Both the position numbers and the translations under genes were made by a program. The notes beneath the pieces were generated by a model, which saw only the letters and a program-made list of their open reading frames with translations, made no database searches and had not been told where the DNA came from. Shown here piece after piece: positions 1 to 64,000 of a DNA stretch of 64,000 bases; positions within the stretch are counted from its first letter, which is position 1; each line of letters starts with the position of its first letter. The DNA comes from Laspinema palackyanum D2a (GTDB taxonomy: Bacteria; Cyanobacteriota; Cyanobacteriia; Cyanobacteriales; Laspinemataceae). Where the stretch lies: the NCBI RefSeq assembly GCF_025370845.1, contig NZ_JAMXFF010000042.1; one strand, 5' to 3'.

Positions 1-196
1 AACAGGGGATCCGGAAACGACTGAAGTCGTTACTACGAACAGGGGATCCGGAAACGACTGAAGTCGTTACTACGAACAGGGGATCCGGAAACGACTGAAG
101 TCGTTACTACGAACCGGGGATCCGGAAACGACTGAAGTCGTCACTACGAACCGGGGATCCGGAAACGACTGAAGTCGTTACTACGAACCGGGGAGA
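1..196. repeat. Tandem array of a 37-bp unit (aacaggggatccggaaacgactgaagtcgttactacg), about 5.3 identical copies with one C/A variant. The array runs off the 5' edge of the window. The unit contains a 9-bp-stem palindrome, GTAACGACT-ga-AGTCGTTAC.
   Basis: Period-37 repetition is directly visible with no intervening unique spacers. The core AACGACTGAAGTCG recurs at three other loci in the window. Confidence 0.9.
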
Positions 197-262
197 ATGG
201 TCTCTCCCCCAATCCGCCCCATCCTCCCCATCCCTCCATCCACATTTATCAAGTATTTAACA

Positions 263-1126
263 ATGACAACTCCTGACATTCAATGGTATCCCGGCCATAT
301 TTCTAAGGCGGAAAAACAACTGGCGGAACAATTGAAGCTGGTGGATGTGGTGTTGGAGGTCCGGGATGCGCGGATTCCTTTGTCTACCCATCATCCCCAG
401 GTGCCGCAGTGGGTGGGGAGTAAAAGCCGAGTTTTGATTATTAATCGAGTGGATACGATTCTGCCACCCCTGCGCGATCGCTGGCATCTGTGGTTTCAAC
501 GTCAGGGAGAAACGCCTTATTTTACCAATGCTCAAGATGGGACGGGGATCAAGGCGATCTCTAAGGCGGCGAAGGAGGCGGGGATTGCTCTAAATCAACG
601 TCGTCTCGATCGCGGGATGCGCCCTCGCGCTGTGCGGGCGGTGGTGATTGGGTTTCCTAATGTGGGCAAATCGGCGTTGATTAATCGCTTAGTCGGGCGT
701 CGTGTGGTGGAAAGCGCCCGACGTGCGGGGGTGACTAAGCAACTGCGTTGGGTGCGGATTTCTGATGAACTGGAACTGTTGGATGCCCCTGGGGTGATTC
801 CCAGTAAGTTAGAGGACCAAGATGCTGCTTTAAAATTAGCCATTTGTGATGATATTGGCGAGGCAGCTTATGACAATCAACGGGTGGCATCGGCATTTGT
901 GGATATGGTGAAAGAGATTGAGGCAATGGGGACCGCATGGATGCCACCGGAGGCGTTGCGATCGCGCTATAAACTTGACCCTCTCCCCATGACGGGGGAA
1001 GATTATCTCCATAATTTTGCTGAATCCCGATATGAAGGCGATGTGGAACGGGCGGCAAGGCAAATTCTCAATGATTTTCGCAAGGGATTGTTAGGTCAAA
1101 TTCCCCTAGAATTGCCTCCGGAATAA
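263..1126 (+). CDS. rbgA: Ribosome biogenesis GTPase A (YlqF/RbgA family, circularly permuted GTPase)
   Basis: The translation shows the permuted G-motif order typical of YlqF: DVVLEVRDARIPLS (G4-like), then LIINRVD, then GFPNVGKSALINRL (P-loop). Start is placed at the internal ATG at 263 (MTTPDIQWYPGHI...), since the upstream part of the ORF overlaps the repeat array. Confidence 0.8.
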   Translation: MTTPDIQWYPGHISKAEKQLAEQLKLVDVVLEVRDARIPLSTHHPQVPQWVGSKSRVLIINRVDTILPPLRDRWHLWFQRQGETPYFTNAQDGTGIKAISKAAKEAGIALNQRRLDRGMRPRAVRAVVIGFPNVGKSALINRLVGRRVVESARRAGVTKQLRWVRISDELELLDAPGVIPSKLEDQDAALKLAICDDIGEAAYDNQRVASAFVDMVKEIEAMGTAWMPPEALRSRYKLDPLPMTGEDYLHNFAESRYEGDVERAARQILNDFRKGLLGQIPLELPPE

Positions 1127-1153
1127 CGGGAAGAGGGCGATCGCCTATTCAAG

Positions 1154-2059
1154 TTACCCTAGGGCTAGAATCTCTGGCGGTACTGGGGTGATTGCCCTTC
1201 GCAGTTCGCTGTCGGTGGCATTGAGCACAACCGCTAACACTCTCCCTGTGGACTCTTGTTGAATTAATGTCCCTTCTATCTGTCCATCATCATTCGGGTC
1301 CAGTTGACCTGGGGACAATTCACTTAACACCAAAACATCATCGGTGGTATAGGTTTGCAAAATATCAAGTTCGGCTGGTAAATCCCGAGTAAAGGGTTGA
1401 AATACCAAATCATTGGCTGTTACGCCTTCGGTGAGTCCAATGCGATCGCTATTAAAATCCAAAATAATATCCGCTTGTTCGGGATTGGTGGAGGCGGCAT
1501 CGGTGCGAAGGACAAATAAATCCGTACCACTTCCCCCCACCAGGCGATCGAGTCCGAAATCACCGATGAGGGTATCATTTCCTTCCCCACCTATCAGCAA
1601 ATCGTTGTCTTGACCCCCTCGCACGACATCGTTTCCTCGACCTCCGAGGACTAAATCATCCCCGCGATTGCCATTGAGAATATCATCCCCTTCTTCTCCA
1701 TAAACGGCATCATTATCCTGTCCACCGCGCAAGGTATCATTACCCCCTCGGCCAAATAAGAGATCGATGCCCAAATTGCCGTTGATCAGTTCATTTGATG
1801 TGGCACCGATGACCGTATCATCCCCGGCTAAAGCTCTGACTCCCCCTGGGCGTTCAGCGAGTTGTCCCGGACTCAGCCTAAAATCATCGGGACGCAGGGC
1901 GTCATCTTGGAGATCCAGAAAGTCCGCAGGGTTTAAGGCTTCACCCGGGGGAGCTCCTGGTGCTGTCGGTCCCGGAACCGCCCCAGGGTCGGGTTCTTCT
2001 GGGATCAGTGTACTCACGCAACCACAGGCTAAATCTCCGGGTAACATTCCAGGTATCAT
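1154..2059 (-). CDS. Hemolysin-type (RTX) calcium-binding repeat protein, probably secreted
   Basis: Many consecutive GGxGxDxL/I nonapeptide repeats, e.g. GNDTLRGGQDNDAVYGEEGDDILNGNRGDDLVLGGRGNDVVRGGQDNDLLIGGEGNDTLIG. Confidence 0.6.
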   Translation of the reverse strand: MIPGMLPGDLACGCVSTLIPEEPDPGAVPGPTAPGAPPGEALNPADFLDLQDDALRPDDFRLSPGQLAERPGGVRALAGDDTVIGATSNELINGNLGIDLLFGRGGNDTLRGGQDNDAVYGEEGDDILNGNRGDDLVLGGRGNDVVRGGQDNDLLIGGEGNDTLIGDFGLDRLVGGSGTDLFVLRTDAASTNPEQADIILDFNSDRIGLTEGVTANDLVFQPFTRDLPAELDILQTYTTDDVLVLSELSPGQLDPNDDGQIEGTLIQQESTGRVLAVVLNATDSELRRAITPVPPEILALG

Positions 2060-2190
2060 CTGTTTTCCTCGCTGTTGAAACTCACGTTATTGATTCTTTT
2101 TATTGTATGGCCTCATCCCCACTCCTCAACCCCACGGATGAACCGGAAGAACCGCAGGACAATAGGTTCCACGGAATTTGAGTGTTCCTC

Positions 2191-3405
2191 TCAGATTTTA
2201 AATCCCATGTCTTTTAAACTTTGGCGCAAGGCTGGACCTGCCGGGGATTTCCGTTGTTCATAGAGGGAAACAGCCCGTCGAAAGGCTTCTAATCCATCTA
2301 AAATATTTCCCCCTTTGAGTAAGGCAACGCCAAGATTTTGGTACGCTTCGGCATAGTTGGGATTGAGTTGAATGGCTTTGTAATAGGCGGCGATCGCCAG
2401 GGGAATTTGCTTTTTCTCTTTCAAGGCAATTCCCAGGTTAAAATAGGCGGAACTCAGGGAGGGGTCGATTTGTAGGACTTTTTGATAGGTGGCGATCGCC
2501 CCGGTGAGATTTCCGGTTTCGAGGAGGAGGTTCCCCAAGTTATTATACGCCCCCAATTTGATGGGTTCTAAAATCGGCAGGGCAACCGCTTTTTCATACT
2601 GCGCTTTCGCTTTGCTCAGTTTCTGCTTGCGCGTATAGGCTATCCCCAAATGATAATGCAGTTCATACACAACCAGGGGTTCTAACCTTGTACTCGCGGC
2701 TAATCCGAGTTTTAATAACTGCATCCCCCGTTGAATCTCTCCGGTTTGCACATACAAGGCCCCGAGTTTGCTGCAAGTATAAGCATCGTTCGGATGGGCG
2801 GCGAGATAGGATTCCATTGATTCTCGGGCCCGGGTCAATTTATCTCGGGAGGCGATCGCTTCTGCTTGATACCCTTCATGTAAAATTGCCACCTCCATCA
2901 ACGAACCCACCTGCCATTGATTGGATTGCTGCTGTAACATCCGTTGCACACTATCATCAATCATGGCATGATAGGGCCGCTCAAACTGAATCCCCGGTTG
3001 ATTTCTAAACAAGCGTGAAACCAGGGAATAAGGGGATTGTTGCGCCCCCACTTCTTGGCGAATTAAGTTCATTAACAGATAAGGTTTCGGCGGGGAATTG
3101 CCACCTCCATTAATCAATTCTTTGATTTGGGGGACAACTTCCGGGGTTAACACTTCATCGGCATCTAATACGAGAATCCAGTCCCCGTGAGCATATTTAA
3201 GGGATTCATTTCTTGCTGCAGCAAAATCATTGCACCAGTCGAAGTGATGAACATCAGCCCCAAACTCTTGGGCGATTTCTACGGTGCGATCGGTGGATCC
3301 GGTATCAAGAACCACCATTTCATCTACCAGATCCTTGATGCTGGCAAGACATTTGGGAAGGGTAGCTTCTTCGTTTTTGACAATGGTGCAAAGACTCAGC
3401 TTCAT
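2191..3405 (-). CDS. Family 2 glycosyltransferase fused to a C-terminal TPR-repeat domain
   Basis: N-terminus CTIVKNEEATLPKCLASI...VVLDTGSTDRT...LVLDADEVL is GT2-like with a DxD motif. The C-terminal half has repeated AYYxLGxxY / AxxxYxKAL TPR-like heptads. Confidence 0.75.
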   Translation of the reverse strand: MKLSLCTIVKNEEATLPKCLASIKDLVDEMVVLDTGSTDRTVEIAQEFGADVHHFDWCNDFAAARNESLKYAHGDWILVLDADEVLTPEVVPQIKELINGGGNSPPKPYLLMNLIRQEVGAQQSPYSLVSRLFRNQPGIQFERPYHAMIDDSVQRMLQQQSNQWQVGSLMEVAILHEGYQAEAIASRDKLTRARESMESYLAAHPNDAYTCSKLGALYVQTGEIQRGMQLLKLGLAASTRLEPLVVYELHYHLGIAYTRKQKLSKAKAQYEKAVALPILEPIKLGAYNNLGNLLLETGNLTGAIATYQKVLQIDPSLSSAYFNLGIALKEKKQIPLAIAAYYKAIQLNPNYAEAYQNLGVALLKGGNILDGLEAFRRAVSLYEQRKSPAGPALRQSLKDMGFKI

Positions 3406-3581
3406 CGGAAACCAGTTAACGGTAATGGGTCAGTTTTATTGTACTGGTAGAGACCCCGTAATGGTAGTCTGAGTTGAAGCCAGTGGCGATCGCGGCCTCC
3501 GCAGACCCCAGGCGGGAGTAGTCGTCTCAGGGAGGATCTATTGGTTTATACTGGAACAGCAGAGCATGAAGAGGTAAGAAT

Positions 3582-3878
3582 GTGGCCGAAATTATTCTCA
3601 AAACGGATAATCCAGACCGAGTGACGGACTTAATAAAACGGGCGATCGCTGCTGAAATAGATCGCATTGAAAAAAATCTGAAATTTACAAAAAAAAGACT
3701 TCAGGCGTTTGAAGATAAATATAATCAACCCTCCCATCAGTTGAAAAATAGACTGACGGCAGAAGATATGGATGGGGGAGATTTAGAATATTTAGAATGG
3801 GCGGGAGAATATAAACTATTTTTAGAGTTAGAGGAACAAATTAAAGTCCTCAAAAGCTTAGAATATGTCAATCCATAA
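3582..3878 (+). CDS. Hypothetical small coiled-coil protein (GTG start)
   Basis: 98-aa ORF with charged heptad-like sequence. No recognisable family. Confidence 0.3.
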   Translation: MAEIILKTDNPDRVTDLIKRAIAAEIDRIEKNLKFTKKRLQAFEDKYNQPSHQLKNRLTAEDMDGGDLEYLEWAGEYKLFLELEEQIKVLKSLEYVNP

Positions 3879-3979
3879 TGCCAGTTTTTACCTCAAACTC
3901 AGATTGAGTGACAGTCGCCCAGATGGAGGGCGATCGGCACTCTTGTCATACCGTGAGACTCTGTTAGGAGATTATCCTC

Positions 3980-4549
3980 ATGACTCTAACCCTATATCCT
4001 GATTTACCAATCCTGGAAAGCGATCGCCTTATTCTTAGAAAAATGACCCTAGAGGATGCACCGGATCTGTTTGAGTATGCCTCGGACCCTGAAGTCGCCC
4101 AATACACAACCTGGTACCCGCATCAATCCCTAGAAGACAGCCATATTTTTTTAAATTCTGTACTCGAAAACTATCAGACGCCTAAAGGTTTTAATTGGGG
4201 CATTATCCATAAAGACCATTCTAAATTAATCGGTACTTGTGGTCTCGTTGACTGGGTTCAATCTGATCATTACGCTGAAATCGGCTATGCCTTAGCTAGA
4301 CCCTACTGGGGTCAAGGATATATGCCCGAATCTGTAAAAGCTGTCGTCGCCTTTAGCTTTCAGGAAACTGACTTAAACCGGATTGAAGGGCGATGTAAAC
4401 TCCCTAACCACGCCTCCGCAAGGGTTATGGAAAAAGTCGGCATGAAATTTGAGGGAATCCTCCGCCAACAGATGTTTATTAAAGGCAGCTTTCATGATAT
4501 GAAACTCTATGCCATTTTGCGGGAAGATTGGGAAAAGTTATCCAAATAG
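3980..4549 (+). CDS. GNAT family N-acetyltransferase (RimJ/RimL-like)
   Basis: LILRKMTLEDAPDLFEYASDPEVAQYTTW...GYALARPYWGQGYMPESVKAVVAFSF matches the Acetyltransf_3 / RimL pattern. Confidence 0.8.
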   Translation: MTLTLYPDLPILESDRLILRKMTLEDAPDLFEYASDPEVAQYTTWYPHQSLEDSHIFLNSVLENYQTPKGFNWGIIHKDHSKLIGTCGLVDWVQSDHYAEIGYALARPYWGQGYMPESVKAVVAFSFQETDLNRIEGRCKLPNHASARVMEKVGMKFEGILRQQMFIKGSFHDMKLYAILREDWEKLSK

Positions 4550-4674
4550 AGGGTATCATTTCCGGGTAAAAAGGGAGTTTAGCTCTCTCATGGCGCAGCT
4601 AAACTCCCAACAAAATTGACTCAATCGTTGGGTTGTAATTTAGGAGATTGTCGCTACCTTCAGGGCCAATTTTT

Positions 4675-5280
4675 CTACATTTGAGGCGGTAGAATTACTT
4701 TATCAATCACATGAATCACGCCGTTACTTGCTTGGATATCGGCTTGAACCACGTTAGCACTATTGACCATAACGCCATCGTCAGCAACGGTGACATTGAT
4801 GGAACGTCCTTCAAAAAGGCTGGGAACTTCCGTCGTACTCAAATCCCCAGACATGACTGAACCCTGTACGACATGGTAGGTTAAAACTTGAACCAAAAGC
4901 TGGCGGTTTTCCGGCTGTAATAACTGCTCTAAAGTGCCTTCGGGTAAAGCGGCAAAAGCCTCATCGGTGGGTGCAAAAACGGTGAAGGGACCTTCACCGG
5001 AGAGGGTATCCGTTAAACCGGCAGCTTCTAAAGCGGTAGTGAGGGTGGAGAAGGATTCGCTACCCGCAGCAATGTCAGCAATTGTCTGTTGACTCGTTTC
5101 CATTGTGCTCGCGGGGGTTTGAGTCACAGATTCAGCGATCGCCTCATTAGAATCGGTCATGTTATCTGCTGCGATGCTCACCCCTGCCACCACAGGCAAT
5201 CCCATCATTAAACTCGTTCCTGCAACACCCAAAAAGATAGCAACCTTTTTGTTGAAACCGTTCCAAATTTTAGAGTTCAT
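4675..5280 (-). CDS. Fasciclin (FAS1) domain protein with N-terminal signal peptide
   Basis: Signal-like N-terminus (MNSKIWNGFNKKVAIFLGVAGTSLMMGLPVVAGVSIA), then TVFAPTDEAFAALPEGTLEQLL...VLTYHVV...NGVIHVIDKVILP, which are FAS1 hallmarks. Confidence 0.8.
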   Translation of the reverse strand: MNSKIWNGFNKKVAIFLGVAGTSLMMGLPVVAGVSIAADNMTDSNEAIAESVTQTPASTMETSQQTIADIAAGSESFSTLTTALEAAGLTDTLSGEGPFTVFAPTDEAFAALPEGTLEQLLQPENRQLLVQVLTYHVVQGSVMSGDLSTTEVPSLFEGRSINVTVADDGVMVNSANVVQADIQASNGVIHVIDKVILPPQM

Positions 5281-6320
5281 CAGGTTTTCCTTAATATGTG
5301 AAGAATCGAAATTTTCGATGTATGAAGTAATGTTACACGATGGTTTCGGATTTGCCCACTCTATCGAAAAAATTTGTCAAAATTCCTGAAATAGCGGGGC
5401 CTAGCCCCGATCCATGAGGGTTTGCTCTGGGGGATTGATGGGGTTGGGATTGCCCGGATGAAGGGGGCGATCGGTCAAACTATCCTCACCCTAAAAACCT
5501 CTCTAATCTTTGTACCCCAATAATTTTATGGATAAGCCTGGAAAGATTTGCTCGGGAGTCCCTCCCCAAAAAGTGGGGGATGGAAAACCCCCTTTTTTCA
5601 AGGTTGAGTTTATGAACTGAGAGGGGATGAGTCTTACTTAAATGTGAAAATACCGTGACCCTTGAGGGATTAATTTAGCCGTCAAAGCCAGTCTCTCTGG
5701 ATTTTTTTAGCGTTAAATTAAGGGAAACTAGCATTTTTTCACTTAAGTTCTTTTTTAAGTAAACATAAGAACTAATCAAATATCTATCCTAGGATAGAGA
5801 GAAAACCGATCAAAATACTCTCTTTAATTCGGAGGATGTTTAGCGATCGCATCGCCTAGACTGACTGCCTTTGATTCCGAGTCATATCAGGGGCGATCGC
5901 TTGCTGCCTCACTGAAAATCCCGAAGCTCACCTGCATCCCAAAGGACAAGTCAAAATGGGCGAGTTATTGTCTTTAGCCGCAAGTAGTGGGGTGCAGTGG
6001 TTGTATAAACTCATAGCGATCATGTTTTAAATGGGATTCGTCTTACGGTTCATGGCGGAAAACTAGCCCCCCAAGATGTGCAATTTCTGGACTCGAACTA
6101 AACAAGGGGTGACCGAGGTAATTTCTCCCCATATCGATCGCACTGGAAGAATTGACCAATGGCCCGATGGCTTCTTTAATGAATGGGAGAACAGTTTATA
6201 TGCCTTGTTAGAACTAGCCGGAGAATAAGATATGATGGAGGCTATGCTGCCGATCGCGAGTTTAGCGGTTGTATGTTCAATGTTAATCTCTCAACCTGAT
6301 TTCCTATTCCTGAGACTCCC

Positions 6321-6635
6321 ATGAATCAACAAGAATTGCTCGATCGCCTCAAACAAACAGTCCACGAAGTCGAACCGGAAGCCGAAATCATCTTATTTGG
6401 TTCCCGTGCCCGTGGGGATGCCGCATCAGACTCGGATTGGGATTTTCTGATTCTTCTGAATGGTGAGGTTGACCCCGATCGCTCCTTAGCAGTCCGCGAT
6501 CGCTTATATCATCTGGAATGGGACTGTGGCAAAGTCCTCACCTCCATTGTCCGCAGTCGTCAAGACTGGCAAACTCCACTTTACCAGTCCACCAGATTAT
6601 ATCAATCAATTCAAGAACATGGCATCCTCCTATAA
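6321..6635 (+). CDS. Nucleotidyltransferase-domain protein (MNT-type, minimal Pol-beta fold; often the antitoxin of HepT/MNT pairs)
   Basis: ILFGSRARGDAASDSDWDFLILL matches the GSxxxG...DxD nucleotidyltransferase motif in a 104-aa protein. No HEPN partner was found adjacent. Confidence 0.6.
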   Translation: MNQQELLDRLKQTVHEVEPEAEIILFGSRARGDAASDSDWDFLILLNGEVDPDRSLAVRDRLYHLEWDCGKVLTSIVRSRQDWQTPLYQSTRLYQSIQEHGILL

Positions 6636-6654
6636 ACCCGATATCGCCTCCCCA

Positions 6655-6684
6655 AGAAAAAAGCCCGCACAGGCGGGCTTTATG
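6655..6684. terminator. Bidirectional rho-independent terminator between the nucleotidyltransferase gene (+) and adhE (-)
   Basis: aaaaaaGCCCGCacagGCGGGCtttat: a 6-bp GC stem with a 4-nt loop, flanked by an A-run on one side and a T-run on the other. Confidence 0.5.
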
Positions 6685-6703
6685 CTTGTACATTAGCTGG
6701 ACA

Positions 6704-9406
6704 TTACGAGTTACTTTCCACCATCAGCGGCTGGATGATAGAAGTTACAGCATCAGCGCCATTTCCTTGTAACACCTCTTCCTGAGATTCTTGATGATAC
6801 AAAGCCGAATCGATGCGGCAACCCCGGTAAGCTAGGACATACAACTCTTTAAGGTCGCGAATCAGGGGATAGCGGGGATTGGCACCTGTACATTGGTCGT
6901 CAAATGCCTGATCCGCCATTTCTTCCACTTCTTCGTAGAAGGCTTTGTCATCCCCAGAGAGGGCTTCTTTCAGGGTTAGAGGAATGTCTAACTCTTTCTT
7001 GAGGTTCTCGATCGCCTCTACCAATTTCTCGATTTTCTCTTGTTCAGTATCCCCACCGAGTCCGAGATAGTCGGCAATCCGCGCATACCGCCATTTGGCA
7101 TTGGGATACTTGTATTGCGGGAAAATCGCTTGTTTAAATGGCGTGTCCGTGGCATTATACCGGATGACGTGAGAAATCATCAAGGCATTGGCTAACCCGT
7201 GGGGGACATGGAAGGTCGAACCCAGTTTGTGCGCCATTGAGTGACAGACCCCGAGGAAGGCGTTGGCAAATGCCATCCCGGCGATCGTCGCGGCATAATG
7301 CACTTTCTCCCGCGCTTTCGGGTCTTTGGCCCCGTTTTTGTAAGACGAAGGCAGATACTTAAACAGCAGGCGAATCGCTTCTAAGGCCAATCCGTTAGTA
7401 AACTCAGAAGCACAGACGGAAACGTAGGCTTCTAAGGCATGGGTTAGGGCGTCGATGCCACCATAAGCGGTGAGTTTCTTGGGCATATTCAGCACCAATT
7501 CCGGATCGACGATCGCCATGTTCGGAGTGAGGGCGTAATCCGCCAGGGGATACTTGATCCCCGTGCGATCGTCCGTGACGACGGCGAAGGGGGTGACTTC
7601 TGAACCCGTTCCCGAGGTGGTGGGAATGGCAACCATGATCGCTTTGACACCTAATGGCGGGAGTTCGTACACCCGTTTGCGGATGTCCATAAACCGGGTG
7701 GCGAGTCCTTCAAATTCAATTTCCGGATGTTCATACATCAACCACATGACTTTCGCCGCATCCATCGGGGAACCTCCCCCAAGGGCGATAATCACGTCGG
7801 GTTTGAAGGAGTTCATCCGCGCGAGTCCCTTATTGACCGTAGTCAGGGAGGGATCGGGTTCTACGTCGAAGAAGATGTCATATTTGACGCCAATTTCTTC
7901 GAGGACTTCTTCCACGGACTTGGTGAGACCCATGTCGTACAACGGTTTATCGGTGACGATAAAGGCGCGTTGTTTTCCGGCGAGTTCCCGCAGGGCGATC
8001 GGGAGAGAACCATATTTAAAGTACACTTTGGGCGGAATCCGGAACCAAAGCATATTTTCCCGGCGTTCCGAGATGGTTTTGATGTTGAGCAGATGTTGGG
8101 GACCCACGTTTTCGCTGATGGAGTTGCCTCCCCAGGTGCCGCAACCGAGGGTGAGGGAGGGGTCGAGGCGGAAGTTATACAGGTCGCCGATCGCCCCTTG
8201 AGACGAGGGGGTATTAATCAGCACCCGCGCCGTTTGCATTTGCCCTTCAAATTCGTGGATATTCTGGGTATTTGCCGGAGAGGTATAGAGTACAGCAGTA
8301 TGTCCCCGTCCGCCAAACTGCACTAAGTCATGAGCTTTGTGGACGGCATCATGAAAATCTGTCGCCCGATACATGGCTAAGATAGCCGACAGTTTCTCGT
8401 ATGCAAAGGGTTCAGCTTCGGAAATCTCTTCCACTTCGCCAATCAGCACCCGTGTCTCTTCGGGAACGGAAATTCCAGCAATTTCAGCCAGTTTTTGAAT
8501 GGATTGTCCGACAATATCCGGATTTAAGCGTCCGTTGACAATGATTTTGCTGCCGAGTTTTTGCCGTTCTTCCGGATTCAGGAAATATGCACCGCGATCG
8601 CTAAATTCCTGTTTGACCTCCTCATACACCTCATCCACCACAATCACCGATTGTTCTGAGGCGCAAATCATCCCATTGTCAAAGGTTTTGCTCAGAATAA
8701 TTGAGGAAACAGCCATTTTAATATGGGCCGTTTCATCAATCACCGCCGGAGTATTTCCCGCACCTACCCCTAGGGATGGATGTCCGGAAGAATAGGCCGC
8801 TTTGACCATACCCGGCCCGCCAGTTGCCAGGATTAATTTAATCTCCGGATGCTGCATCAACTGCTGAGATAACGGCACCGTTGGCTCGTCAATCCAGCCG
8901 ATCAGATCTTCCGGTGCTCCGGCAGCTACGGCAGCTTCCAGGATGATTTTTGCCGCATCTCGGGTGCATTCTTTCGCCCGGGGGTGGGGAGAGAAAATAA
9001 TCCCGTTCCGGGTTTTCAGGGCAAGCAGGGCTTTAAAAATAGCCGTGGAAGTGGGGTTGGTTGTGGGGACGATCCCCGCGAGAATGCCCACGGGTTCGGC
9101 GATTTTTTGGAAGCCAAAGGATTTGTCTTCTTCGATAATGCCGCAGGTCTTTTCGTGCTTATATTTGTTGTAGATAATTTCTGAGGCAAAGTGGTTTTTG
9201 ATCACCTTGTCTTCCACGACTCCCATGCCGGTTTCTGCTACGGCTTTCTTAGCCAGGGGAATTCGGGCTGAGTTGGCGGCTAGGGCTGCTTTCTTGAAAA
9301 TTTCATCCACCTGTTGCTGACTGTAGGTGGCATATTTTTCTTGGGCCGCCTTGACGCGCTGAATCAGTTCTTCGAGTTCTTGAGTGTTGGTGACTTTGCT
9401 GTTCAT
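6704..9406 (-). CDS. adhE: Bifunctional acetaldehyde-CoA / alcohol dehydrogenase AdhE
   Basis: The 900-aa protein has an N-terminal ALDH domain (MNSKVTNTQELEELIQRVKAAQEKYATYSQQQVDEIF...) and a C-terminal iron-type ADH domain (GGGSPMDAAK...). Both have AdhE-typical length and order. Confidence 0.9.
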   Translation of the reverse strand: MNSKVTNTQELEELIQRVKAAQEKYATYSQQQVDEIFKKAALAANSARIPLAKKAVAETGMGVVEDKVIKNHFASEIIYNKYKHEKTCGIIEEDKSFGFQKIAEPVGILAGIVPTTNPTSTAIFKALLALKTRNGIIFSPHPRAKECTRDAAKIILEAAVAAGAPEDLIGWIDEPTVPLSQQLMQHPEIKLILATGGPGMVKAAYSSGHPSLGVGAGNTPAVIDETAHIKMAVSSIILSKTFDNGMICASEQSVIVVDEVYEEVKQEFSDRGAYFLNPEERQKLGSKIIVNGRLNPDIVGQSIQKLAEIAGISVPEETRVLIGEVEEISEAEPFAYEKLSAILAMYRATDFHDAVHKAHDLVQFGGRGHTAVLYTSPANTQNIHEFEGQMQTARVLINTPSSQGAIGDLYNFRLDPSLTLGCGTWGGNSISENVGPQHLLNIKTISERRENMLWFRIPPKVYFKYGSLPIALRELAGKQRAFIVTDKPLYDMGLTKSVEEVLEEIGVKYDIFFDVEPDPSLTTVNKGLARMNSFKPDVIIALGGGSPMDAAKVMWLMYEHPEIEFEGLATRFMDIRKRVYELPPLGVKAIMVAIPTTSGTGSEVTPFAVVTDDRTGIKYPLADYALTPNMAIVDPELVLNMPKKLTAYGGIDALTHALEAYVSVCASEFTNGLALEAIRLLFKYLPSSYKNGAKDPKAREKVHYAATIAGMAFANAFLGVCHSMAHKLGSTFHVPHGLANALMISHVIRYNATDTPFKQAIFPQYKYPNAKWRYARIADYLGLGGDTEQEKIEKLVEAIENLKKELDIPLTLKEALSGDDKAFYEEVEEMADQAFDDQCTGANPRYPLIRDLKELYVLAYRGCRIDSALYHQESQEEVLQGNGADAVTSIIQPLMVESNS

Positions 9407-10273
9407 GTTAATTCTTTTCCTATCTCTCTAGTACCACAACATTAACATTTAGATAGGCTCGTTATGGATAGAATCGCCGGTTTTTGATGAGTGGTCTGGG
9501 ATAACGATTCCTGCTCGGGTTTGAGCGGGTCACTTGTAATCTAGGCTACCCATCTTTACCGTTGGACCGGGAGTGATTCATGGCTGAGATCATGCGTTTG
9601 GTGCTGATCAGGGGGTGGGATTTCAGGATCTTACCTCTTTTCGCCATTTCTACCCCGTTCGTTGAACTTCTATAGCTCTATCATAAACAACTTTTTGGAT
9701 TTTAGGACAGCAGGGGTTAAAATATTTTTTGAAGGGTTTTTATCTGGGGAATCTCTCTATTATAACACTTTTTTCTGCCTTGGCCGAGGCGTAAATCTTA
9801 AATTTTTCTACATTTTTTGAAAATCACCGGCTCGATGCCAGTGACTCCGGAACACAGCGTTGAACCCATGCAGAAGCTCAGGCTAGGATCTAAGCGGAAG
9901 ATTATCTGGGGACATCGCCCAGGATTTTATTATATTTTAAGCTTTCTCTTGAGCTTGTGGATGCGGTTGATGCTATGGATAATGAGTGGGAAACTGCCTC
10001 CGGTTGCCGAATCCTTTGTCACCAGAGTCTCGGATGGTTCTGCGGCGATCGCCACCCCCGTTGCTACAGCAGAAAAATTGGGTCCTCCTCAATCTGTAAT
10101 GCCGGTTTTCTCCTGTTGTATATAAATTCCCCAGTGTCCCAAACGAGCAAAATGATCGCACGCCTAATCGCACCTGTATTCCCTGAGTTGGGGAAGCGCT
10201 ATATCCCAATTTTAATACATCAGCAGCTTACTCAATCGCTACATTCAGCCCAAAAAACAGAGTTTGGTCTCCC

Positions 10274-11635
10274 CTAAACAGTCAAGTTCCTAACATAGTG
10301 TTGCATCACCGGGTCTAGGGTTAAAGCCGCAGATTTGTAGAGTAAATTTCGTTTTTTCAGGGATTGAATCGCCTTGAAAAAATCCGAATCTGATAAAAGT
10401 TCCGGGGGTTTCTGGCTAATCTCCACAGGTTGTTCCTGCTTGGCTAACCACCGGATGAGGACTTGTTCAGATTCACCGAGGCGTTGATAATGTTGTTTGA
10501 GACTCGGTTCTATATTTCCTAAATAGAGGGGAGGATAAGAGAGGAATGTTTCCACACTCCCGTCAAATAGCTCCAGGATAGCCGTAGCGATGATATTTAA
10601 CCATAAAGGGTTGCCATTATAAAGTTCAATCAGCCGGGACCATTGAGGTTGGTCCTGGAGTTTTTTAGCCGTGAGGAGTTGGCTGGCTGATTTCCCTAAA
10701 CCGGCAAGTTGGAGAGTTTTGCAGGAGCAGTCTTCCGCTTCTAGGGTAGCAACTTCTAGGGGTTGTTCCCAACTGAGGAGCAACAAACAACTGCCATGAG
10801 AAAATCGCCCCATTTCTTCGAGGAAACGACCATAGTTTTGGTATCCGGGGCAGTAATTTCCGACTAACTCCCCAGGGGTCAAGGTGTCTTGGAAATCGTC
10901 AAGGATGATTAAGCAGCGGTGGTTTCTGAGATAGTCTAAAAAAGAGTTACGAGAGTTTAAATAGGTGATGAGTGATTGATTTTGGATGGGGGAAGTTGGG
11001 GCGATAAATTCGATGATATGGCTTTGCAGAGCGTTGAGGGTGGGGAATTTGCGATGACTGCGCCACAGGATGCGATCGAAGTTGTCTTTAATCTCTTCTA
11101 CCAGTTGTCTAGCCAGGGCAGTTTTACCGATACCGGAGAGTCCAGTGAGGGTGATAATCCGGCTTTGTTCGGTCAGAATCCATTGTTTGAGAGTCGCCAG
11201 TTCGTCCGTGCGGTTGTAGAAGCGGAGATTATCAGGGGCTTGGCTGAGGTCGTGGCGAGGTTCTGGTTGGGTTTTGGGGGTGGAGGGCGATCGGTTTTTC
11301 TTTTTTTTGGAATTATTGTATGGTTCGCTACAGATATTTATGTTATTTCCAATATGCACCACATCATTGTAATAAGAAAAGACCCCATTTTCGATAAGGG
11401 AGCGAACATTCTTTTTTTTCACATCCTCTCCCAACAGATCCGACAGGAGTTTCCATAATTCCGATGCTGACTTCCGGACATGATCGTTGCTGCAATGGTA
11501 TTCCTCAGCGATCTCCTTATATTCCTTGTGTTCCCAGACCCCCTCCAAAATAGCCCGTTGCAGCGAGTCCAGATGCTTCCCTGTTCGGTCAAAAATCAAC
11601 TCATCGGTCCACTGCAAGGCTTCATGAATCTCCAT
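10274..11635 (-). CDS. STAND-class P-loop NTPase (NB-ARC/AAA-like) with an N-terminal HTH-like domain. No C-terminal repeat array.
   Basis: Walker A is ITLTGLSGIGKTALARQL and Walker B is CLIILDDFQD. The N-terminal DSLQRAILEGVWEHKEYKEIAEEYHCSNDHVRKSASELWKLLSDLLGE segment resembles the signature N-domain of cyanobacterial NB-ARC proteins. Start is placed at the internal ATG (MEIHEAL...); the longer ORF runs to 11725. Confidence 0.65.
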   Translation of the reverse strand: MEIHEALQWTDELIFDRTGKHLDSLQRAILEGVWEHKEYKEIAEEYHCSNDHVRKSASELWKLLSDLLGEDVKKKNVRSLIENGVFSYYNDVVHIGNNINICSEPYNNSKKKKNRSPSTPKTQPEPRHDLSQAPDNLRFYNRTDELATLKQWILTEQSRIITLTGLSGIGKTALARQLVEEIKDNFDRILWRSHRKFPTLNALQSHIIEFIAPTSPIQNQSLITYLNSRNSFLDYLRNHRCLIILDDFQDTLTPGELVGNYCPGYQNYGRFLEEMGRFSHGSCLLLLSWEQPLEVATLEAEDCSCKTLQLAGLGKSASQLLTAKKLQDQPQWSRLIELYNGNPLWLNIIATAILELFDGSVETFLSYPPLYLGNIEPSLKQHYQRLGESEQVLIRWLAKQEQPVEISQKPPELLSDSDFFKAIQSLKKRNLLYKSAALTLDPVMQHYVRNLTV

Positions 11636-11859
11636 AGCTCCTCTATTGGCTCCTAGTCTTGGGTACTTTAACCCCCTATTATCCCACGTTTTCCCCCTTC
11701 TGGCAACAAAATCCCACCTTTTCACCTTTCTTTACGTTTAAAATTTTGATAAATTCCCCCTTAAATCCCCTTTTTAGGAGGTTGAAAGATATGATAAAAT
11801 CTGATATCTTTAGCAAGATTAGTTAGTTAATTTATTAAGAAATTCTGGAGAAATTACTG

Positions 11860-12660
11860 ATGTACCAAGAGCAATTGAGTAGCTCCAAGCCCGGATTGAT
11901 TATCATCATGCTCGACCAATCTGGTTCGATGTCTGATCCATATGCGGGTTCTACTAAAGCAAATTTTGCTGCATTGGCAGTCAACCGTGTTATTGCTGAA
12001 ATTATTACCGCTTGTACTATTGGCGATGAAATTCGAGACAGATGTTATGTTGCCGTAATTGGCTATAGTGGTAGTGTCGATGTAATGTTTTTGGATAAAG
12101 TTTCTGATTTAGCTAATAATCCCAACACTACAACTGTTAAGAAACAAGTGTCTGATGGTGCAGGTGGCTTGGTTACAGTTGATGAAATTGTACGGGTCTT
12201 CGTCAACGATAAAGCCTGCGGGGGAACAGCCATGACAGAAGCTTTCCAACAAGCTTACAAAGGTGCTGATAAGTTTATTTCTAATAATCCAAGCAGTTTT
12301 CCTCCGATTGTTATCAACATTACTGACGGTGAACCCAATAATATTAACACCGCAGCAACTGAAGCCAACAAGCTTGCCCAACTTAAAACATCTGATGGAA
12401 ATGTAATCGTCATGAATGCCCACATTTCCACAACATCTGCTGGGAAAATAGAGTTGCCAAGCAATAACGCTGGATTTAGTGGCAATAAATTTGCCAACTT
12501 TCTGTTTGACATTTCAACTGTATTGCCTGATACCCTTGCTAACAGAGCCAAAGAAGTTGGGTTCAATGTTGAATCGGGTTCTAGAGGATTCGTATTCAAC
12601 GCTGATGCTGAAACACTGATCCGAATTCTCAACTTTGGCTCATTAGGTGCGTTACGCTAA
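11860..12660 (+). CDS. von Willebrand factor A domain protein, TerY-like
   Basis: MIDAS motif IIIMLDQSGSMSD, then ...TAMTEAF... and ITDGEPNN, in a ~260-aa stand-alone vWA protein. Confidence 0.75.
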   Translation: MYQEQLSSSKPGLIIIMLDQSGSMSDPYAGSTKANFAALAVNRVIAEIITACTIGDEIRDRCYVAVIGYSGSVDVMFLDKVSDLANNPNTTTVKKQVSDGAGGLVTVDEIVRVFVNDKACGGTAMTEAFQQAYKGADKFISNNPSSFPPIVINITDGEPNNINTAATEANKLAQLKTSDGNVIVMNAHISTTSAGKIELPSNNAGFSGNKFANFLFDISTVLPDTLANRAKEVGFNVESGSRGFVFNADAETLIRILNFGSLGALR

Positions 12661-12693
12661 AGCTCTTTGTCAATATCTAGGAGTTAACACACT

Positions 12694-14166
12694 ATGCCAG
12701 TTAATCATTTATTTAGTGGTCGTACTCCCAAAGAGAGCGAAACCATCACAGACTGCCAAGATTATTTTGAAATCAATGAAGCAAGAGGATGTTTCGCGAT
12801 CGCTGACGGCGCGAGCCAGTCGTTTTATCCGGCTATTTGGGCAAAATTGCTCGTACAGCACTTTTGTGAGTATCCTGAAATTAGTGACTCAAATTGGAAA
12901 AACTGGCTTGAGCCTATCCAAGCACAGTGGCTTGTTGAAGTAAGGAAACGAGTAGAAACGGCTAAATTACAAGGTAAGCCGACTTGGATTGAAGGCTACA
13001 ATGGCTTAAATGCAAAGAGGTCGGCAACTTCTACATTTATAGGTTTAAGATTTAGCGAAGATAAAATCAAAGCTTGTGTTGTCGGAGATAGTTGTTTATT
13101 TGTTCTGACAAATAAACAACTCAAATCATATCCATTGAAACGCTCAGAAGATTTTAATGATCGTCCGGAGTATTTTGCAACTTACCCCAAGGACAACCAT
13201 TTTAAGCCTCATTTTTTTGATATCAACTTGGAGCAATCTGATAATAGCCATATTATTCTTGCAACAGATGCTCTTTCAGAATATATCCTAAAATGCCATG
13301 AACATGAGCAAAACATAAATATTTTCGACACTTTACTAAATATAGTATCCCCACAAGAGCTGGAAAAATTTGTGGCATCTGCAAGACATAAAGCTATAAA
13401 AATGAAAAATGATGATGTTACATTATTAATTCTTAGATATAATTTTGCATCATCCTACAATTCACCTAAAACATCCAGTCTTTTCGTCCAAAATGAATCT
13501 AAATCATCAATTATTCCGCAGGATTTTCATCACCCTGAAACATCCGAAAAAATAAACCATACACAAGATCCAAACTTCAATTTAAGTTCTGTTAAACATT
13601 CTATCCCCCCGACGACGAGTCAAAAAATAGAAGAGTGTACATCTTATTCCAGCAAAAATCACTCAAAAACAATAAATCATTTAAAGCAGCAGAGAGCTTG
13701 TTTAATTTTATTGGCGGTAGGCTTACCTCTTTTATCCTTTTGGATAGGTAGACTTAGCAGCAACCCACATCAACCAACAACACAAACAATAGATAATTCT
13801 AATTTAAGCCCCCGCTATATTAAACTTGAAGTAACATCAAAAATTTATGCCGATCAACAACTCACAGAACCTCTCATAATGTCATTGTCTAATTTATCTG
13901 AAGGGTTAATTCTTGAAGAGGGGGATAGATGGATTAAATTTCAATTAGACCTATATGCAGCATATCACACTACTATAAATCCCTGTCCTAGCTGTTCTGG
14001 GGATGAACTTGAAATACGGTCCGCCCAAAATATTCAATTGTTTCCTAGTGAAAGTCCTGGAGATATTTTTGGAGAATTGAGCAAAAATACAAAATTTAAA
14101 AAATTACAGTTTAACTCAATCCCCAATTGGCATAAATTTAGATTTGTGGGGTATATCGCCCAATGA
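12694..14166 (+). CDS. PP2C-family Ser/Thr phosphatase with a low-complexity linker, one predicted TM helix and a C-terminal extracytoplasmic region
   Basis: CFAIADGASQS, CVVGDSCLFVL, ILATDALSEYI and DDVTLLILRY map onto the PP2C/SpoIIE motifs. A hydrophobic helix (ACLILLAVGLPLLSFWIGRL) sits around residue 340. Confidence 0.6.
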   Translation: MPVNHLFSGRTPKESETITDCQDYFEINEARGCFAIADGASQSFYPAIWAKLLVQHFCEYPEISDSNWKNWLEPIQAQWLVEVRKRVETAKLQGKPTWIEGYNGLNAKRSATSTFIGLRFSEDKIKACVVGDSCLFVLTNKQLKSYPLKRSEDFNDRPEYFATYPKDNHFKPHFFDINLEQSDNSHIILATDALSEYILKCHEHEQNINIFDTLLNIVSPQELEKFVASARHKAIKMKNDDVTLLILRYNFASSYNSPKTSSLFVQNESKSSIIPQDFHHPETSEKINHTQDPNFNLSSVKHSIPPTTSQKIEECTSYSSKNHSKTINHLKQQRACLILLAVGLPLLSFWIGRLSSNPHQPTTQTIDNSNLSPRYIKLEVTSKIYADQQLTEPLIMSLSNLSEGLILEEGDRWIKFQLDLYAAYHTTINPCPSCSGDELEIRSAQNIQLFPSESPGDIFGELSKNTKFKKLQFNSIPNWHKFRFVGYIAQ

Positions 14167-15446
14167 AGTACCCACTTAGGGGTGAGTATGACACCGCTGT
14201 CAGAAACCTTGATAAATTCGTGTTTGATAAAGTATTAAAGCACGGAAAGCCCGTGATGCAAGCTAATAATCCTCATCTATTACGTTCATATAATGGGGGA
14301 AAAGCTATTGTTTATGAAATAGAAACTAATCCCCACAAATTTGCCCTCAAATGTTGGATAGAAGATTTGGGAGATCTTAAAATTCGCTACAAGGCAATAG
14401 ATGAGTATCTTCACCAAGTTAAGTTACCTTATTTTGTTGATTTTTCTTATAAAGAGCAAGGGATTTTAGTCAACGGCCAAAGATTTCCTACGGTCAGAAT
14501 GGAATGGGTTAAGGGTATAAGCTTTAAAAAATTTATATCTAATAATCTTAATAACTCTGGCTGTATTCGTGACTGTGCTGATAAATTTTTGATTATGGTA
14601 AATTCGTTGCATAAAAATAAAATTTCTCATGGAGATTTGCAGCATGGCAACATTATGGTGCGAAACACTGGAGAGATATGTTTAATTGACTATGATAGTT
14701 TGTATATTCCTGCGTTAAGTAATGAAGAAGATAGAATTAAGGGCTTAGATGGCTATCAACACAGGAATAGAAGTAAATTAGTCAAACTTAGCCCAAAATC
14801 TGACTATTTTTCAGAACTTATTATTTACTTATCATTGCTGGTGATTTCAGAGAAACCAAGCTTGTGGAAAAGTATAGAGAAAGAAGAAAGATTACTTTTT
14901 TCTAAAGCAGATTTAATTAATCCGCGCTCATCTCCTATGTTTGCGGAGCTTACTAAAGCCACACAATTTTCCCCTGAAGTTATTTATTTTACACTAGAGC
15001 TAGAGAAATTTTGCCAGCAACCAGATATTCATTCGCTTCAACCGCTTGAATATTTGGTTAATGCCTACGGAGGTTCTAAAGTTTCTTTGGATTTTTCTAG
15101 TGCAAAAATCAACTTATCTGCTCCAGCCCAAACACCAACTGTAACTAACTCAAATAACTCGACTTGGGATGTTTTTCTAAAACCTACGTCTAAACCTAAA
15201 ACAAAGGTATCTGCTTCAGATCCGTGGAGCAAACTTGGCACTGGTTCATCGAATTCGTGGGATAAATTTGATAACTTTCAACCACCTGAGAAGGGCACTT
15301 GGAATAAATTCCAGAATCCTCCGCCCCCTGAGTCAACAGGACCAGTTGTTGATCAAAACATTTGGAACAAGTTTGACAAAATTTGGAATAAGTTACGAAC
15401 AGCGGTTTCATCCATTTGGAATAAGCTTTCAAGATGGTTAAATTGA
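14163..15446 (+). CDS. Atypical Ser/Thr protein-kinase-like protein with C-terminal W-x-K-F repeat tail. Overlaps the PP2C gene by 4 bp.
   Basis: HGDLQHGNIMVRNTGEICLIDYDSLYIP matches the kinase catalytic loop plus a DFG-equivalent. The C-terminus carries at least six [ST]W[ND]KF-like repeats. Confidence 0.55.
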   Translation: MKYPLRGEYDTAVRNLDKFVFDKVLKHGKPVMQANNPHLLRSYNGGKAIVYEIETNPHKFALKCWIEDLGDLKIRYKAIDEYLHQVKLPYFVDFSYKEQGILVNGQRFPTVRMEWVKGISFKKFISNNLNNSGCIRDCADKFLIMVNSLHKNKISHGDLQHGNIMVRNTGEICLIDYDSLYIPALSNEEDRIKGLDGYQHRNRSKLVKLSPKSDYFSELIIYLSLLVISEKPSLWKSIEKEERLLFSKADLINPRSSPMFAELTKATQFSPEVIYFTLELEKFCQQPDIHSLQPLEYLVNAYGGSKVSLDFSSAKINLSAPAQTPTVTNSNNSTWDVFLKPTSKPKTKVSASDPWSKLGTGSSNSWDKFDNFQPPEKGTWNKFQNPPPPESTGPVVDQNIWNKFDKIWNKLRTAVSSIWNKLSRWLN

Positions 15447-15657
15447 TTGCCTTGACTTAACAAACTATCCCAGCCCTACTTCATAGCAAAACTTTAGAAA
15501 CGATTCAGATTCTGTATGCAGGAACAAGGGATAAAATTGCATCTCCATTAGTTTAGGCTTTGGCTATTAAAATCAGCCTAGCTGTAGGTTGGGTTGAGTT
15601 GCAGAAACCCAACCTACACAAGCATTTGCCTGTCTAACAACTCAGGGCAGCCGATGA

Positions 15658-15912
15658 TCAATCGATTCCCGGCAAGACGCTTTCCTTTAAGGTTTTGAGG
15701 TCTTCCTGAAACTCATCAATATCATAGTGGACGCAAATACCTCGCTCAGAAATCAGTTTTTGAAACTGCATCCGATGCAGACCCAATAGCTCACTAGCTT
15801 TCCCTAAACTAATTTTATCTTGCTGAAACAACATCAGCACAATTTCCAACAATAGCTCATTTTCCGAAAAGCCACTCGCTTTTACTAGGTCATCGGAAAT
15901 CACTAAACTCAT
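15658..15912 (-). CDS. UPF0175-family putative antitoxin (partner of DUF3368/PIN toxins). No partner is present.
   Basis: 84-aa protein ...LEIVLMLFQQDKISLGKASELLGLHRMQFQKLISERGICVHYDIDEFQEDLKTL, the typical UPF0175 pattern. Confidence 0.5.
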   Translation of the reverse strand: MSLVISDDLVKASGFSENELLLEIVLMLFQQDKISLGKASELLGLHRMQFQKLISERGICVHYDIDEFQEDLKTLKESVLPGID

Positions 15913-15940
15913 GGGGAACTCTCCTGGGCTGAAATCTCCT

Positions 15941-16106
15941 GCTTCAATCTTAGCCGCCGGGGGAGCGATCGCCCTCCAATTGCCGATGCCATATCGCCTA
16001 CACTCAGAAACCTTCTCTGATGAGTGTCTGCATCTTCACCGAGGGCGATCGGCACTTCAAGCCTTGCGCTACAATAGTTGGAAACCCTACCCACTTTTTT
16101 AAATCC
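15941..16106 (+). repeat. About 165-bp leader sequence, copy 1, immediately upstream of CDS 16107. It is about 90% identical to 20488..20655.
   Basis: Direct alignment by eye, running from gagcgatcgccctccaattgccgatgccatatcgcctaca through ggaaaccctac. Confidence 0.8.
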
Positions 16107-16358
16107 ATGACACCCAACACTTCCCTAGAAGAACGCATGGCAGCAGTAGAAGCAGCCATTACTCAAATTCAACAAGAGATTGCCCATCCGAAATCGAGCA
16201 ACTGGTTACAGCAAATTAGCGGCTCTTTCAAGGATGAACCGGCTTTTGAAGAAATCCTCGCATTAGGGCAAGCTATTCGCAGAGGTGATGAGTCCGTATT
16301 AGACTCATCAGAAATGGACAATTTGAAGTGGGTTAATGCAGAAACCTGGTTTCTCTGA
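16107..16358 (+). CDS. Hypothetical small protein (83 aa)
   Basis: ORF beginning MTPNTSLEERMAAVEAAITQ... directly after the conserved leader. A truncated paralogous start follows leader copy 2. Confidence 0.4.
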   Translation: MTPNTSLEERMAAVEAAITQIQQEIAHPKSSNWLQQISGSFKDEPAFEEILALGQAIRRGDESVLDSSEMDNLKWVNAETWFL

Positions 16359-17259
16359 TGGTTTCTGCATCCTCACAGAGATTTTGCCAGGAAATTGGTT
16401 TCTGAGGTACAATTGCTGTAAACCAAAAATCTCAACCCTGCTTGTCCAGACAATATCTATATGAACAGTCAAGAAATCACTGCCATATTTGATGGCCAAT
16501 CCTGGCAATTAGAATCGCCCTTAAACCTAGAAGTAGAAGAGTGAAAATTACTGTGAAACCCTATTCGACCCCAAAGACACCCCCAAGACATTTCTACAAA
16601 CAGCCCTGTCCTTACAGTTACAAGGCGAGCCAGATTGGTCAGAGAACATTGACCAGTATCTATATGGAACGAGAATTCCTCTCCACTATGGAAAAATAAA
16701 AATAAAAAAAAGCACAGAGCAATATCATGTCATCCCTCGCACCAAACCGCGCACCACAAAATTCTGAAAACGCCAAAACGCAAATTACGACCATAGAAGA
16801 AAAACAATGGGAGTTTGCCGAAATCTGGGTAGACCCTTGGCTTTCACCCCCTCATATTCTGATGTTAGTTAAAGAACAATCCGGTAAATTCTCAATTCAA
16901 AATCCCGCAGAAAACTATAAATCTATCTTTACCAGTGATACTTACGAAGAAAGTCAAATGTGGTTGCTGGAAGATAAATACGAACGAGTCACAGGCCGGT
17001 TTGGGCAACCGGAGTAAAAGCAAGGCGATCGCCTTTTGTTAGAGGGGTAGGTTGGGTTGAGGAAGGAAACCCAATGCCCACAAATATTTACCATAGAAAC
17101 TCAACCATTCCCTCCGGGATGTAAAAGCGATCGCGCCCATCCTCCAATGGTTGTAACATAGATATAGAAACCCGGTTTCTCCTGGGGATGCACTCTCTTA
17201 AGCGAGGTGTCACTAGAAACCCGGTTTCTCGGCATATACCGATCGCCTTTAATCTGCCA

Positions 17260-17404
17260 TTACAACCCCACCACTCGTGTTTCAGCTTGTCTGAAAGACT
17301 TGGGTTTTACTACGATTTCTACATCCCGACCCAACGCATTTAAAAAACGAAACAACCGAGTAGTGGAAAAAGCCGATAGCTTGCCATTCACTAATGCCGC
17401 CACT
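17260..17404 (-). pseudogene. 3' fragment of a higA-like HTH antitoxin gene, separated from its 5' part by the IS insertion
   Basis: The translation ...KVAALVNGKLSAFSTTRLFRFLNALGRDVEIVVKPK looks like a HigA-type (HTH/Xre) C-terminus, judged from recalled HigA sequences rather than an alignment. Removing the IS plus one TSD copy joins it in frame to the 5' part at 19448..19626. Confidence 0.55.
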
Positions 17405-17410
17405 TTAATC

Positions 17411-19447
17411 CTTACGGTTCGCTCATTTTTGACCCTACTCCCTGAGATGGGAAACCATAACAGAAGGCTCACCCGAAGTGGAAGGGGGTGGCCCCTCATC
17501 GTCGGCCAAGTTCGTATAAATCTTTAGGGGAATATTTAGACGAATTAAAATTTGTTGGTGAATGGGAGAAAATTTGGTAAGATAGCGATTGCCTCCAAGA
17601 GCTATTGGAACCGAAACCAAGCTAATTTCTTTAAAGGCTGCCAACAAGAGTTCGGAACTAGGTCTGGCAGTTTTCCGTTTGGGGTTGCCGGGGTAAATTC
17701 CTGAAATTTTTTCATCATTTTTACTCAAACTTCGGCGCATCTCAAATTCTAAAAGTGTTAAGAGGCGTAATCCAATGGATAGCAATCGGATGAGCCCGAT
17801 AATATGGTCTTCTCTTTGTAAATACATCGGAGTCAAAGATAAAGGGAATCCTTTCATTCTGCCGAACCCTTTTTCAACTAAATATTCATCCCGATAAACT
17901 AGGACTCCATCAGTGACTGACAACTGCTCGGATGGTGAATTAGTAGCATAAACTCTCCAAGAACAACTGGTGAGTTTTTGGGTTAAAGCCTCGGATAATA
18001 CCTGGACACTTAAAGTTACTAACTCTTCTTTAATGATTTGAGCCGGTTGACCTTTGTACGCCCTCCGTTGAGAGATTTTCCTCTCGGTCGCATACTCAAC
18101 GTTCAACAATCCCTCTACCTGATATTTTTCGATTATTCTTTCGACTTCGTTCTGGTAAGAGCTTAAACCAATCAACCGTTTTTTACCTTTTCTGGGTTGA
18201 TTTAATTGCTCCAGTTCTAGTTGAGCTTGTTGGACTCGCTCTTTTAACGAGTTTTGGGCCGCATTAGCTATCTTGATTGACCTGACTACTAGATGTCGTT
18301 CTTTCCAGTTGATTTTGTTTCCTTCAAACTCTGCCATCTGCTCGACTTCTATTTCAAAGGCTTCCGCTATTTTAGTCGGCTCACCCGAATCTAAATCTCT
18401 ATAAACCTCGGTTAATTCTTGAGCGGTCTGTTCTCGCTCCATTAAATAACTGGTGAGAACGGATTCAGGAATTTGAGTGGCACTCAAGGGAACTAGATAA
18501 TAATCTCCCTGTTCATGAATAAACCAGCGTGTTTGCATTGCCCCCATCTTACTGTCGCCTACATACAATAGTCCAGTTTTTTTCAGGGTTTCTCTGACTC
18601 GGGTAATGGCCGGACAATATAAAGGGTCGTCGGCTTTATTTCCCGCTACTATGTCCGTGGCCACTGGCATTCCCAAGGGGTCTAGGGTGGCCAGCATCAC
18701 TTTAATTTGAGCTAAATCGGGTCGATGATCTTTACTGTACCCGTATTGAAATAATCCTTGTTCATTCACGCCACAGTATGAAGATGCAGTGGTAGGATCT
18801 AGGCGGACTCTCTCGGCTTTTAAGTCATATGCTTGTATGAGGTTACCCCCCAGTTCTTGCTCAAACTTTTCCCAATGCAAGGAGTCACTTAGGTATCGCA
18901 ATACGGCTTGTAATCGGTCATCACTTAAATCTAAGGCTCTAATAGCAGTCCCGGTAGAAATACTTAACGTCTCTAACCGATTTTCTGCCCAAGACTGAAC
19001 ATGACTTAATCGATGGTCGGCCTGTGATAAAATGTAACTCAACCATACTACAGCTACCCATCCTAGACTTATTCCTTGCCAGTTCCCATGAGTCATGAAG
19101 TGTTTGTCTAGTAGCGGTTGGATTCCCATTCGCTCCAATACTGCTAGTAATACAGGGATGTCATCTACTCTTTCGACGTCGAATTCTTCGTTGTTGTTCA
19201 TCCCTATGTCCTGCCTACACTACAAAGGTTTGAGCTACAATACCCAGGCTCTTGAGGAGTCCTGATGTTAAGATAATCCTCTATTTTACACTAAAAGCTG
19301 GTCAACTCCATCTGGAGTTTTTAATACAAGTCTCTCTTCCTTTAACTTTCCTCCTATTTTTGAATGAACGCTCGGTTATTTTCTAGTCATAAGGAAAGGA
19401 TTAAATTGCCATCTTTTGTACTTCTTTAAAAATGAGCGAACCGTAAG
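17411..19447 (-). mobile_element. Insertion sequence, IS1634/IS4-family-like, about 2.04 kb. It has ~25-bp imperfect terminal inverted repeats and a 6-bp target site duplication, TTAATC.
   Basis: Left end cttacggttcgctcattttt (17411-17430). Right end aaaaatgagcgaaccgtaag (19428-19447) is its reverse complement. TTAATC flanks both ends (17405-17410 and 19448-19453). Confidence 0.75.
17435..19201 (-). CDS. DDE transposase (IS1634/IS4 family-like, 588 aa)
   Basis: Single long ORF filling the IS. Transposase-like length and composition. Family assignment is from memory of IS1634-type proteins and is tentative. Confidence 0.7.
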   Translation of the reverse strand: MNNNEEFDVERVDDIPVLLAVLERMGIQPLLDKHFMTHGNWQGISLGWVAVVWLSYILSQADHRLSHVQSWAENRLETLSISTGTAIRALDLSDDRLQAVLRYLSDSLHWEKFEQELGGNLIQAYDLKAERVRLDPTTASSYCGVNEQGLFQYGYSKDHRPDLAQIKVMLATLDPLGMPVATDIVAGNKADDPLYCPAITRVRETLKKTGLLYVGDSKMGAMQTRWFIHEQGDYYLVPLSATQIPESVLTSYLMEREQTAQELTEVYRDLDSGEPTKIAEAFEIEVEQMAEFEGNKINWKERHLVVRSIKIANAAQNSLKERVQQAQLELEQLNQPRKGKKRLIGLSSYQNEVERIIEKYQVEGLLNVEYATERKISQRRAYKGQPAQIIKEELVTLSVQVLSEALTQKLTSCSWRVYATNSPSEQLSVTDGVLVYRDEYLVEKGFGRMKGFPLSLTPMYLQREDHIIGLIRLLSIGLRLLTLLEFEMRRSLSKNDEKISGIYPGNPKRKTARPSSELLLAAFKEISLVSVPIALGGNRYLTKFSPIHQQILIRLNIPLKIYTNLADDEGPPPSTSGEPSVMVSHLRE

Positions 19448-19626
19448 TTAATCTGTTCAATTCCTAACATTTCTGCCGCCTCAGTTTGAGTCATATTTTG
19501 GGCGGCGATAATACCGCTAATTCTCCTGGCAAGTTCTGCCTTGACCAGTAATTCATCAGAATTTTCTAACTCTAAATCTGCGAATACATTGCCACTCCCT
19601 GCTTGTACTTTAATCGGGTGATTCAT
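19448..19626 (-). pseudogene. 5' fragment of the higA-like HTH antitoxin gene interrupted by the IS. The ORF reads on into the IS inverted repeat to a stop at 19426.
   Basis: MNHPIKVQAGSGNVFADLELEN...MTQTEAAEMLGIEQI has an HTH_XRE-like helix. The last residues (NLRFAHF) are encoded by IS terminal sequence. Confidence 0.6.
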
Positions 19627-19633
19627 ATTTTTA

Positions 19634-29771: not shown

Positions 29772-30737
29772 TCACCTTGGATGGATGCTGCCCTGAGAAC
29801 GGGTCATTTCAAAGAGTTGGGCGGCGTTGGGGCCTAGGAACCCTTGAAAGAGTTGAGGATGTCCTGGGGTGGGTTCGATCGCAAATCGTTGGGCGATTTC
29901 ATAATAAGCGTAAGTCCAAGGAATTTGCAGAAAAGGACCCTCGGGCCGACTGCGGACGGTGACGGATTCCTCTACCGCCTGGGTTGCAGTTTGACGTAAT
30001 CCGACTTCCGCAGTCCCTTCGATTTCCGCCTTCATGGGAACACCTCTATCCCGGAGTGCTTGGGCCGTGGTTTCGATATCCGGGTAAGCGGGGGTATTTT
30101 GGCGGTTCACATAGCCGGTAAAATGGTTGACGGTATAGCCATGCAGCAACACCCAAGCCCCATACTGACTCACGGCATTGACCTGTTCCAGGTGCGATCG
30201 CAACGGAGGCATCCAGGGACGAACAAACAGGCATTTGAGTCGCTGGGCCAGAATGTGAGGGTCCGTGGGGTGACTGTCCATCCCCCGTAAGTCTTGAATA
30301 GCAGACTGGCACTCTAATAACCCCTCCATATCTAAACCCGACTGCACACTGGTTTCCAGAGGCGATCGCACCTCCGACGGCAACTGATCCACCATTAACT
30401 CACTGATAAACAATTTCGGCAAATCAAACTCATCCTGTTGGGGATGGCGATAGTGACGCGCATAGAGGTGTTGCGAGGGGAAAGATAACTCTCCCATCTG
30501 CACATAACCCAACCCATCCAGAACCCGTTCCAAATGAGGGATACCTAAATTCACCGTTCCCATCGCCGTTTCAATGGAGAGGGCCAGGGAACGAAAGGCG
30601 ATATGATCATTAGCAACGGTTCCCCCCGCTTCAGAGATGGCGGTCTCGTAAATTCGGGCGTAGGGAACACGGTGACTGTAGTCTAGCCAGAGTTGATGCC
30701 ATAGCGCTTGGGCGATTAATGCAGGTTTCATCGTCAT
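29772..30737 (-). CDS. DUF1338-family protein (short form of the HglS/YdcJ 2-oxoadipate dioxygenase/decarboxylase family). Tentative.
   Basis: NDHIAFRSLA... and ...LLHGYTVNHFTGYVNRQNT resemble the conserved His-containing segments of YdcJ/HglS, as remembered. No alignment was run. Confidence 0.4.
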   Translation of the reverse strand: MTMKPALIAQALWHQLWLDYSHRVPYARIYETAISEAGGTVANDHIAFRSLALSIETAMGTVNLGIPHLERVLDGLGYVQMGELSFPSQHLYARHYRHPQQDEFDLPKLFISELMVDQLPSEVRSPLETSVQSGLDMEGLLECQSAIQDLRGMDSHPTDPHILAQRLKCLFVRPWMPPLRSHLEQVNAVSQYGAWVLLHGYTVNHFTGYVNRQNTPAYPDIETTAQALRDRGVPMKAEIEGTAEVGLRQTATQAVEESVTVRSRPEGPFLQIPWTYAYYEIAQRFAIEPTPGHPQLFQGFLGPNAAQLFEMTRSQGSIHPR

Positions 30738-30759
30738 GCCTCCAGGAATTGTGAGATAA

Positions 30760-31110
30760 ACACCGGCGGGGGTTAAAACCCCCGCCTAACAGCTAAAGTC
30801 GGTTGAAACTGACATCTTGCACCTGTTGCAACAACCGGCGGGGGATTAATCCCCCGCCTCATAGCTAAAGTCGGTTAAAACCGACTAAACATCCCACGGG
30901 ATAAGACGAGCAGTCGTCTTTAGACGACTTTAGCTGTTAGGCGGGGGTTTTAACCCCCGCCGGTTGTTGAGAATGGTGCAAGATCTCAGTTGAAACCGAC
31001 TAAAAGTATTATGGGATGGTGTTTTTAGTCGGATTTATCCGACTTTAGCTATGAGGCCGCCAATCGTTTAAACCCCCGCCGGTTGTTGCAACGGGTGCAA
31101 GATCTCAGTA
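30760..31110. repeat. Several copies of the CCGGCGGGGGTT(A)AAACCCCCGCC / AGTCGGTT-AACCGACT palindromic element family
   Basis: Seen directly. The same building blocks appear at 29053-29280. Confidence 0.75.
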
Positions 31111-31177
31111 ATCCCCAACATTGTGGTTAAGAAACCAGGTTTCTTGTCCCTGTGACCCATGCAACAACCCCAAGGGA

Positions 31178-32497
31178 TTACCCTGTTGTCAACAGTTTGG
31201 CGAAACAGGCGTCGAGAATCTCTAACGCCACCTGAATTTGTTCAGCATCAACCACCAACGGGGGACAAAAGCGGATAGCGGATTTGCCACAGCCAATCAG
31301 TAACAGTCCGTGATAGAATGCCTCATCGATCGCGCGATCGCGTAAGGACGGGTCAAAACCCCCAGATTCATCGAGTAAATCCACCGCCACCATTAACCCT
31401 TTCCCTCGTGGTTGTGAGAGTTGGGGATAGCAGTGGGCTAATTTCCTCAACCCATCCTGTAATAACTCACCCATCTCGGTGGCATTGGCGATCGCCCCTT
31501 GAGTGAGGATCTGTAACGTCGCATTCGCTGCGGCACAAGCAACGGGATTCCCGCCAAAGGTAGTGGCGTGAGAACCCGGGGGCCATGTCATCAATTCTGG
31601 ACGAGCAAGAATTGCGCCGAGGGGTAATCCACTAGCAATCCCTTTCGCCAGGGTAATGATATCGGGCATGACATTCCAATGTTCCACGGCGAACAACTTG
31701 CCCGTGCGACCCATGCCCGATTGTACTTCATCCACCACCATCAAACAGTGATGGCGGCTGCAAATTTCCCGAATTCGGGCCAGGAATCCATCTTCTGGAA
31801 CCAGATATCCCCCTTCCCCTTGAATCGGTTCGACAACGATCGCCGCCAATTCCTCCGGGGGTAACACTGTCTTAAACAGTTGAAACTCTAGGTAATCTAA
31901 ACTAGCATGAGTGCCGTAGGGAATATGGGTGATTCCCGGTAACAAGGGCCCAAATCCTTGGCGCTGCACTGCCTTTGAACCCGTGAGAGACATGGCCCCA
32001 AAAGTGCGCCCGTGGAATGCTCCTAGAAAGGCGACAACCTGAGACTTTTTTGTAGCATAGCGGGCTAATTTGAGCGCCCCTTCGTTGGATTCTGCCCCAG
32101 AATTGCTGAAAAAGACCTTGGCACCGGCGGGAAAGGGGGCGAGTTTTGCCAACTGTTCCGCCAGTTCCACCATTGGTTCATAGTAAAAATCGGTCCCCGA
32201 CATATGTAGCAACTGGGCTGCCTGAGCTTGAATCGCTTGCACCACCACCGGATGAGCGTGTCCGGTGGCGGTTACCGCGATGCCTGCGGTAAAGTCAAGG
32301 AAGACATTGCCATCCACATCTTGGATCGAGCAGCCCTCTCCTCGGGCTACGACTAGGGGGTATCCCCGGGTATAGGAGGGAGAAGTCACGGCGCGATCGC
32401 GCTGGACCAGTTCTTGGGCGCGAGGTCCCGGTAAGGGGGTGACCAGATGGGGCCTCCGAGGTAAGGATTGGTCCGTTAAAATTTTATCCATAGCCAT
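31178..32497 (-). CDS. Class-III pyridoxal-phosphate aminotransferase (GabT / acetylornithine aminotransferase-like)
   Basis: ...[30 protein letters not shown]...[15 protein letters not shown]...[14 protein letters not shown]... includes the catalytic Lys region. Length 439 aa. Confidence 0.8.
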
Positions 32498-32948
32498 TCC
32501 ACTCGAATGATTTATTAATGCCTACTCGACGCGATTCTGCGATTCTAATAGACCTCTTGCAAAAAAAAGGATTGATCCCCCCAACCCCCCTTAACAAGGG
32601 GGGCTTTAAAGAATTTTGCAAGAGGTCTAATGTAATTAAACTTACCCGGGGAGCAAGTGGAGTTGACTTCAGAACAATTTGAGGAGAAAATAAAGCCAGC
32701 CAAGCTAAGTATATTTACTGGGTAAATCCGGGTTAAGTGGGTTTTATCCGTTGGTTTCCCCAGAAATCAAGTCAAAATTCTAAAATGGTAGGCATAGAAC
32801 GAAAAAGAGGCTGAGGTTAAATCGGAACCTGGGGTTAGCACAAAACAAGGAAAAAAGCACCTCTCTCTATGATGAAGCAGTTTCTTAACGTTCTCCTGCT
32901 CGCGCATTGAAAGTGCCATCCCCAAGATCGAGACTCCTCTGAATCCCA

Positions 32949-35900
32949 ATGAAAATAAGTCCATCGGTCCTCCTGCGTCTATTGAGCAAACTGCCTCAGC
33001 TTTGCTACCCCAGAAACCAGTATTCAACGCCATTGCTACAATTCCTGTACCCACTGGGCATTGCCCTTGTCAGTGTCACCCTCGCCACGGCGATTAAAAG
33101 CGCCATAGCACCCTTAATTTTACGGGAAAGCCCATTTTTGGTGTATTTTGCGGCGATTATGGTCAGTGCGTGGTTTGGGGGCAAGAAAGCGGGACTGATA
33201 GCCACCCTTGGGGCAGGATTAGTCAGCAGTTACTTATTTTTATCTCCCCTTTATCCCCAGATAGAAAGTAGTCCGGGCCAAACATTCCGGTTAATTTTAT
33301 TTCTAATGGAAGGCTCGGCAATCGCGATCGCCATCGGTTCATTGCAACAAAAGAAACAACAGTGTTCCCAAAGTGCTAAAACTGCTCAAAGACATCTCGA
33401 ATCGTTTCGGCGCAGCGAACAGCAGTTTCAGTTGTTGGTAGAGGGCATCGAAGATTATGGACTTTATATGCTCGCCCCCGATGGACGAGTAAATAGCTGG
33501 AATCCTGGAGCAGAACGCCTCAAAGGGTATGCACCCGAGGAGATTATTGGCCAACATTTTTCCTGCTTTTATCCCCCAGAAGCGGTGGCCCAAGGTCAAC
33601 CGGAACGAGACTTAAAACAGGCGGTAGAACAGGGACGGTTAGAACAAGAAGGAGAACGACTGCGAAAGGACGGAACCCGCTTTTGGGTCCATGAAGTGAT
33701 TACGCCTTTATATGATAACCAGGGTAATCTTTATGGGTTCTCTAAAATTAGCCGGGATATCACCCAAAGCAAGCAGGCTTCGGCGGCACTCAGAGCTAGT
33801 GAACAACGGTTTAAAACCCTCGCTGAATCGACAGTGGAAGGGATTTTATTTTATCAGGGCGATCGCATAATGGCCGTAAATCCCTCCTTGGAAAAAATAT
33901 TTGGATATGACCCGGACGAACTGAACGGACGGCCTTTAGCCTATATTTTTACCGAGGAGACGGTCGCCTTAATGTTAGAGGACGGGCAATGGACACAGGA
34001 GGGAGCATCGGAAGCGGTCGGGATCAAAAAAGATGGGACAACGGTGATCCTAGAAGCGGTGATGCAACCGACCCTCTATTTGGGTCACTCCGTATGGATG
34101 GCATCGGTGCGGGACATTAGCGATCGCAAACGGGCAGAAGCGGAACTCCAACAAACCTTGAAAGAATTATCCGATTTCCAATTTGCTTTAGATAAATCAG
34201 CGATTGTGGTGACGACTGATGCTAAAGGAACGATTCAATATGCTAACGATAAATTTAGTGAAATTTCTAAATATTCCCAAAGTGAATTGATTGGACAAAA
34301 CCATCGGTTGGTCAATTCCGGCTATCATTCTAAAGAATTTTTTCTCAATCTCTGGGCAACCATTGCTCGCGGGGAAGTGTGGCGAGGAGAAATTAAGAAT
34401 CGGGCTAAAGATGGGACTTATTATTGGGTGGATACGGCGATCGTGCCGTTTTTAGATAGTCACGGAAAACCCTTCCAATATTTAGCCATCCGCTATGATA
34501 TTACCCAACGGAAACAGGCCGAAGAATCCCTGCGCGACAGTGAAAAACGGTTCCGGGATATGGCAGATACGGCCCCGGTGCTGTTGTGGGTAGCGGATTG
34601 CCAGGGGCGGTGGACCTTTTTAAATAAATGGGGCTTAAACTTCATTGGCGCGCGACTGGAAGGGGAGCCTGACCTCAACCATTGGGGTCGGATCCATCCC
34701 GAGGAGCAGGGCCAGTGCCTCTTGAGTTACCAACAAGCGGTGAAAGCCAGCCAATCCTTTACCCAAGAATACCGCTTGCAACGAGCGGATGGAGCCTATC
34801 GCTGGGTGCTAGAAACGGGAGTTCCCCGGTTGAGTCCCGAGGGCAATTTACTGGGGTTCATTGGGTCGGTGATCGATATTACCCCCCTCAAACAGGGGGA
34901 AGCGGAACGGATTCAACTCTTGCAACTGGAACAAGCGGCCCGAACTCAAGCCGAAGCCAGTGAGCAGTATTATCGATTTCTGAGCGAAGCGATTCCGCAA
35001 ATGGTTTGGACCGCCCTACCGGATGGGACCGTAGATTACCTGAGTCACCGCTGGAGTGAGTACACCGGCTTCAGCGAGACGGAACTTTTAGGCTGGGGAT
35101 GGGAGCCGATCGTGCATCCTGACGACTTGGCGGAATGTCGCGAAAAGTGGACCGTTTGCCTGGAAAACGGACAACCTTATGAAATAGAAGCGCGGATGCG
35201 TCGGGGTGGCGATGGCGCTTACCGTTGGCATCTGGGATTAGCGGTGCCCATGCTGGATCATCAGGGGGAGATTGTCAAGTGGTTTGGAACGAATACGGAC
35301 ATTCACGAACGCAAGGAGGCACAGCAAGAGCGCATGGAGTTGTTGGAACGGGAGAAAGCGGCCCGAATTTTGTCCGAACGGGCGACGACAATGGTGCATC
35401 GGTTACAAGCGATTGTGGATGTGGCGATCGCCCCTTTGTCTCTCCATGATCTGCTCCAAGAGTTGCTCGATCGCCTCACGGTGGTATTAGAAGTCGATGC
35501 TGCCGTTATTTTATTGACCAATGAGGACCAAACGGCCCTAATAGTGACCGCCACCAAAGGCTTAGATTTAGAGCAACCCCTCTGTGCTAGTATCCCCATC
35601 CCGATCGGGCTAGGGTTTGCGGGAAAAATTGCCCAGACTCGGGAACCGATGCTGATTGAGCGCAATGCTCATACTCAAGTCCTTAGTCCACTGTTCCGAC
35701 ATAAAAAAATCGAGTCGATTATGGGGGCACCGATGCTGTTACAAGACCGGGTGCTTGGGGTACTCCATGTCAGTACCGAGTCGTCGCGAGAATTCATGGC
35801 AGAAGATGTCTATTTGCTGCAACTGGTGGCCGATCGCGTCGCACTTGCTATTGACCGGGCCAACCTCTATGAGGCCCAGCAGCAAGCCCGCGATCGCGCC

Positions 35901-37055
35901 GAAAAAGCCAACCGACTCAAGGATGAATTTTTGGCGATCGTCTCTCATGAATTGCGGACTCCCCTCAACTCCATTCTCGGCTGGGCGCAATTACTCCGTG
36001 CGCGCACCCTGAAAGAAGAGACGCGAAATAAAGCCCTGGAAACCATCGAACGCAATGCCAAGCATCAGGTGACTTTGATTGACGATATCTTGGATGTCTC
36101 GCGGATTGTTCGCGGAAAAATTCGCCTCACCCGAGTTCCCTTGTATCTGGAAACTCTGGTGGAACAGGCGATCGCCACCCTGACTCCGGCATCGGAAGCA
36201 AAATCCATTGAAATCCATACCCAGTTCAACTCCGACGGACAGCCGATTTTAGGGGATAGTAGCCGTCTCCATCAAATTGTCTGGAATCTGCTCTCTAATG
36301 CCGTAAAATTCACCCCCAATGACGGACGGGTGACGGTGGCGATTGATCGGGTGGGGAATTACCTAGAATTTCGGGTTCAGGATACCGGGATTGGAATTAG
36401 TCCGGACTTCCTACCTCACGTCTTTGAGGGCTTCCGCCAAGCCAACAGTTCCTCCACCCGCACCCACGGGGGTCTCGGTCTAGGCTTAACTATTGTGCGC
36501 TACCTTGTCGAACTGCATGGGGGGACCATCTCTGCCTTCAGCCTGGGAGAAGGTACCGGCTCAACCTTTACCGTAGCACTCCCCATCGGAATCTCCCAGA
36601 ACTCTCACCCCGAGCCCGATTCCGTGACTTGGGACGAGAAAGCAATGGCGAACCATTCGTTCAACCTCGCCGGTTTACAGGTGCTGGTGGTGGATGACGA
36701 TCGCGATACGGGAGAGTTGATTGCTCAAGTCCTAGCGGAATATGGAGTCCAGACGACGGTAGTTTTATCGGCTGCCGAAGCCTTAGCCGCTACCGAGCGA
36801 TCGCGTCATGATATCTTAATTTCCGATATCGGAATGCCCGATGAAGACGGCTATGTTTTGCTCCGCAAAATTCGCCAGCGTGAGGCGGGATACTCTAAGC
36901 CTATTCCGGCGATCGCCTTGACCGCTTTCGCTCGGGAAGAGGATCGTCAACAGGCCCTTTTAGCCGGATTTCATCTTCATGTTGCTAAACCTGTGGAACC
37001 CTTGAAATTAGCAACTGCCCTCGCGGAAATTGCCCAACAAACAGGCTTAATCTAA
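32949..37055 (+). CDS. Hybrid sensor histidine kinase: N-terminal membrane domain (DUF4118-like), multiple PAS/PAC domains, GAF, HisKA, HATPase_c and a C-terminal receiver
   Basis: H-box FLAIVSHELRTPLNSILGW. HATPase motifs (...GLGLGLTIVRYLVELHGG...). Receiver LQVLVVDDDRDTGELIAQVL...DIGMPDEDG. Repeated PAS signatures. Confidence 0.8.
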   Translation: MKISPSVLLRLLSKLPQLCYPRNQYSTPLLQFLYPLGIALVSVTLATAIKSAIAPLILRESPFLVYFAAIMVSAWFGGKKAGLIATLGAGLVSSYLFLSPLYPQIESSPGQTFRLILFLMEGSAIAIAIGSLQQKKQQCSQSAKTAQRHLESFRRSEQQFQLLVEGIEDYGLYMLAPDGRVNSWNPGAERLKGYAPEEIIGQHFSCFYPPEAVAQGQPERDLKQAVEQGRLEQEGERLRKDGTRFWVHEVITPLYDNQGNLYGFSKISRDITQSKQASAALRASEQRFKTLAESTVEGILFYQGDRIMAVNPSLEKIFGYDPDELNGRPLAYIFTEETVALMLEDGQWTQEGASEAVGIKKDGTTVILEAVMQPTLYLGHSVWMASVRDISDRKRAEAELQQTLKELSDFQFALDKSAIVVTTDAKGTIQYANDKFSEISKYSQSELIGQNHRLVNSGYHSKEFFLNLWATIARGEVWRGEIKNRAKDGTYYWVDTAIVPFLDSHGKPFQYLAIRYDITQRKQAEESLRDSEKRFRDMADTAPVLLWVADCQGRWTFLNKWGLNFIGARLEGEPDLNHWGRIHPEEQGQCLLSYQQAVKASQSFTQEYRLQRADGAYRWVLETGVPRLSPEGNLLGFIGSVIDITPLKQGEAERIQLLQLEQAARTQAEASEQYYRFLSEAIPQMVWTALPDGTVDYLSHRWSEYTGFSETELLGWGWEPIVHPDDLAECREKWTVCLENGQPYEIEARMRRGGDGAYRWHLGLAVPMLDHQGEIVKWFGTNTDIHERKEAQQERMELLEREKAARILSERATTMVHRLQAIVDVAIAPLSLHDLLQELLDRLTVVLEVDAAVILLTNEDQTALIVTATKGLDLEQPLCASIPIPIGLGFAGKIAQTREPMLIERNAHTQVLSPLFRHKKIESIMGAPMLLQDRVLGVLHVSTESSREFMAEDVYLLQLVADRVALAIDRANLYEAQQQARDRAEKANRLKDEFLAIVSHELRTPLNSILGWAQLLRARTLKEETRNKALETIERNAKHQVTLIDDILDVSRIVRGKIRLTRVPLYLETLVEQAIATLTPASEAKSIEIHTQFNSDGQPILGDSSRLHQIVWNLLSNAVKFTPNDGRVTVAIDRVGNYLEFRVQDTGIGISPDFLPHVFEGFRQANSSSTRTHGGLGLGLTIVRYLVELHGGTISAFSLGEGTGSTFTVALPIGISQNSHPEPDSVTWDEKAMANHSFNLAGLQVLVVDDDRDTGELIAQVLAEYGVQTTVVLSAAEALAATERSRHDILISDIGMPDEDGYVLLRKIRQREAGYSKPIPAIALTAFAREEDRQQALLAGFHLHVAKPVEPLKLATALAEIAQQTGLI

Positions 37056-37302
37056 TCCCAAAATTTCAGATTCCCTCTTGATACGCAGAAGTTCTGACGG
37101 TTTCAACGCTAGAATTAAAATTAGGGAAGCACCCGTTCGTCGTCAGGCGATGTTCTCAAAGTCAGACTCGGGGGATTTTCTCCCCATTAAAACCTATCCC
37201 TGCCCTTGGGATCTGGAAGAGTATTTAGGTTGTAACCGACTTCATGAATTTAACCTTTTTCAATGTCAAAAACGAGGGTGGAAAGACTCATGAATTTAAT
37301 GA

Positions 37303-40300
37303 TTGATGATTGAAAACGTTATGAAAAAAATTAATCTTAATCTTGCTACTTTTAGTCCAGAAACTGAGGAAATAGGATTAAAAAATCCCCCCCAACCCAA
37401 CAGTAGCCAGCCCCAAAAAATCTTATTCGGTAGTAGTATAGTCGGGTTCCTAGCCCTCTTAACTCTCCTGCTCTGGCCCGACCTGCTGGCGAATCTCTTC
37501 GCAAAGGATGGGTTTATTCCCCACGGCCATTGTTATCTCTGGAAGCCCTCGTTAGTATGGCTTCATGTGACATCAGATACCCTGATTGCCGTCGCCTATG
37601 TCGCCATTTCGACTAGCCTTGCTTATTTTGTTTATAAGGCGCGGCCAAATATCCCCTTCCATTGGATGTTTTTGGCCTTTGGGGCCTTTATTATCGCTTG
37701 TAGCATGACCCATTTTCTGGCAGTCTGGACCTTATGGAATCCCACCTACTGGTTATCGGGAAATGTGAAATTACTCACCGCCCTGGCCTCAGTTACCACG
37801 GCAATTTCTTTACCCCCGTTAATTCCCCGAGCCTTGAAATTATTGGACTCGGCGCAGGTTTCTGAAGAACGCCGCTTGAATCTGGAACGGGCAAACCAAG
37901 AACTGCAAACCCTTTATGGTCAGCTTAAGCAACTGGATCAACTCAAAAGCCAATTTTTCGCCAATGTTAGTCACGAATTGCGAACCCCCCTGGCCTTAAT
38001 TTTAGGCCCGACTCAGAAGTTACTCGGCGATCGCCAACTCTTGGAGGAACAACGCCGGGACCTGCTGGTAATCGAACGCAATGCCCGAATGCTGCTCAAA
38101 CAGGTTAATGATCTCCTGGATATCTCTAAGCTAGAAGCAGGCAAGATGGAACTGGCAGCCGTTCCCCTGGACTTGGCGAGTCTGATCCGCCAAGTGGCAG
38201 GGAACTTTGACGCTTTAGCCCTCGAACGGGAAATTACCCTAAGCATCCAGACTCCCGAGTCCTTGGGGACTCAATTGGACCGCCAAAAAATCGAGCGGGT
38301 GGTTTTAAACTTACTCTCCAATGCGTTTAAGTTCACCCCCCCGGGAGGCCAAATTGACTGTTCCCTGTCTCTGGAAGAGGGGGAGGGAGAGAACAACCCG
38401 GTGACGATCGCCATCCAAGATAGTGGTCCAGGGGTTCCCGCGCAACTGCGCGAAACCATCTTTGAGCGGTTTAGCCAAATTGAAGGGGGGAGTACCCGTC
38501 GCTTTGGCGGGACGGGGTTGGGATTGGCGATTGTCAAGGAATTTGTAGAACTTCATCAGGGGACCATTACCGTCTCCGATGCACCCCTAGGGGGGGCGAT
38601 GTTTAAGGTCCAGCTTCCCCTAGAGGTTTTCCCAGATCTCCCTAAAACCGCTTCCGAATCTTCCCTCTGGGAGGAGTTGGCTGAATCGGCGCTCGCGGAA
38701 CTGAAGCTCGAAGTCGAGACAACTCCCTCGATTCTCGTTGCCAATGACCCTCGCCCCCTGGTTTTAATTGTGGAAGACAACCGGGAAATGAACCGCTTTG
38801 TCTGCGATATCCTGGGACGGGACTATCAAATTGCTACGGCGTTTAACGGACAGGAAGGGTGGGAACAGGCACTCACTCTGCATCCGGATTTAATCCTGAG
38901 TGATGTGATGATGCCCGAAATTGGCGGCGATCGCCTGGTGTCTTTATTACGCAGTAATCCAGATTTCGCCAATGTTTCCATTATCATGTTGACGGCGAAA
39001 GATGATGATGATTTGCGGGTACAGTTATTGCGCGAAGGGGTCCAAGATTATCTGATGAAACCCTTTTCCGTGGAAGAACTGCGGGCGCGGGTGGGCAATG
39101 CGATCGCCATTAAACGGGTGCGGGATTTGTTACAGCAGGAGTTGACTTCTCAAAACTCCGATGTAGAAGTCCTCGCCTCGGAACTGGCTTTACATAAGCG
39201 CGAACTGGAAGCCGCCCTGATTCTCCAACAGCAACAGTCGGAAGAATTAGTTAAGGCGAATCAAATCAAGGATGAGTTTTTATCGATTGTTTCCCATGAA
39301 CTTCGCACGCCCCTCAATTCGATTCTGGGCTGGACTCAGTTGCTGCGGACTCGCAATCTGAATGAAACCATGCAGAAGAAAGCCTTGGAAACCATCGAGC
39401 GCAATGCTAAACAACAGGTTAATCTGATTGAGGATATCCTGGATGTTTCTCGGATTATTCGCGGCAAAATTCGCTTACAACTGCGTCCGTTAAATTTAAT
39501 TCCGATTGTTGAAGCGGCCTTGGATACGATGATTCCGACTGCTGAATCTAAGAAAATTAAAATTGATTTTAACTTTGATCCAGCAGTCGCCTTGATTTCA
39601 GGAGATAGCGATCGCTTGCAGCAAGTGGCTTGGAATTTGTTGTCTAATGCGATCAAGTTTACCCCGTCAGGGGGACAAATTGCCGTGGCGATCGCCCAGA
39701 CGGATTCCTATATTACCCTCCAGGTTCAGGATACGGGAATTGGCATCCATCCAGACTTTCTCCCCCATATTTTTGATGGATTCCGTCAAGCAGATAGTTC
39801 TACCACTCGCGCTTATGGCGGATTAGGGTTAGGATTGACCATCGTCCGTCACTTAGTGGAACTCCACGGGGGCCAGGTCCAAGCGCTGAGTGAGGGTGAA
39901 GGCCAAGGGGCCACGTTGATTGTCCAGTTACCGATTCTGCCCAAACCGCCGCAACAGCAGGCTCTCCAGACTTCTTCCTCTCAAGAAGAGGGATTGTCGA
40001 GTCAACTCTGGGCCCTGGATGGGTTGCAGGTGTTGGTGGTGGATGACGACCCGGATACCGGGGATTTAATGGAGGCAATGCTGACGGATTACGGGGTGCG
40101 GGTTCAGGTGGTGACTTCGGTTTCTGAGGCGATCGCCCTGATGGACCAATTCAAATTTGATGTTTTAGTCAGCGATATTGGAATGCCCGGAGAAGACGGA
40201 TATCACTTAATTCACCAAATCCGCCAGTATGAAGGGGACAGCAACAGTCATATTCCGGCGATCGCCCTGACGGCATTTGCCTCGGAGGAGGACCGCGCCC

Positions 40301-40395
40301 AATCCCTCCTAGCAGGCTTTCAAAAACACCTCCCTAAACCTGTAGAAGCCGCCCAATTAGCGAAAGTCCTCGCTCAGTTAGCCTCGACTCTGTGA
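37303..40395 (+). CDS. Hybrid sensor kinase with an ethylene-binding-domain-like N-terminal membrane module, followed by HisKA-HATPase-REC-HisKA-HATPase-REC
   Basis: SDTLIAVAYVAISTSLAYFVYKARPNIPFHWMFLAFGAFIIACSMTHFLAVWTLW...LLTALASVTTAISLPPLIP is colinear with the plant ETR1 transmembrane ethylene-binding domain, including the Cys/His pair (ACSMTH vs LCGATH), as recalled. There are two H-boxes (FANVSHELRTPLALILG and FLSIVSHELRTPLNSILGW) and two receivers. Confidence 0.75.
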   Translation: MMIENVMKKINLNLATFSPETEEIGLKNPPQPNSSQPQKILFGSSIVGFLALLTLLLWPDLLANLFAKDGFIPHGHCYLWKPSLVWLHVTSDTLIAVAYVAISTSLAYFVYKARPNIPFHWMFLAFGAFIIACSMTHFLAVWTLWNPTYWLSGNVKLLTALASVTTAISLPPLIPRALKLLDSAQVSEERRLNLERANQELQTLYGQLKQLDQLKSQFFANVSHELRTPLALILGPTQKLLGDRQLLEEQRRDLLVIERNARMLLKQVNDLLDISKLEAGKMELAAVPLDLASLIRQVAGNFDALALEREITLSIQTPESLGTQLDRQKIERVVLNLLSNAFKFTPPGGQIDCSLSLEEGEGENNPVTIAIQDSGPGVPAQLRETIFERFSQIEGGSTRRFGGTGLGLAIVKEFVELHQGTITVSDAPLGGAMFKVQLPLEVFPDLPKTASESSLWEELAESALAELKLEVETTPSILVANDPRPLVLIVEDNREMNRFVCDILGRDYQIATAFNGQEGWEQALTLHPDLILSDVMMPEIGGDRLVSLLRSNPDFANVSIIMLTAKDDDDLRVQLLREGVQDYLMKPFSVEELRARVGNAIAIKRVRDLLQQELTSQNSDVEVLASELALHKRELEAALILQQQQSEELVKANQIKDEFLSIVSHELRTPLNSILGWTQLLRTRNLNETMQKKALETIERNAKQQVNLIEDILDVSRIIRGKIRLQLRPLNLIPIVEAALDTMIPTAESKKIKIDFNFDPAVALISGDSDRLQQVAWNLLSNAIKFTPSGGQIAVAIAQTDSYITLQVQDTGIGIHPDFLPHIFDGFRQADSSTTRAYGGLGLGLTIVRHLVELHGGQVQALSEGEGQGATLIVQLPILPKPPQQQALQTSSSQEEGLSSQLWALDGLQVLVVDDDPDTGDLMEAMLTDYGVRVQVVTSVSEAIALMDQFKFDVLVSDIGMPGEDGYHLIHQIRQYEGDSNSHIPAIALTAFASEEDRAQSLLAGFQKHLPKPVEAAQLAKVLAQLASTL

Positions 40396-40555
40396 AAGAG
40401 GAGTTGGAAAATCCGGCTATCCACCATTCCCCTTCAGAGTTAAGATAAGGGCATGAACAAATTCGGGGCGAAATGAAGCGGACCCGCGATAAAGCTGGCT
40501 CCCTCAATCTCAGGGTTAGAGCTTGACTGCCAATCCGATAGAAGGACGCAAGGCA

Positions 40556-40933
40556 ATGGCAAAAATTTTGATTGTTGATGACTCTACCCTTTCTCGGGGA
40601 ATACTGCGTCGCATCCTCCAGACCGAAGGCTACTCGATTATTGAGGCCAAAAATGGATTGATGGGCATTGAGAGTTACTATATAGAAAAACCCGATCTCG
40701 TCTTACTAGATATCGCGATGCCAGATATGCAGGGAACCGAAGTGCTGGAAAAATTACTCGCCTTCGACGATCGCGCCCGGATCGTGATGGCAACTGCTGA
40801 CCTGCAAGAACTGACCCGCGCTTCCGTGATGGCAGCCGGAGCATTGGGATATCTGACTAAACCCTATAATCCCGATGCGGTTCTGGAGATGGTCAATCAG
40901 GTCCTCCAAGGAATCCCGGGAGGGGTAGGATGA
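40556..40933 (+). CDS. CheY-like single-domain response regulator
   Basis: MAKILIVDDSTLSRGIL...DLVLLDIAMPDMQG...YLTKP receiver signature. Confidence 0.8.
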   Translation: MAKILIVDDSTLSRGILRRILQTEGYSIIEAKNGLMGIESYYIEKPDLVLLDIAMPDMQGTEVLEKLLAFDDRARIVMATADLQELTRASVMAAGALGYLTKPYNPDAVLEMVNQVLQGIPGGVG

Positions 40934-41574
40934 AGCTGACAGAAACCCAACAGGATGCCTTAAGCGAACTGCTGAATATGGGTTTCGCTCGCACCGCCTC
41001 GGCCCTCTCAGAACTTACGGGTCATCGGGTGTTATTAGAGGTTCCCGAGGTTTCCATTCACCCGATTGAAGCACTCAGTGCCAAACTCGGGACCTTTGTC
41101 AAGGGTGAAATTGCCACAGTCCAGCAAATTTTTACGGGACGGGTTTCAGGCAATGCCCTGTTATTGTTGAACTATGATGGGGCGGTGCAACTGACCGAGT
41201 TGGTCACTCCCGAACAAGATATCCATCGCGATCGCCTCGATGCTTCGGCGGCAGAAGTGCTCACGGAAATTGGCAATATTTTACTCAACGCCTGCCTGAG
41301 TGTCTTTGGAAATTTGTTACAAATGCAAATCTCCTTTTCCGTTCCTCGGTTACATTTAGAAGCCTTAGATGGGTTACTCCATTCTCTGAGCATTGGTAAG
41401 GCGGAAATGCGGTATGCAATGGTGGTTTATACCGGATTTCGGATGAAGGAAAATTCCATTCACGGGTATTTAGTTATGGTCTTGAGTGTGGTCTCTTTAG
41501 AGAAATTACTCGAAGAGATTGATAAGTGGGCCAGTGAGGAGATAGCGCCCCCTAACCTTTCCATTTCTTCATAA
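40930..41574 (+). CDS. CheC/CheX-like CheY-P phosphatase. The start overlaps the CheY stop (ATGA).
   Basis: DALSELLNMGFARTASALSELTG is the CheC-type signature. Length 214 aa. Confidence 0.55.
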   Translation: MKLTETQQDALSELLNMGFARTASALSELTGHRVLLEVPEVSIHPIEALSAKLGTFVKGEIATVQQIFTGRVSGNALLLLNYDGAVQLTELVTPEQDIHRDRLDASAAEVLTEIGNILLNACLSVFGNLLQMQISFSVPRLHLEALDGLLHSLSIGKAEMRYAMVVYTGFRMKENSIHGYLVMVLSVVSLEKLLEEIDKWASEEIAPPNLSISS

Positions 41575-41614
41575 TGGAATAATCATATTGAGCTGACAAC
41601 AAGGGCTATAGAAA

Positions 41615-43960
41615 ATGAGCAGGATCACCGACCCTTTAAACTCTAATCAGGACCTCCTTCACTGGGTCAATGACTTAGCCGACCGAGGAATATTTACGAC
41701 CGATGCAGCGTTGAATATCCAAAGTTGGAATCATTGGCTGGAACTTTATAGTGGGTTGAATGGGGAGCGGGTGGTGGGGAGAAATTTACTAGAAATTTAT
41801 CCGGAATTAAAGCACCGGCGATTAGATCGATTTTTTCACCAAGCTCTCGCCGGACAAGTGGCTCTGCTCTCTCAGCGCTTACATGAATTTTTGTTACCCA
41901 TGCTCCCCGCCGATGTTTATAAGGGTGTGCCTTATATGCTCCAAAGTGCCCGGATTGCTCCGATTGTGGAAGAATCTCGGGTGATTGGCACGATCGCCAC
42001 TATTGAAGATGTTACAGAACGGGTCCTGCGGGAGTCGGAACTCCAACATCAAATTAAGGAATTAAAACGGACTGAATCGGCGCTGATCGCGACTCAAACC
42101 CAGTTTCAATATTTGTTGTCTTCTAGTCCGGCAGTGATTTATACCTGCCCCCATGATCAGCCCTATTGTCCGACTTTTGTGAGTGAGAATATTCTGGAAC
42201 ATCTGGGATATCGACCGGAAGAAATTATCGGGGACTGCTCGTTTTGGCGCGATCGCCTTCATCCCGATGATGCACCGGAACTATTCTCCAGCATCAAACA
42301 GTTGTACCAGACGGGTCATTCCCTCAGCGAGTATCGGTTCCAGCACTCCGACGGCAGCTATGGATGGGTGCGAGATGAAATGAAGCTGATTTGCCGGGGA
42401 CCGAAGCAGGGTGAAGAAATTGTGGGGGCGTTATATGATATCACCGAGCGCAAACGCGCCGAAGAACAGGTGCGCCAGCAGGCCGCCCTCCTGGACGTTG
42501 CCACCGATGCAATTTGGGTCAAAGACCTTGATCAGAATATTCGGTTTTGGAATAAAGGGGCAGAAAAATTATATGGTTGGACCCGCCAGGAAGCGATCGC
42601 CCAAACCAGCAGTCAGCTGTTTGATGTTAAAAGCGCTACAGAACTCAACAGCGTGGAGCAAACGGTCCTCACAACGGGGGAATGGCATGGAGAGTTAGAG
42701 CAAGTCACCAAATCGGGTAAATGCATCACCGTTGCCAGTCGCCAGACCCTGGTGCGGGACGAGCGCGATCGCCCCCGTGCCATCCTCGCGGTGAATACGG
42801 ATATTACCGATAAAAAACAACTAGAAGCCCAGTTTTTGCGAGCGCAACGCCTCGAAAGTATCGGCACCTTAGCCAGTGGCATTGCCCATGATTTGAACAA
42901 TATTCTCACCCCCATTTTAGGGGCGGTGCAACTGCTGCAAATGTTTCCCTTAAACGCCCAGCAAATGCGCTTAATTTCCATGCTAGAAATTAATACCTTG
43001 CGCGGCGCGGACCTGCTGAAACAAGTGCTTTCTTTTGCTAAAGGGTTAGATGGCGATCGCACCCTGCTCCAACTCAAACACCTGATTGATGAAATCACGG
43101 CGATCGCCCGGGAAACCTTTCCCAAATCCATTGAAATTTCCACGGCGATCGACCCCCAACTCTGGTTAGTTTCCGGGGACCCGACTCATCTCCATCAAAT
43201 CCTGATGAATCTGTGCGTCAATGCTCGCGATGCCATGCCCACCGGGGGCATTTTATCCATTGAAGCTCAAAATATCACCCTCACCCCATCCCAGTTAATC
43301 CTAGACCCGGAGGCTAAAGTTGGCCCTTATATTAAACTCACGGTTCGAGATACCGGAACCGGCATCCCTCCGGAAATTTTAGGCCGCTTATTTGAACCTT
43401 TTTTTACCACCAAAGGATTAGGAAAAGGCACCGGATTAGGGTTGCCCACGGTTCGAGGCATCGTTAAAAATCATGGCGGGTTTTTATTGGTTTCCAGTCA
43501 AGTTGAGAAAGGCACCGCCTTCACCGTGTACTTGCCTGCAATTCAGGGAACTCCAGCTCTCACTTCAGAACCCACCGAACTCTGTTTTGGCTCCGGTGAG
43601 TTAATTTTAGTCGTAGATGATGAAGTTGCCATCTGCGAAATTGCTCAAGCCCTCCTGCAAAAATTTGGCTATCATGTTTTAACCGCTGCTGATGGCATGG
43701 AAGCCATTTCCCTCTACAGTCAACGGTCCTCAGAAATTGCCGTGGTGATTCTGGATATGATGATGCCTTTAATGGATGGAGCGCTCACTTTAAAAGCCCT
43801 TCAAAAAATTAATCCCTCAGTTAAAATTATTGCCGTGAGCGGACTCGTCAGCAATCTTCCCCTCTCTAAATCGGGAGAAAATACTTCCCCCACCTATTTA
43901 TCTAAACCCTATAAAACCCGCGATTTACTACGCTTAATCCGCCAACAGATTGAGCCATAA
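41615..43960 (+). CDS. Cytoplasmic PAS-PAS-HisKA-HATPase-REC hybrid histidine kinase
   Basis: ESIGTLASGIAHDLNNILTPI H-box. HATPase region (...GTGLGLPTVRGIVKNHGG...). Receiver LILVVDDEVAICEIAQ...DMMMPLMDG. Confidence 0.8.
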   Translation: MSRITDPLNSNQDLLHWVNDLADRGIFTTDAALNIQSWNHWLELYSGLNGERVVGRNLLEIYPELKHRRLDRFFHQALAGQVALLSQRLHEFLLPMLPADVYKGVPYMLQSARIAPIVEESRVIGTIATIEDVTERVLRESELQHQIKELKRTESALIATQTQFQYLLSSSPAVIYTCPHDQPYCPTFVSENILEHLGYRPEEIIGDCSFWRDRLHPDDAPELFSSIKQLYQTGHSLSEYRFQHSDGSYGWVRDEMKLICRGPKQGEEIVGALYDITERKRAEEQVRQQAALLDVATDAIWVKDLDQNIRFWNKGAEKLYGWTRQEAIAQTSSQLFDVKSATELNSVEQTVLTTGEWHGELEQVTKSGKCITVASRQTLVRDERDRPRAILAVNTDITDKKQLEAQFLRAQRLESIGTLASGIAHDLNNILTPILGAVQLLQMFPLNAQQMRLISMLEINTLRGADLLKQVLSFAKGLDGDRTLLQLKHLIDEITAIARETFPKSIEISTAIDPQLWLVSGDPTHLHQILMNLCVNARDAMPTGGILSIEAQNITLTPSQLILDPEAKVGPYIKLTVRDTGTGIPPEILGRLFEPFFTTKGLGKGTGLGLPTVRGIVKNHGGFLLVSSQVEKGTAFTVYLPAIQGTPALTSEPTELCFGSGELILVVDDEVAICEIAQALLQKFGYHVLTAADGMEAISLYSQRSSEIAVVILDMMMPLMDGALTLKALQKINPSVKIIAVSGLVSNLPLSKSGENTSPTYLSKPYKTRDLLRLIRQQIEP

Positions 43961-44051
43961 TAACCAAGGGGGGTATCACTGCATAGGAAAATCCCCCTGA
44001 ACGTCAAAACCCTACTCTTGTCAGGGTTCTGATCCCCCCCTTGTTCTCAAC

Positions 44052-44633
44052 TTAAGCGTTCAACTTGGTTAACATTTCTGCCACTTTTGCACCAATATTT
44101 TCCACCGCTTCTTGCTGTTGGGGGTCTTTTAACGTCCCCGATTCTGTAAACGCTTCAAATGCTTGGGGAATAGCAATTTGATTCGGTAAAACAACCATAC
44201 TAATATTCGCCAGCAGTTCGCGGAGTTGAGCCAAACCCCGTAATCCCCCTAAACCACCGGGAGAGGTACTCATAATTCCTACCAATTTCCCGGAAAAAGC
44301 CGCCAGCATGGGTTCACCGGGAGCAGGACGAGATACCCAGTCGATCGCATTTTTAAGCAGGGGACTAATGGTGCTATTATACTCCGGAGAAGCAATCAAC
44401 AAGCCTTGATGAGCAAAGAAAAGCGATTTCAACTCCTGAGCATATCTTGGCATTCCCTCTGCTGCTTCTAAGTCTTGGTCATACAGAGGCATGGGGAAAT
44501 CTCGCAGGTCAATATAAGTAACCTCTGCACCGGCTTTTCTACCGCCATTGGCGGCAATTTGGACCAGTTTTTTGTTAAATGACGCTTCGCGAGCGCTTCC
44601 GGCAAAGGCGAGAATTTTGGGGGGATTAGACAT
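44052..44633 (-). CDS. NADPH-dependent FMN reductase-family flavoprotein
   Basis: MSNPPKILAFAGSAREASFNKKLVQIA...DLRDFPMPLYDQD... flavodoxin-like NADPH-FMN reductase pattern. Start is at the internal ATG; the ORF extends to 44768. Confidence 0.65.
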   Translation of the reverse strand: MSNPPKILAFAGSAREASFNKKLVQIAANGGRKAGAEVTYIDLRDFPMPLYDQDLEAAEGMPRYAQELKSLFFAHQGLLIASPEYNSTISPLLKNAIDWVSRPAPGEPMLAAFSGKLVGIMSTSPGGLGGLRGLAQLRELLANISMVVLPNQIAIPQAFEAFTESGTLKDPQQQEAVENIGAKVAEMLTKLNA

Positions 44634-44819
44634 CGTTACTCCTACGGTTTGTTCGTTCAAAAATGGATGATTCCAAAGGGACTTAGCCCAGAAGTCATCA
44701 TAGCCCATTTGTGGGCCAAATCGCCCCGGGACAGAATTGTTCTGATTTGATTTTCCTCCCCGACTCATCCCTTACAAGAGTAGGTTTTTCCGTTCAGGGG
44801 GATTTGCCTCACATTTAAG

Positions 44820-45297
44820 CTCATTTCCGGTCCGGTCCCCTCCCCTTGCCAAGGGGAGGGTTAGGGTGGGGTCTTCTTGACGCGCTTAAGCGCGTCAAGA
44901 AGAAAGAAGTTTTCCCGGCCTCCATACAGGCACGATCGCCTCGTGAGAGTGCGTTATGTGGCGGTAAGCGGAGCTATCCCGTAGGGAATCGCCACATAAC
45001 GAGAACCCCACCCTAACCCTCCCCTTGCCAAGGGGAGGGGACCGGAGGTGTAGTTAATATAACGGGGAATCACCAGGAACGTAAACAAGCTACTCTTGCA
45101 AGTAGACTCATCCCGGGGTACTCTGCACTCCAATCACTCGCGATTGTCGATTTGCGCCCGTTGTAAGCGTCCGGATAAGCACATAACGAGAACCCCACCC
45201 TAACCCTCCCCTTGCCAAGGGGAGGGGACCGGAGGTGCTCTTAAGCGTAAACAACCTACTCTTGTAAGGACTCATCCCGGGGTACTCTGAACTCCAA
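44820..45297. repeat. GC-rich palindromic repeat family (CCCCTCCCCTTGCCAAGGGGAGGGG core) in both orientations. Includes a ~175-bp tandem duplication that copies the last ~75 bp of the ALDH gene.
   Basis: cacataacgagaaccccaccctaaccctccccttgccaaggggaggggaccggaggtg occurs twice. The reverse-complement copy sits at ~44826. The gene 3' end actcatcccggggtactctg(c/a)actccaatcactcgcgatt(g/a)tcgatttgcgcccgttgtaagcgtccgga occurs at ~45105-45175 and 45270-45345. Confidence 0.8.
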
Positions 45298-46785
45298 TCA
45301 CTCGCGATTATCGATTTGCGCCCGTTGTAAGCGTCCGGAAAAATCTACATAGACCGTTTTCCATTCCGTAAACACATCTAGGGCGGCTGTCCCCGCCTCA
45401 CGATGTCCGTTGCCGGTTTGTTTGACTCCTCCAAAGGGTAAATGCACCTCAGCACCAATGGTTGGACCGTTAATATAAGTAATTCCGGCTTCAATATCGC
45501 GCATGGCTTGAAACGCCCGATTCACATCGCGAGTATAAACAGAAGAAGATAAACCGTAGGAGGTATCATTGAGAATGGCGATCGCCTCTTCAAACGAAGA
45601 AATTTCTATCAACGCCACCACTGGACCGAAAATTTCTTCTCGCGCCACCCGCATATTGGGCGTTACTCCATCCAGGATAGTGGGCTCAAAAAAGAATCCC
45701 CCGGTGAGGTTGCCCTCGGTTGTGCGATGGCCCCCGATTAAAATCTGGGCTCCCTCTTGACGAGCAATTTCGATATACTCCTCAATGGTATTCAGTTGCG
45801 TGGCATTGACAATGGGCCCGATGTCCGTATTGGGGTCTGTTCCGGGACCCAAACGGAGTTTCCGGGTGCGATCGACCAGCATTTCGGTAAACTTATCCTT
45901 AATATCCCGATGCAGCAGGAGACGACTGGTGGCGGTGCACCGTTGCCCACTCGTGCCAAAAGCGCCCCAGACTGCCCCTTCCAGGGCTAATTCTAAATCC
46001 GCATCCTCCATCACCACCTGGGCATTTTTCCCCCCCAATTCCAAACAAACCCGCTTGTGCTGTTTGGCGCAGATTGCCGCTACTTCTGCGCCGGTTTGTG
46101 AGGACCCGGTTAATGAAATTAAATTGACGTCGCGATGTTCTACCAAAGCTTTTCCCGTTTCTTCTCCCAACCCATGCACGAGGTTGACGACCCCCGGGGG
46201 AAATCCGGCATCATGGAAAACCTGAAACAGCAAGTGAGTCACCGCCGGGGTGTCTTCGGACGGTTTCAGAACAAGGGTATTGCCGCAGACTAAGGCAGGC
46301 ATTGCTTTCCAACAGGGAATGGCAACGGGAAAATTCCAAGGGGTGATTAACCCGCAGACGCCGATGGGCATTCGTACCGTCATCGCAAATTTATTTTCCA
46401 TTTCCGAAGTTGTGGTTTGTCCGAACAGACGGCGACCTTCTCCGGCATAATAAAAGGCGCAGTCAATGCCTTCTTGGACATCGCCATTGGCTTCAGTCAA
46501 GGGTTTTCCCATTTCCTGGCTCATTAAGTAGGCGAGTTCGGCTTTGCGATCGCGCAATAATTCCCCGAAGCGGTATAAAAATTCCGCCCGTTCAGGTGCC
46601 GGAACCAGTCGCCAAGTGCGATAGGCATGGCGGGCGGCAGTGACGGCCATTTCTATATCAATATCCCCCGATCGCCCAAAGGTGGCAACCAGTTCGCGCC
46701 AGTGGGCGGGATTGCGGCTTTCCATCGTTTCCCCAGAGGCGGGGGGTAACCAGTGACCCTCAATATAATTCAGACAAGTGTGCAT
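45298..46785 (-). CDS. NAD(P)+-dependent aldehyde dehydrogenase family protein
   Basis: ...[18 protein letters not shown]... and ...[11 protein letters not shown]... ALDH signatures. Length 495 aa. Confidence 0.85.
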
Positions 46786-46817
46786 GATTAATCCGGGCTA
46801 AGATAGATAGGGACAGC

Positions 46818-47924
46818 TTACAACCAATGATGAGCTATCTCGATTCCCCGAGTTGTCATAATTGATTCAAACAACGGGGTGGGTAAGGCTTGTTCTACGG
46901 GCCATACACCGGGTTTAGTGAGTTTTCCTTTCAGCATCAGTTCGGCGATCGTCCCGGTGCCGATTCCGGTGGCAACAGCGGCGCTATGATGAACCACGGC
47001 ACTGCAAATGGTGGCGGGTTGTCCTTCGGCGTTGCGTCCGTTGACTTCCGATCGCACTGCCACTCCGGTCCCGCTAAATTTGTCCGTGACTCCCGTCATC
47101 CGGTAGCTGACTTGGGATAAAAACTCGACTACAGCAGAATTTTTCAGGGCGGCTGAGGGCCATAAATTTGCTACCATCCAGGTTAAATGGTTGTACAAAT
47201 CCGGGGAAGTGCCGAATTTGGTAATGGCGGTTTTGACCGGGAAGGAGTCGGGTAAGGTGAAGGCTTCGGGCATATCAAACCAGTAAACTCCCACCTTGCC
47301 GTAGGGTGGGGGAAACTCGATGGTTTCGCGATCGGTATAGGGTTTCACCGGTTTCCATTGACCATCAACCCAGGCATCAAAGGGGTTTTGTAAGCCTAAA
47401 AAGGTGGTTCGCATGACGGTGACTCCGGCACCGCCTGAACCCCCGACAACATAGCTTAAATGGATGCGATCGGCTTCTTGAAGTTGTTCGACTCCTTGGC
47501 GAACCATACTATTAGAAATTCCGGGAAAAATGCCGGTATTAATGATGGCGGTTACCCCTGCTTTTTCGGCGGCGTCTTGCAATGCCAGGGCCCTGCGGGT
47601 GAATCCTCGGTTATCGCTAACATCGGTATAGTTGACGCCGCGATCGATGCAAAGTTGGAGGACTCGGGCATCGCGGTGATGGAAGGGTCCGGCACTATGG
47701 ATGACGAGATCGCTTTCGGCGATCGCCTGGGATAATCCGGCGCGATCGTCTAAATGTACCGCCCGAAATTGGACGCGATCGCCTAAAGTCTCATCCACGG
47801 ATTTTCCCGGTGTCTTGTCCCGTCCGGTGACCGTAATTTCTGCATCGGTATGGGCGATCAAATCTTGGGCAATGCTGCTGCCGATGCGTCCCCGTCCGCC
47901 AATAATCAAAACTCGCTGGCTCAT
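46818..47924 (-). CDS. Saccharopine dehydrogenase-like NAD(P)-binding oxidoreductase
   Basis: MSQRVLIIGGRGRIGSSIAQDL Rossmann start. Overall length and composition resemble saccharopine dehydrogenase family proteins. Sits 32 bp upstream of the ALDH gene, same strand. Confidence 0.6.
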   Translation of the reverse strand: MSQRVLIIGGRGRIGSSIAQDLIAHTDAEITVTGRDKTPGKSVDETLGDRVQFRAVHLDDRAGLSQAIAESDLVIHSAGPFHHRDARVLQLCIDRGVNYTDVSDNRGFTRRALALQDAAEKAGVTAIINTGIFPGISNSMVRQGVEQLQEADRIHLSYVVGGSGGAGVTVMRTTFLGLQNPFDAWVDGQWKPVKPYTDRETIEFPPPYGKVGVYWFDMPEAFTLPDSFPVKTAITKFGTSPDLYNHLTWMVANLWPSAALKNSAVVEFLSQVSYRMTGVTDKFSGTGVAVRSEVNGRNAEGQPATICSAVVHHSAAVATGIGTGTIAELMLKGKLTKPGVWPVEQALPTPLFESIMTTRGIEIAHHWL

Positions 47925-48217
47925 GTCTTTAATCCGTAACAATATCTTCATTGCAACATTTTTCTCTAAATCTGGCATCTATACGAAGAAAGATCGCCAG
48001 GGAGTGAGTACAGAATGGGTTCTGGATTTGATGTGGGCCGGACTTTCCTCAACTCCAGGGAATCAAGGGTCATCTTCGCCCAACCCCAGAGGAATGGTGG
48101 CCTAAATTTGCCTTCAAGTCTTGGATTCCTTGCCTCAATACCAGGGTTTTGCAAAAATAGCTGCCTTAAATTTAGGGCAGCTATAGAACATCCTTCAGGG
48201 AGGAGGGATTTGCCGGA

Positions 48218-49471
48218 TCAGAGGCGATCGCCCCGGAGGGTTACCTTTCTTTTCTCCAACCTCGATCCATACCAATTCATCAACGGAGTCGCACTAATTC
48301 CATGCACAATGGCCGAAATCACGAGAGTGAGAAACACAACCCAAGCGATTTTTTCCCCCGTTTCTCCTTCTAACCCTTCGCCCATCGCATAAGTGAGATA
48401 ATAGACCGAACCGACGCCCCGAATCCCAAACCACCCCATCAATACCCGTTTTGAGCGATGAAAATTTGAGCCAATGGTACTAATCCAAGTTCCCAGGGGA
48501 CGAATAATAAACAACAAAAATCCCGCTACGATTAAAGTATCTGCGGCATACTTTAAGCTCGGTTCTATTCTCAACATAGAACCGATTAACAAGATAGTTC
48601 CTACTTCTAGGAGTTTTTCTACCCGGTCCGTCAATCTCAGTTGAGACTCGGTTCGTTCGGAATCGCGGCTGTAGCTTCTGCGGACTGTCATTCCCGCGAC
48701 AAATACCGCCAGAAATCCGTATCCATTAATCACTTCTGTCAGGGAATAGGCCAGTAAAATGGTACTCAAGGCAATAAAATCCTGCATCAGTTCATCCACG
48801 GGACGAACGCGATTCAATTGTTTTTCGATCCAAACAATGGCCGAAGCGACGACAATTCCCATGCCGATACCAGCGGCGAGCGCCCAAATTAAATCAATCA
48901 CCAACCACTCATAAATCCAGTTGTTGACATTGCTATCTTTTAACGCATATAACCCAAAATAAACAAACGGAAAAGCCAGCGCATCATTTAAACCCCCTTC
49001 AGAGGTTAAGCCAAAGCGGAGTTCATCTTTATCCTCAACATGAGCCAGTTGAACTTCTGATGCCAAAACTGGATCCGTGGGGGAGAGAATGGCCCCGAGT
49101 AAAATCGCCGCCCCCCAATCCAAGTCCAAAAACAAGTGCCCAACCACGGCGATCCCTACAATAGAAATCGGCATCAAAAGTCCAATTAATCGGGCCGTGG
49201 TCTGCCACGCCCAAAATTTGAGCGGACGATTCATTTTTAGTCCGCAACTAAACAACGAAATAATCACGACTAATTCAGTCAATCGCTCCAGAAAATTGGC
49301 ATCTGGGCGCACCAGAATTAATCTCATTCCATAAGGACCCATGAAAATACCAACGGCTAAATAAATCAGGGCATAAGAAAGCGGCAATCGCTTAATCCAC
49401 CCCGAAAACACAGTCACTGAGAGCAGTAACAAACCGATAGCCAGCATATCGAGAATATAAATGTCTACCAA
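48218..49471 (-). CDS. Na+/H+ antiporter (CPA1/NhaP-type)
   Basis: Polytopic membrane protein, 417 aa, with Na_H_exchanger-like segments (...GLNDALAFPFVYFGL...). Confidence 0.75.
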   Translation of the reverse strand: MVDIYILDMLAIGLLLLSVTVFSGWIKRLPLSYALIYLAVGIFMGPYGMRLILVRPDANFLERLTELVVIISLFSCGLKMNRPLKFWAWQTTARLIGLLMPISIVGIAVVGHLFLDLDWGAAILLGAILSPTDPVLASEVQLAHVEDKDELRFGLTSEGGLNDALAFPFVYFGLYALKDSNVNNWIYEWLVIDLIWALAAGIGMGIVVASAIVWIEKQLNRVRPVDELMQDFIALSTILLAYSLTEVINGYGFLAVFVAGMTVRRSYSRDSERTESQLRLTDRVEKLLEVGTILLIGSMLRIEPSLKYAADTLIVAGFLLFIIRPLGTWISTIGSNFHRSKRVLMGWFGIRGVGSVYYLTYAMGEGLEGETGEKIAWVVFLTLVISAIVHGISATPLMNWYGSRLEKRKVTLRGDRL

Positions 49472-49788
49472 AGTGATTACACCTTTTTTGTTAATGAAGG
49501 AAGATTACGAATAATTAGCGAAAGTTTCTACCAACATTCGAGACAAAAAATCATCTTAATAACGGATGAAATTATGCTATTTATTGCCCGGTTAAATAGG
49601 ACTAAAAAAACCATAAACCTTCCGGTTTATGGTTTCTTAGTACAATGAAATGCCATAGTCCTCCCCAATTGGGGAGGATGCGGAAGATTGAGTCAAGCTA
49701 TTTGTCAACCCATTCCAGAAGTAAGACTGGGTAATTCTTAGGGCTTTAGATTCGTTTTGTAAATCTTAAAGTCAACAATTTATGAGCC

Positions 49789-51489
49789 TTAGCTGGACAA
49801 ATTAAACACCGAACTTGCCATTGATTTGACCGAATTGGTGGCATCTTTTAAGGTTTGGCTCATCGGTTGCTGTTGGAATAAGAAGACCCGGGCACAGTTG
49901 CGTCCGGGCATCCCGGAAATTGAGCCACCGGGATGAGTACCGGCGCCGGTTAAAAACAACCCATCAATGGGGGTTTTGTAGTTGGCAATTTCTGGGAGAG
50001 GACGGAAGAAAATCATCTGGTCTAAGGTCATGTCAATATGATAGTGATTTCCCTTATAAGACCCGAGGCGAGCGCTCAGTTCCGGTGGACTTTCTACCCG
50101 GCGCGCAATAATGGAATTTTTGATATTCGGCGCATAATCGGATAGTTTATCAATCAGGCGATCGGCCACTTTGTTTTTGAGTTCGTCAGTCCACCCGGTG
50201 CCATTTTGTCCGGTTCCTTCTGCGCCGTGAATTTGATAAGGGGCGAAGAATTCGACCCACAGGGTATGCTTTCCGTCTGGGGCCATTGAGGGGTCAAGAA
50301 CCGTGGGGACGACGGCATAGAGGGAGGGATTTTCATCCGGAATCCTGCCGAGTTGACAGAGACTATGACCTTCTTCCACATGATGAACGGAATCGGCAAT
50401 AACGACCGACCCAATTAAATACTCATCTTTGTGATTGTAGGCTTCAAATCGGGGCATTTCTGAGAGAGCACAGTCCAGTTTGAGGATGCTTTCATTGTTG
50501 TTAACAATGCGGCGGTCTACGCGATCGCGTAAGTTGGGGTCGCTGGAATCAACATCTCCTGGATTGACTAAATCTAAGAAGACTCGTTTGGCATCAATAT
50601 TGGAAATAACCCCTTCTTTGGCGCGATATTCTTGACCTCCGTCCACCCGGACACCAACGGCGCGATTATTATCGACTAAAATGCGTTCAACGCCGCGATC
50701 GCATAAAATTTCACCCCCGAGACTGGTGACTCGATTGACTAACGCTTGGGTGAGTGCGCCGGTCCCTCCTCGGGGTCTTGCCATCCCAGGATTGTGCCGC
50801 ATTGCCATCATAATTGCACCCACAGACATCCCTTTTTGTGAGGGAGGGACGCTCATTTCTGCGGCGAGTCTAGCTAAGGGTGCTTTAACCACTTCGGTAT
50901 CAAACCATTCCTCTAACATATCTTGAGGACTACTGAGCATGGTTCGGGCAAAATCGAGGATTTTATCGGGACTTCCCAGTAAGGATAGCAAGTCTTTAAT
51001 TTTATCGAAATTATAATTGCCCGTGATATCGATAATTGATTTAGGCGGCGCATTAAAGATGGGGGCGATCGCATTCAAAACTCGCTGCCAATATTCGACA
51101 AATTCTCCATATTTCTGGGCATCACGCTCACTGTAGCGGGCAATTTCCCGACAAGTCTGGTCTACGGATTTATGACCCAGGAAATATTTCCCATCGGGTT
51201 GCGGACAAAACAGGACCGGATCGCAATACAGATACTCTAATCCGTATTTTTTCAGCTCTAATTCTTCCACCACGGGTCCGAGATGGATAAATTCATGGTC
51301 GATCGCACAGAGGTTAAATTTAAAGCCAGGTGCTTCTTCCGGCAAAGATTCTTCTGTCGTTGCTGCACCCCCGGGAACTGAGCGTTTTTCTAATAGCAAA
51401 ACACTTTTACCCGCCTTTAAAAGGTACGCAGCACAAACTAGGCCGTTATGACCGGCTCCAATTATAATTACATCGTACTGGGACATCAA
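49789..51489 (-). CDS. FAD-dependent oxidoreductase of the phytoene-desaturase (CrtI) family
   Basis: MMSQYDVIIIGAGHNGLVCAAYLLKAGKSVLLLEKRSVPGGAATTEE dinucleotide-binding start. Length 566 aa. Confidence 0.7.
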   Translation of the reverse strand: MMSQYDVIIIGAGHNGLVCAAYLLKAGKSVLLLEKRSVPGGAATTEESLPEEAPGFKFNLCAIDHEFIHLGPVVEELELKKYGLEYLYCDPVLFCPQPDGKYFLGHKSVDQTCREIARYSERDAQKYGEFVEYWQRVLNAIAPIFNAPPKSIIDITGNYNFDKIKDLLSLLGSPDKILDFARTMLSSPQDMLEEWFDTEVVKAPLARLAAEMSVPPSQKGMSVGAIMMAMRHNPGMARPRGGTGALTQALVNRVTSLGGEILCDRGVERILVDNNRAVGVRVDGGQEYRAKEGVISNIDAKRVFLDLVNPGDVDSSDPNLRDRVDRRIVNNNESILKLDCALSEMPRFEAYNHKDEYLIGSVVIADSVHHVEEGHSLCQLGRIPDENPSLYAVVPTVLDPSMAPDGKHTLWVEFFAPYQIHGAEGTGQNGTGWTDELKNKVADRLIDKLSDYAPNIKNSIIARRVESPPELSARLGSYKGNHYHIDMTLDQMIFFRPLPEIANYKTPIDGLFLTGAGTHPGGSISGMPGRNCARVFLFQQQPMSQTLKDATNSVKSMASSVFNLSS

Positions 51490-51834
51490 AAAACTCCTGT
51501 TAAATTCCCGCTTGCTGTGAATTTTACAAAACTTAATCCTCCGGTGGATTCTATCTCCAGAAAGAGATTGTGCCAGGGGGAGGGCTGATTTTTAATCCCT
51601 GTACCGGAGCCAAAAAGGAGTCAATCGATGGATTGTTGCTGAAATTTATGCTATATTAAGTGCTGATTTAAGATTGAAGGCGATGGAGCTCGCCAGAACC
51701 GCCGATTCAGCGATCCCAATGGGAGGCTGAAGGGCTGATGGCTCCTACCTGTCCGGGCTGAATGCCGGGAGGTAGGGCGCAAGCTCAATCCACTCCTGGA
51801 CCAGCCACTTCACACCTGTTCAGGAGCATAACGA

Positions 51835-53451
51835 ATGTTAATCAGTACAATTTGGATCTTAGGGATGGGCTTTTTTGCCGGTCAATTCGCCCTTCGCCTC
51901 GGTGCACCCCCACTCATTGGCATGATTTTGGTGGGAATCATCCTCGGTCCCGAAGTCGGCAATCGCCTAGAACCCGGAATTCTCGCCGCTGCCGATGATT
52001 TAAGAACCCTGGCGGTGATGATTATCCTCATGAAAGCGGGACTCGGACTCGATCGCGACAAGTTGGCGGAACAGGGAACCGTGGCCCTGCGATTGGGCAT
52101 TTTACCCGCTATCCTGGAAGCCGGGGCGATCGCCATTGCAGCAATGTTTCTCTTCCAGTTTGACCTCTTAACCGGGTTGCTCCTCGGTTGCATTATTGCC
52201 GCCGAATCTCCCGCCGTGATTGTCCCGGGAATGTTGCGTCTCAAACGATTGGGTTGGGGGGTCAAAAAAGGCATTCCCGATGCCATTTTAACCGGGTCTG
52301 CCCTCTCTGATGTTGTCCTCTTACTCCTCTTCAGCTTACTGTTGAATTTCCTGCAACAAGGGGAACTAGAGCGAATTATTTTACCCGGGGGATTCTCGTT
52401 GAATCCGCTTTTATTACTTCCCCTACAAGCCATTATCCAGGTTGTTTTAGGAATTCTGGCCGGTTATTTAGCCGCCCAATTATTAGTCTCCCTCCTAGAA
52501 CGGCAAAACTGGAGTAAAAATCCCGTCCAAGATGTCTTAATTGCCGCAGTTGTCGCCGCATTTGCTGTAATTGCTGCCCGAGAATTCCCTTATTTTTCTG
52601 GATATCTAGCGGTGATGTCGATGGGATTCTTTTTAATCGAACTGGATGCACCCCTGGCCCGCCGACTCCGCAATGGATTTAATTCCCTGTGGATTGTGGC
52701 GGAAATTTTCTTATTTGTGTTGATGGGAGCGAGTATTCAGATTCAAATTTTGGGAGAGATGTTCTTACCGGGCTTGACGATTTTAGCCGTGGGTTTATTA
52801 ATCGGACGCACCATTGGGTGGACACTTTCTACGGCAGGAAGTAATTGGAATTGGCAAGAAAAACTGTTTCTATTACCGGGAAATTCGGCGAAAGCAACAG
52901 TGCAGGCGGCCTTGGGTGCGTTACCGTTAGCGTATGGTATTGAAGGGGGAGAAATTATTCTTGCCATTGCTGCCTTGGCAATTTTAGTGACCGCTCCTTT
53001 GGGGGCTTGGGCGATTCCAACTTTTGCTCCAAAATTGCTACAAAAAGGAGAAGTAGACCCAACAAAAGTGACCGTTGATGCTCGGACGCTGTTTTTGGCA
53101 GCGGTGGATAGTTCCCCGGTAGCAATGGCCGTATTAAAACAAACCGCCCAGTTAGCTAGGCGTAGTCATGGAGAGGCGATCGTTTTGTATGTGGTCACGG
53201 AAGACAAACCCGAAGAAATTAAAGAAATTCAGGAGATGACTCAAACAGTTTTAGCGGATATTCGGCATCAGTTTATCACCGAAAAAGGTGCAGTGGTGGA
53301 GAGCATCCTAGGCTGGTCAAAAGCTCATCCCGTCACGGCAATTATTGTGGGGAAACGCCATAATCCCGAGGGAGAAGGGGCGACTGGGGGAGCAGTTTCT
53401 CAAGGGGTTTTAGCGGGGAGTCTCGTTCCGGTTTTGGTGGTCAAAACCTAG
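51835..53451 (+). CDS. Cation/proton antiporter (CPA2-like) fused to a C-terminal universal-stress-protein-like domain
   Basis: N-terminal 400 aa are polytopic (GMILVGIILGPEVG...). The C-terminal ...AIVLYVVTEDKPEE...AIIVGKRH... is USP-like. Confidence 0.65.
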   Translation: MLISTIWILGMGFFAGQFALRLGAPPLIGMILVGIILGPEVGNRLEPGILAAADDLRTLAVMIILMKAGLGLDRDKLAEQGTVALRLGILPAILEAGAIAIAAMFLFQFDLLTGLLLGCIIAAESPAVIVPGMLRLKRLGWGVKKGIPDAILTGSALSDVVLLLLFSLLLNFLQQGELERIILPGGFSLNPLLLLPLQAIIQVVLGILAGYLAAQLLVSLLERQNWSKNPVQDVLIAAVVAAFAVIAAREFPYFSGYLAVMSMGFFLIELDAPLARRLRNGFNSLWIVAEIFLFVLMGASIQIQILGEMFLPGLTILAVGLLIGRTIGWTLSTAGSNWNWQEKLFLLPGNSAKATVQAALGALPLAYGIEGGEIILAIAALAILVTAPLGAWAIPTFAPKLLQKGEVDPTKVTVDARTLFLAAVDSSPVAMAVLKQTAQLARRSHGEAIVLYVVTEDKPEEIKEIQEMTQTVLADIRHQFITEKGAVVESILGWSKAHPVTAIIVGKRHNPEGEGATGGAVSQGVLAGSLVPVLVVKT

Positions 53452-54277
53452 AATATTGCCGGGAAAACTGCTCAAAAACAAAGCAGTTTTTCTATAAAAA
53501 TTTCTCGATGTAAACCGGGATAGAGGGATTTTCAGGGGGAGTTTTAGAGTTCAGCAAACGGTTAGAAGTATGGGGAATTTCCACCCCACTTCTGACCCGG
53601 TGGGAACATTGGAAAATCTTTCCGGTAAAAAAAATCCAAAAAAGCTTGACCTGTTTTCTGAAGAGTGGTATAAGGAAAAAGGGTTTTCAGACTCTTCTGA
53701 ACTTCCCGGTCTTAAACGCAACTTAAACAAGTAAGGAATACTCAAGTGGAAAGCTCTGGTAGTAGTTGTATTGCAACGATTACTCAGGCAGACTCAATGG
53801 CTGACGAGCCTTTAGACGAACCTCGACCGTTTCCCCACAACCGGGCGGTTTAGTCAGTGAAATGACCTAGGGTGACTCCATCTGGGAGTTTTCATAGTTC
53901 ATCTCGTGACCCCCGGGGAAGACGGCGGTCATGTTAGGAATGGAGATGAACTATGAATCACCGAAAGCTTGATGATTTAAACGAAGGGTGAAGGTTAGGT
54001 TAACTGTTGGTTAGCCTAACCCAATCCCGAATGCAAATTTACAGTCCCTGCTGCTGATTTCGGTTAGCGTTTTGGGTCGCGATCGCCTATGGAAACAAAC
54101 CGTTGGTCACTCGCGAACTGGATGCGCTGGGGACTCTTATGAATGGGAATTTTGCAACCGCGATCGCAACAAACCTAGAGATTCTGTTGCCTGATTTTCC
54201 CTGCATTAGACTCTATAGATTGGGGAAAAAACCCCCCAACCACACTCGGAAATATAGAACCGATTAGAGAGTGGATC

Positions 54278-55681
54278 ATGACCGATAATAATACTGAATT
54301 GCCGTCCGTCCAGCCGACAACCCGAGAAGCATTACGCGAACTCGTGCGATCGCAATTGCAAGCCTTACTCGAACAACATAACCTCCAAGGCGCTAAAGCC
54401 TTATTGGTTCCAGTCCAACCGGCAGATATCGCCGAGGCGATTGAAGGATTACCGCAAACGATGCAAGCCATCGCCTTTCGCTTGTTATCCAAAGAAGAGG
54501 CGATCGAGGTTTATGAATATCTGGACTCTAGCATTCAATATGCCTTAATCGAAGAATTTAAGCGCCAGGATGTTTTAGATATTGTTGATAAAATGTCCCC
54601 GGATGACCGCGCCCGCTTATTTGATGAATTGCCTGCCAAAGTAGTCAAGCGCATCCTCGAACAACTGAGTCCCGAAGAACGCCAAAACACCTCGTTGCTG
54701 TTAGGCTATCCCCCGGATAGTGCCGGGAGAATGATGACCCCGGAATATATTGCGGTCAAAGAAAATATGACCCTCAAAAATGCCTTAGACCGAATTAGAA
54801 ATTTAGCCAATGTTAGTGAAATCATTTATTATCTTTACGTCACGGATACCTCTCGGCACTTAATTGGAACGATTTCTCTGCGGGATTTAGTCATGTCGAA
54901 ACCGGAACAACTGTTATCAGAAATTACCCGGCGAGAACCCGTCTTTGTTTCCACAGAAACTGATCGCGAGGAAGCAGCGCGATTAATTCAACGCTATGAT
55001 TTTTTAGCCTTGCCGGTGGTTGATAGCGAACAGCGTCTCGTGGGCATTATCACCGTGGATGATGTTATGGATGTGGTGGAAGCCGAAACCACAGAAGATA
55101 TTTATGCCCTCGGTGGGGTGGAAAGTGGGGGAGAAAACTATTTTCAAACCAATATATTCACCGTGGCGCGCAAGCGTGTGGTGTGGTTGTTGATTTTATT
55201 AATTACCAATACAGCCACCTCAGCCGTGATTCGCGCCCGAGAAGATATTCTCCAACAAGTGGTGGCACTTGCAGCATTTATTCCCTTATTAATTGACACC
55301 GGAGGGAACGTGGGTGCACAGTCCTCCACCGTGGTGATTCGCGGGTTAAATATCAATGCCATTCGGGAAGGACAAGCCTGGAGAATTATTGGCCGGGAGA
55401 CGACTGCCGGGGGGTTATTAGGAGTAATGCTGTCCATTGCTGTCGCCATTTGGGCCTATTTCTTGGCGGGAAATCTGCTAGTTGCTATTTCCGTGGGAGT
55501 GAGTTTGCTAGGGATTACCATCCTCGCCTCCTTCGCCGGGTCCGCCCTGCCGTTTTTATTCTATCGGGTGGGATTTGACCCGGCATTAATGTCAGCGCCC
55601 TTTATTACCACCGCAGTGGATGTCCTGGGGGTGTTAATTTATTTAACGGTGGCACAGCAGCTTTTGGGAGGTGCGGCATGA
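54278..55681 (+). CDS. mgtE: Magnesium transporter MgtE (N-domain, tandem CBS, 5-TM channel)
   Basis: MgtE_N region (DIAEAIEGLPQTMQAIAFRLLSKEEAIEVYEYLD), CBS pair, and a C-terminal TM domain with the GGNVGAQSSTVVIRGL motif. Confidence 0.9.
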   Translation: MTDNNTELPSVQPTTREALRELVRSQLQALLEQHNLQGAKALLVPVQPADIAEAIEGLPQTMQAIAFRLLSKEEAIEVYEYLDSSIQYALIEEFKRQDVLDIVDKMSPDDRARLFDELPAKVVKRILEQLSPEERQNTSLLLGYPPDSAGRMMTPEYIAVKENMTLKNALDRIRNLANVSEIIYYLYVTDTSRHLIGTISLRDLVMSKPEQLLSEITRREPVFVSTETDREEAARLIQRYDFLALPVVDSEQRLVGIITVDDVMDVVEAETTEDIYALGGVESGGENYFQTNIFTVARKRVVWLLILLITNTATSAVIRAREDILQQVVALAAFIPLLIDTGGNVGAQSSTVVIRGLNINAIREGQAWRIIGRETTAGGLLGVMLSIAVAIWAYFLAGNLLVAISVGVSLLGITILASFAGSALPFLFYRVGFDPALMSAPFITTAVDVLGVLIYLTVAQQLLGGAA

Positions 55682-55796
55682 CTGGGAAACCACTGGAGAG
55701 ATCCCATTCAATTTGTCCTGTTTCGCCTGGGGTAACGAGTTCGCCTTCCCCTAAATTGTATAGAATAGTGATCGGACTGGATCCAGGGAGTTAAAC

Positions 55797-57197
55797 GTGA
55801 CTGAACCTCAACCGATATCCTCTCCCCTCGGGACCCTGTCGCGGAGAGAAATACCTGACTTAGTGCGATCGCAACTGGAAGCCCTCCTCAGACAGGGGGA
55901 CCTCCAAGGGGCTAAAGCGATTTTAGTCCCGGTTCAACCTGTGGATATCGCCGAAGCGATCGAAGGAATGCCCGAAGCGATGCAGGCGATCGCCTTTCGC
56001 TTGTTGTCCAAATCTGAGGCAACGGAAGTTTACGAACATCTCGATTCCAGCGTCCAACAGGTGCTTTTAGAAGACTTCAAGCGCCAGGACGTCCTAGATA
56101 TCATTGGCAATATGTCCCCGGACGATCGCGCCCGATTACTGGATGAGTTGCCGTCGAAAGTCGTGCGCCGATTGCGGGCACAACTGTCTCCCACGGAATG
56201 GCAGTCTACCGCCCTGTTGATGGGCTATGAATCGGGAACTGCCGGGAGAATCATGACCCCGGAATATATTTCCGTCCGGGAAAATATGAGCGTTTCCCAA
56301 ACCCTGGAACGGATTCGCACCCTGTCGCCAGTGGCGGAAATTATTTATTACCTCTATGTCATGGATAGTGAACGCCGGTTAACCGGAATCGTTTCCCTGC
56401 GTGACTTGGTGATTAGTTCCCCTGAAGAAAAAATTAGTGAAATCATGACTCGGGATGTGGTATTCGTCCATACGGATACCGACGGCGAGGAAGTCTCGCG
56501 CCTGATTCAACGCTATGATTTCCTAGCGATCCCCGTGGTCGATCGCGAGCAACGCTTAGTCGGTGTCATCACCATCGATGATGCGATCGACATCATGGAA
56601 CAGGAAACCACTGAGGATATTTATGCCTTGGGTGGGGTCCAAACCGATGGGGATAATTATTTTGAAATGAGTTTATGGACAGTGGCGCGACGGCGTGTCG
56701 TGTGGCTGTTCGTCTTATTGCTTACCAATACCGTTACGGGATCAATTATTAACTCCCAAAAAGACCTATTGCAGCAAGTCGTCGTCCTCACCGCCTTTAT
56801 CCCCCTGCTTACAGGTACGGGAGGGAATGTCGGTGCCCAGTCTTCCACGGTGGTGATTCGCGGGATGAATACCGATGAAATTCGCTTACTCGGACCGCTC
56901 AAAGTCATCTGGCGAGAAGGAATTGCTGGGGCATTACTCGGGACAATTTTGGGAACCCTCGCCACCATCTGGGCTTTTTTCCTCTTGCAAGTCAATCTCC
57001 AGGTGGCCTTCTGTGTCGGTATTTCTTTGATTGCCATTTCAATTTTGGCATCGGTCTCCGGTTCCGCCCTGCCATTTTTATTCCGCGCCATCAAGTTAGA
57101 TCCCGCCCTGATGTCAGCGCCGTTTATTACAACGGCTGTCGATGTTTTGGGAGTTCTCATTTACTTTAATATTGCGAGGCTATTTCTAGGATTGTAA
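55797..57197 (+). CDS. mgtE: Magnesium transporter MgtE, tandem paralogue
   Basis: Same architecture and the GGNVGAQSSTVVIRGM motif. Roughly 70% identical to the upstream copy, by eye. Confidence 0.9.
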   Translation: MTEPQPISSPLGTLSRREIPDLVRSQLEALLRQGDLQGAKAILVPVQPVDIAEAIEGMPEAMQAIAFRLLSKSEATEVYEHLDSSVQQVLLEDFKRQDVLDIIGNMSPDDRARLLDELPSKVVRRLRAQLSPTEWQSTALLMGYESGTAGRIMTPEYISVRENMSVSQTLERIRTLSPVAEIIYYLYVMDSERRLTGIVSLRDLVISSPEEKISEIMTRDVVFVHTDTDGEEVSRLIQRYDFLAIPVVDREQRLVGVITIDDAIDIMEQETTEDIYALGGVQTDGDNYFEMSLWTVARRRVVWLFVLLLTNTVTGSIINSQKDLLQQVVVLTAFIPLLTGTGGNVGAQSSTVVIRGMNTDEIRLLGPLKVIWREGIAGALLGTILGTLATIWAFFLLQVNLQVAFCVGISLIAISILASVSGSALPFLFRAIKLDPALMSAPFITTAVDVLGVLIYFNIARLFLGL

Positions 57198-57518
57198 TTT
57201 TCCCCACTCCACTGCTTTCAGGGTGGGGATTTCTGCGGGTCACAGCAGATTGAATCAATAACGATGGGGCCAAACCCCAGAAATCGGATTGATTAAACGG
57301 TTTATCCATTTTCTATCCGATTTTTAAGGCTCAAATGCTCCCGGTTGAAACTAGAGGAATCTTTGTTAGTCTGGATGACAATTTTTTGGGCAATTCATTA
57401 TCAATTGTGTCGGGTTGGACTGAAAAATTTTTTTTATCCCCCTTATATCAACATTTCTCCATAAAATGGAAAGATAAGGGGGATTCTTGATAAAATGGTA
57501 ATTGTAATATAGGCTCCG

Positions 57519-59120
57519 GTGGGTGGGAAGGACTCCATGTCAAATCACCGTCATTGGCTAGAAACTGTAGAATATGCTTCCTTGTTCGCGTCGGTGGTGG
57601 CGTCGATAGTGGCAGTCTTTTTTAATGGGGCCATCTATGTCGCCGCCCTGCTAATTTGCAGTGCCCTGATTTTGAATGCGATCGGCCGGTATCGTCTGGA
57701 ACACCAAACTCGCCGAGTCAGTGGCACCACAAATCGACTGCATCGCCAATGGGCGGAAGAACTGGAGATGCTCACCCAACGAGTGGAAGCTCAGAAGCAA
57801 TTTCCCCTCCCTCAAGTCGAAGGGGAGGAAGGCACTCGCCCCCCTGTAGCTACGGGGGCCCCGGAGGAGTTGGCCTTGTTGCAAACCCGATTGGGTAAGT
57901 TAGAATCCGTGGACCTCTCCCAGATTCAAAGGGAAATCGCGGGGTTGAAAGAGCAATATGCCCTTTTGGATGAAAGTCTGGGCAATGCGATCGCCTATCT
58001 GAATCGCTCATCCTTTGCCTACCGCTTAGAACGAGTGGAGGAGGCGATGTCGCAATTGACCTCGCAAATTGTGGTCCCCTCGCCCCCACCTCGCCCGCAA
58101 CCGGAACTGGCGACGCCGGAATCAGCGACACCGGAACCCCCCAAGTCGGCACCCCCTTCTCAACCCGCCAAATCCAAACCGCCCTCGTCCAAAGTCGTCC
58201 TACCGTCCTTTGCTGCACCTTCGGAACCCACGGCCCAGAATTGGATCTGTCGCCACAGTTTGCCCGCCCATGCGGATTGGGTGCGATCGCTGGGAATTAC
58301 CCCCGATGGTCAAATCCTGGCAACCGGCAGTTTTGACACCAGTATTAAACTCTGGAAACTCTCCACCGGGGAACTGTTGCAAGTGCTCGCCGAACACAAA
58401 CGCGGGGTATTTTCGATTGCGATCGCCCCCGATGGCAAAACCCTCGCCTCTGCCAGTTGGGATAAAACCATCAAACTCTGGGAACTCCCCACAGGAACTC
58501 CCAAACAAACCCTCACGGGACATGGGGGTTCCGTCCGCGCCTTGGCGATCGCCCCTGATGGCAACACCCTGGTGAGTGGCAGTTTTGACGAGACAATTAA
58601 ATTGTGGGATTTGTCCAAAGCGGAATTAATCGATACCCTCACGGACTATACCGGACCCATCTTTTCCCTCGCCATTTCCCCCGATGGTCAAATTCTCGCC
58701 CGAGGCGGTGGGGATGGCACGATTACCCTGTGGCAATTCCAAACCAAACAGCCGATTTCGGTCCTCAATGGCAGTTTAGAGGCGGTAGAAGCGATCGTCA
58801 TCTCCCCCCAACAACTCCTCATCGGTGGCAGTGGCGACGGCAATATTCAACTCTGGAATTTGGAAACCGGAGAACTGCTGTGGAGTTTGAGCGCCCATTT
58901 AGGACCTGTAACCGCAGTTGCGATCGCCCCCGATGGCAACAGTTTTGCTACAGGTAGCGCCGATGGGACGGTCAAAATCTGGCATTTACCCACGGGTAAA
59001 TTAGTCTGTGCTTTGACGGAAGAAAGTGGGGCGGTGATGTCTTTAGTTTATAGTCCGAATGGACAATTTTTGGTTAGTGGTAGTGCGAAAGGGATGGTGA
59101 GAATTTTGGAACGGGAGTAG
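57519..59120 (+). CDS. WD40-repeat protein with N-terminal TM helices, coiled coil and a Pro-rich linker
   Basis: Seven or more ...GH...V.S..F.PDG..L.SGS.D.T.K.W blades. N-terminal hydrophobic segments. Confidence 0.8.
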   Translation: MGGKDSMSNHRHWLETVEYASLFASVVASIVAVFFNGAIYVAALLICSALILNAIGRYRLEHQTRRVSGTTNRLHRQWAEELEMLTQRVEAQKQFPLPQVEGEEGTRPPVATGAPEELALLQTRLGKLESVDLSQIQREIAGLKEQYALLDESLGNAIAYLNRSSFAYRLERVEEAMSQLTSQIVVPSPPPRPQPELATPESATPEPPKSAPPSQPAKSKPPSSKVVLPSFAAPSEPTAQNWICRHSLPAHADWVRSLGITPDGQILATGSFDTSIKLWKLSTGELLQVLAEHKRGVFSIAIAPDGKTLASASWDKTIKLWELPTGTPKQTLTGHGGSVRALAIAPDGNTLVSGSFDETIKLWDLSKAELIDTLTDYTGPIFSLAISPDGQILARGGGDGTITLWQFQTKQPISVLNGSLEAVEAIVISPQQLLIGGSGDGNIQLWNLETGELLWSLSAHLGPVTAVAIAPDGNSFATGSADGTVKIWHLPTGKLVCALTEESGAVMSLVYSPNGQFLVSGSAKGMVRILERE

Positions 59121-59129
59121 TAGCACCAG

Positions 59130-59375
59130 GCGGGGGTTAAATCAACCATCTGTAGGGGCGATTCGCGAATCGCCCGATCGCCAAGGTTTGTAGGGCGATT
59201 CGCGAATCGCCCGATCGCCAAGGTTTGTAGGGGCGATTCGCGAATCGCCCGACCGGCGGGGGTTCAAACCCCCGCCTAATAGCTAAAGTCGGTTAAAACC
59301 GACTAAAAAGACCACCCTGTAACCTGTAGGGGCGATTCGCGAATCGCCCGATCTCCCGCCCGGTATTGCTTTACC
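59130..59375. repeat. Palindromic repeat cluster: GGCGATTCGCGAATCGCC x4, plus the CCGGCGGGGGTTCAAACCCCCGCC / AGTCGGTTAAAACCGACT element
   Basis: Seen directly. Confidence 0.8.
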
Positions 59376-60293
59376 CTAAAGTCGATACTGCCTATACAGT
59401 TGAGCAGCAGCACGATGTAAGAGCGAATGACGATAGACTAATCCGCGCATATCCTCGCAATATCCGCCCCCAATAACACAGGCGACGGGATATTTAGCGG
59501 CGAGACAGGTGCTTAATACCTGCATATCCCGCCGAAAAATCCCGGTATCACTCAACGCTAATTTACCCAGGCGATCGCCTGCATGAACATCAACGCCTGC
59601 GTCATACAAGACTAAATCCGGCTGGAATTGGCCGAGTAAATCCGGTAAATAACCGGCGACGGTTTGCAAGTATTCATCATCCTCCATTCCTACCGGCAAA
59701 GGCACATCTAAATCACTGGTTTGTTTTCGCCCAGGAAAATTGGCCTCACAGTGTAGAGAAAACGTAAATACATCCGGGTCATTTCTAAAAATATATGCCG
59801 TCCCATCCCCTTGATGCACGTCCAAATCCACAATTAAGACTTTGCGAATTCCTGCTAATTTTTGAATCATCCGCGCGGCGATCGCCAAATCATTGAAAAT
59901 GCAAAATCCTGATCCAAAATCGGGAAAGGCATGATGGGTTCCTCCTGCCGTGTTGCAAGCTAATCCATACTCTAATGCCAGTTTAGCGGTCAAAACTGCC
60001 CCACCAACGGAGATACAAGTACGATGGGCGATCGCCTCAGTCCAGGGTAACCCAATCCGACGCTGTGCTTTGGGGTCGAGAGTGCCTTGGCAGTATGCCT
60101 GGACATATTCTGGGTCATGAACCGACTCAATCCAGTCCTGGGGGGGCAATTCCGGCGCGTGACACTGTTCCGGAGTGACAACGCGATCGCCTAACAGCAT
60201 TTCATAGAGTAACCGAAACTTTTCCATCGGGAACCGATGGGACGGAGGTAGAGGGGCCACATAGTCAGGATGATAAACGATGGGTAAGTCCAT
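59376..60293 (-). CDS. Histone deacetylase-family amidohydrolase (AcuC/HDAC-like)
   Basis: MDLPIVYHPDYVAPLPPSHRFPMEKF... and ...DLDVHQGDGT... zinc-site signature. Confidence 0.8.
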   Translation of the reverse strand: MDLPIVYHPDYVAPLPPSHRFPMEKFRLLYEMLLGDRVVTPEQCHAPELPPQDWIESVHDPEYVQAYCQGTLDPKAQRRIGLPWTEAIAHRTCISVGGAVLTAKLALEYGLACNTAGGTHHAFPDFGSGFCIFNDLAIAARMIQKLAGIRKVLIVDLDVHQGDGTAYIFRNDPDVFTFSLHCEANFPGRKQTSDLDVPLPVGMEDDEYLQTVAGYLPDLLGQFQPDLVLYDAGVDVHAGDRLGKLALSDTGIFRRDMQVLSTCLAAKYPVACVIGGGYCEDMRGLVYRHSLLHRAAAQLYRQYRL

Positions 60294-60365
60294 GTCAGGG
60301 GAGGTTTAGGGTTGCCGGTGTGCAGTCCACTTTAAAATCTAATTTAAACTCTAAAATGGGGATTA

Positions 60366-60896
60366 TTGATAGTAATCAGGAGGGCGATCGTGCAATTCAT
60401 CACTTGGCAGTCTGGGAATAGCAATTCTGAGACAGTTGAAAATTTCGAGACAATTCGGCAATGGTGGCGCAATCTCAATGGCAAAGAGATCAACTTGCGC
60501 CAGCGCATCCTCTCCGAAACCGGGGATGTGCGAGACTTGGATTGGGAACCCCAACGCTTTGACGAAACCTTTGCGATCGCCAATCCTGATATACGCGGCA
60601 TTACCCTTTATTGGACAAAACCCGGAATGCCAGACGAACGCAATACCACCGTCCGACAACTCCAACTCGACCCCAAACGGCAGCAACTCTACATTTATCC
60701 CCAATCTCAACCCACCCTCGTTATGCAGATCGGACTCGCTGCCTTGAAATATCAAACTTTGACCTTGAAAGAAGCAGAAATTTTTGTAGAAGACAATCAA
60801 ACCTTAATTTTAAGAGATACTACCCGATTAATCGAGGTCAAACTCAAACTAGATGCTGAGATGATTGCTTCCCTGAAACAACAATTGCCGGACTAG
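60366..60896 (+). CDS. Hypothetical protein. The strand is uncertain: an overlapping ORF on the minus strand at 60363..60800 is about equally long.
   Basis: 176-aa ORF with no recognisable family. Confidence 0.25.
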   Translation: MIVIRRAIVQFITWQSGNSNSETVENFETIRQWWRNLNGKEINLRQRILSETGDVRDLDWEPQRFDETFAIANPDIRGITLYWTKPGMPDERNTTVRQLQLDPKRQQLYIYPQSQPTLVMQIGLAALKYQTLTLKEAEIFVEDNQTLILRDTTRLIEVKLKLDAEMIASLKQQLPD

Positions 60897-60981
60897 AATA
60901 GACAACAACTTTGAGGTGCATTCCAAAAGTTGTAAAACTGGAAATAGGTTTTTTGATTTTATCCTTTTCACTCCCTTCATT

Positions 60982-62034
60982 ATGTCTTTAGAAACTCCCT
61001 CTGTTCAAACCGATGTTTCCCCAACAAAAGGGAAAAAGCTGCCGTCTAAAGTTATTATCAAACTGGGCAAGTTTGTCTGGACAACTATCTGGCAACTGAT
61101 GATGTCAAAACTCGCCCCGCGCAATCAGACTGGGGAATATATTCGTCCCATCAGCGAGTTTAGAAATTCTGTGGGAACCCAACCGGACAACCCCTATCCC
61201 CCGGCGAAGGAACGCTATCGCCTCTATGTGGGATTAGGCTGTCCTTGGGCGCATCGGACCCTAGTGGTGCGATCGCTCAAAGGATTAGAATCGGCCATTT
61301 CCGTCGCCACTGTCTCCCCCTCCCCCGATGCCGGAATCTGGGTTCTGGATGAACCGGAATACGGCTGTCAAACCCTCCCGGAATTGTATGCGATCGCCCG
61401 TCCCGGATATCAAGGACGCAGCACCGTTCCAGTCCTATTTGATACCCAAACCCAGACCATTGTCAACAATGAAAGTGCTGAAATTATCATCATGCTCAAT
61501 GCAGAATTTAATGAATTTAGCACCCATCCCGAACTGGATTTGTATCCCGAACACTTGCAAGATAAAATAGAATATTGGAACGATAAAATTTACCCCGCCA
61601 TTAACAACGGCGTCTATCGCTGCGGATTTGCCCAAAGTCAAACCGCTTATGACACCGCCTGCACGGAACTGTTTAATACCTTAGATGAAATAGATGCAGT
61701 CTTGGCAACCCATCGATACTTATGCGGCGACTCATTAACCCTAGCTGATGTGCGCCTATTTACCACCATATTCCGCTTTGATATCGTCTATTACGGCCTT
61801 TTTAAATGTAATAAACGCCGCATCCAAGACTATCAAAACCTCGGACCCTATCTCCGGGATATCTATCAACTGCCCGGAGTAGCAGACACCTGCGACTTGG
61901 ATAGTATCAAACGAGACTATTACGGCAATCTCTTCCCCTTAAATCCCGGGGGAATTATTCCATTAGGACCCACTATCACCAACTTACAGGAACCCCACCA
62001 TCGCGAGGGTTTAACTCATTCTCTAAGTTCGTAG
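60982..62034 (+). CDS. Xi-class glutathione S-transferase / glutathionyl-hydroquinone reductase (YqjG-like)
   Basis: YRLYVGLGCPWAHRTLVVR carries the CPWA catalytic motif. A C-terminal GST_C-like region is present. Start is at the internal ATG. Confidence 0.7.
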   Translation: MSLETPSVQTDVSPTKGKKLPSKVIIKLGKFVWTTIWQLMMSKLAPRNQTGEYIRPISEFRNSVGTQPDNPYPPAKERYRLYVGLGCPWAHRTLVVRSLKGLESAISVATVSPSPDAGIWVLDEPEYGCQTLPELYAIARPGYQGRSTVPVLFDTQTQTIVNNESAEIIIMLNAEFNEFSTHPELDLYPEHLQDKIEYWNDKIYPAINNGVYRCGFAQSQTAYDTACTELFNTLDEIDAVLATHRYLCGDSLTLADVRLFTTIFRFDIVYYGLFKCNKRRIQDYQNLGPYLRDIYQLPGVADTCDLDSIKRDYYGNLFPLNPGGIIPLGPTITNLQEPHHREGLTHSLSS

Positions 62035-62240
62035 TAACGACTTCAGTCGTTATCTTTCTTCGTTCGTAGTAACGACTTCAGTCGTTATCTTGTCTTAGTT
62101 CGTAGTAACGAATTCAGTCGTTATTCTAGCATTTCCGAAGGCGATCGCTCTTTTTTTGCTTCACAGTAATTGCCCGGGATAACGACTGAATTCGTTACTA
62201 CGAACAATCCGGAAACGACTGAAGTCGTTACTACGAACAT
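62030..62240. repeat. Inverted cluster of the GTAACGACTGAAGTCGTTAC hairpin repeat: three minus-orientation copies with 7-11-bp spacers, then two plus-orientation copies
   Basis: gttcgtagtaacgacttcagtcgttatc x3, then gataacgactgaattcgttactacgaacaatccggaaacgactgaagtcgttactacgaac. Confidence 0.85.
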
Positions 62241-62265
62241 GAAGAACAATCAGGTTTTATGGGTT

Positions 62266-63852
62266 TTAAAAACCGATCGCCTTTAGCATGGCGATATGCT
62301 TGTTCAAGGGGGCGATCGTATTGGCAGCGATCGCACCACTGGCAGCAACCGCAGGTAACCCAATGCCGGGAAACGTGGAATCCCCACAACAAAACAACCC
62401 CGATAACGGCGTCGTTGGACCTGGAAAAAAGCCGCTTCCGGCAGCAATAGCAGGACCATAAGAACCCCTGTCCCGACGTAAAAACCGCTCATGAGTCAGA
62501 GGAGTTCCCAACAAACTCACCTCACATCGCTGCCGAATATCCGGAATAATCCGTTCTAATCCTTGCCACATCACCTCCGCCCGTTCTTGCTTCAAATCTT
62601 GATAAGCGGCACTATTGCGCTCAAGTCCCGCCCATAAATGATAGGGTTCATTCCCGGGAGTATAAACATGAATCCCATGCTTTCCCGGTGGTGCGAGGGA
62701 GGGGTCTAACACCGAGGGAATCGAGACTAAAACGACATTTTGCGGGGCCGTTACCCCTTGACTCCAGTCGTTAACAATGATATAATGACAGGCTAAATCT
62801 GTTGGTAATCCAGTAGCATCAATGCCGAGGTGGAGGTGCATGAAACTCTCACAAGCGGGAGTGGCTTGACGGCGATCGCGAAACGATTTTGGAACCGCAT
62901 CCTCGGGTAACAATTTCAACGTATCCCACACCGACGCATTGGACACCACCGCTTGACGGGCGTGAATCACCTTCCCTCCCCGCAGACGCACACCAACAGC
63001 GCGATCGCCTTTTACCAGCACTTGTTCTACATGAGCATTCAGGCGCAACCGTCCCCCCTGTTTTTCCAGTCCCCGGACCAAGGCATCTGCGATCGCGCCA
63101 CTGCCGCCAATCGGGTACTCTAGCACCACCCCGGGTCGATACCATTCCGCAAACATAAAGGCCATTTCTGCGGCGCTAGTCCCCGATGCAGGCAGTCCAG
63201 AGAGCAGAAAACAGAGCAAATCCAACCAGTTGCGGATAAACGGGTCCTGAATCACCTCATCCATGATGCGACTAAAGGGCCCGGTGAGTTTGACGATGTT
63301 TCTCAAGTGAGGTAAAACCCCTGGTGCAAAACGTGCCGTGGCGATCGCCGCCCCCCAATCCCAGCGCAAAGCAGTCGGAGGAATCGCCTTCGCTGCTGCC
63401 GCTAACGGTGCCATAACTTGTTGCAACTTCCGCCATTCCTGCACCGCACCCCTGCCTCGCAACGCTTGCAGCACCTCACAAAACGGGTCCGCACCCACCT
63501 CAATATTCAATTCCCCTTCCGGAAGATAACAACCCCAAGTATCATAAGTCAGACAAGGCACCGTCTCCCCGATCGCATCCAACACTTGTTTAAGCGGGTG
63601 AGCAGAGGGAGAGTCAGACAAGCCCGAATGCAACGATGGACCCGAATCAAACGTATAACCATTCCGAGAAAATCCATGTGCTGCACCCCCCGGAATGCTA
63701 TGACTCTCACAAACCGTCACCGCAAACCCATACTGCGCCAATAATGCAGCACAGCACAATCCGCCAATACCACTCCCGATGACCACCACATCGGTGAGTT
63801 CTTCTTCAGATGGGGGAGTGACAGAATCCAAGGGTTGAGAGACAGGAGTCAC
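62266..63852 (-). CDS. FAD-dependent oxidoreductase of the phytoene-desaturase family (carotenoid isomerase CrtH-like)
   Basis: DVVVIGSGIGGLCCAALLAQYGFAVTVCESHSIPGGAAHGFSRNGYTFDSGPSL dinucleotide-binding start. Length 528 aa. Confidence 0.6.
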   Translation of the reverse strand: MTPVSQPLDSVTPPSEEELTDVVVIGSGIGGLCCAALLAQYGFAVTVCESHSIPGGAAHGFSRNGYTFDSGPSLHSGLSDSPSAHPLKQVLDAIGETVPCLTYDTWGCYLPEGELNIEVGADPFCEVLQALRGRGAVQEWRKLQQVMAPLAAAAKAIPPTALRWDWGAAIATARFAPGVLPHLRNIVKLTGPFSRIMDEVIQDPFIRNWLDLLCFLLSGLPASGTSAAEMAFMFAEWYRPGVVLEYPIGGSGAIADALVRGLEKQGGRLRLNAHVEQVLVKGDRAVGVRLRGGKVIHARQAVVSNASVWDTLKLLPEDAVPKSFRDRRQATPACESFMHLHLGIDATGLPTDLACHYIIVNDWSQGVTAPQNVVLVSIPSVLDPSLAPPGKHGIHVYTPGNEPYHLWAGLERNSAAYQDLKQERAEVMWQGLERIIPDIRQRCEVSLLGTPLTHERFLRRDRGSYGPAIAAGSGFFPGPTTPLSGLFCCGDSTFPGIGLPAVAASGAIAANTIAPLNKHIAMLKAIGF

Positions 63853-64000
63853 GGTTGCTTGCTCAGAGATTCAGGACAGGATTTGCCTATGATATCAGGG
63901 AATAGAATGAAAGACATCCTTCATGACTCAATCATCCGTCTGACTTGCGCTAAAGCCTCTTCACCGGAAATGGCCTCAACAGAGCTATTTCGGACCTCCT

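Follow-up and report, generated by a model that had tools for sequence, protein, structure and literature searches.

A GTAG-tagged REP family with head-to-tail arrays in the intergenic regions of a Laspinema-type filamentous cyanobacterium

The window analyzed here, a stretch of 64,000 nucleotides from Laspinema palackyanum D2a, contains a 25-nt element, GTTCGTAG-TAACGACT-TC-AGTCGTTA, which was recovered in 17 copies from four intergenic regions by a full-element search with GTTCGTAGTAACGACTTCAGTCGTT, all of these copies being extragenic, except for an overlap of 8 nt with a single stop codon. The core of the element, AACGACTGAAGTCG, has 29 matches on the two strands with up to two mismatches, against an expectation of 0.32, and none of 100 shuffled windows reached this number, which bears out the description of four repeat loci and a genuine dispersed family with a palindromic core in the first-pass annotation of this DNA. 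The conserved part of the element is longer than the core described there, and includes the tag GTT(C/T)GTAG, located immediately 5' of the stem in 13 of the 17 copies, with GTTCAACG taking the place of GTTCGTAG in the other four, which make up array 2. This 8-mer occurs 17 times in the window, where approximately four occurrences are expected, and also heads a different hairpin.

Array 1 (positions 1-194, minus strand) continues off the left edge of the window, and is formed by head-to-tail units, 5.2 copies of 37 bp with 98% matches in Tandem Repeats Finder, each composed of a 25-nt REP and a 12-nt linker (TCCGGATCCCCG/T). On the minus strand, the unit reads tag first, GTTCGTAG and then the hairpin, and the REP copies are found at 16-40, 53-77, 90-114, 127-151, and 164-188. 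A C-rich, octamer-like run of the CCCCATCC type (205-241, no strand assigned) flanks this array, and in the related locus L113 its reverse complement, (GGGGAGAT)n, borders the inverted REP arm on the opposite side.

The second cluster includes a single REP, GTTTGTAGTAACGACTTCAGTCGTT (20666-20690, minus strand), which is one arm of an inverted pair with the tags on the inside, and its partner, with a TT loop, lies across a 22-nt spacer (20713-20737, plus strand). Two accessory hairpins, CTCGTGTTATGGC-AGGA-GCCATAACACGAG (20741-20770) and GCGTTACTTGGC-TGTT-GCCAAGTAACGC (20785-20812), neither of them assigned to a strand, are also present here, and both recur directly beside the REP in seven loci of the Laspinema group. 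A further single REP (20816-20840, minus strand) follows the minus-strand gene at 20946-23594, 106 nt beyond its stop. The annotation had one of these insertions truncating a gene start at 20655, a claim that is not supported, given that the sole reading frame at this point is an unsupported ORF of 44 amino acids.

In the third region, an isolated GTTCGTAG tag (29270-29277, minus strand) heads a different G/C hairpin element, CCAACAACCG-CTGGGGGTTAAAACCCCCAG, and this same junction is present in other loci. Array 2 (29292-29432, minus strand) comprises 3.8 head-to-tail units of 37 bp that are 100% identical in Tandem Repeats Finder, and its unit is a variant REP, GTTCAACGTCCCGACTTCAGTCGTT, from which the GTAG tag is missing, as are the outer pairs of the stem. 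This variant is also found in two other loci, and accounts for 12 of the approximately 380 core copies. A third head-to-tail array with a period of 37 bp (59151-59252, plus strand; 2.7 units in Tandem Repeats Finder), which the first reading had overlooked, carries the same type of tag (GTTTGTAG) on a different hairpin, GGGCGATTCGCGAATCGCCC, with a predicted energy of -8.7 kcal/mol, and a single copy of this CTGTAG-GGGCGATTCGCGAATCGCCC element is found at 59324-59349 (plus strand). The last region, cluster 4, has a left arm of three head-to-tail REPs with periods of 35 and 36 bp (62027-62122, plus strand; 62022-62124, period 35, 2.9 copies in Tandem Repeats Finder), starting from the 3' end of a GST-like gene, whose TAG stop (62032-62034) falls within a REP tag. 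This left arm is conserved in the related locus L014, and is accompanied by an inverted right arm of two head-to-tail REPs with a period of 33 bp and the tags pointing outward (62181-62238, minus strand).

The stem of 9 bp proposed initially, with a loop of 2 nt, is present in some of the copies only, while that of array 1 has 7 bp, for an overall range of 7-9 bp, and DNA folding gives a stem of 6-7 bp with a 4-nt loop, at approximately -4 to -5 kcal/mol (-4.2 to -5.0). In the variant REP of array 2, the hairpin is weak, with about 4-5 bp. Pairing is also possible between adjacent units, and 148 nt of array 1 fold together at -27 kcal/mol (z = -4.5). Among the 158 distinct sequences starting with GTTCGTAG in all the loci, 113 retain at least six of the eight Watson-Crick pairs in a single fixed geometry, and 14 different stems are represented among them. 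In a set of 42 aligned relatives, selected visually among 114 tagged sequences, both-sided changes were observed at seven of the eight stem pairs, the tag is invariant, and the covariation score reaches 0.568, compared with 0.177 for shuffled data and no more than 0.234 with the partners slid. Judging by this pattern of compensated changes, the REP hairpin is under selection.

The 25-nt unit is within the range of the short, imperfect, hairpin-forming palindromes (20-40 bp) known as GTAG-tagged REPs, which have been reported in Cyanobacteria and Chloroflexi (PMC3733652, Di Nocera et al. 2013; PMC3116915, Bertels & Rainey 2011), and an unpaired GT[AG]G is found at the foot of the hairpin in all but the four copies of array 2. 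As in the REP, BIME, and REPIN elements of Escherichia coli and Pseudomonas, a conserved GTAG stands at the foot of a short extragenic palindrome, copies of which are found singly, as inverted dimers, and in tandem head-to-tail groups together with some of the adjacent DNA, and, in other genomes, genes for a REP-associated tyrosine transposase (RAYT) have this REP on their flanks. In the related loci, 205 copies were counted in 401 kb, a density that is biased upward, since these loci were chosen for containing the 18-mer of the motif. The elements are, then, no unnamed family, as first supposed, given that REP hairpins with a partner RAYT are a known class, with both GTAG-tagged REPs and TnpA-REP subclass 2.8 well described (PMC3733652, PMC6006769), although no mention of this particular sequence, with the extended tag GTTCGTAG and the stem TAACGACT, turned up in the literature text or supplements that were searched. 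It is probable that these elements are the GTAG-tagged REPs of a Laspinema-type filamentous cyanobacterium, linked to a RAYT, with arrays that arose through local duplication.

The intergenic regions of cyanobacteria are crowded with small repeats, such as HIP1, the STRR-type repeats, and the small dispersed repeats of the Nostocaceae, which nest in one another. The 8-mer HIP1 (GCGATCGC), with a density of 1.45 per kb in the window, does not have the tag-plus-hairpin architecture, and neither HIP1 nor STRR is known to share its sequence with the REP.

The number of copies in the arrays differs among close relatives, in the comparison of strains that the annotation had recommended. At the site orthologous to array 1, one REP is present in L090 (a genome of about 90% identity), five in L113 (97.7%), and at least five in the window, which indicates that the arrays change by whole units. 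The mix of unit variants at this site in the window also differs from that of the relatives, the inverted left arm has two copies in L090 and four in L113, and the right arm of cluster 4 has two copies in the window and three in L014. Two types of unit are intermixed in some arrays. The active remodeling of the genome claimed originally thus survives as the expansion and contraction of arrays by units, but ongoing transposition beyond this is unsupported, and no clean pair of filled and empty sites was recovered among the relatives compared.

The elements may be maintained primarily as RNA or DNA signals at the 3' ends of genes, through the stabilization of the mRNA, the punctuation of operons, or the binding of proteins, with the length of the array tuning the effect. 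All the clusters are intergenic, and are kept at the same sites across approximately 10% of genome divergence, in all five clusters the REP closest to a stop codon is oriented tag first along the sense strand of the gene upstream, and such roles are documented for the enterobacterial REPs (cited in PMC6006769). However, the bias in orientation is weak, with 90 sense and 55 antisense copies in a crude count of the related loci, in which the counts are non-independent, and copy number varies freely among close relatives. No Rfam family matches the REP elements, and no T-run was seen 3' of the hairpins in the clusters of the window, so that the hairpin is not an intrinsic terminator. Overall, this explanation is unlikely as the principal one, although a signaling role would be compatible with an origin through a RAYT.

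The search for a co-distributed REP-associated tyrosine transposase, also suggested by the annotation, recovered genes of this type flanked by the same REP in other genomes. The exact 18-mer of the REP adjoins RAYT-like genes in one cyanobacterial and four Anaerolineae genomes, with a tag-hairpin upstream and an inverted copy downstream, which is the usual RAYT arrangement, and RAYT genes with REPs were also found at four further loci. The proteins match the NCBIfam model NF047646, "REP-associated tyrosine transposase", at 91.5 bits (cut-off 80), with 78.6 bits for the cyanobacterial protein, and the structure of the E. coli TnpA-REP (YafM, PDB 4ER8), a distant similarity (E 1.9e-6) in which the HUH and Tyr catalytic motifs nevertheless align, while the match to Pfam Y1_Tnp is sub-threshold (20.3 bits against 23). 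Their alignment shows no variation in the two catalytic motifs typical of TnpA-REP, HUH (here NHYH) and Y(xxx)NP (here YIHYNP), and they also have a VWY motif and a Pro-rich N-terminus. Across 80 loci of this RAYT in metagenomes, the density of GT[AG]G-hairpins is 3.97 per kb up to 250 nt from the ends of the gene, against 0.18 elsewhere, a 22-fold difference, and 54 of these loci have such a hairpin within this distance.

In their sequence, the RAYTs beside the REP match TnpA-REP subclass 2.8 with "long canonical" REPs (PMC6006769), which shares the HYH variant of HUH (NHYH), the W[YH] and YIHYNP motifs, a length of approximately 200 amino acids, the Pro-rich N-terminus, and the flanking GT[AG]G-tagged hairpins. 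The E. coli TnpA-REP is placed in subclass 2.2, and the stems of its REPs are different. In 2018, subclass 2.8 had eight members, all of them cyanobacterial (PMC6006769, Quentin et al. 2018), whereas more than 2,800 homologues were found here at E <= 1e-10, with many Anaerolineae among the named matches and source genomes, and the identical REP is common to two phyla. Neither the window nor approximately 0.4 Mb of DNA of the Laspinema group yielded a RAYT gene, and no Laspinema-named RAYT was present among the matches listed in the protein searches (up to 120 per search, overlapping).

The arrays might also have been built by the RAYT itself, through repeated cleavage and rejoining at neighboring REPs, or re-insertion beside a REP, one unit at a time. 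In favor of this, tandem head-to-tail REPs directly adjoin RAYT genes in other loci (L143, L155, L195, and L208/L209), cleavage and rejoining of REP DNA are known from the E. coli TnpA-REP (PMC6006769), and ordered clusters led Bertels and Rainey to infer "a second mechanism" (PMC3116915). By contrast, array 2 has neither the GTAG tag nor the full hairpin, yet its units are 100% identical, which argues that array growth needs no RAYT substrate. In addition, the linkers of 6-12 nt are identical or nearly so within an array, but differ between arrays, and the periodic overhang may lie on either side of the array, so that no fixed cassette boundary is apparent, and this lineage has yielded no RAYT in the DNA and searches described above. 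The construction of the arrays by the RAYT is rather improbable, and the arrays most likely arose through slippage or the local tandem duplication of a REP with its short flanks.

The annotation had read the identical period of 37 bp as evidence of a site-specific, length-constrained amplification, phased by a protein, and three arrays of the window do share this period despite their differing units. In the Laspinema group, moreover, all 96 close head-to-tail spacings fall within 31-37 bp, with none at 38-60 bp. However, every value in this band occurs (16, 18, 6, 2, 25, 17, and 12 intervals for 31, 32, 33, 34, 35, 36, and 37 bp, respectively, in 46 related cyanobacterial loci), periods are mixed inside single arrays, such as 31/32 or 35/36/37, and the fourth array of the window has periods of 35 and 36. 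Composite periods of about 66-162 bp are also found in the related loci, and relatives of the REP family beside related RAYTs have periods of 27, 32, and 41 bp. The band is simply the sum of a 25-nt REP and a 6-12 nt linker, the common period of 37 bp is a coincidence, and an amplification of this type is very unlikely.

Tandem REP arrays that include flanking DNA have already been described in Pseudomonas (PMC3116915; PMC3733652). Unlike the REPs and REPINs of E. coli and Pseudomonas, head-to-tail arrays outnumber inverted doublets here, with 101 of the 136 neighbor pairs up to 120 bp apart being head-to-tail and 35 inverted, in place of the predominantly inverted pairs at a fixed short distance that characterize the REPIN. 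Inverted arrangements are present nonetheless, both at 20666/20713 and between the two arms of cluster 4. The dominance of head-to-tail copies counts against the preferred explanation, in that, for Pseudomonas and E. coli, the unit that moves is considered to be the REPIN doublet.

A period of around 37 bp and a palindromic repeat recall CRISPR arrays, and cluster 2 has an insertion sequence that encodes a DDE transposase at a distance of 1.5 kb, but degenerate or spacer-less CRISPR arrays, or MITEs moved by a DDE transposase or the TnpA/TnpB of IS200/IS605, are scarcely credible here, with no unique spacers of similar length between the repeats, no array-specific locus, elements dispersed as singlets and inverted pairs, and units of 25 nt with a tag and one hairpin that have no terminal inverted repeats beyond this hairpin, no duplicated flanks seen around the single copies, and a RAYT as the recurrent neighbor, rather than a DDE transposase, IS200-type TnpA, or TnpB.

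The preferred explanation, RAYT-linked REPs with arrays derived from local duplication, would involve two layers. In the first, the unit of approximately 25 nt, formed by the tag GTT(C/T)GTAG and the short hairpin TAACGACT-TC-AGTCGTTA, would be the cognate DNA of a RAYT (TnpA-REP), in this case an HUH/Y1 enzyme of subclass 2.8. In the published mechanism of TnpA-REP, the GTAG and hairpin are recognized on single-stranded DNA (PMC6006769), and, by analogy with the E. coli enzyme and given the association between gene and repeat, the RAYT may have recognized the tag and hairpin in this same form, cleaving and rejoining the DNA beside them, which would have spread the family through the intergenic regions. 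In the second layer, a REP with a few flanking bases would be duplicated locally to form a head-to-tail array, probably through replication slippage or unequal recombination, aided by the self-complementary arms of neighboring units, and the arrays then grow and shrink unit by unit, as the comparison of relatives shows.

The tandem arrays and hairpin clusters that the first-pass annotation had described at four loci of the window read, on inspection of the sequence, as they were described there. Tandem Repeats Finder recovers 37-bp arrays at 1-194 (5.2 copies, truncated on the left where the window begins) and 29292-29432 (3.8 copies, 100% identical), a 35-bp array at 62022-62124, and an additional 37-bp array at 59151-59252, which was absent from that annotation. 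With up to two mismatches, the 14-nt palindromic core occurs 29 times on the two strands, against 0.32 expected, with far lower counts in shuffled sequences. Extension of the motif gives a repeat unit of 25 nt, GTTCGTAG-TAACGACT-TC-AGTCGTT(A), which is present in 17 copies within four intergenic regions of the window. The polarity of the loop is fixed relative to the tag in these copies, so the ends of the element are unlike each other, with a conserved GTT(C/T)GTAG at one end, and short pyrimidine-rich tails after the other. A GST-like gene (60982-62034) ends within the first copy of the cluster at 62027-62238: its last two sense codons and its TAG stop are part of the GTTCGTAG tag of this copy (62027-62034), and this also holds in L014, a locus of a relative of approximately 90% identity.

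Repetitive extragenic palindromes (REPs) are defined by their anatomy, that is, a GTAG motif plus a palindrome. When every GTTCGTAG in all the DNA fetched was collected, whatever followed it, 113 of the 158 distinct sequences formed at least six of eight Watson-Crick pairs in one fixed geometry, with 14 different stems. Taken over 42 of the hairpin-forming sequences, seven of the eight stem pairs show compensatory changes, and the covariation score of these 42, which were selected by eye, is 0.568, in comparison with 0.177 for shuffles and no more than 0.234 for slid partners. Conservation covers the tag, the T that follows it, and the C-T / A-G next to the loop, while the middle of the stem varies freely. 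The repeats of the window are a real and dynamic repeat family, referred to here as the GTTCGTAGTAACGACT REPs, and represent a new sequence within a known class, the GTAG-tagged REPs associated with subclass 2.8 of REP-associated tyrosine transposases (RAYTs, or TnpA-REP). Their interpretation as CRISPR, MITE, or IS200/TnpB elements was rejected. At the gathering and E-value thresholds, no Rfam family covers the arrays, where the only matches are sub-threshold ones of one plant microRNA model on long palindromes, and the exact REP strings were not found in the literature searched, to which the supplementary files of the 2013 survey of REPs (PMC3733652) belonged.

The suggestion that a REP-associated tyrosine transposase might be co-distributed with the repeat is borne out in other genomes, where the exact element adjoins a gene of approximately 200 aa in five of the loci fetched, with tag-hairpin copies upstream of the gene and inverted copies downstream. 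The neighboring proteins match the NCBIfam model NF047646, "REP-associated tyrosine transposase", at 91.5 bits (cut-off 80), the cyanobacterial protein scoring 78.6 bits against the same cut-off, and they also match the solved structure of the E. coli TnpA-REP (4ER8). The match to Pfam Y1_Tnp is only sub-threshold, as has been noted for the TnpA-REP class (PMC6006769). In the alignment, NHYH, VWY, and YIHYNP are invariant and the N-terminus is Pro-rich, which is the same combination that marks subclass 2.8, whose genes have long canonical GT[AG]G REPs at their flanks, and which was restricted to the Cyanobacteria in the sample of that study, with relatives in other phyla (PMC6006769). The density of tagged hairpins with this geometry around the RAYT, assessed at 80 metagenomic loci, is 3.97 per kb up to 250 nt from the ends of the gene, versus 0.18 per kb elsewhere, and 54 of the 80 loci have at least one within this distance, the tag being constant while the stems change from locus to locus. 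Further RAYT gene contexts present the same picture of tagged hairpins around the gene, and five REPs, arranged head-to-tail at a period of 32 bp, come after one cyanobacterial RAYT.

Within Laspinema itself, no RAYT was found in the window or in approximately 0.4 Mb of DNA of the Laspinema group, a sample in which a single-copy gene of a several-megabase genome might easily be missed. The protein, cluster, gene-context, and metagenome searches returned many RAYT-REP pairs, none of them from Laspinema, and no Laspinema-named RAYT was among the matches listed in the protein searches. A weak tblastn match of the E. coli YafM at 40857-40991 falls in a CheY/CheC-CheX region, rather than a RAYT, and a weak match in another fetched locus, L100, is a 473-aa ORF unlike a RAYT, judged by eye to be of the TldD/PmbA type; L100 matched neither of the subclass 2.8 RAYT queries.

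The 37-bp period shared by the arrays, which had been read as a sign of length-constrained amplification, does not hold outside the window. In 46 loci of the Laspinema group, the close head-to-tail spacings of 31, 32, 33, 34, 35, 36, and 37 bp account for 16, 18, 6, 2, 25, 17, and 12 intervals, respectively; the largest arrays have 11 copies, and some have mixed periods. The period is made up of the 25-nt REP and a linker of 6-12 nt, which is constant inside one array and differs from array to array. In some arrays, two unit types form a mosaic, and larger REP-containing repeat units, of about 66, 88, 97, and 162 bp, are also present. Neighboring REPs are arranged head-to-tail in 101 cases and inverted in 35, a predominance that differs from the paradigm of the REPIN, the inverted REP doublet taken as the mobile unit in Pseudomonas and E. 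coli. The array at 29292-29432 is built of a variant that lacks GTAG and whose hairpin is limited to about 4 bp, yet it is perfect, so a RAYT substrate seems dispensable for array growth. Pairing between neighboring units, for which the predicted fold extends over 148 nt at -27 kcal/mol (z = -4.5), might provide a route to misalignment. In Pseudomonas, REPs also form ordered tandem clusters together with flanking sequence, by a mechanism that is still an open point (PMC3116915, PMC3733652). Head-to-tail arrays also come after RAYT genes of this subclass in unrelated metagenomes and MAGs; they consist of the REPs that belong to these genes, and have periods of approximately 51 bp (L123, 2600-2800), 27 bp (L195, 5185-5266), 41 bp (L143, 3848-3971), and 32 bp (L208/L209, 3612-3790), so tandem REP arrays beside the transposase gene seem to be common in this subclass.

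The comparison between relatives covered the clusters at 1-194 and 62027-62238; an exact-protein look-up of four window proteins beside the clusters at 20666-20840, 29292-29432, and 62027-62238 returned no record. Over 10 kb, contig JAMXFE010000013 (GCA_025370835.1; locus L113) shares 97.7% identity with the window, and the long-read cyanobacterial MAG MFD01721.bin.1.50 (loci L090 and L014) approximately 90%; the density of HIP1 (GCGATCGC) in the window is 1.45 per kb. On these grounds the window belongs to a Laspinema-type cyanobacterium of the Oscillatoriales. Array copy number, which it had been proposed to compare between strains, differs at both sites. At the first, there is one REP in L090, five in L113, and at least five in the window, where the two linker variants are in a different ratio; of the inverted arm across the site, L090 has two copies and L113 four. 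The 12-nt linker of this array is equal to the 5 nt after the last unit plus the 7 nt before the first, as predicted by the tandem duplication of a REP with its flanks, which is suggestive only, given that part of the linker, TCCGG, recurs at other REPs. In the right arm of the cluster at 62027-62238, the window has two copies against three for L014, and some orthologous REPs (window 62181-62238, L014 6555-6641) have the loop inverted, TC versus GA, with the tag in the same orientation, which looks like template switching inside the palindrome or the replacement of a copy. Between the REP arms, L014 (6369-6500, corresponding to window 62123-62180) has approximately 130 bp of extra sequence, which contains another hairpin (GCGAGCATCTTGCTCGC ... 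GCGAGCAAGATACTCGC). As no clean filled-versus-empty REP site was recovered among the relatives compared, the transposition of the REPs is something that we infer.

A scan of a species-level genome collection with the 18-mer AACGACTGAAGTCGTTAC returned at least 112 stretches. Some 17 matches to an 18-mer would be expected by chance in 596 Gb, but almost all of those found run on into one common tail, TACTAC(G/A)A(A)C, and therefore represent one and the same element. Among the matches listed, 44 loci come from nine cyanobacterial assemblies, as counted from the record titles, including Laspinema, Oscillatoria sp. HE19RPO, Phormidium pseudopriestleyi, and an Oculatellaceae MAG; most of the others listed are from the Chloroflexota, mainly the Anaerolineae, with a few from Zixibacteria, Acidobacteriota, Acetothermia, and Poribacteria MAGs. 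An identical REP is thus common to the Cyanobacteria and the Anaerolineae.

The gene start thought to be truncated at 20655 is a 44-aa ORF with no evidence of being a gene, set among putative toxin-antitoxin remnants (identified by eye) beside an insertion sequence. This insertion sequence (17435-20520) encodes a 588-aa transposase with a DDE_Tnp_1 domain and directly adjoins the REP cluster at 20666-20840; a putative HigB/HigA-like pair, HicB, and a HicA remnant, all recognized by eye, lie beside it. At 20946-23594 (-), an 882-aa protein has the full domain set of the Major Vault Protein (Vault repeats, MVP shoulder; E 1e-64), which is best known from eukaryotic vault particles, and on its predicted domains it is a bacterial homologue of this protein. 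A second abundant intergenic repeat family has two hairpins, (CAACAA)CCGGCGGGGGTTnAAACCCCCGCC - TAAnAGCTAA - AGTCGGTTnnAACCGACT, and occurs in both orientations at 29046-29260, 30755-31095, and 59255-59305, forming a 45-bp tandem array (29121-29228) and long palindromes, and preceded in some loci by the same GTTCGTAG tag. Inverted REP arrays are bracketed by G-rich/C-rich runs of 7-9-mers, (GGGGAGAT)n at one end and (CCCCATCC)n at the opposite end (window 205-241; L113 9517-9560; L090 2336-2390 and 2545-2635), so that the whole intergenic region is one large imperfect palindrome; similar runs lie beside REPs at many other loci. A fluoride riboswitch (51670-51754 (+), 50.9 bits) is located upstream of the ORF at 51835-53451, and a match to the "5' ureB sRNA" family (27470-27760 (-), 76.8 bits) lies within the gene for the urease alpha subunit, in antisense orientation. 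The 678-aa ORF at 25021-27057 contains in-frame tandem repeats of 15, 6, 12/48, and 24 bp (25145-25511), which suggest a protein segment that is repetitive and of low complexity.

A broader, and rather improbable, scenario is that the Laspinema REPs escaped REPIN spread and now increase chiefly in head-to-tail arrays whose units measure 31-37 bp, either by the RAYT-catalyzed addition of units at an existing REP or, as orphan REPs, by growth without a resident RAYT, and that the identical REP of the Cyanobacteria and Anaerolineae reflects a cross-phylum transfer of a REP-RAYT pair between bacteria living together in microbial mats.

The analysis assigns to the REP-RAYT framework a conspicuous repeat, variable between strains, of Laspinema and the related Oscillatoria and Phormidium, and links it to the little-studied TnpA-REP subclass 2.8. 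The arrays are usable as variable-number markers for strain typing, and probably cause contigs to break when genomes are assembled from short reads. Of most interest are the predominance of the head-to-tail arrangement and the fact that one identical REP is found in both Cyanobacteria and Anaerolineae, both of which bear on open questions regarding the replicative unit of the REPs and the formation of ordered REP clusters.

Follow-up and report, generated by a model that had tools for sequence, protein, structure and literature searches.

Laspinema palackyanum D2a encodes a membrane histidine kinase, here called the EBD kinase, in which an ETR1-type ethylene-binding domain (EBD) is followed by two complete kinase modules (HK1 and HK2), each with its own receiver (REC1 and REC2). 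The protein is no one-off: its EBD-HK-REC-HK core defines a large, uncharacterized family. Based on conserved residues, linker spacing, a structure prediction and analogy with known kinases, we propose, at about an even chance of being right, a two-tier cascade in which the EBD would gate HK1, HK1 would phosphorylate REC1, and REC1 would allosterically activate HK2. Judged from its binding-site residues, the EBD kinase would be a copper-dependent ETR1-type sensor of small molecules, with ethylene as the leading candidate ligand.

Gene and domain layout

An open reading frame at 37303..40395 (+) had been marked in the preliminary description as a kinase of HK-REC-HK-REC order, and both points stood. 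The frame is present in the ORF list of the window (the whole 64,000-nucleotide stretch that was analyzed), and Pfam gave the same domain order. Its mechanical start is a TTG at 37303; the likely start is the ATG at 37321, which yields 1024 aa in agreement with the NCBI protein, and this product matches "ATP-binding protein [Laspinema sp. D1]" at 100% identity from end to end. It comprises an extra TM helix (TM0), the ETR1-type EBD and HisKA-HATPase-REC-HisKA-HATPase-REC. Beyond ETR1_N, the Pfam matches were two HisKA, two HATPase_c and two Response_reg, with no PAS domain in the 1024-aa protein. Our own domain mapping placed the EBD at residues 67-185, HK1 at 205-450, REC1 at 478-602, HK2 at 640-876 and REC2 at 898-1024. 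Structural statements refer to an AF2 model of the monomer, which is of moderate confidence (pLDDT 73, pTM 0.33). The features are as follows.

37321..40395, +, EBD-HK-REC-HK-REC gene (ORF list, NCBI protein match)
37411..37500, +, TM0, extra N-terminal hydrophobic helix, residues 31-60 (AF2 helices 31-51 and 53-60)
37519..37542, +, PHGHCYLW motif (alignments)
37552..37842, +, ETR1-type ethylene/copper-binding domain, three TM helices (Pfam ETR1_N, alignments, codons)
37609..37611, +, Ser97 codon TCG at the ETR1 Pro36 / Never-ripe position (alignments, codon)
37690-37719, +, IIACSMTHFL motif, residues 124-133 (sequence)
37747..38025, +, predicted single helix from TM3 into DHp helix 1 of HK1 (AF2, spacing)
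37933..38625, +, kinase module 1, DHp and CA (Pfam; best NCBIfam match LvrA)
37972-37974, +, His218 codon (codon check)
38626..38730, +, CA1-REC1 disordered tether of variable length (pLDDT <50 at 436-470)
38752..39069, +, receiver 1 (Pfam, conservation)
38902-38904, +, Asp528 codon (codon check)
39070..39255, +, signaling helix, REC1 alpha5 to DHp2, highly conserved (spacing, AF2)
39256..39945, +, kinase module 2, DHp and CA (Pfam, NCBIfam, conservation)
39295-39297, +, His659 codon (codon check)
40012..40380, +, receiver 2 (domain mapping, conservation)
40174-40176, +, Asp952 codon (codon check)

Mapping of the conserved His and Asp residues, as proposed at the outset, located the phospho-acceptors H218, D528, H659 and D952, and with the N, G1 and G2 boxes the 1024-aa protein carries the full set. 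The catalytic and acceptor residues of the two kinases and two receivers are invariant across the family, including the N, G1 and G2 boxes of both HK1 and HK2 and, in REC1, E485, D486, T558 and K580.

The ethylene-binding domain

The Pfam model ETR1_N (PF25487) matches residues 78-174 with E=1.2e-35 and 122 bits against a cutoff of 27, and the AF2 model has EBD helices at 76-107, 114-139 and from 143 onward. This match, together with an alignment to plant receptors, confirmed the earlier proposal that helices 1-3 are homologous to the ETR1 domain. The Cys and His that had been singled out in helix 2 proved to be positionally equivalent as well: in an alignment of N-termini, C127 and H131 fall in the ETR1 C65 and H69 columns, invariant with five plant receptor sequences, and they are also invariant in 120 relatives. 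The invariant columns common to plant receptors and the EBD kinase are, in that order of numbering, D25=D86, Y32=Y93, I35=I96, I62=I124, C65=C127, H69=H131, K91=K150, S98=S157 and P110=P169; the changed one is P36=S97. Because an ETR1 N-terminus used as query returned only short plant fragments, the best of them 91% identical, the AtETR1 residue numbers follow the query sequence, with the columns checked on retrieved plant receptors. The polar pair formed by D86 in helix 1 and K150 in helix 3 is invariant and corresponds to ETR1 Asp25/Lys91, whose role has been described (PMC10266040).

Just before the first EBD helix, H68, H70 and C71 of the PHGHCYLW motif are invariant in 96 family members, and the Cys aligns with ETR1 Cys4. 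Hydrophobic N-termini occur in most homologues, and TM0 is predicted to put the N-terminus in the cytoplasm. A sequence search of the PDB returned no chain related to the sensor domain, and Foldseek against the PDB gave no match with E<1.

Serine at the Never-ripe position and the ligand

The ethylene-binding residue set of AtETR1 is incomplete in the EBD kinase: D25, Y32, I35, I62, C65 and H69 are kept, and Pro36 is replaced by Ser97. The replacement holds in 120/120 family members examined; among the 147 nearest EBD representatives, 107 have Ser and 30 have Pro. Tomato Never-ripe is reportedly a P36L change (Wilkinson, 1995). Ethylene binding has been shown for the EBDs of SynEtr1 and AzoEtr1, and Geitlerinema, for which two receptors (GeiEtr1/2) are predicted, likewise binds ethylene and responds to it. 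All bacterial ethylene receptors with experimental support are reported with the seven required residues in place, among which we infer Pro36 to be counted; the composition of the seven is reportedly that of Wang (2006). Since Pro36 is Ser here and throughout the family, ethylene binding by the EBD kinase is plausible on its residues, not assured.

Another reading keeps the cascade and changes the input. Sensors of this Ser36 clade may retain the copper site and yet not sense ethylene, the candidate inputs being copper availability, redox state or another small ligand; we regard this as a tentative possibility. The family-wide substitution speaks for it, P36 is on the list of residues essential for ethylene binding in ETR1 (PMC6586836), and our literature search found no Ser36 protein that had been assayed. 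Against this, D25, Y32, I35, I62, C65, H69, K91, T94, S98 and P110 are all invariant, and Pro-to-Ser is a milder change than the P36A or P36L mutations that were tested. Moreover, because 30 of the 147 nearest representatives keep Pro, the Pro and Ser states at position 36 interchange within one clade.

A family built from two unlike kinase halves

To define the family, we took the 120 closest homologue clusters at 90% identity, and the EBD-HK-REC-HK core was present in 120/120 of them. Members are widespread among filamentous cyanobacteria and extend to at least four other phyla, the core turning up in Spartobacteria, Planctomycetia, Polaromonas, Bacteriovoracaceae and Sericytochromatia. More than 12 genomes and metagenomes have this same protein at full length; this recurrence and the universal core rule out a fusion created by assembly or frameshift. 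The terminal receiver is the variable part, absent in ~2/3 of the family and present in about one third, and a rough NJ tree hints that REC2 is ancestral. Some relatives carry a PAS/GAF insert, which in members of 1300-1780 aa lies between REC1 and HK2.

The output had been termed a "duplicated" HK-REC unit, a wording we find misleading. HK1 and HK2 are only 38% identical and REC1 and REC2 about 30-34%, and the two halves match different NCBIfam families, HK1-REC1 matching LvrA and HK2-REC2 matching TorS/BarA/HrmK. A recent internal tandem duplication is therefore ruled out.

Linker spacing and the route of the phosphoryl group

The connections between modules are of two kinds. One helix spans residues 143-235 in the AF2 model, running from TM3 into the DHp of HK1, and Pro169 and His218 lie 49 residues apart in 96/96 members. 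The second rigid connection joins REC1 alpha5 to DHp2, a near-continuous helix over 584-677 (584-610 and 615-677) with one short, low-confidence break at 611-616. Its spacing from Lys580 to His659 among 96 members is 79 (n=89), 72 (n=5) or 86 (n=2) and, in a wider set, 109/114 direct linkers measure 65, 72, 79 or 86, that is, they change in heptad steps; the variants fall in several separate lineages, and the helix sequence is very highly conserved across phyla. The flexible connections are predicted disordered tethers at 436-470 (pLDDT <50) and 876-892; the spacing from His218 to Asp528 varies from 308 to 325, and the second tether carries REC2. HK2 itself has a full ATP-binding domain.

A precedent for such an arrangement is LvrB, a Rec-controlled kinase whose mechanism was solved in 2026: phosphorylation of the receiver leads to coiled-coil formation and liberates the CA domains, and the KP-to-H-box linkers of kinases of this type favor multiples of seven (PMC13269768). 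Because the helical linker between REC1 and HK2 is long and heptad-quantized, as in LvrB, the evidence favors allosteric control of HK2 by REC1 over an internal relay. The H-box of HK2 reads SHELRTP and that of LvrB and of LvrA-HK2 SHDLRAP; since the H-box types differ, the LvrB mechanism serves here as an analogy.

In the proposed cascade, a ligand in the membrane would alter the helical register or packing and so set autophosphorylation of HK1 on His218, from which the phosphoryl group would pass to the tethered Asp528. Phospho-REC1 would then dimerize, and the coiled coil would form or be stabilized, releasing the catalytic domains of HK2 as in LvrB. HK2, using ATP, would autophosphorylate on His659, and Asp952 would be phosphorylated in turn; where REC2 is missing, as in two thirds of the family, the target of HK2 would be a free response regulator. 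The role of the first kinase would be that of a switch, and the second would amplify catalytically.

The main rival for the phosphoflow is a TodS-like four-step relay, His218 to Asp528 to His659 to Asp952, with the DHp of HK2 as an Hpt-like step, which we judge unlikely. It has the precedent of TodS/TodT, an experimentally shown transmitter-receiver-transmitter-receiver relay with equal domain order, with RedCDEF as a second example, and the PAS/GAF domains between REC1 and HK2 in the 1300-1780 aa members recall TodS PAS2. However, about 63 helical residues, or ~95 A, of conserved heptad-quantized helix lie between REC1 and His659, so without a break in the helix Asp528 would be unlikely to dock on His659 in cis. 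HK2 also has invariant ATP-binding boxes, which would be superfluous in a pure phosphotransfer domain, although HK2 of TodS retains autokinase activity as well. TodS-type kinases have a PAS domain ahead of each kinase module and a cognate regulator gene next to them; the 1024-aa protein has no PAS domain, and no regulator gene is conserved beside family members. The "internal phosphorelay" of the preliminary description can thus point to TodS as a precedent, while the long heptad-quantized linker weighs toward allosteric control.

Receivers of hybrid kinases may serve as phosphate sinks or inhibitors, and HK2 has its own PAS/GAF inputs in some relatives, so that REC1 might be only a sink or inhibitor for HK1, with HK2 running in parallel, either constitutive or separately regulated. 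We consider this improbable, as the strict heptad quantization and very high conservation of the REC1-DHp2 helix across phyla indicate mechanical coupling, and a census counted a receiver in virtually all two-transmitter proteins (96.2%).

Neighboring genes

The genes around the EBD kinase are those named in the preliminary description, as Pfam agreed:

32949..37055, +, upstream hybrid kinase, DUF4118-5xPAS-GAF-HisKA-HATPase-REC (Pfam)
40523..43960, +, downstream three-gene cassette (Pfam, NCBIfam)
40523-40933, +, CheY-like REC (cassette gene 1)
40930-41574, +, CheC/CheX-like protein (cassette gene 2, 4-nt overlap with gene 1)
41615-43960, +, PAS-PAS-HK-REC kinase (cassette gene 3)

The suggestion that they form a dedicated multi-gene phosphorelay with the EBD kinase, for motility or phototaxis, fared poorly, and we hold it to be very unlikely. 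The genes are adjacent on the same strand, and six Laspinema/Oscillatoria loci share the block; a promoter/terminator scan of 36.8-41.7 kb, in which counts equaled those of shuffled sequence, gave no terminator-like site between 40395 and 40523 (+); and phototaxis is affected by SynEtr1 and by Geitlerinema ethylene responses. Yet the REC-CheC-kinase cassette is absent in two close relatives, a locus with an 81% ortholog (L007) and Phormidium pseudopriestleyi (86%; L009), where an FMN reductase gene directly follows the EBD kinase. Homologues in Lyngbya aestuarii, Leptolyngbya FACHB-321 and a metagenome have unrelated neighbors and no adjacent regulator. With the cassette missing in both cases, a dedicated motility block is unsupported, synteny rules out a conserved operon with the CheY/CheC/kinase genes, and the cassette probably lies outside the EBD system. 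The upstream hybrid kinase adjoins the EBD kinase only in close relatives, among those with upstream sequence. Of the components of a Che-type chemosensory or phototaxis cluster, a Pfam search of all sizeable ORFs within 27.3-51.5 kb found no CheA, CheW, MCP or Hpt.

Significance

How ligand binding by an EBD becomes receptor output is a question for the field. Plants can largely dispense with the kinase activity of their ethylene receptors, and SynEtr1 has a photosensory module between EBD and kinase. In the EBD kinase family, the sensor is joined to a canonical kinase by a single helix of invariant length, so EBD output could be read as phosphorylation. The family also carries, without exception, a naturally occurring substitution at the classic Never-ripe position and combines an EBD sensor with a Rec-controlled second kinase. 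Given how widely the family is distributed, ethylene- or copper-linked sensing in microbial mats may run in large part through EBD dual kinases. In annotation, proteins now labeled "ATP-binding protein" or "CikA" become putative ethylene-receptor dual kinases.

A further conjecture, quite unlikely in our estimate, is that Ser36-clade EBDs wired by an invariant helix to a two-tier cascade form a class of their own among bacterial sensors of gas or copper, either with ligand specificity or affinity altered at the Never-ripe position or with a built-in catalytic amplifier for ultrasensitive ethylene responses. If so, the family would offer a minimal system in which EBD conformational output is read directly as kinase activity.

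Comparison with known systems

Close counterparts are SynEtr1 (Slr1212/UirS/PixA) and GeiEtr1/GeiEtr2, likewise cyanobacterial membrane histidine kinases with an N-terminal ETR1-type EBD and, like the EBD kinase, with one N-terminal Cys where plants have two. They differ in placing GAF, cyanobacteriochrome or PAS domains between the EBD and a single kinase, whereas the EBD kinase has no intervening domain; they are reported with all seven binding residues, whereas the EBD kinase has Ser36, TM0 and two kinase modules. Arabidopsis ETR1 shares the collinear three-helix EBD (about 29% identity over the aligned region) followed by kinase and receiver but, unlike the EBD kinase, has a GAF domain, one kinase, Pro36 and no TM0. 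ETR1 signals largely via CTR1/EIN2, not by His-Asp transfer.

For the kinase core, a close counterpart is LvrA of Leptospira (NF047465), which has the same DHp-CA-REC-DHp-CA order and is the best-scoring NCBIfam model, over residues 188-605. Because its 634 bits fall below the family cutoff of 1200, the EBD kinase is no LvrA ortholog. The first His is at 218 in both proteins, the His/Asp/His series being H218, D524, H616 in LvrA and H218, D528, H659 here, and in LvrA the phosphoryl group goes from H218, the site of autophosphorylation, to D524 of the same protein (PMC5863495). In contrast to the membrane-bound EBD kinase with its EBD sensor, LvrA is a soluble protein that has a PAS sensor and lacks a terminal receiver; fewer residues separate REC and H-box in LvrA (40 in the L. 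ellisii relative), and its second H-box is of the SHDLRAP type. In LvrB, the Rec-controlled prototype, REC alpha5 runs as a signaling helix into the DHp, as predicted here, and linker lengths are quantized in sevens, as in the EBD kinase family (PMC13269768). LvrB is a separate REC-DHp-CA protein, whereas here that unit is fused behind an activating kinase and has a much longer helix (79, K to H).

TodS/TmoS/StyS of Pseudomonas share the transmitter-receiver-transmitter layout, the same as in the relatives with a PAS/GAF insert, and internal His-Asp-His transfer is proven for TodS. TodS is cytosolic, with a PAS before each kinase and an adjacent regulator, TodT, whereas the EBD kinase has a membrane EBD sensor, a bare coiled coil between REC1 and HK2 and no regulator gene conserved nearby. 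Finally, Dictyostelium DhkD and Cryptococcus TCO2 carry HK-REC-HK-REC in one polypeptide, a likeness in domain order; both are eukaryotic, and their sensor regions differ from that of the EBD kinase.

Domain architecture of the EBD kinase

The protein under study, a hybrid histidine kinase with an ETR1-type ethylene-binding domain (EBD), is encoded in the window by the following reading frame:

37303-40395, + strand, EBD-kinase ORF; start ATG at 37321, giving 1024 aa

Over its entire length the product matches, at 100% identity, an NCBI protein of Laspinema sp. D1 annotated simply as "ATP-binding protein", and orthologs of 1022-1027 aa (81-91% identity; 89% in O. acuminata PCC 6304) occur in Laspinema, Oscillatoria acuminata, and Phormidium pseudopriestleyi. 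These matches assign the window to a filamentous cyanobacterium of the Laspinema/Oscillatoria group. Pfam placed ETR1_N (PF25487) on residues 78-174 (E=1.2e-35; 122 bits against a cutoff of 27) and found a pair each of HisKA, HATPase_c, and receiver domains in the remainder, confirming the order EBD-HK-REC-HK-REC that a preliminary description had read from the sequence. In our own mapping, the EBD spans residues 67-185, the first kinase-receiver unit residues 205-450 (HK1) and 478-602 (REC1), and the second residues 640-876 (HK2) and 898-1024 (REC2).

The sensor retains the Cys/His pair and carries a Ser at position 36

We aligned the window protein with retrieved plant ethylene-receptor N termini and, for numbering only, with a sequence taken as that of AtETR1 (91% identical to the best retrieved plant sequence). 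Columns D25, Y32, I35, F58, I62, C65, H69, K91, S98, T101, and P110 were invariant across all aligned sequences; the window-protein counterparts are D86, Y93, I96, I124, C127, H131, K150, S157, T160, and P169. Since the C65 and H69 columns are among them, C127 and H131 are positionally equivalent to the plant pair, and the alignment upholds both the homology to the ETR1 domain and the placement of the Cys/His pair claimed earlier. Neither sequence nor fold searches of the PDB found a chain related to the sensor. The EBD family as a whole is large: of 1.84 billion representatives, 8249 match at E<=1e-3 and 5847 still do at E<=1e-10.

At position 36 (ETR1 numbering), where the tomato Never-ripe mutation (P36L) falls, the window protein has Ser97 in place of Pro. 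Ser occupies this position in all 120 close homologue clusters, and among the 147 nearest EBD representatives (50% clustering) we counted Ser in 107, Pro in 30, Ala in 6, and Gly in 2. P36 is counted among the ETR1 residues essential for ethylene binding (PMC6586836), and all seven required residues are reported to be kept in the experimentally supported bacterial receptors SynEtr1, GeiEtr1/2, and AzoEtr1. Because of this substitution, the identity of the ligand is uncertain, separately from the kinase mechanism; a ligand other than ethylene is a possibility that we hold to be the less probable one.

The sensor is preceded by an extra N-terminal hydrophobic helix (TM0) and then by an invariant motif in which the Cys falls in the alignment column of ETR1 Cys4:

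37519-37542, + strand, PHGHCYLW motif, just before sensor TM1

H68, H70, and C71 of this motif are invariant in 96 family members, and the His-x-His-Cys, predicted to lie on the periplasmic side, could be a copper-handling or disulfide dimerisation site. The related PHGYCFLW was found in a gammaproteobacterial EBD protein.

A widespread dual-kinase family

All 120 best homologue clusters share EBD-HK-REC-HK. About 80 of them stop after HK2 (roughly 870 aa) and about 40 add REC2, and a subset of 1300-1780 aa has roughly 400 aa of PAS/GAF sequence inserted between REC1 and HK2; precomputed Pfam domain order agrees with EBD-HK-REC-HK in three genomic copies. The EBD with HK-REC-HK is also present in Spartobacteria, Planctomycetia, Polaromonas, Bacteriovoracaceae, and Sericytochromatia. 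Without an EBD, the HK-REC-HK core is present in Leptospira, Polyangiaceae, Vulcanimicrobiota, and Bacteroidota-related genomes, and its occurrence behind varied non-EBD N termini suggests that the dual-kinase unit is a portable scaffold that has been combined with different sensors.

At loci L021-L025 and L028-L030 (Cesiribacteraceae, Vulcanimicrobiota, Leptospira, Polyangiaceae, Thiobacillaceae, and Rhodothermales), a core homologous to residues ~170-870 follows different N-terminal regions, roughly 150-840 aa long, in which no EBD match was found.

HK1-REC1 has LvrA as its best model (634 bits, below the cutoff of 1200), and HK2-REC2 matches hybrid kinases of the TorS/BarA/HrmK/LuxQ type. 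The "duplicated" output of the preliminary description does not reflect a recent duplication, which is ruled out by the identities between the halves (38% for HK1/HK2 and about 30-34% for REC1/REC2).

Two-transmitter proteins are rare overall (a 2010 census counted 51 among 4650 hybrid kinases), double kinases such as TodS, LvrA, and eukaryotic dual HKs are already known, and reviews acknowledge that the outputs of EBD proteins in bacteria are "simple to complex". We found no paper on the EBD dual-kinase family, the invariant Ser36, or the linker geometry; an earlier depiction is possible. Judged from sequence, the EBD dual kinase is a real, widespread, and mechanistically attractive family built of known modules.

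Gene neighborhood and other features of the window

The genes flanking the EBD kinase are as first described (hybrid kinases, a CheY-like receiver, and a CheC-like protein), the REC and CheC/CheX-like genes overlapping by 4 nt:

40523-43960, + strand, CheY-like REC, CheC/CheX-like, and PAS-PAS-HK-REC cassette

Six Laspinema/Oscillatoria loci have this cassette. L007 (81% ortholog) and L009 (P. pseudopriestleyi, 86% ortholog) lack it, and at both an FMN reductase gene comes immediately after the EBD kinase; family members in Lyngbya, Leptolyngbya, and a metagenome are orphans with unrelated neighbors; and the interval 27.3-51.5 kb contains no gene for Hpt, CheA, CheW, or MCP. A dedicated motility phosphorelay, as had been proposed for this block, is therefore unsupported. 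Among close relatives the cassette is a presence/absence polymorphism, cleanly missing in two genomes.

Metabolic genes lie around, and nothing evident connects them with the kinase genes:

6704-9406, - strand, AdhE-type bifunctional aldehyde/alcohol dehydrogenase
27319-32497, urease alpha subunit, 2-oxoadipate dioxygenase/decarboxylase-like protein, and class-III aminotransferase

Elsewhere, the window holds a Major Vault Protein (MVP)-type gene and a low-GC stretch (10274-19201; GC 0.38 at 12-16 kb against about 0.49 elsewhere):

20946-23594, - strand, MVP-type ORF, 882 aa, complete MVP architecture
10274-11725, - strand, NB-ARC/STAND NTPase, low-GC stretch
11860-15446, + strand, VWA, PP2C-like, and protein-kinase-like trio, the last two ORFs overlapping by 4 nt
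17435-19201, - strand, DDE transposase, low-GC stretch

The 882-aa product has Vault repeats (E=1.4e-64), Vault_2, Vault_3, Vault_4, and the MVP shoulder (E=2.3e-55); bacterial MVP homologues, including cyanobacterial ones, were described in a 2019 preprint (bioRxiv 10.1101/872010). The low-GC stretch resembles an acquired island and may be a conflict or defence system.

Residue conservation and linker lengths favor a proposed two-tier kinase cascade

Catalytic residues and spacings were surveyed in 96 family members without inserts. H218, N334, and the G1 and G2 boxes of HK1, E485, D486, D528, T558, and K580 of REC1, and H659, N776, and the G1 and G2 boxes of HK2 are invariant, as are D908, D909, D952, T984, and K1006 in all 17 members bearing REC2. 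Pro169 in TM3 is separated from His218 by exactly 49 residues in 96/96 members, the His218-Asp528 distance ranges between 308 and 325, and that from Lys580 to His659 is 79 (n=89), 72 (n=5), or 86 (n=2), the REC1-HK2 linker being among the most conserved stretches of the protein. When representatives and other phyla were added, direct linkers before an SHELRTP-type second H-box measured only 65 (4), 72 (10), 79 (93), or 86 (2); the few of 40, 61, 67, and 90 belong to kinases with another H-box type. The 72, 86, and 65 variants are scattered over several separate lineages, so indels of exactly one or two heptads have arisen repeatedly and independently.

An AF2 monomer model (pLDDT 73) has a single unbroken helix from TM3 through the HisKA helices of HK1 (143-235), two disordered tethers (436-470 and 876-892), and a helix that runs almost without a break from alpha5 of REC1 into the HisKA helices of HK2 (584-610, 615-677). 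Under a two-tier cascade, the EBD would set HK1 activity via the rigid TM3 helix, HK1 would phosphorylate the flexibly tethered REC1, and phospho-REC1 would switch on HK2 allosterically; the target of HK2 would then be REC2 or, in the majority of members, which lack it, a free regulator. The main rival, a TodS-type His-Asp-His-Asp relay, appears less likely, as a rigid helix of roughly 95 A separates REC1 from His659 and the ATP site of HK2 is intact.

We favor the two-tier cascade, to which we give about an even chance, because of a likeness to LvrA, the mechanism of LvrB, and a matching linker signature. Leptospira LvrA, which shares the DHp-CA-REC-DHp-CA core with the window protein, autophosphorylates on His218, and its own Asp524 is the preferred phosphotransfer target (PMC5863495). 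In LvrB, the prototype Rec-controlled kinase (2026 structures), receiver phosphorylation makes the alphaS coiled coil form, and this frees the catalytic domains to autophosphorylate; KP-to-H-box linkers of Rec-controlled kinases favor multiples of seven (PMC13269768). This heptad-step signature of LvrB-type kinases is the same as that measured in the EBD dual-kinase family.
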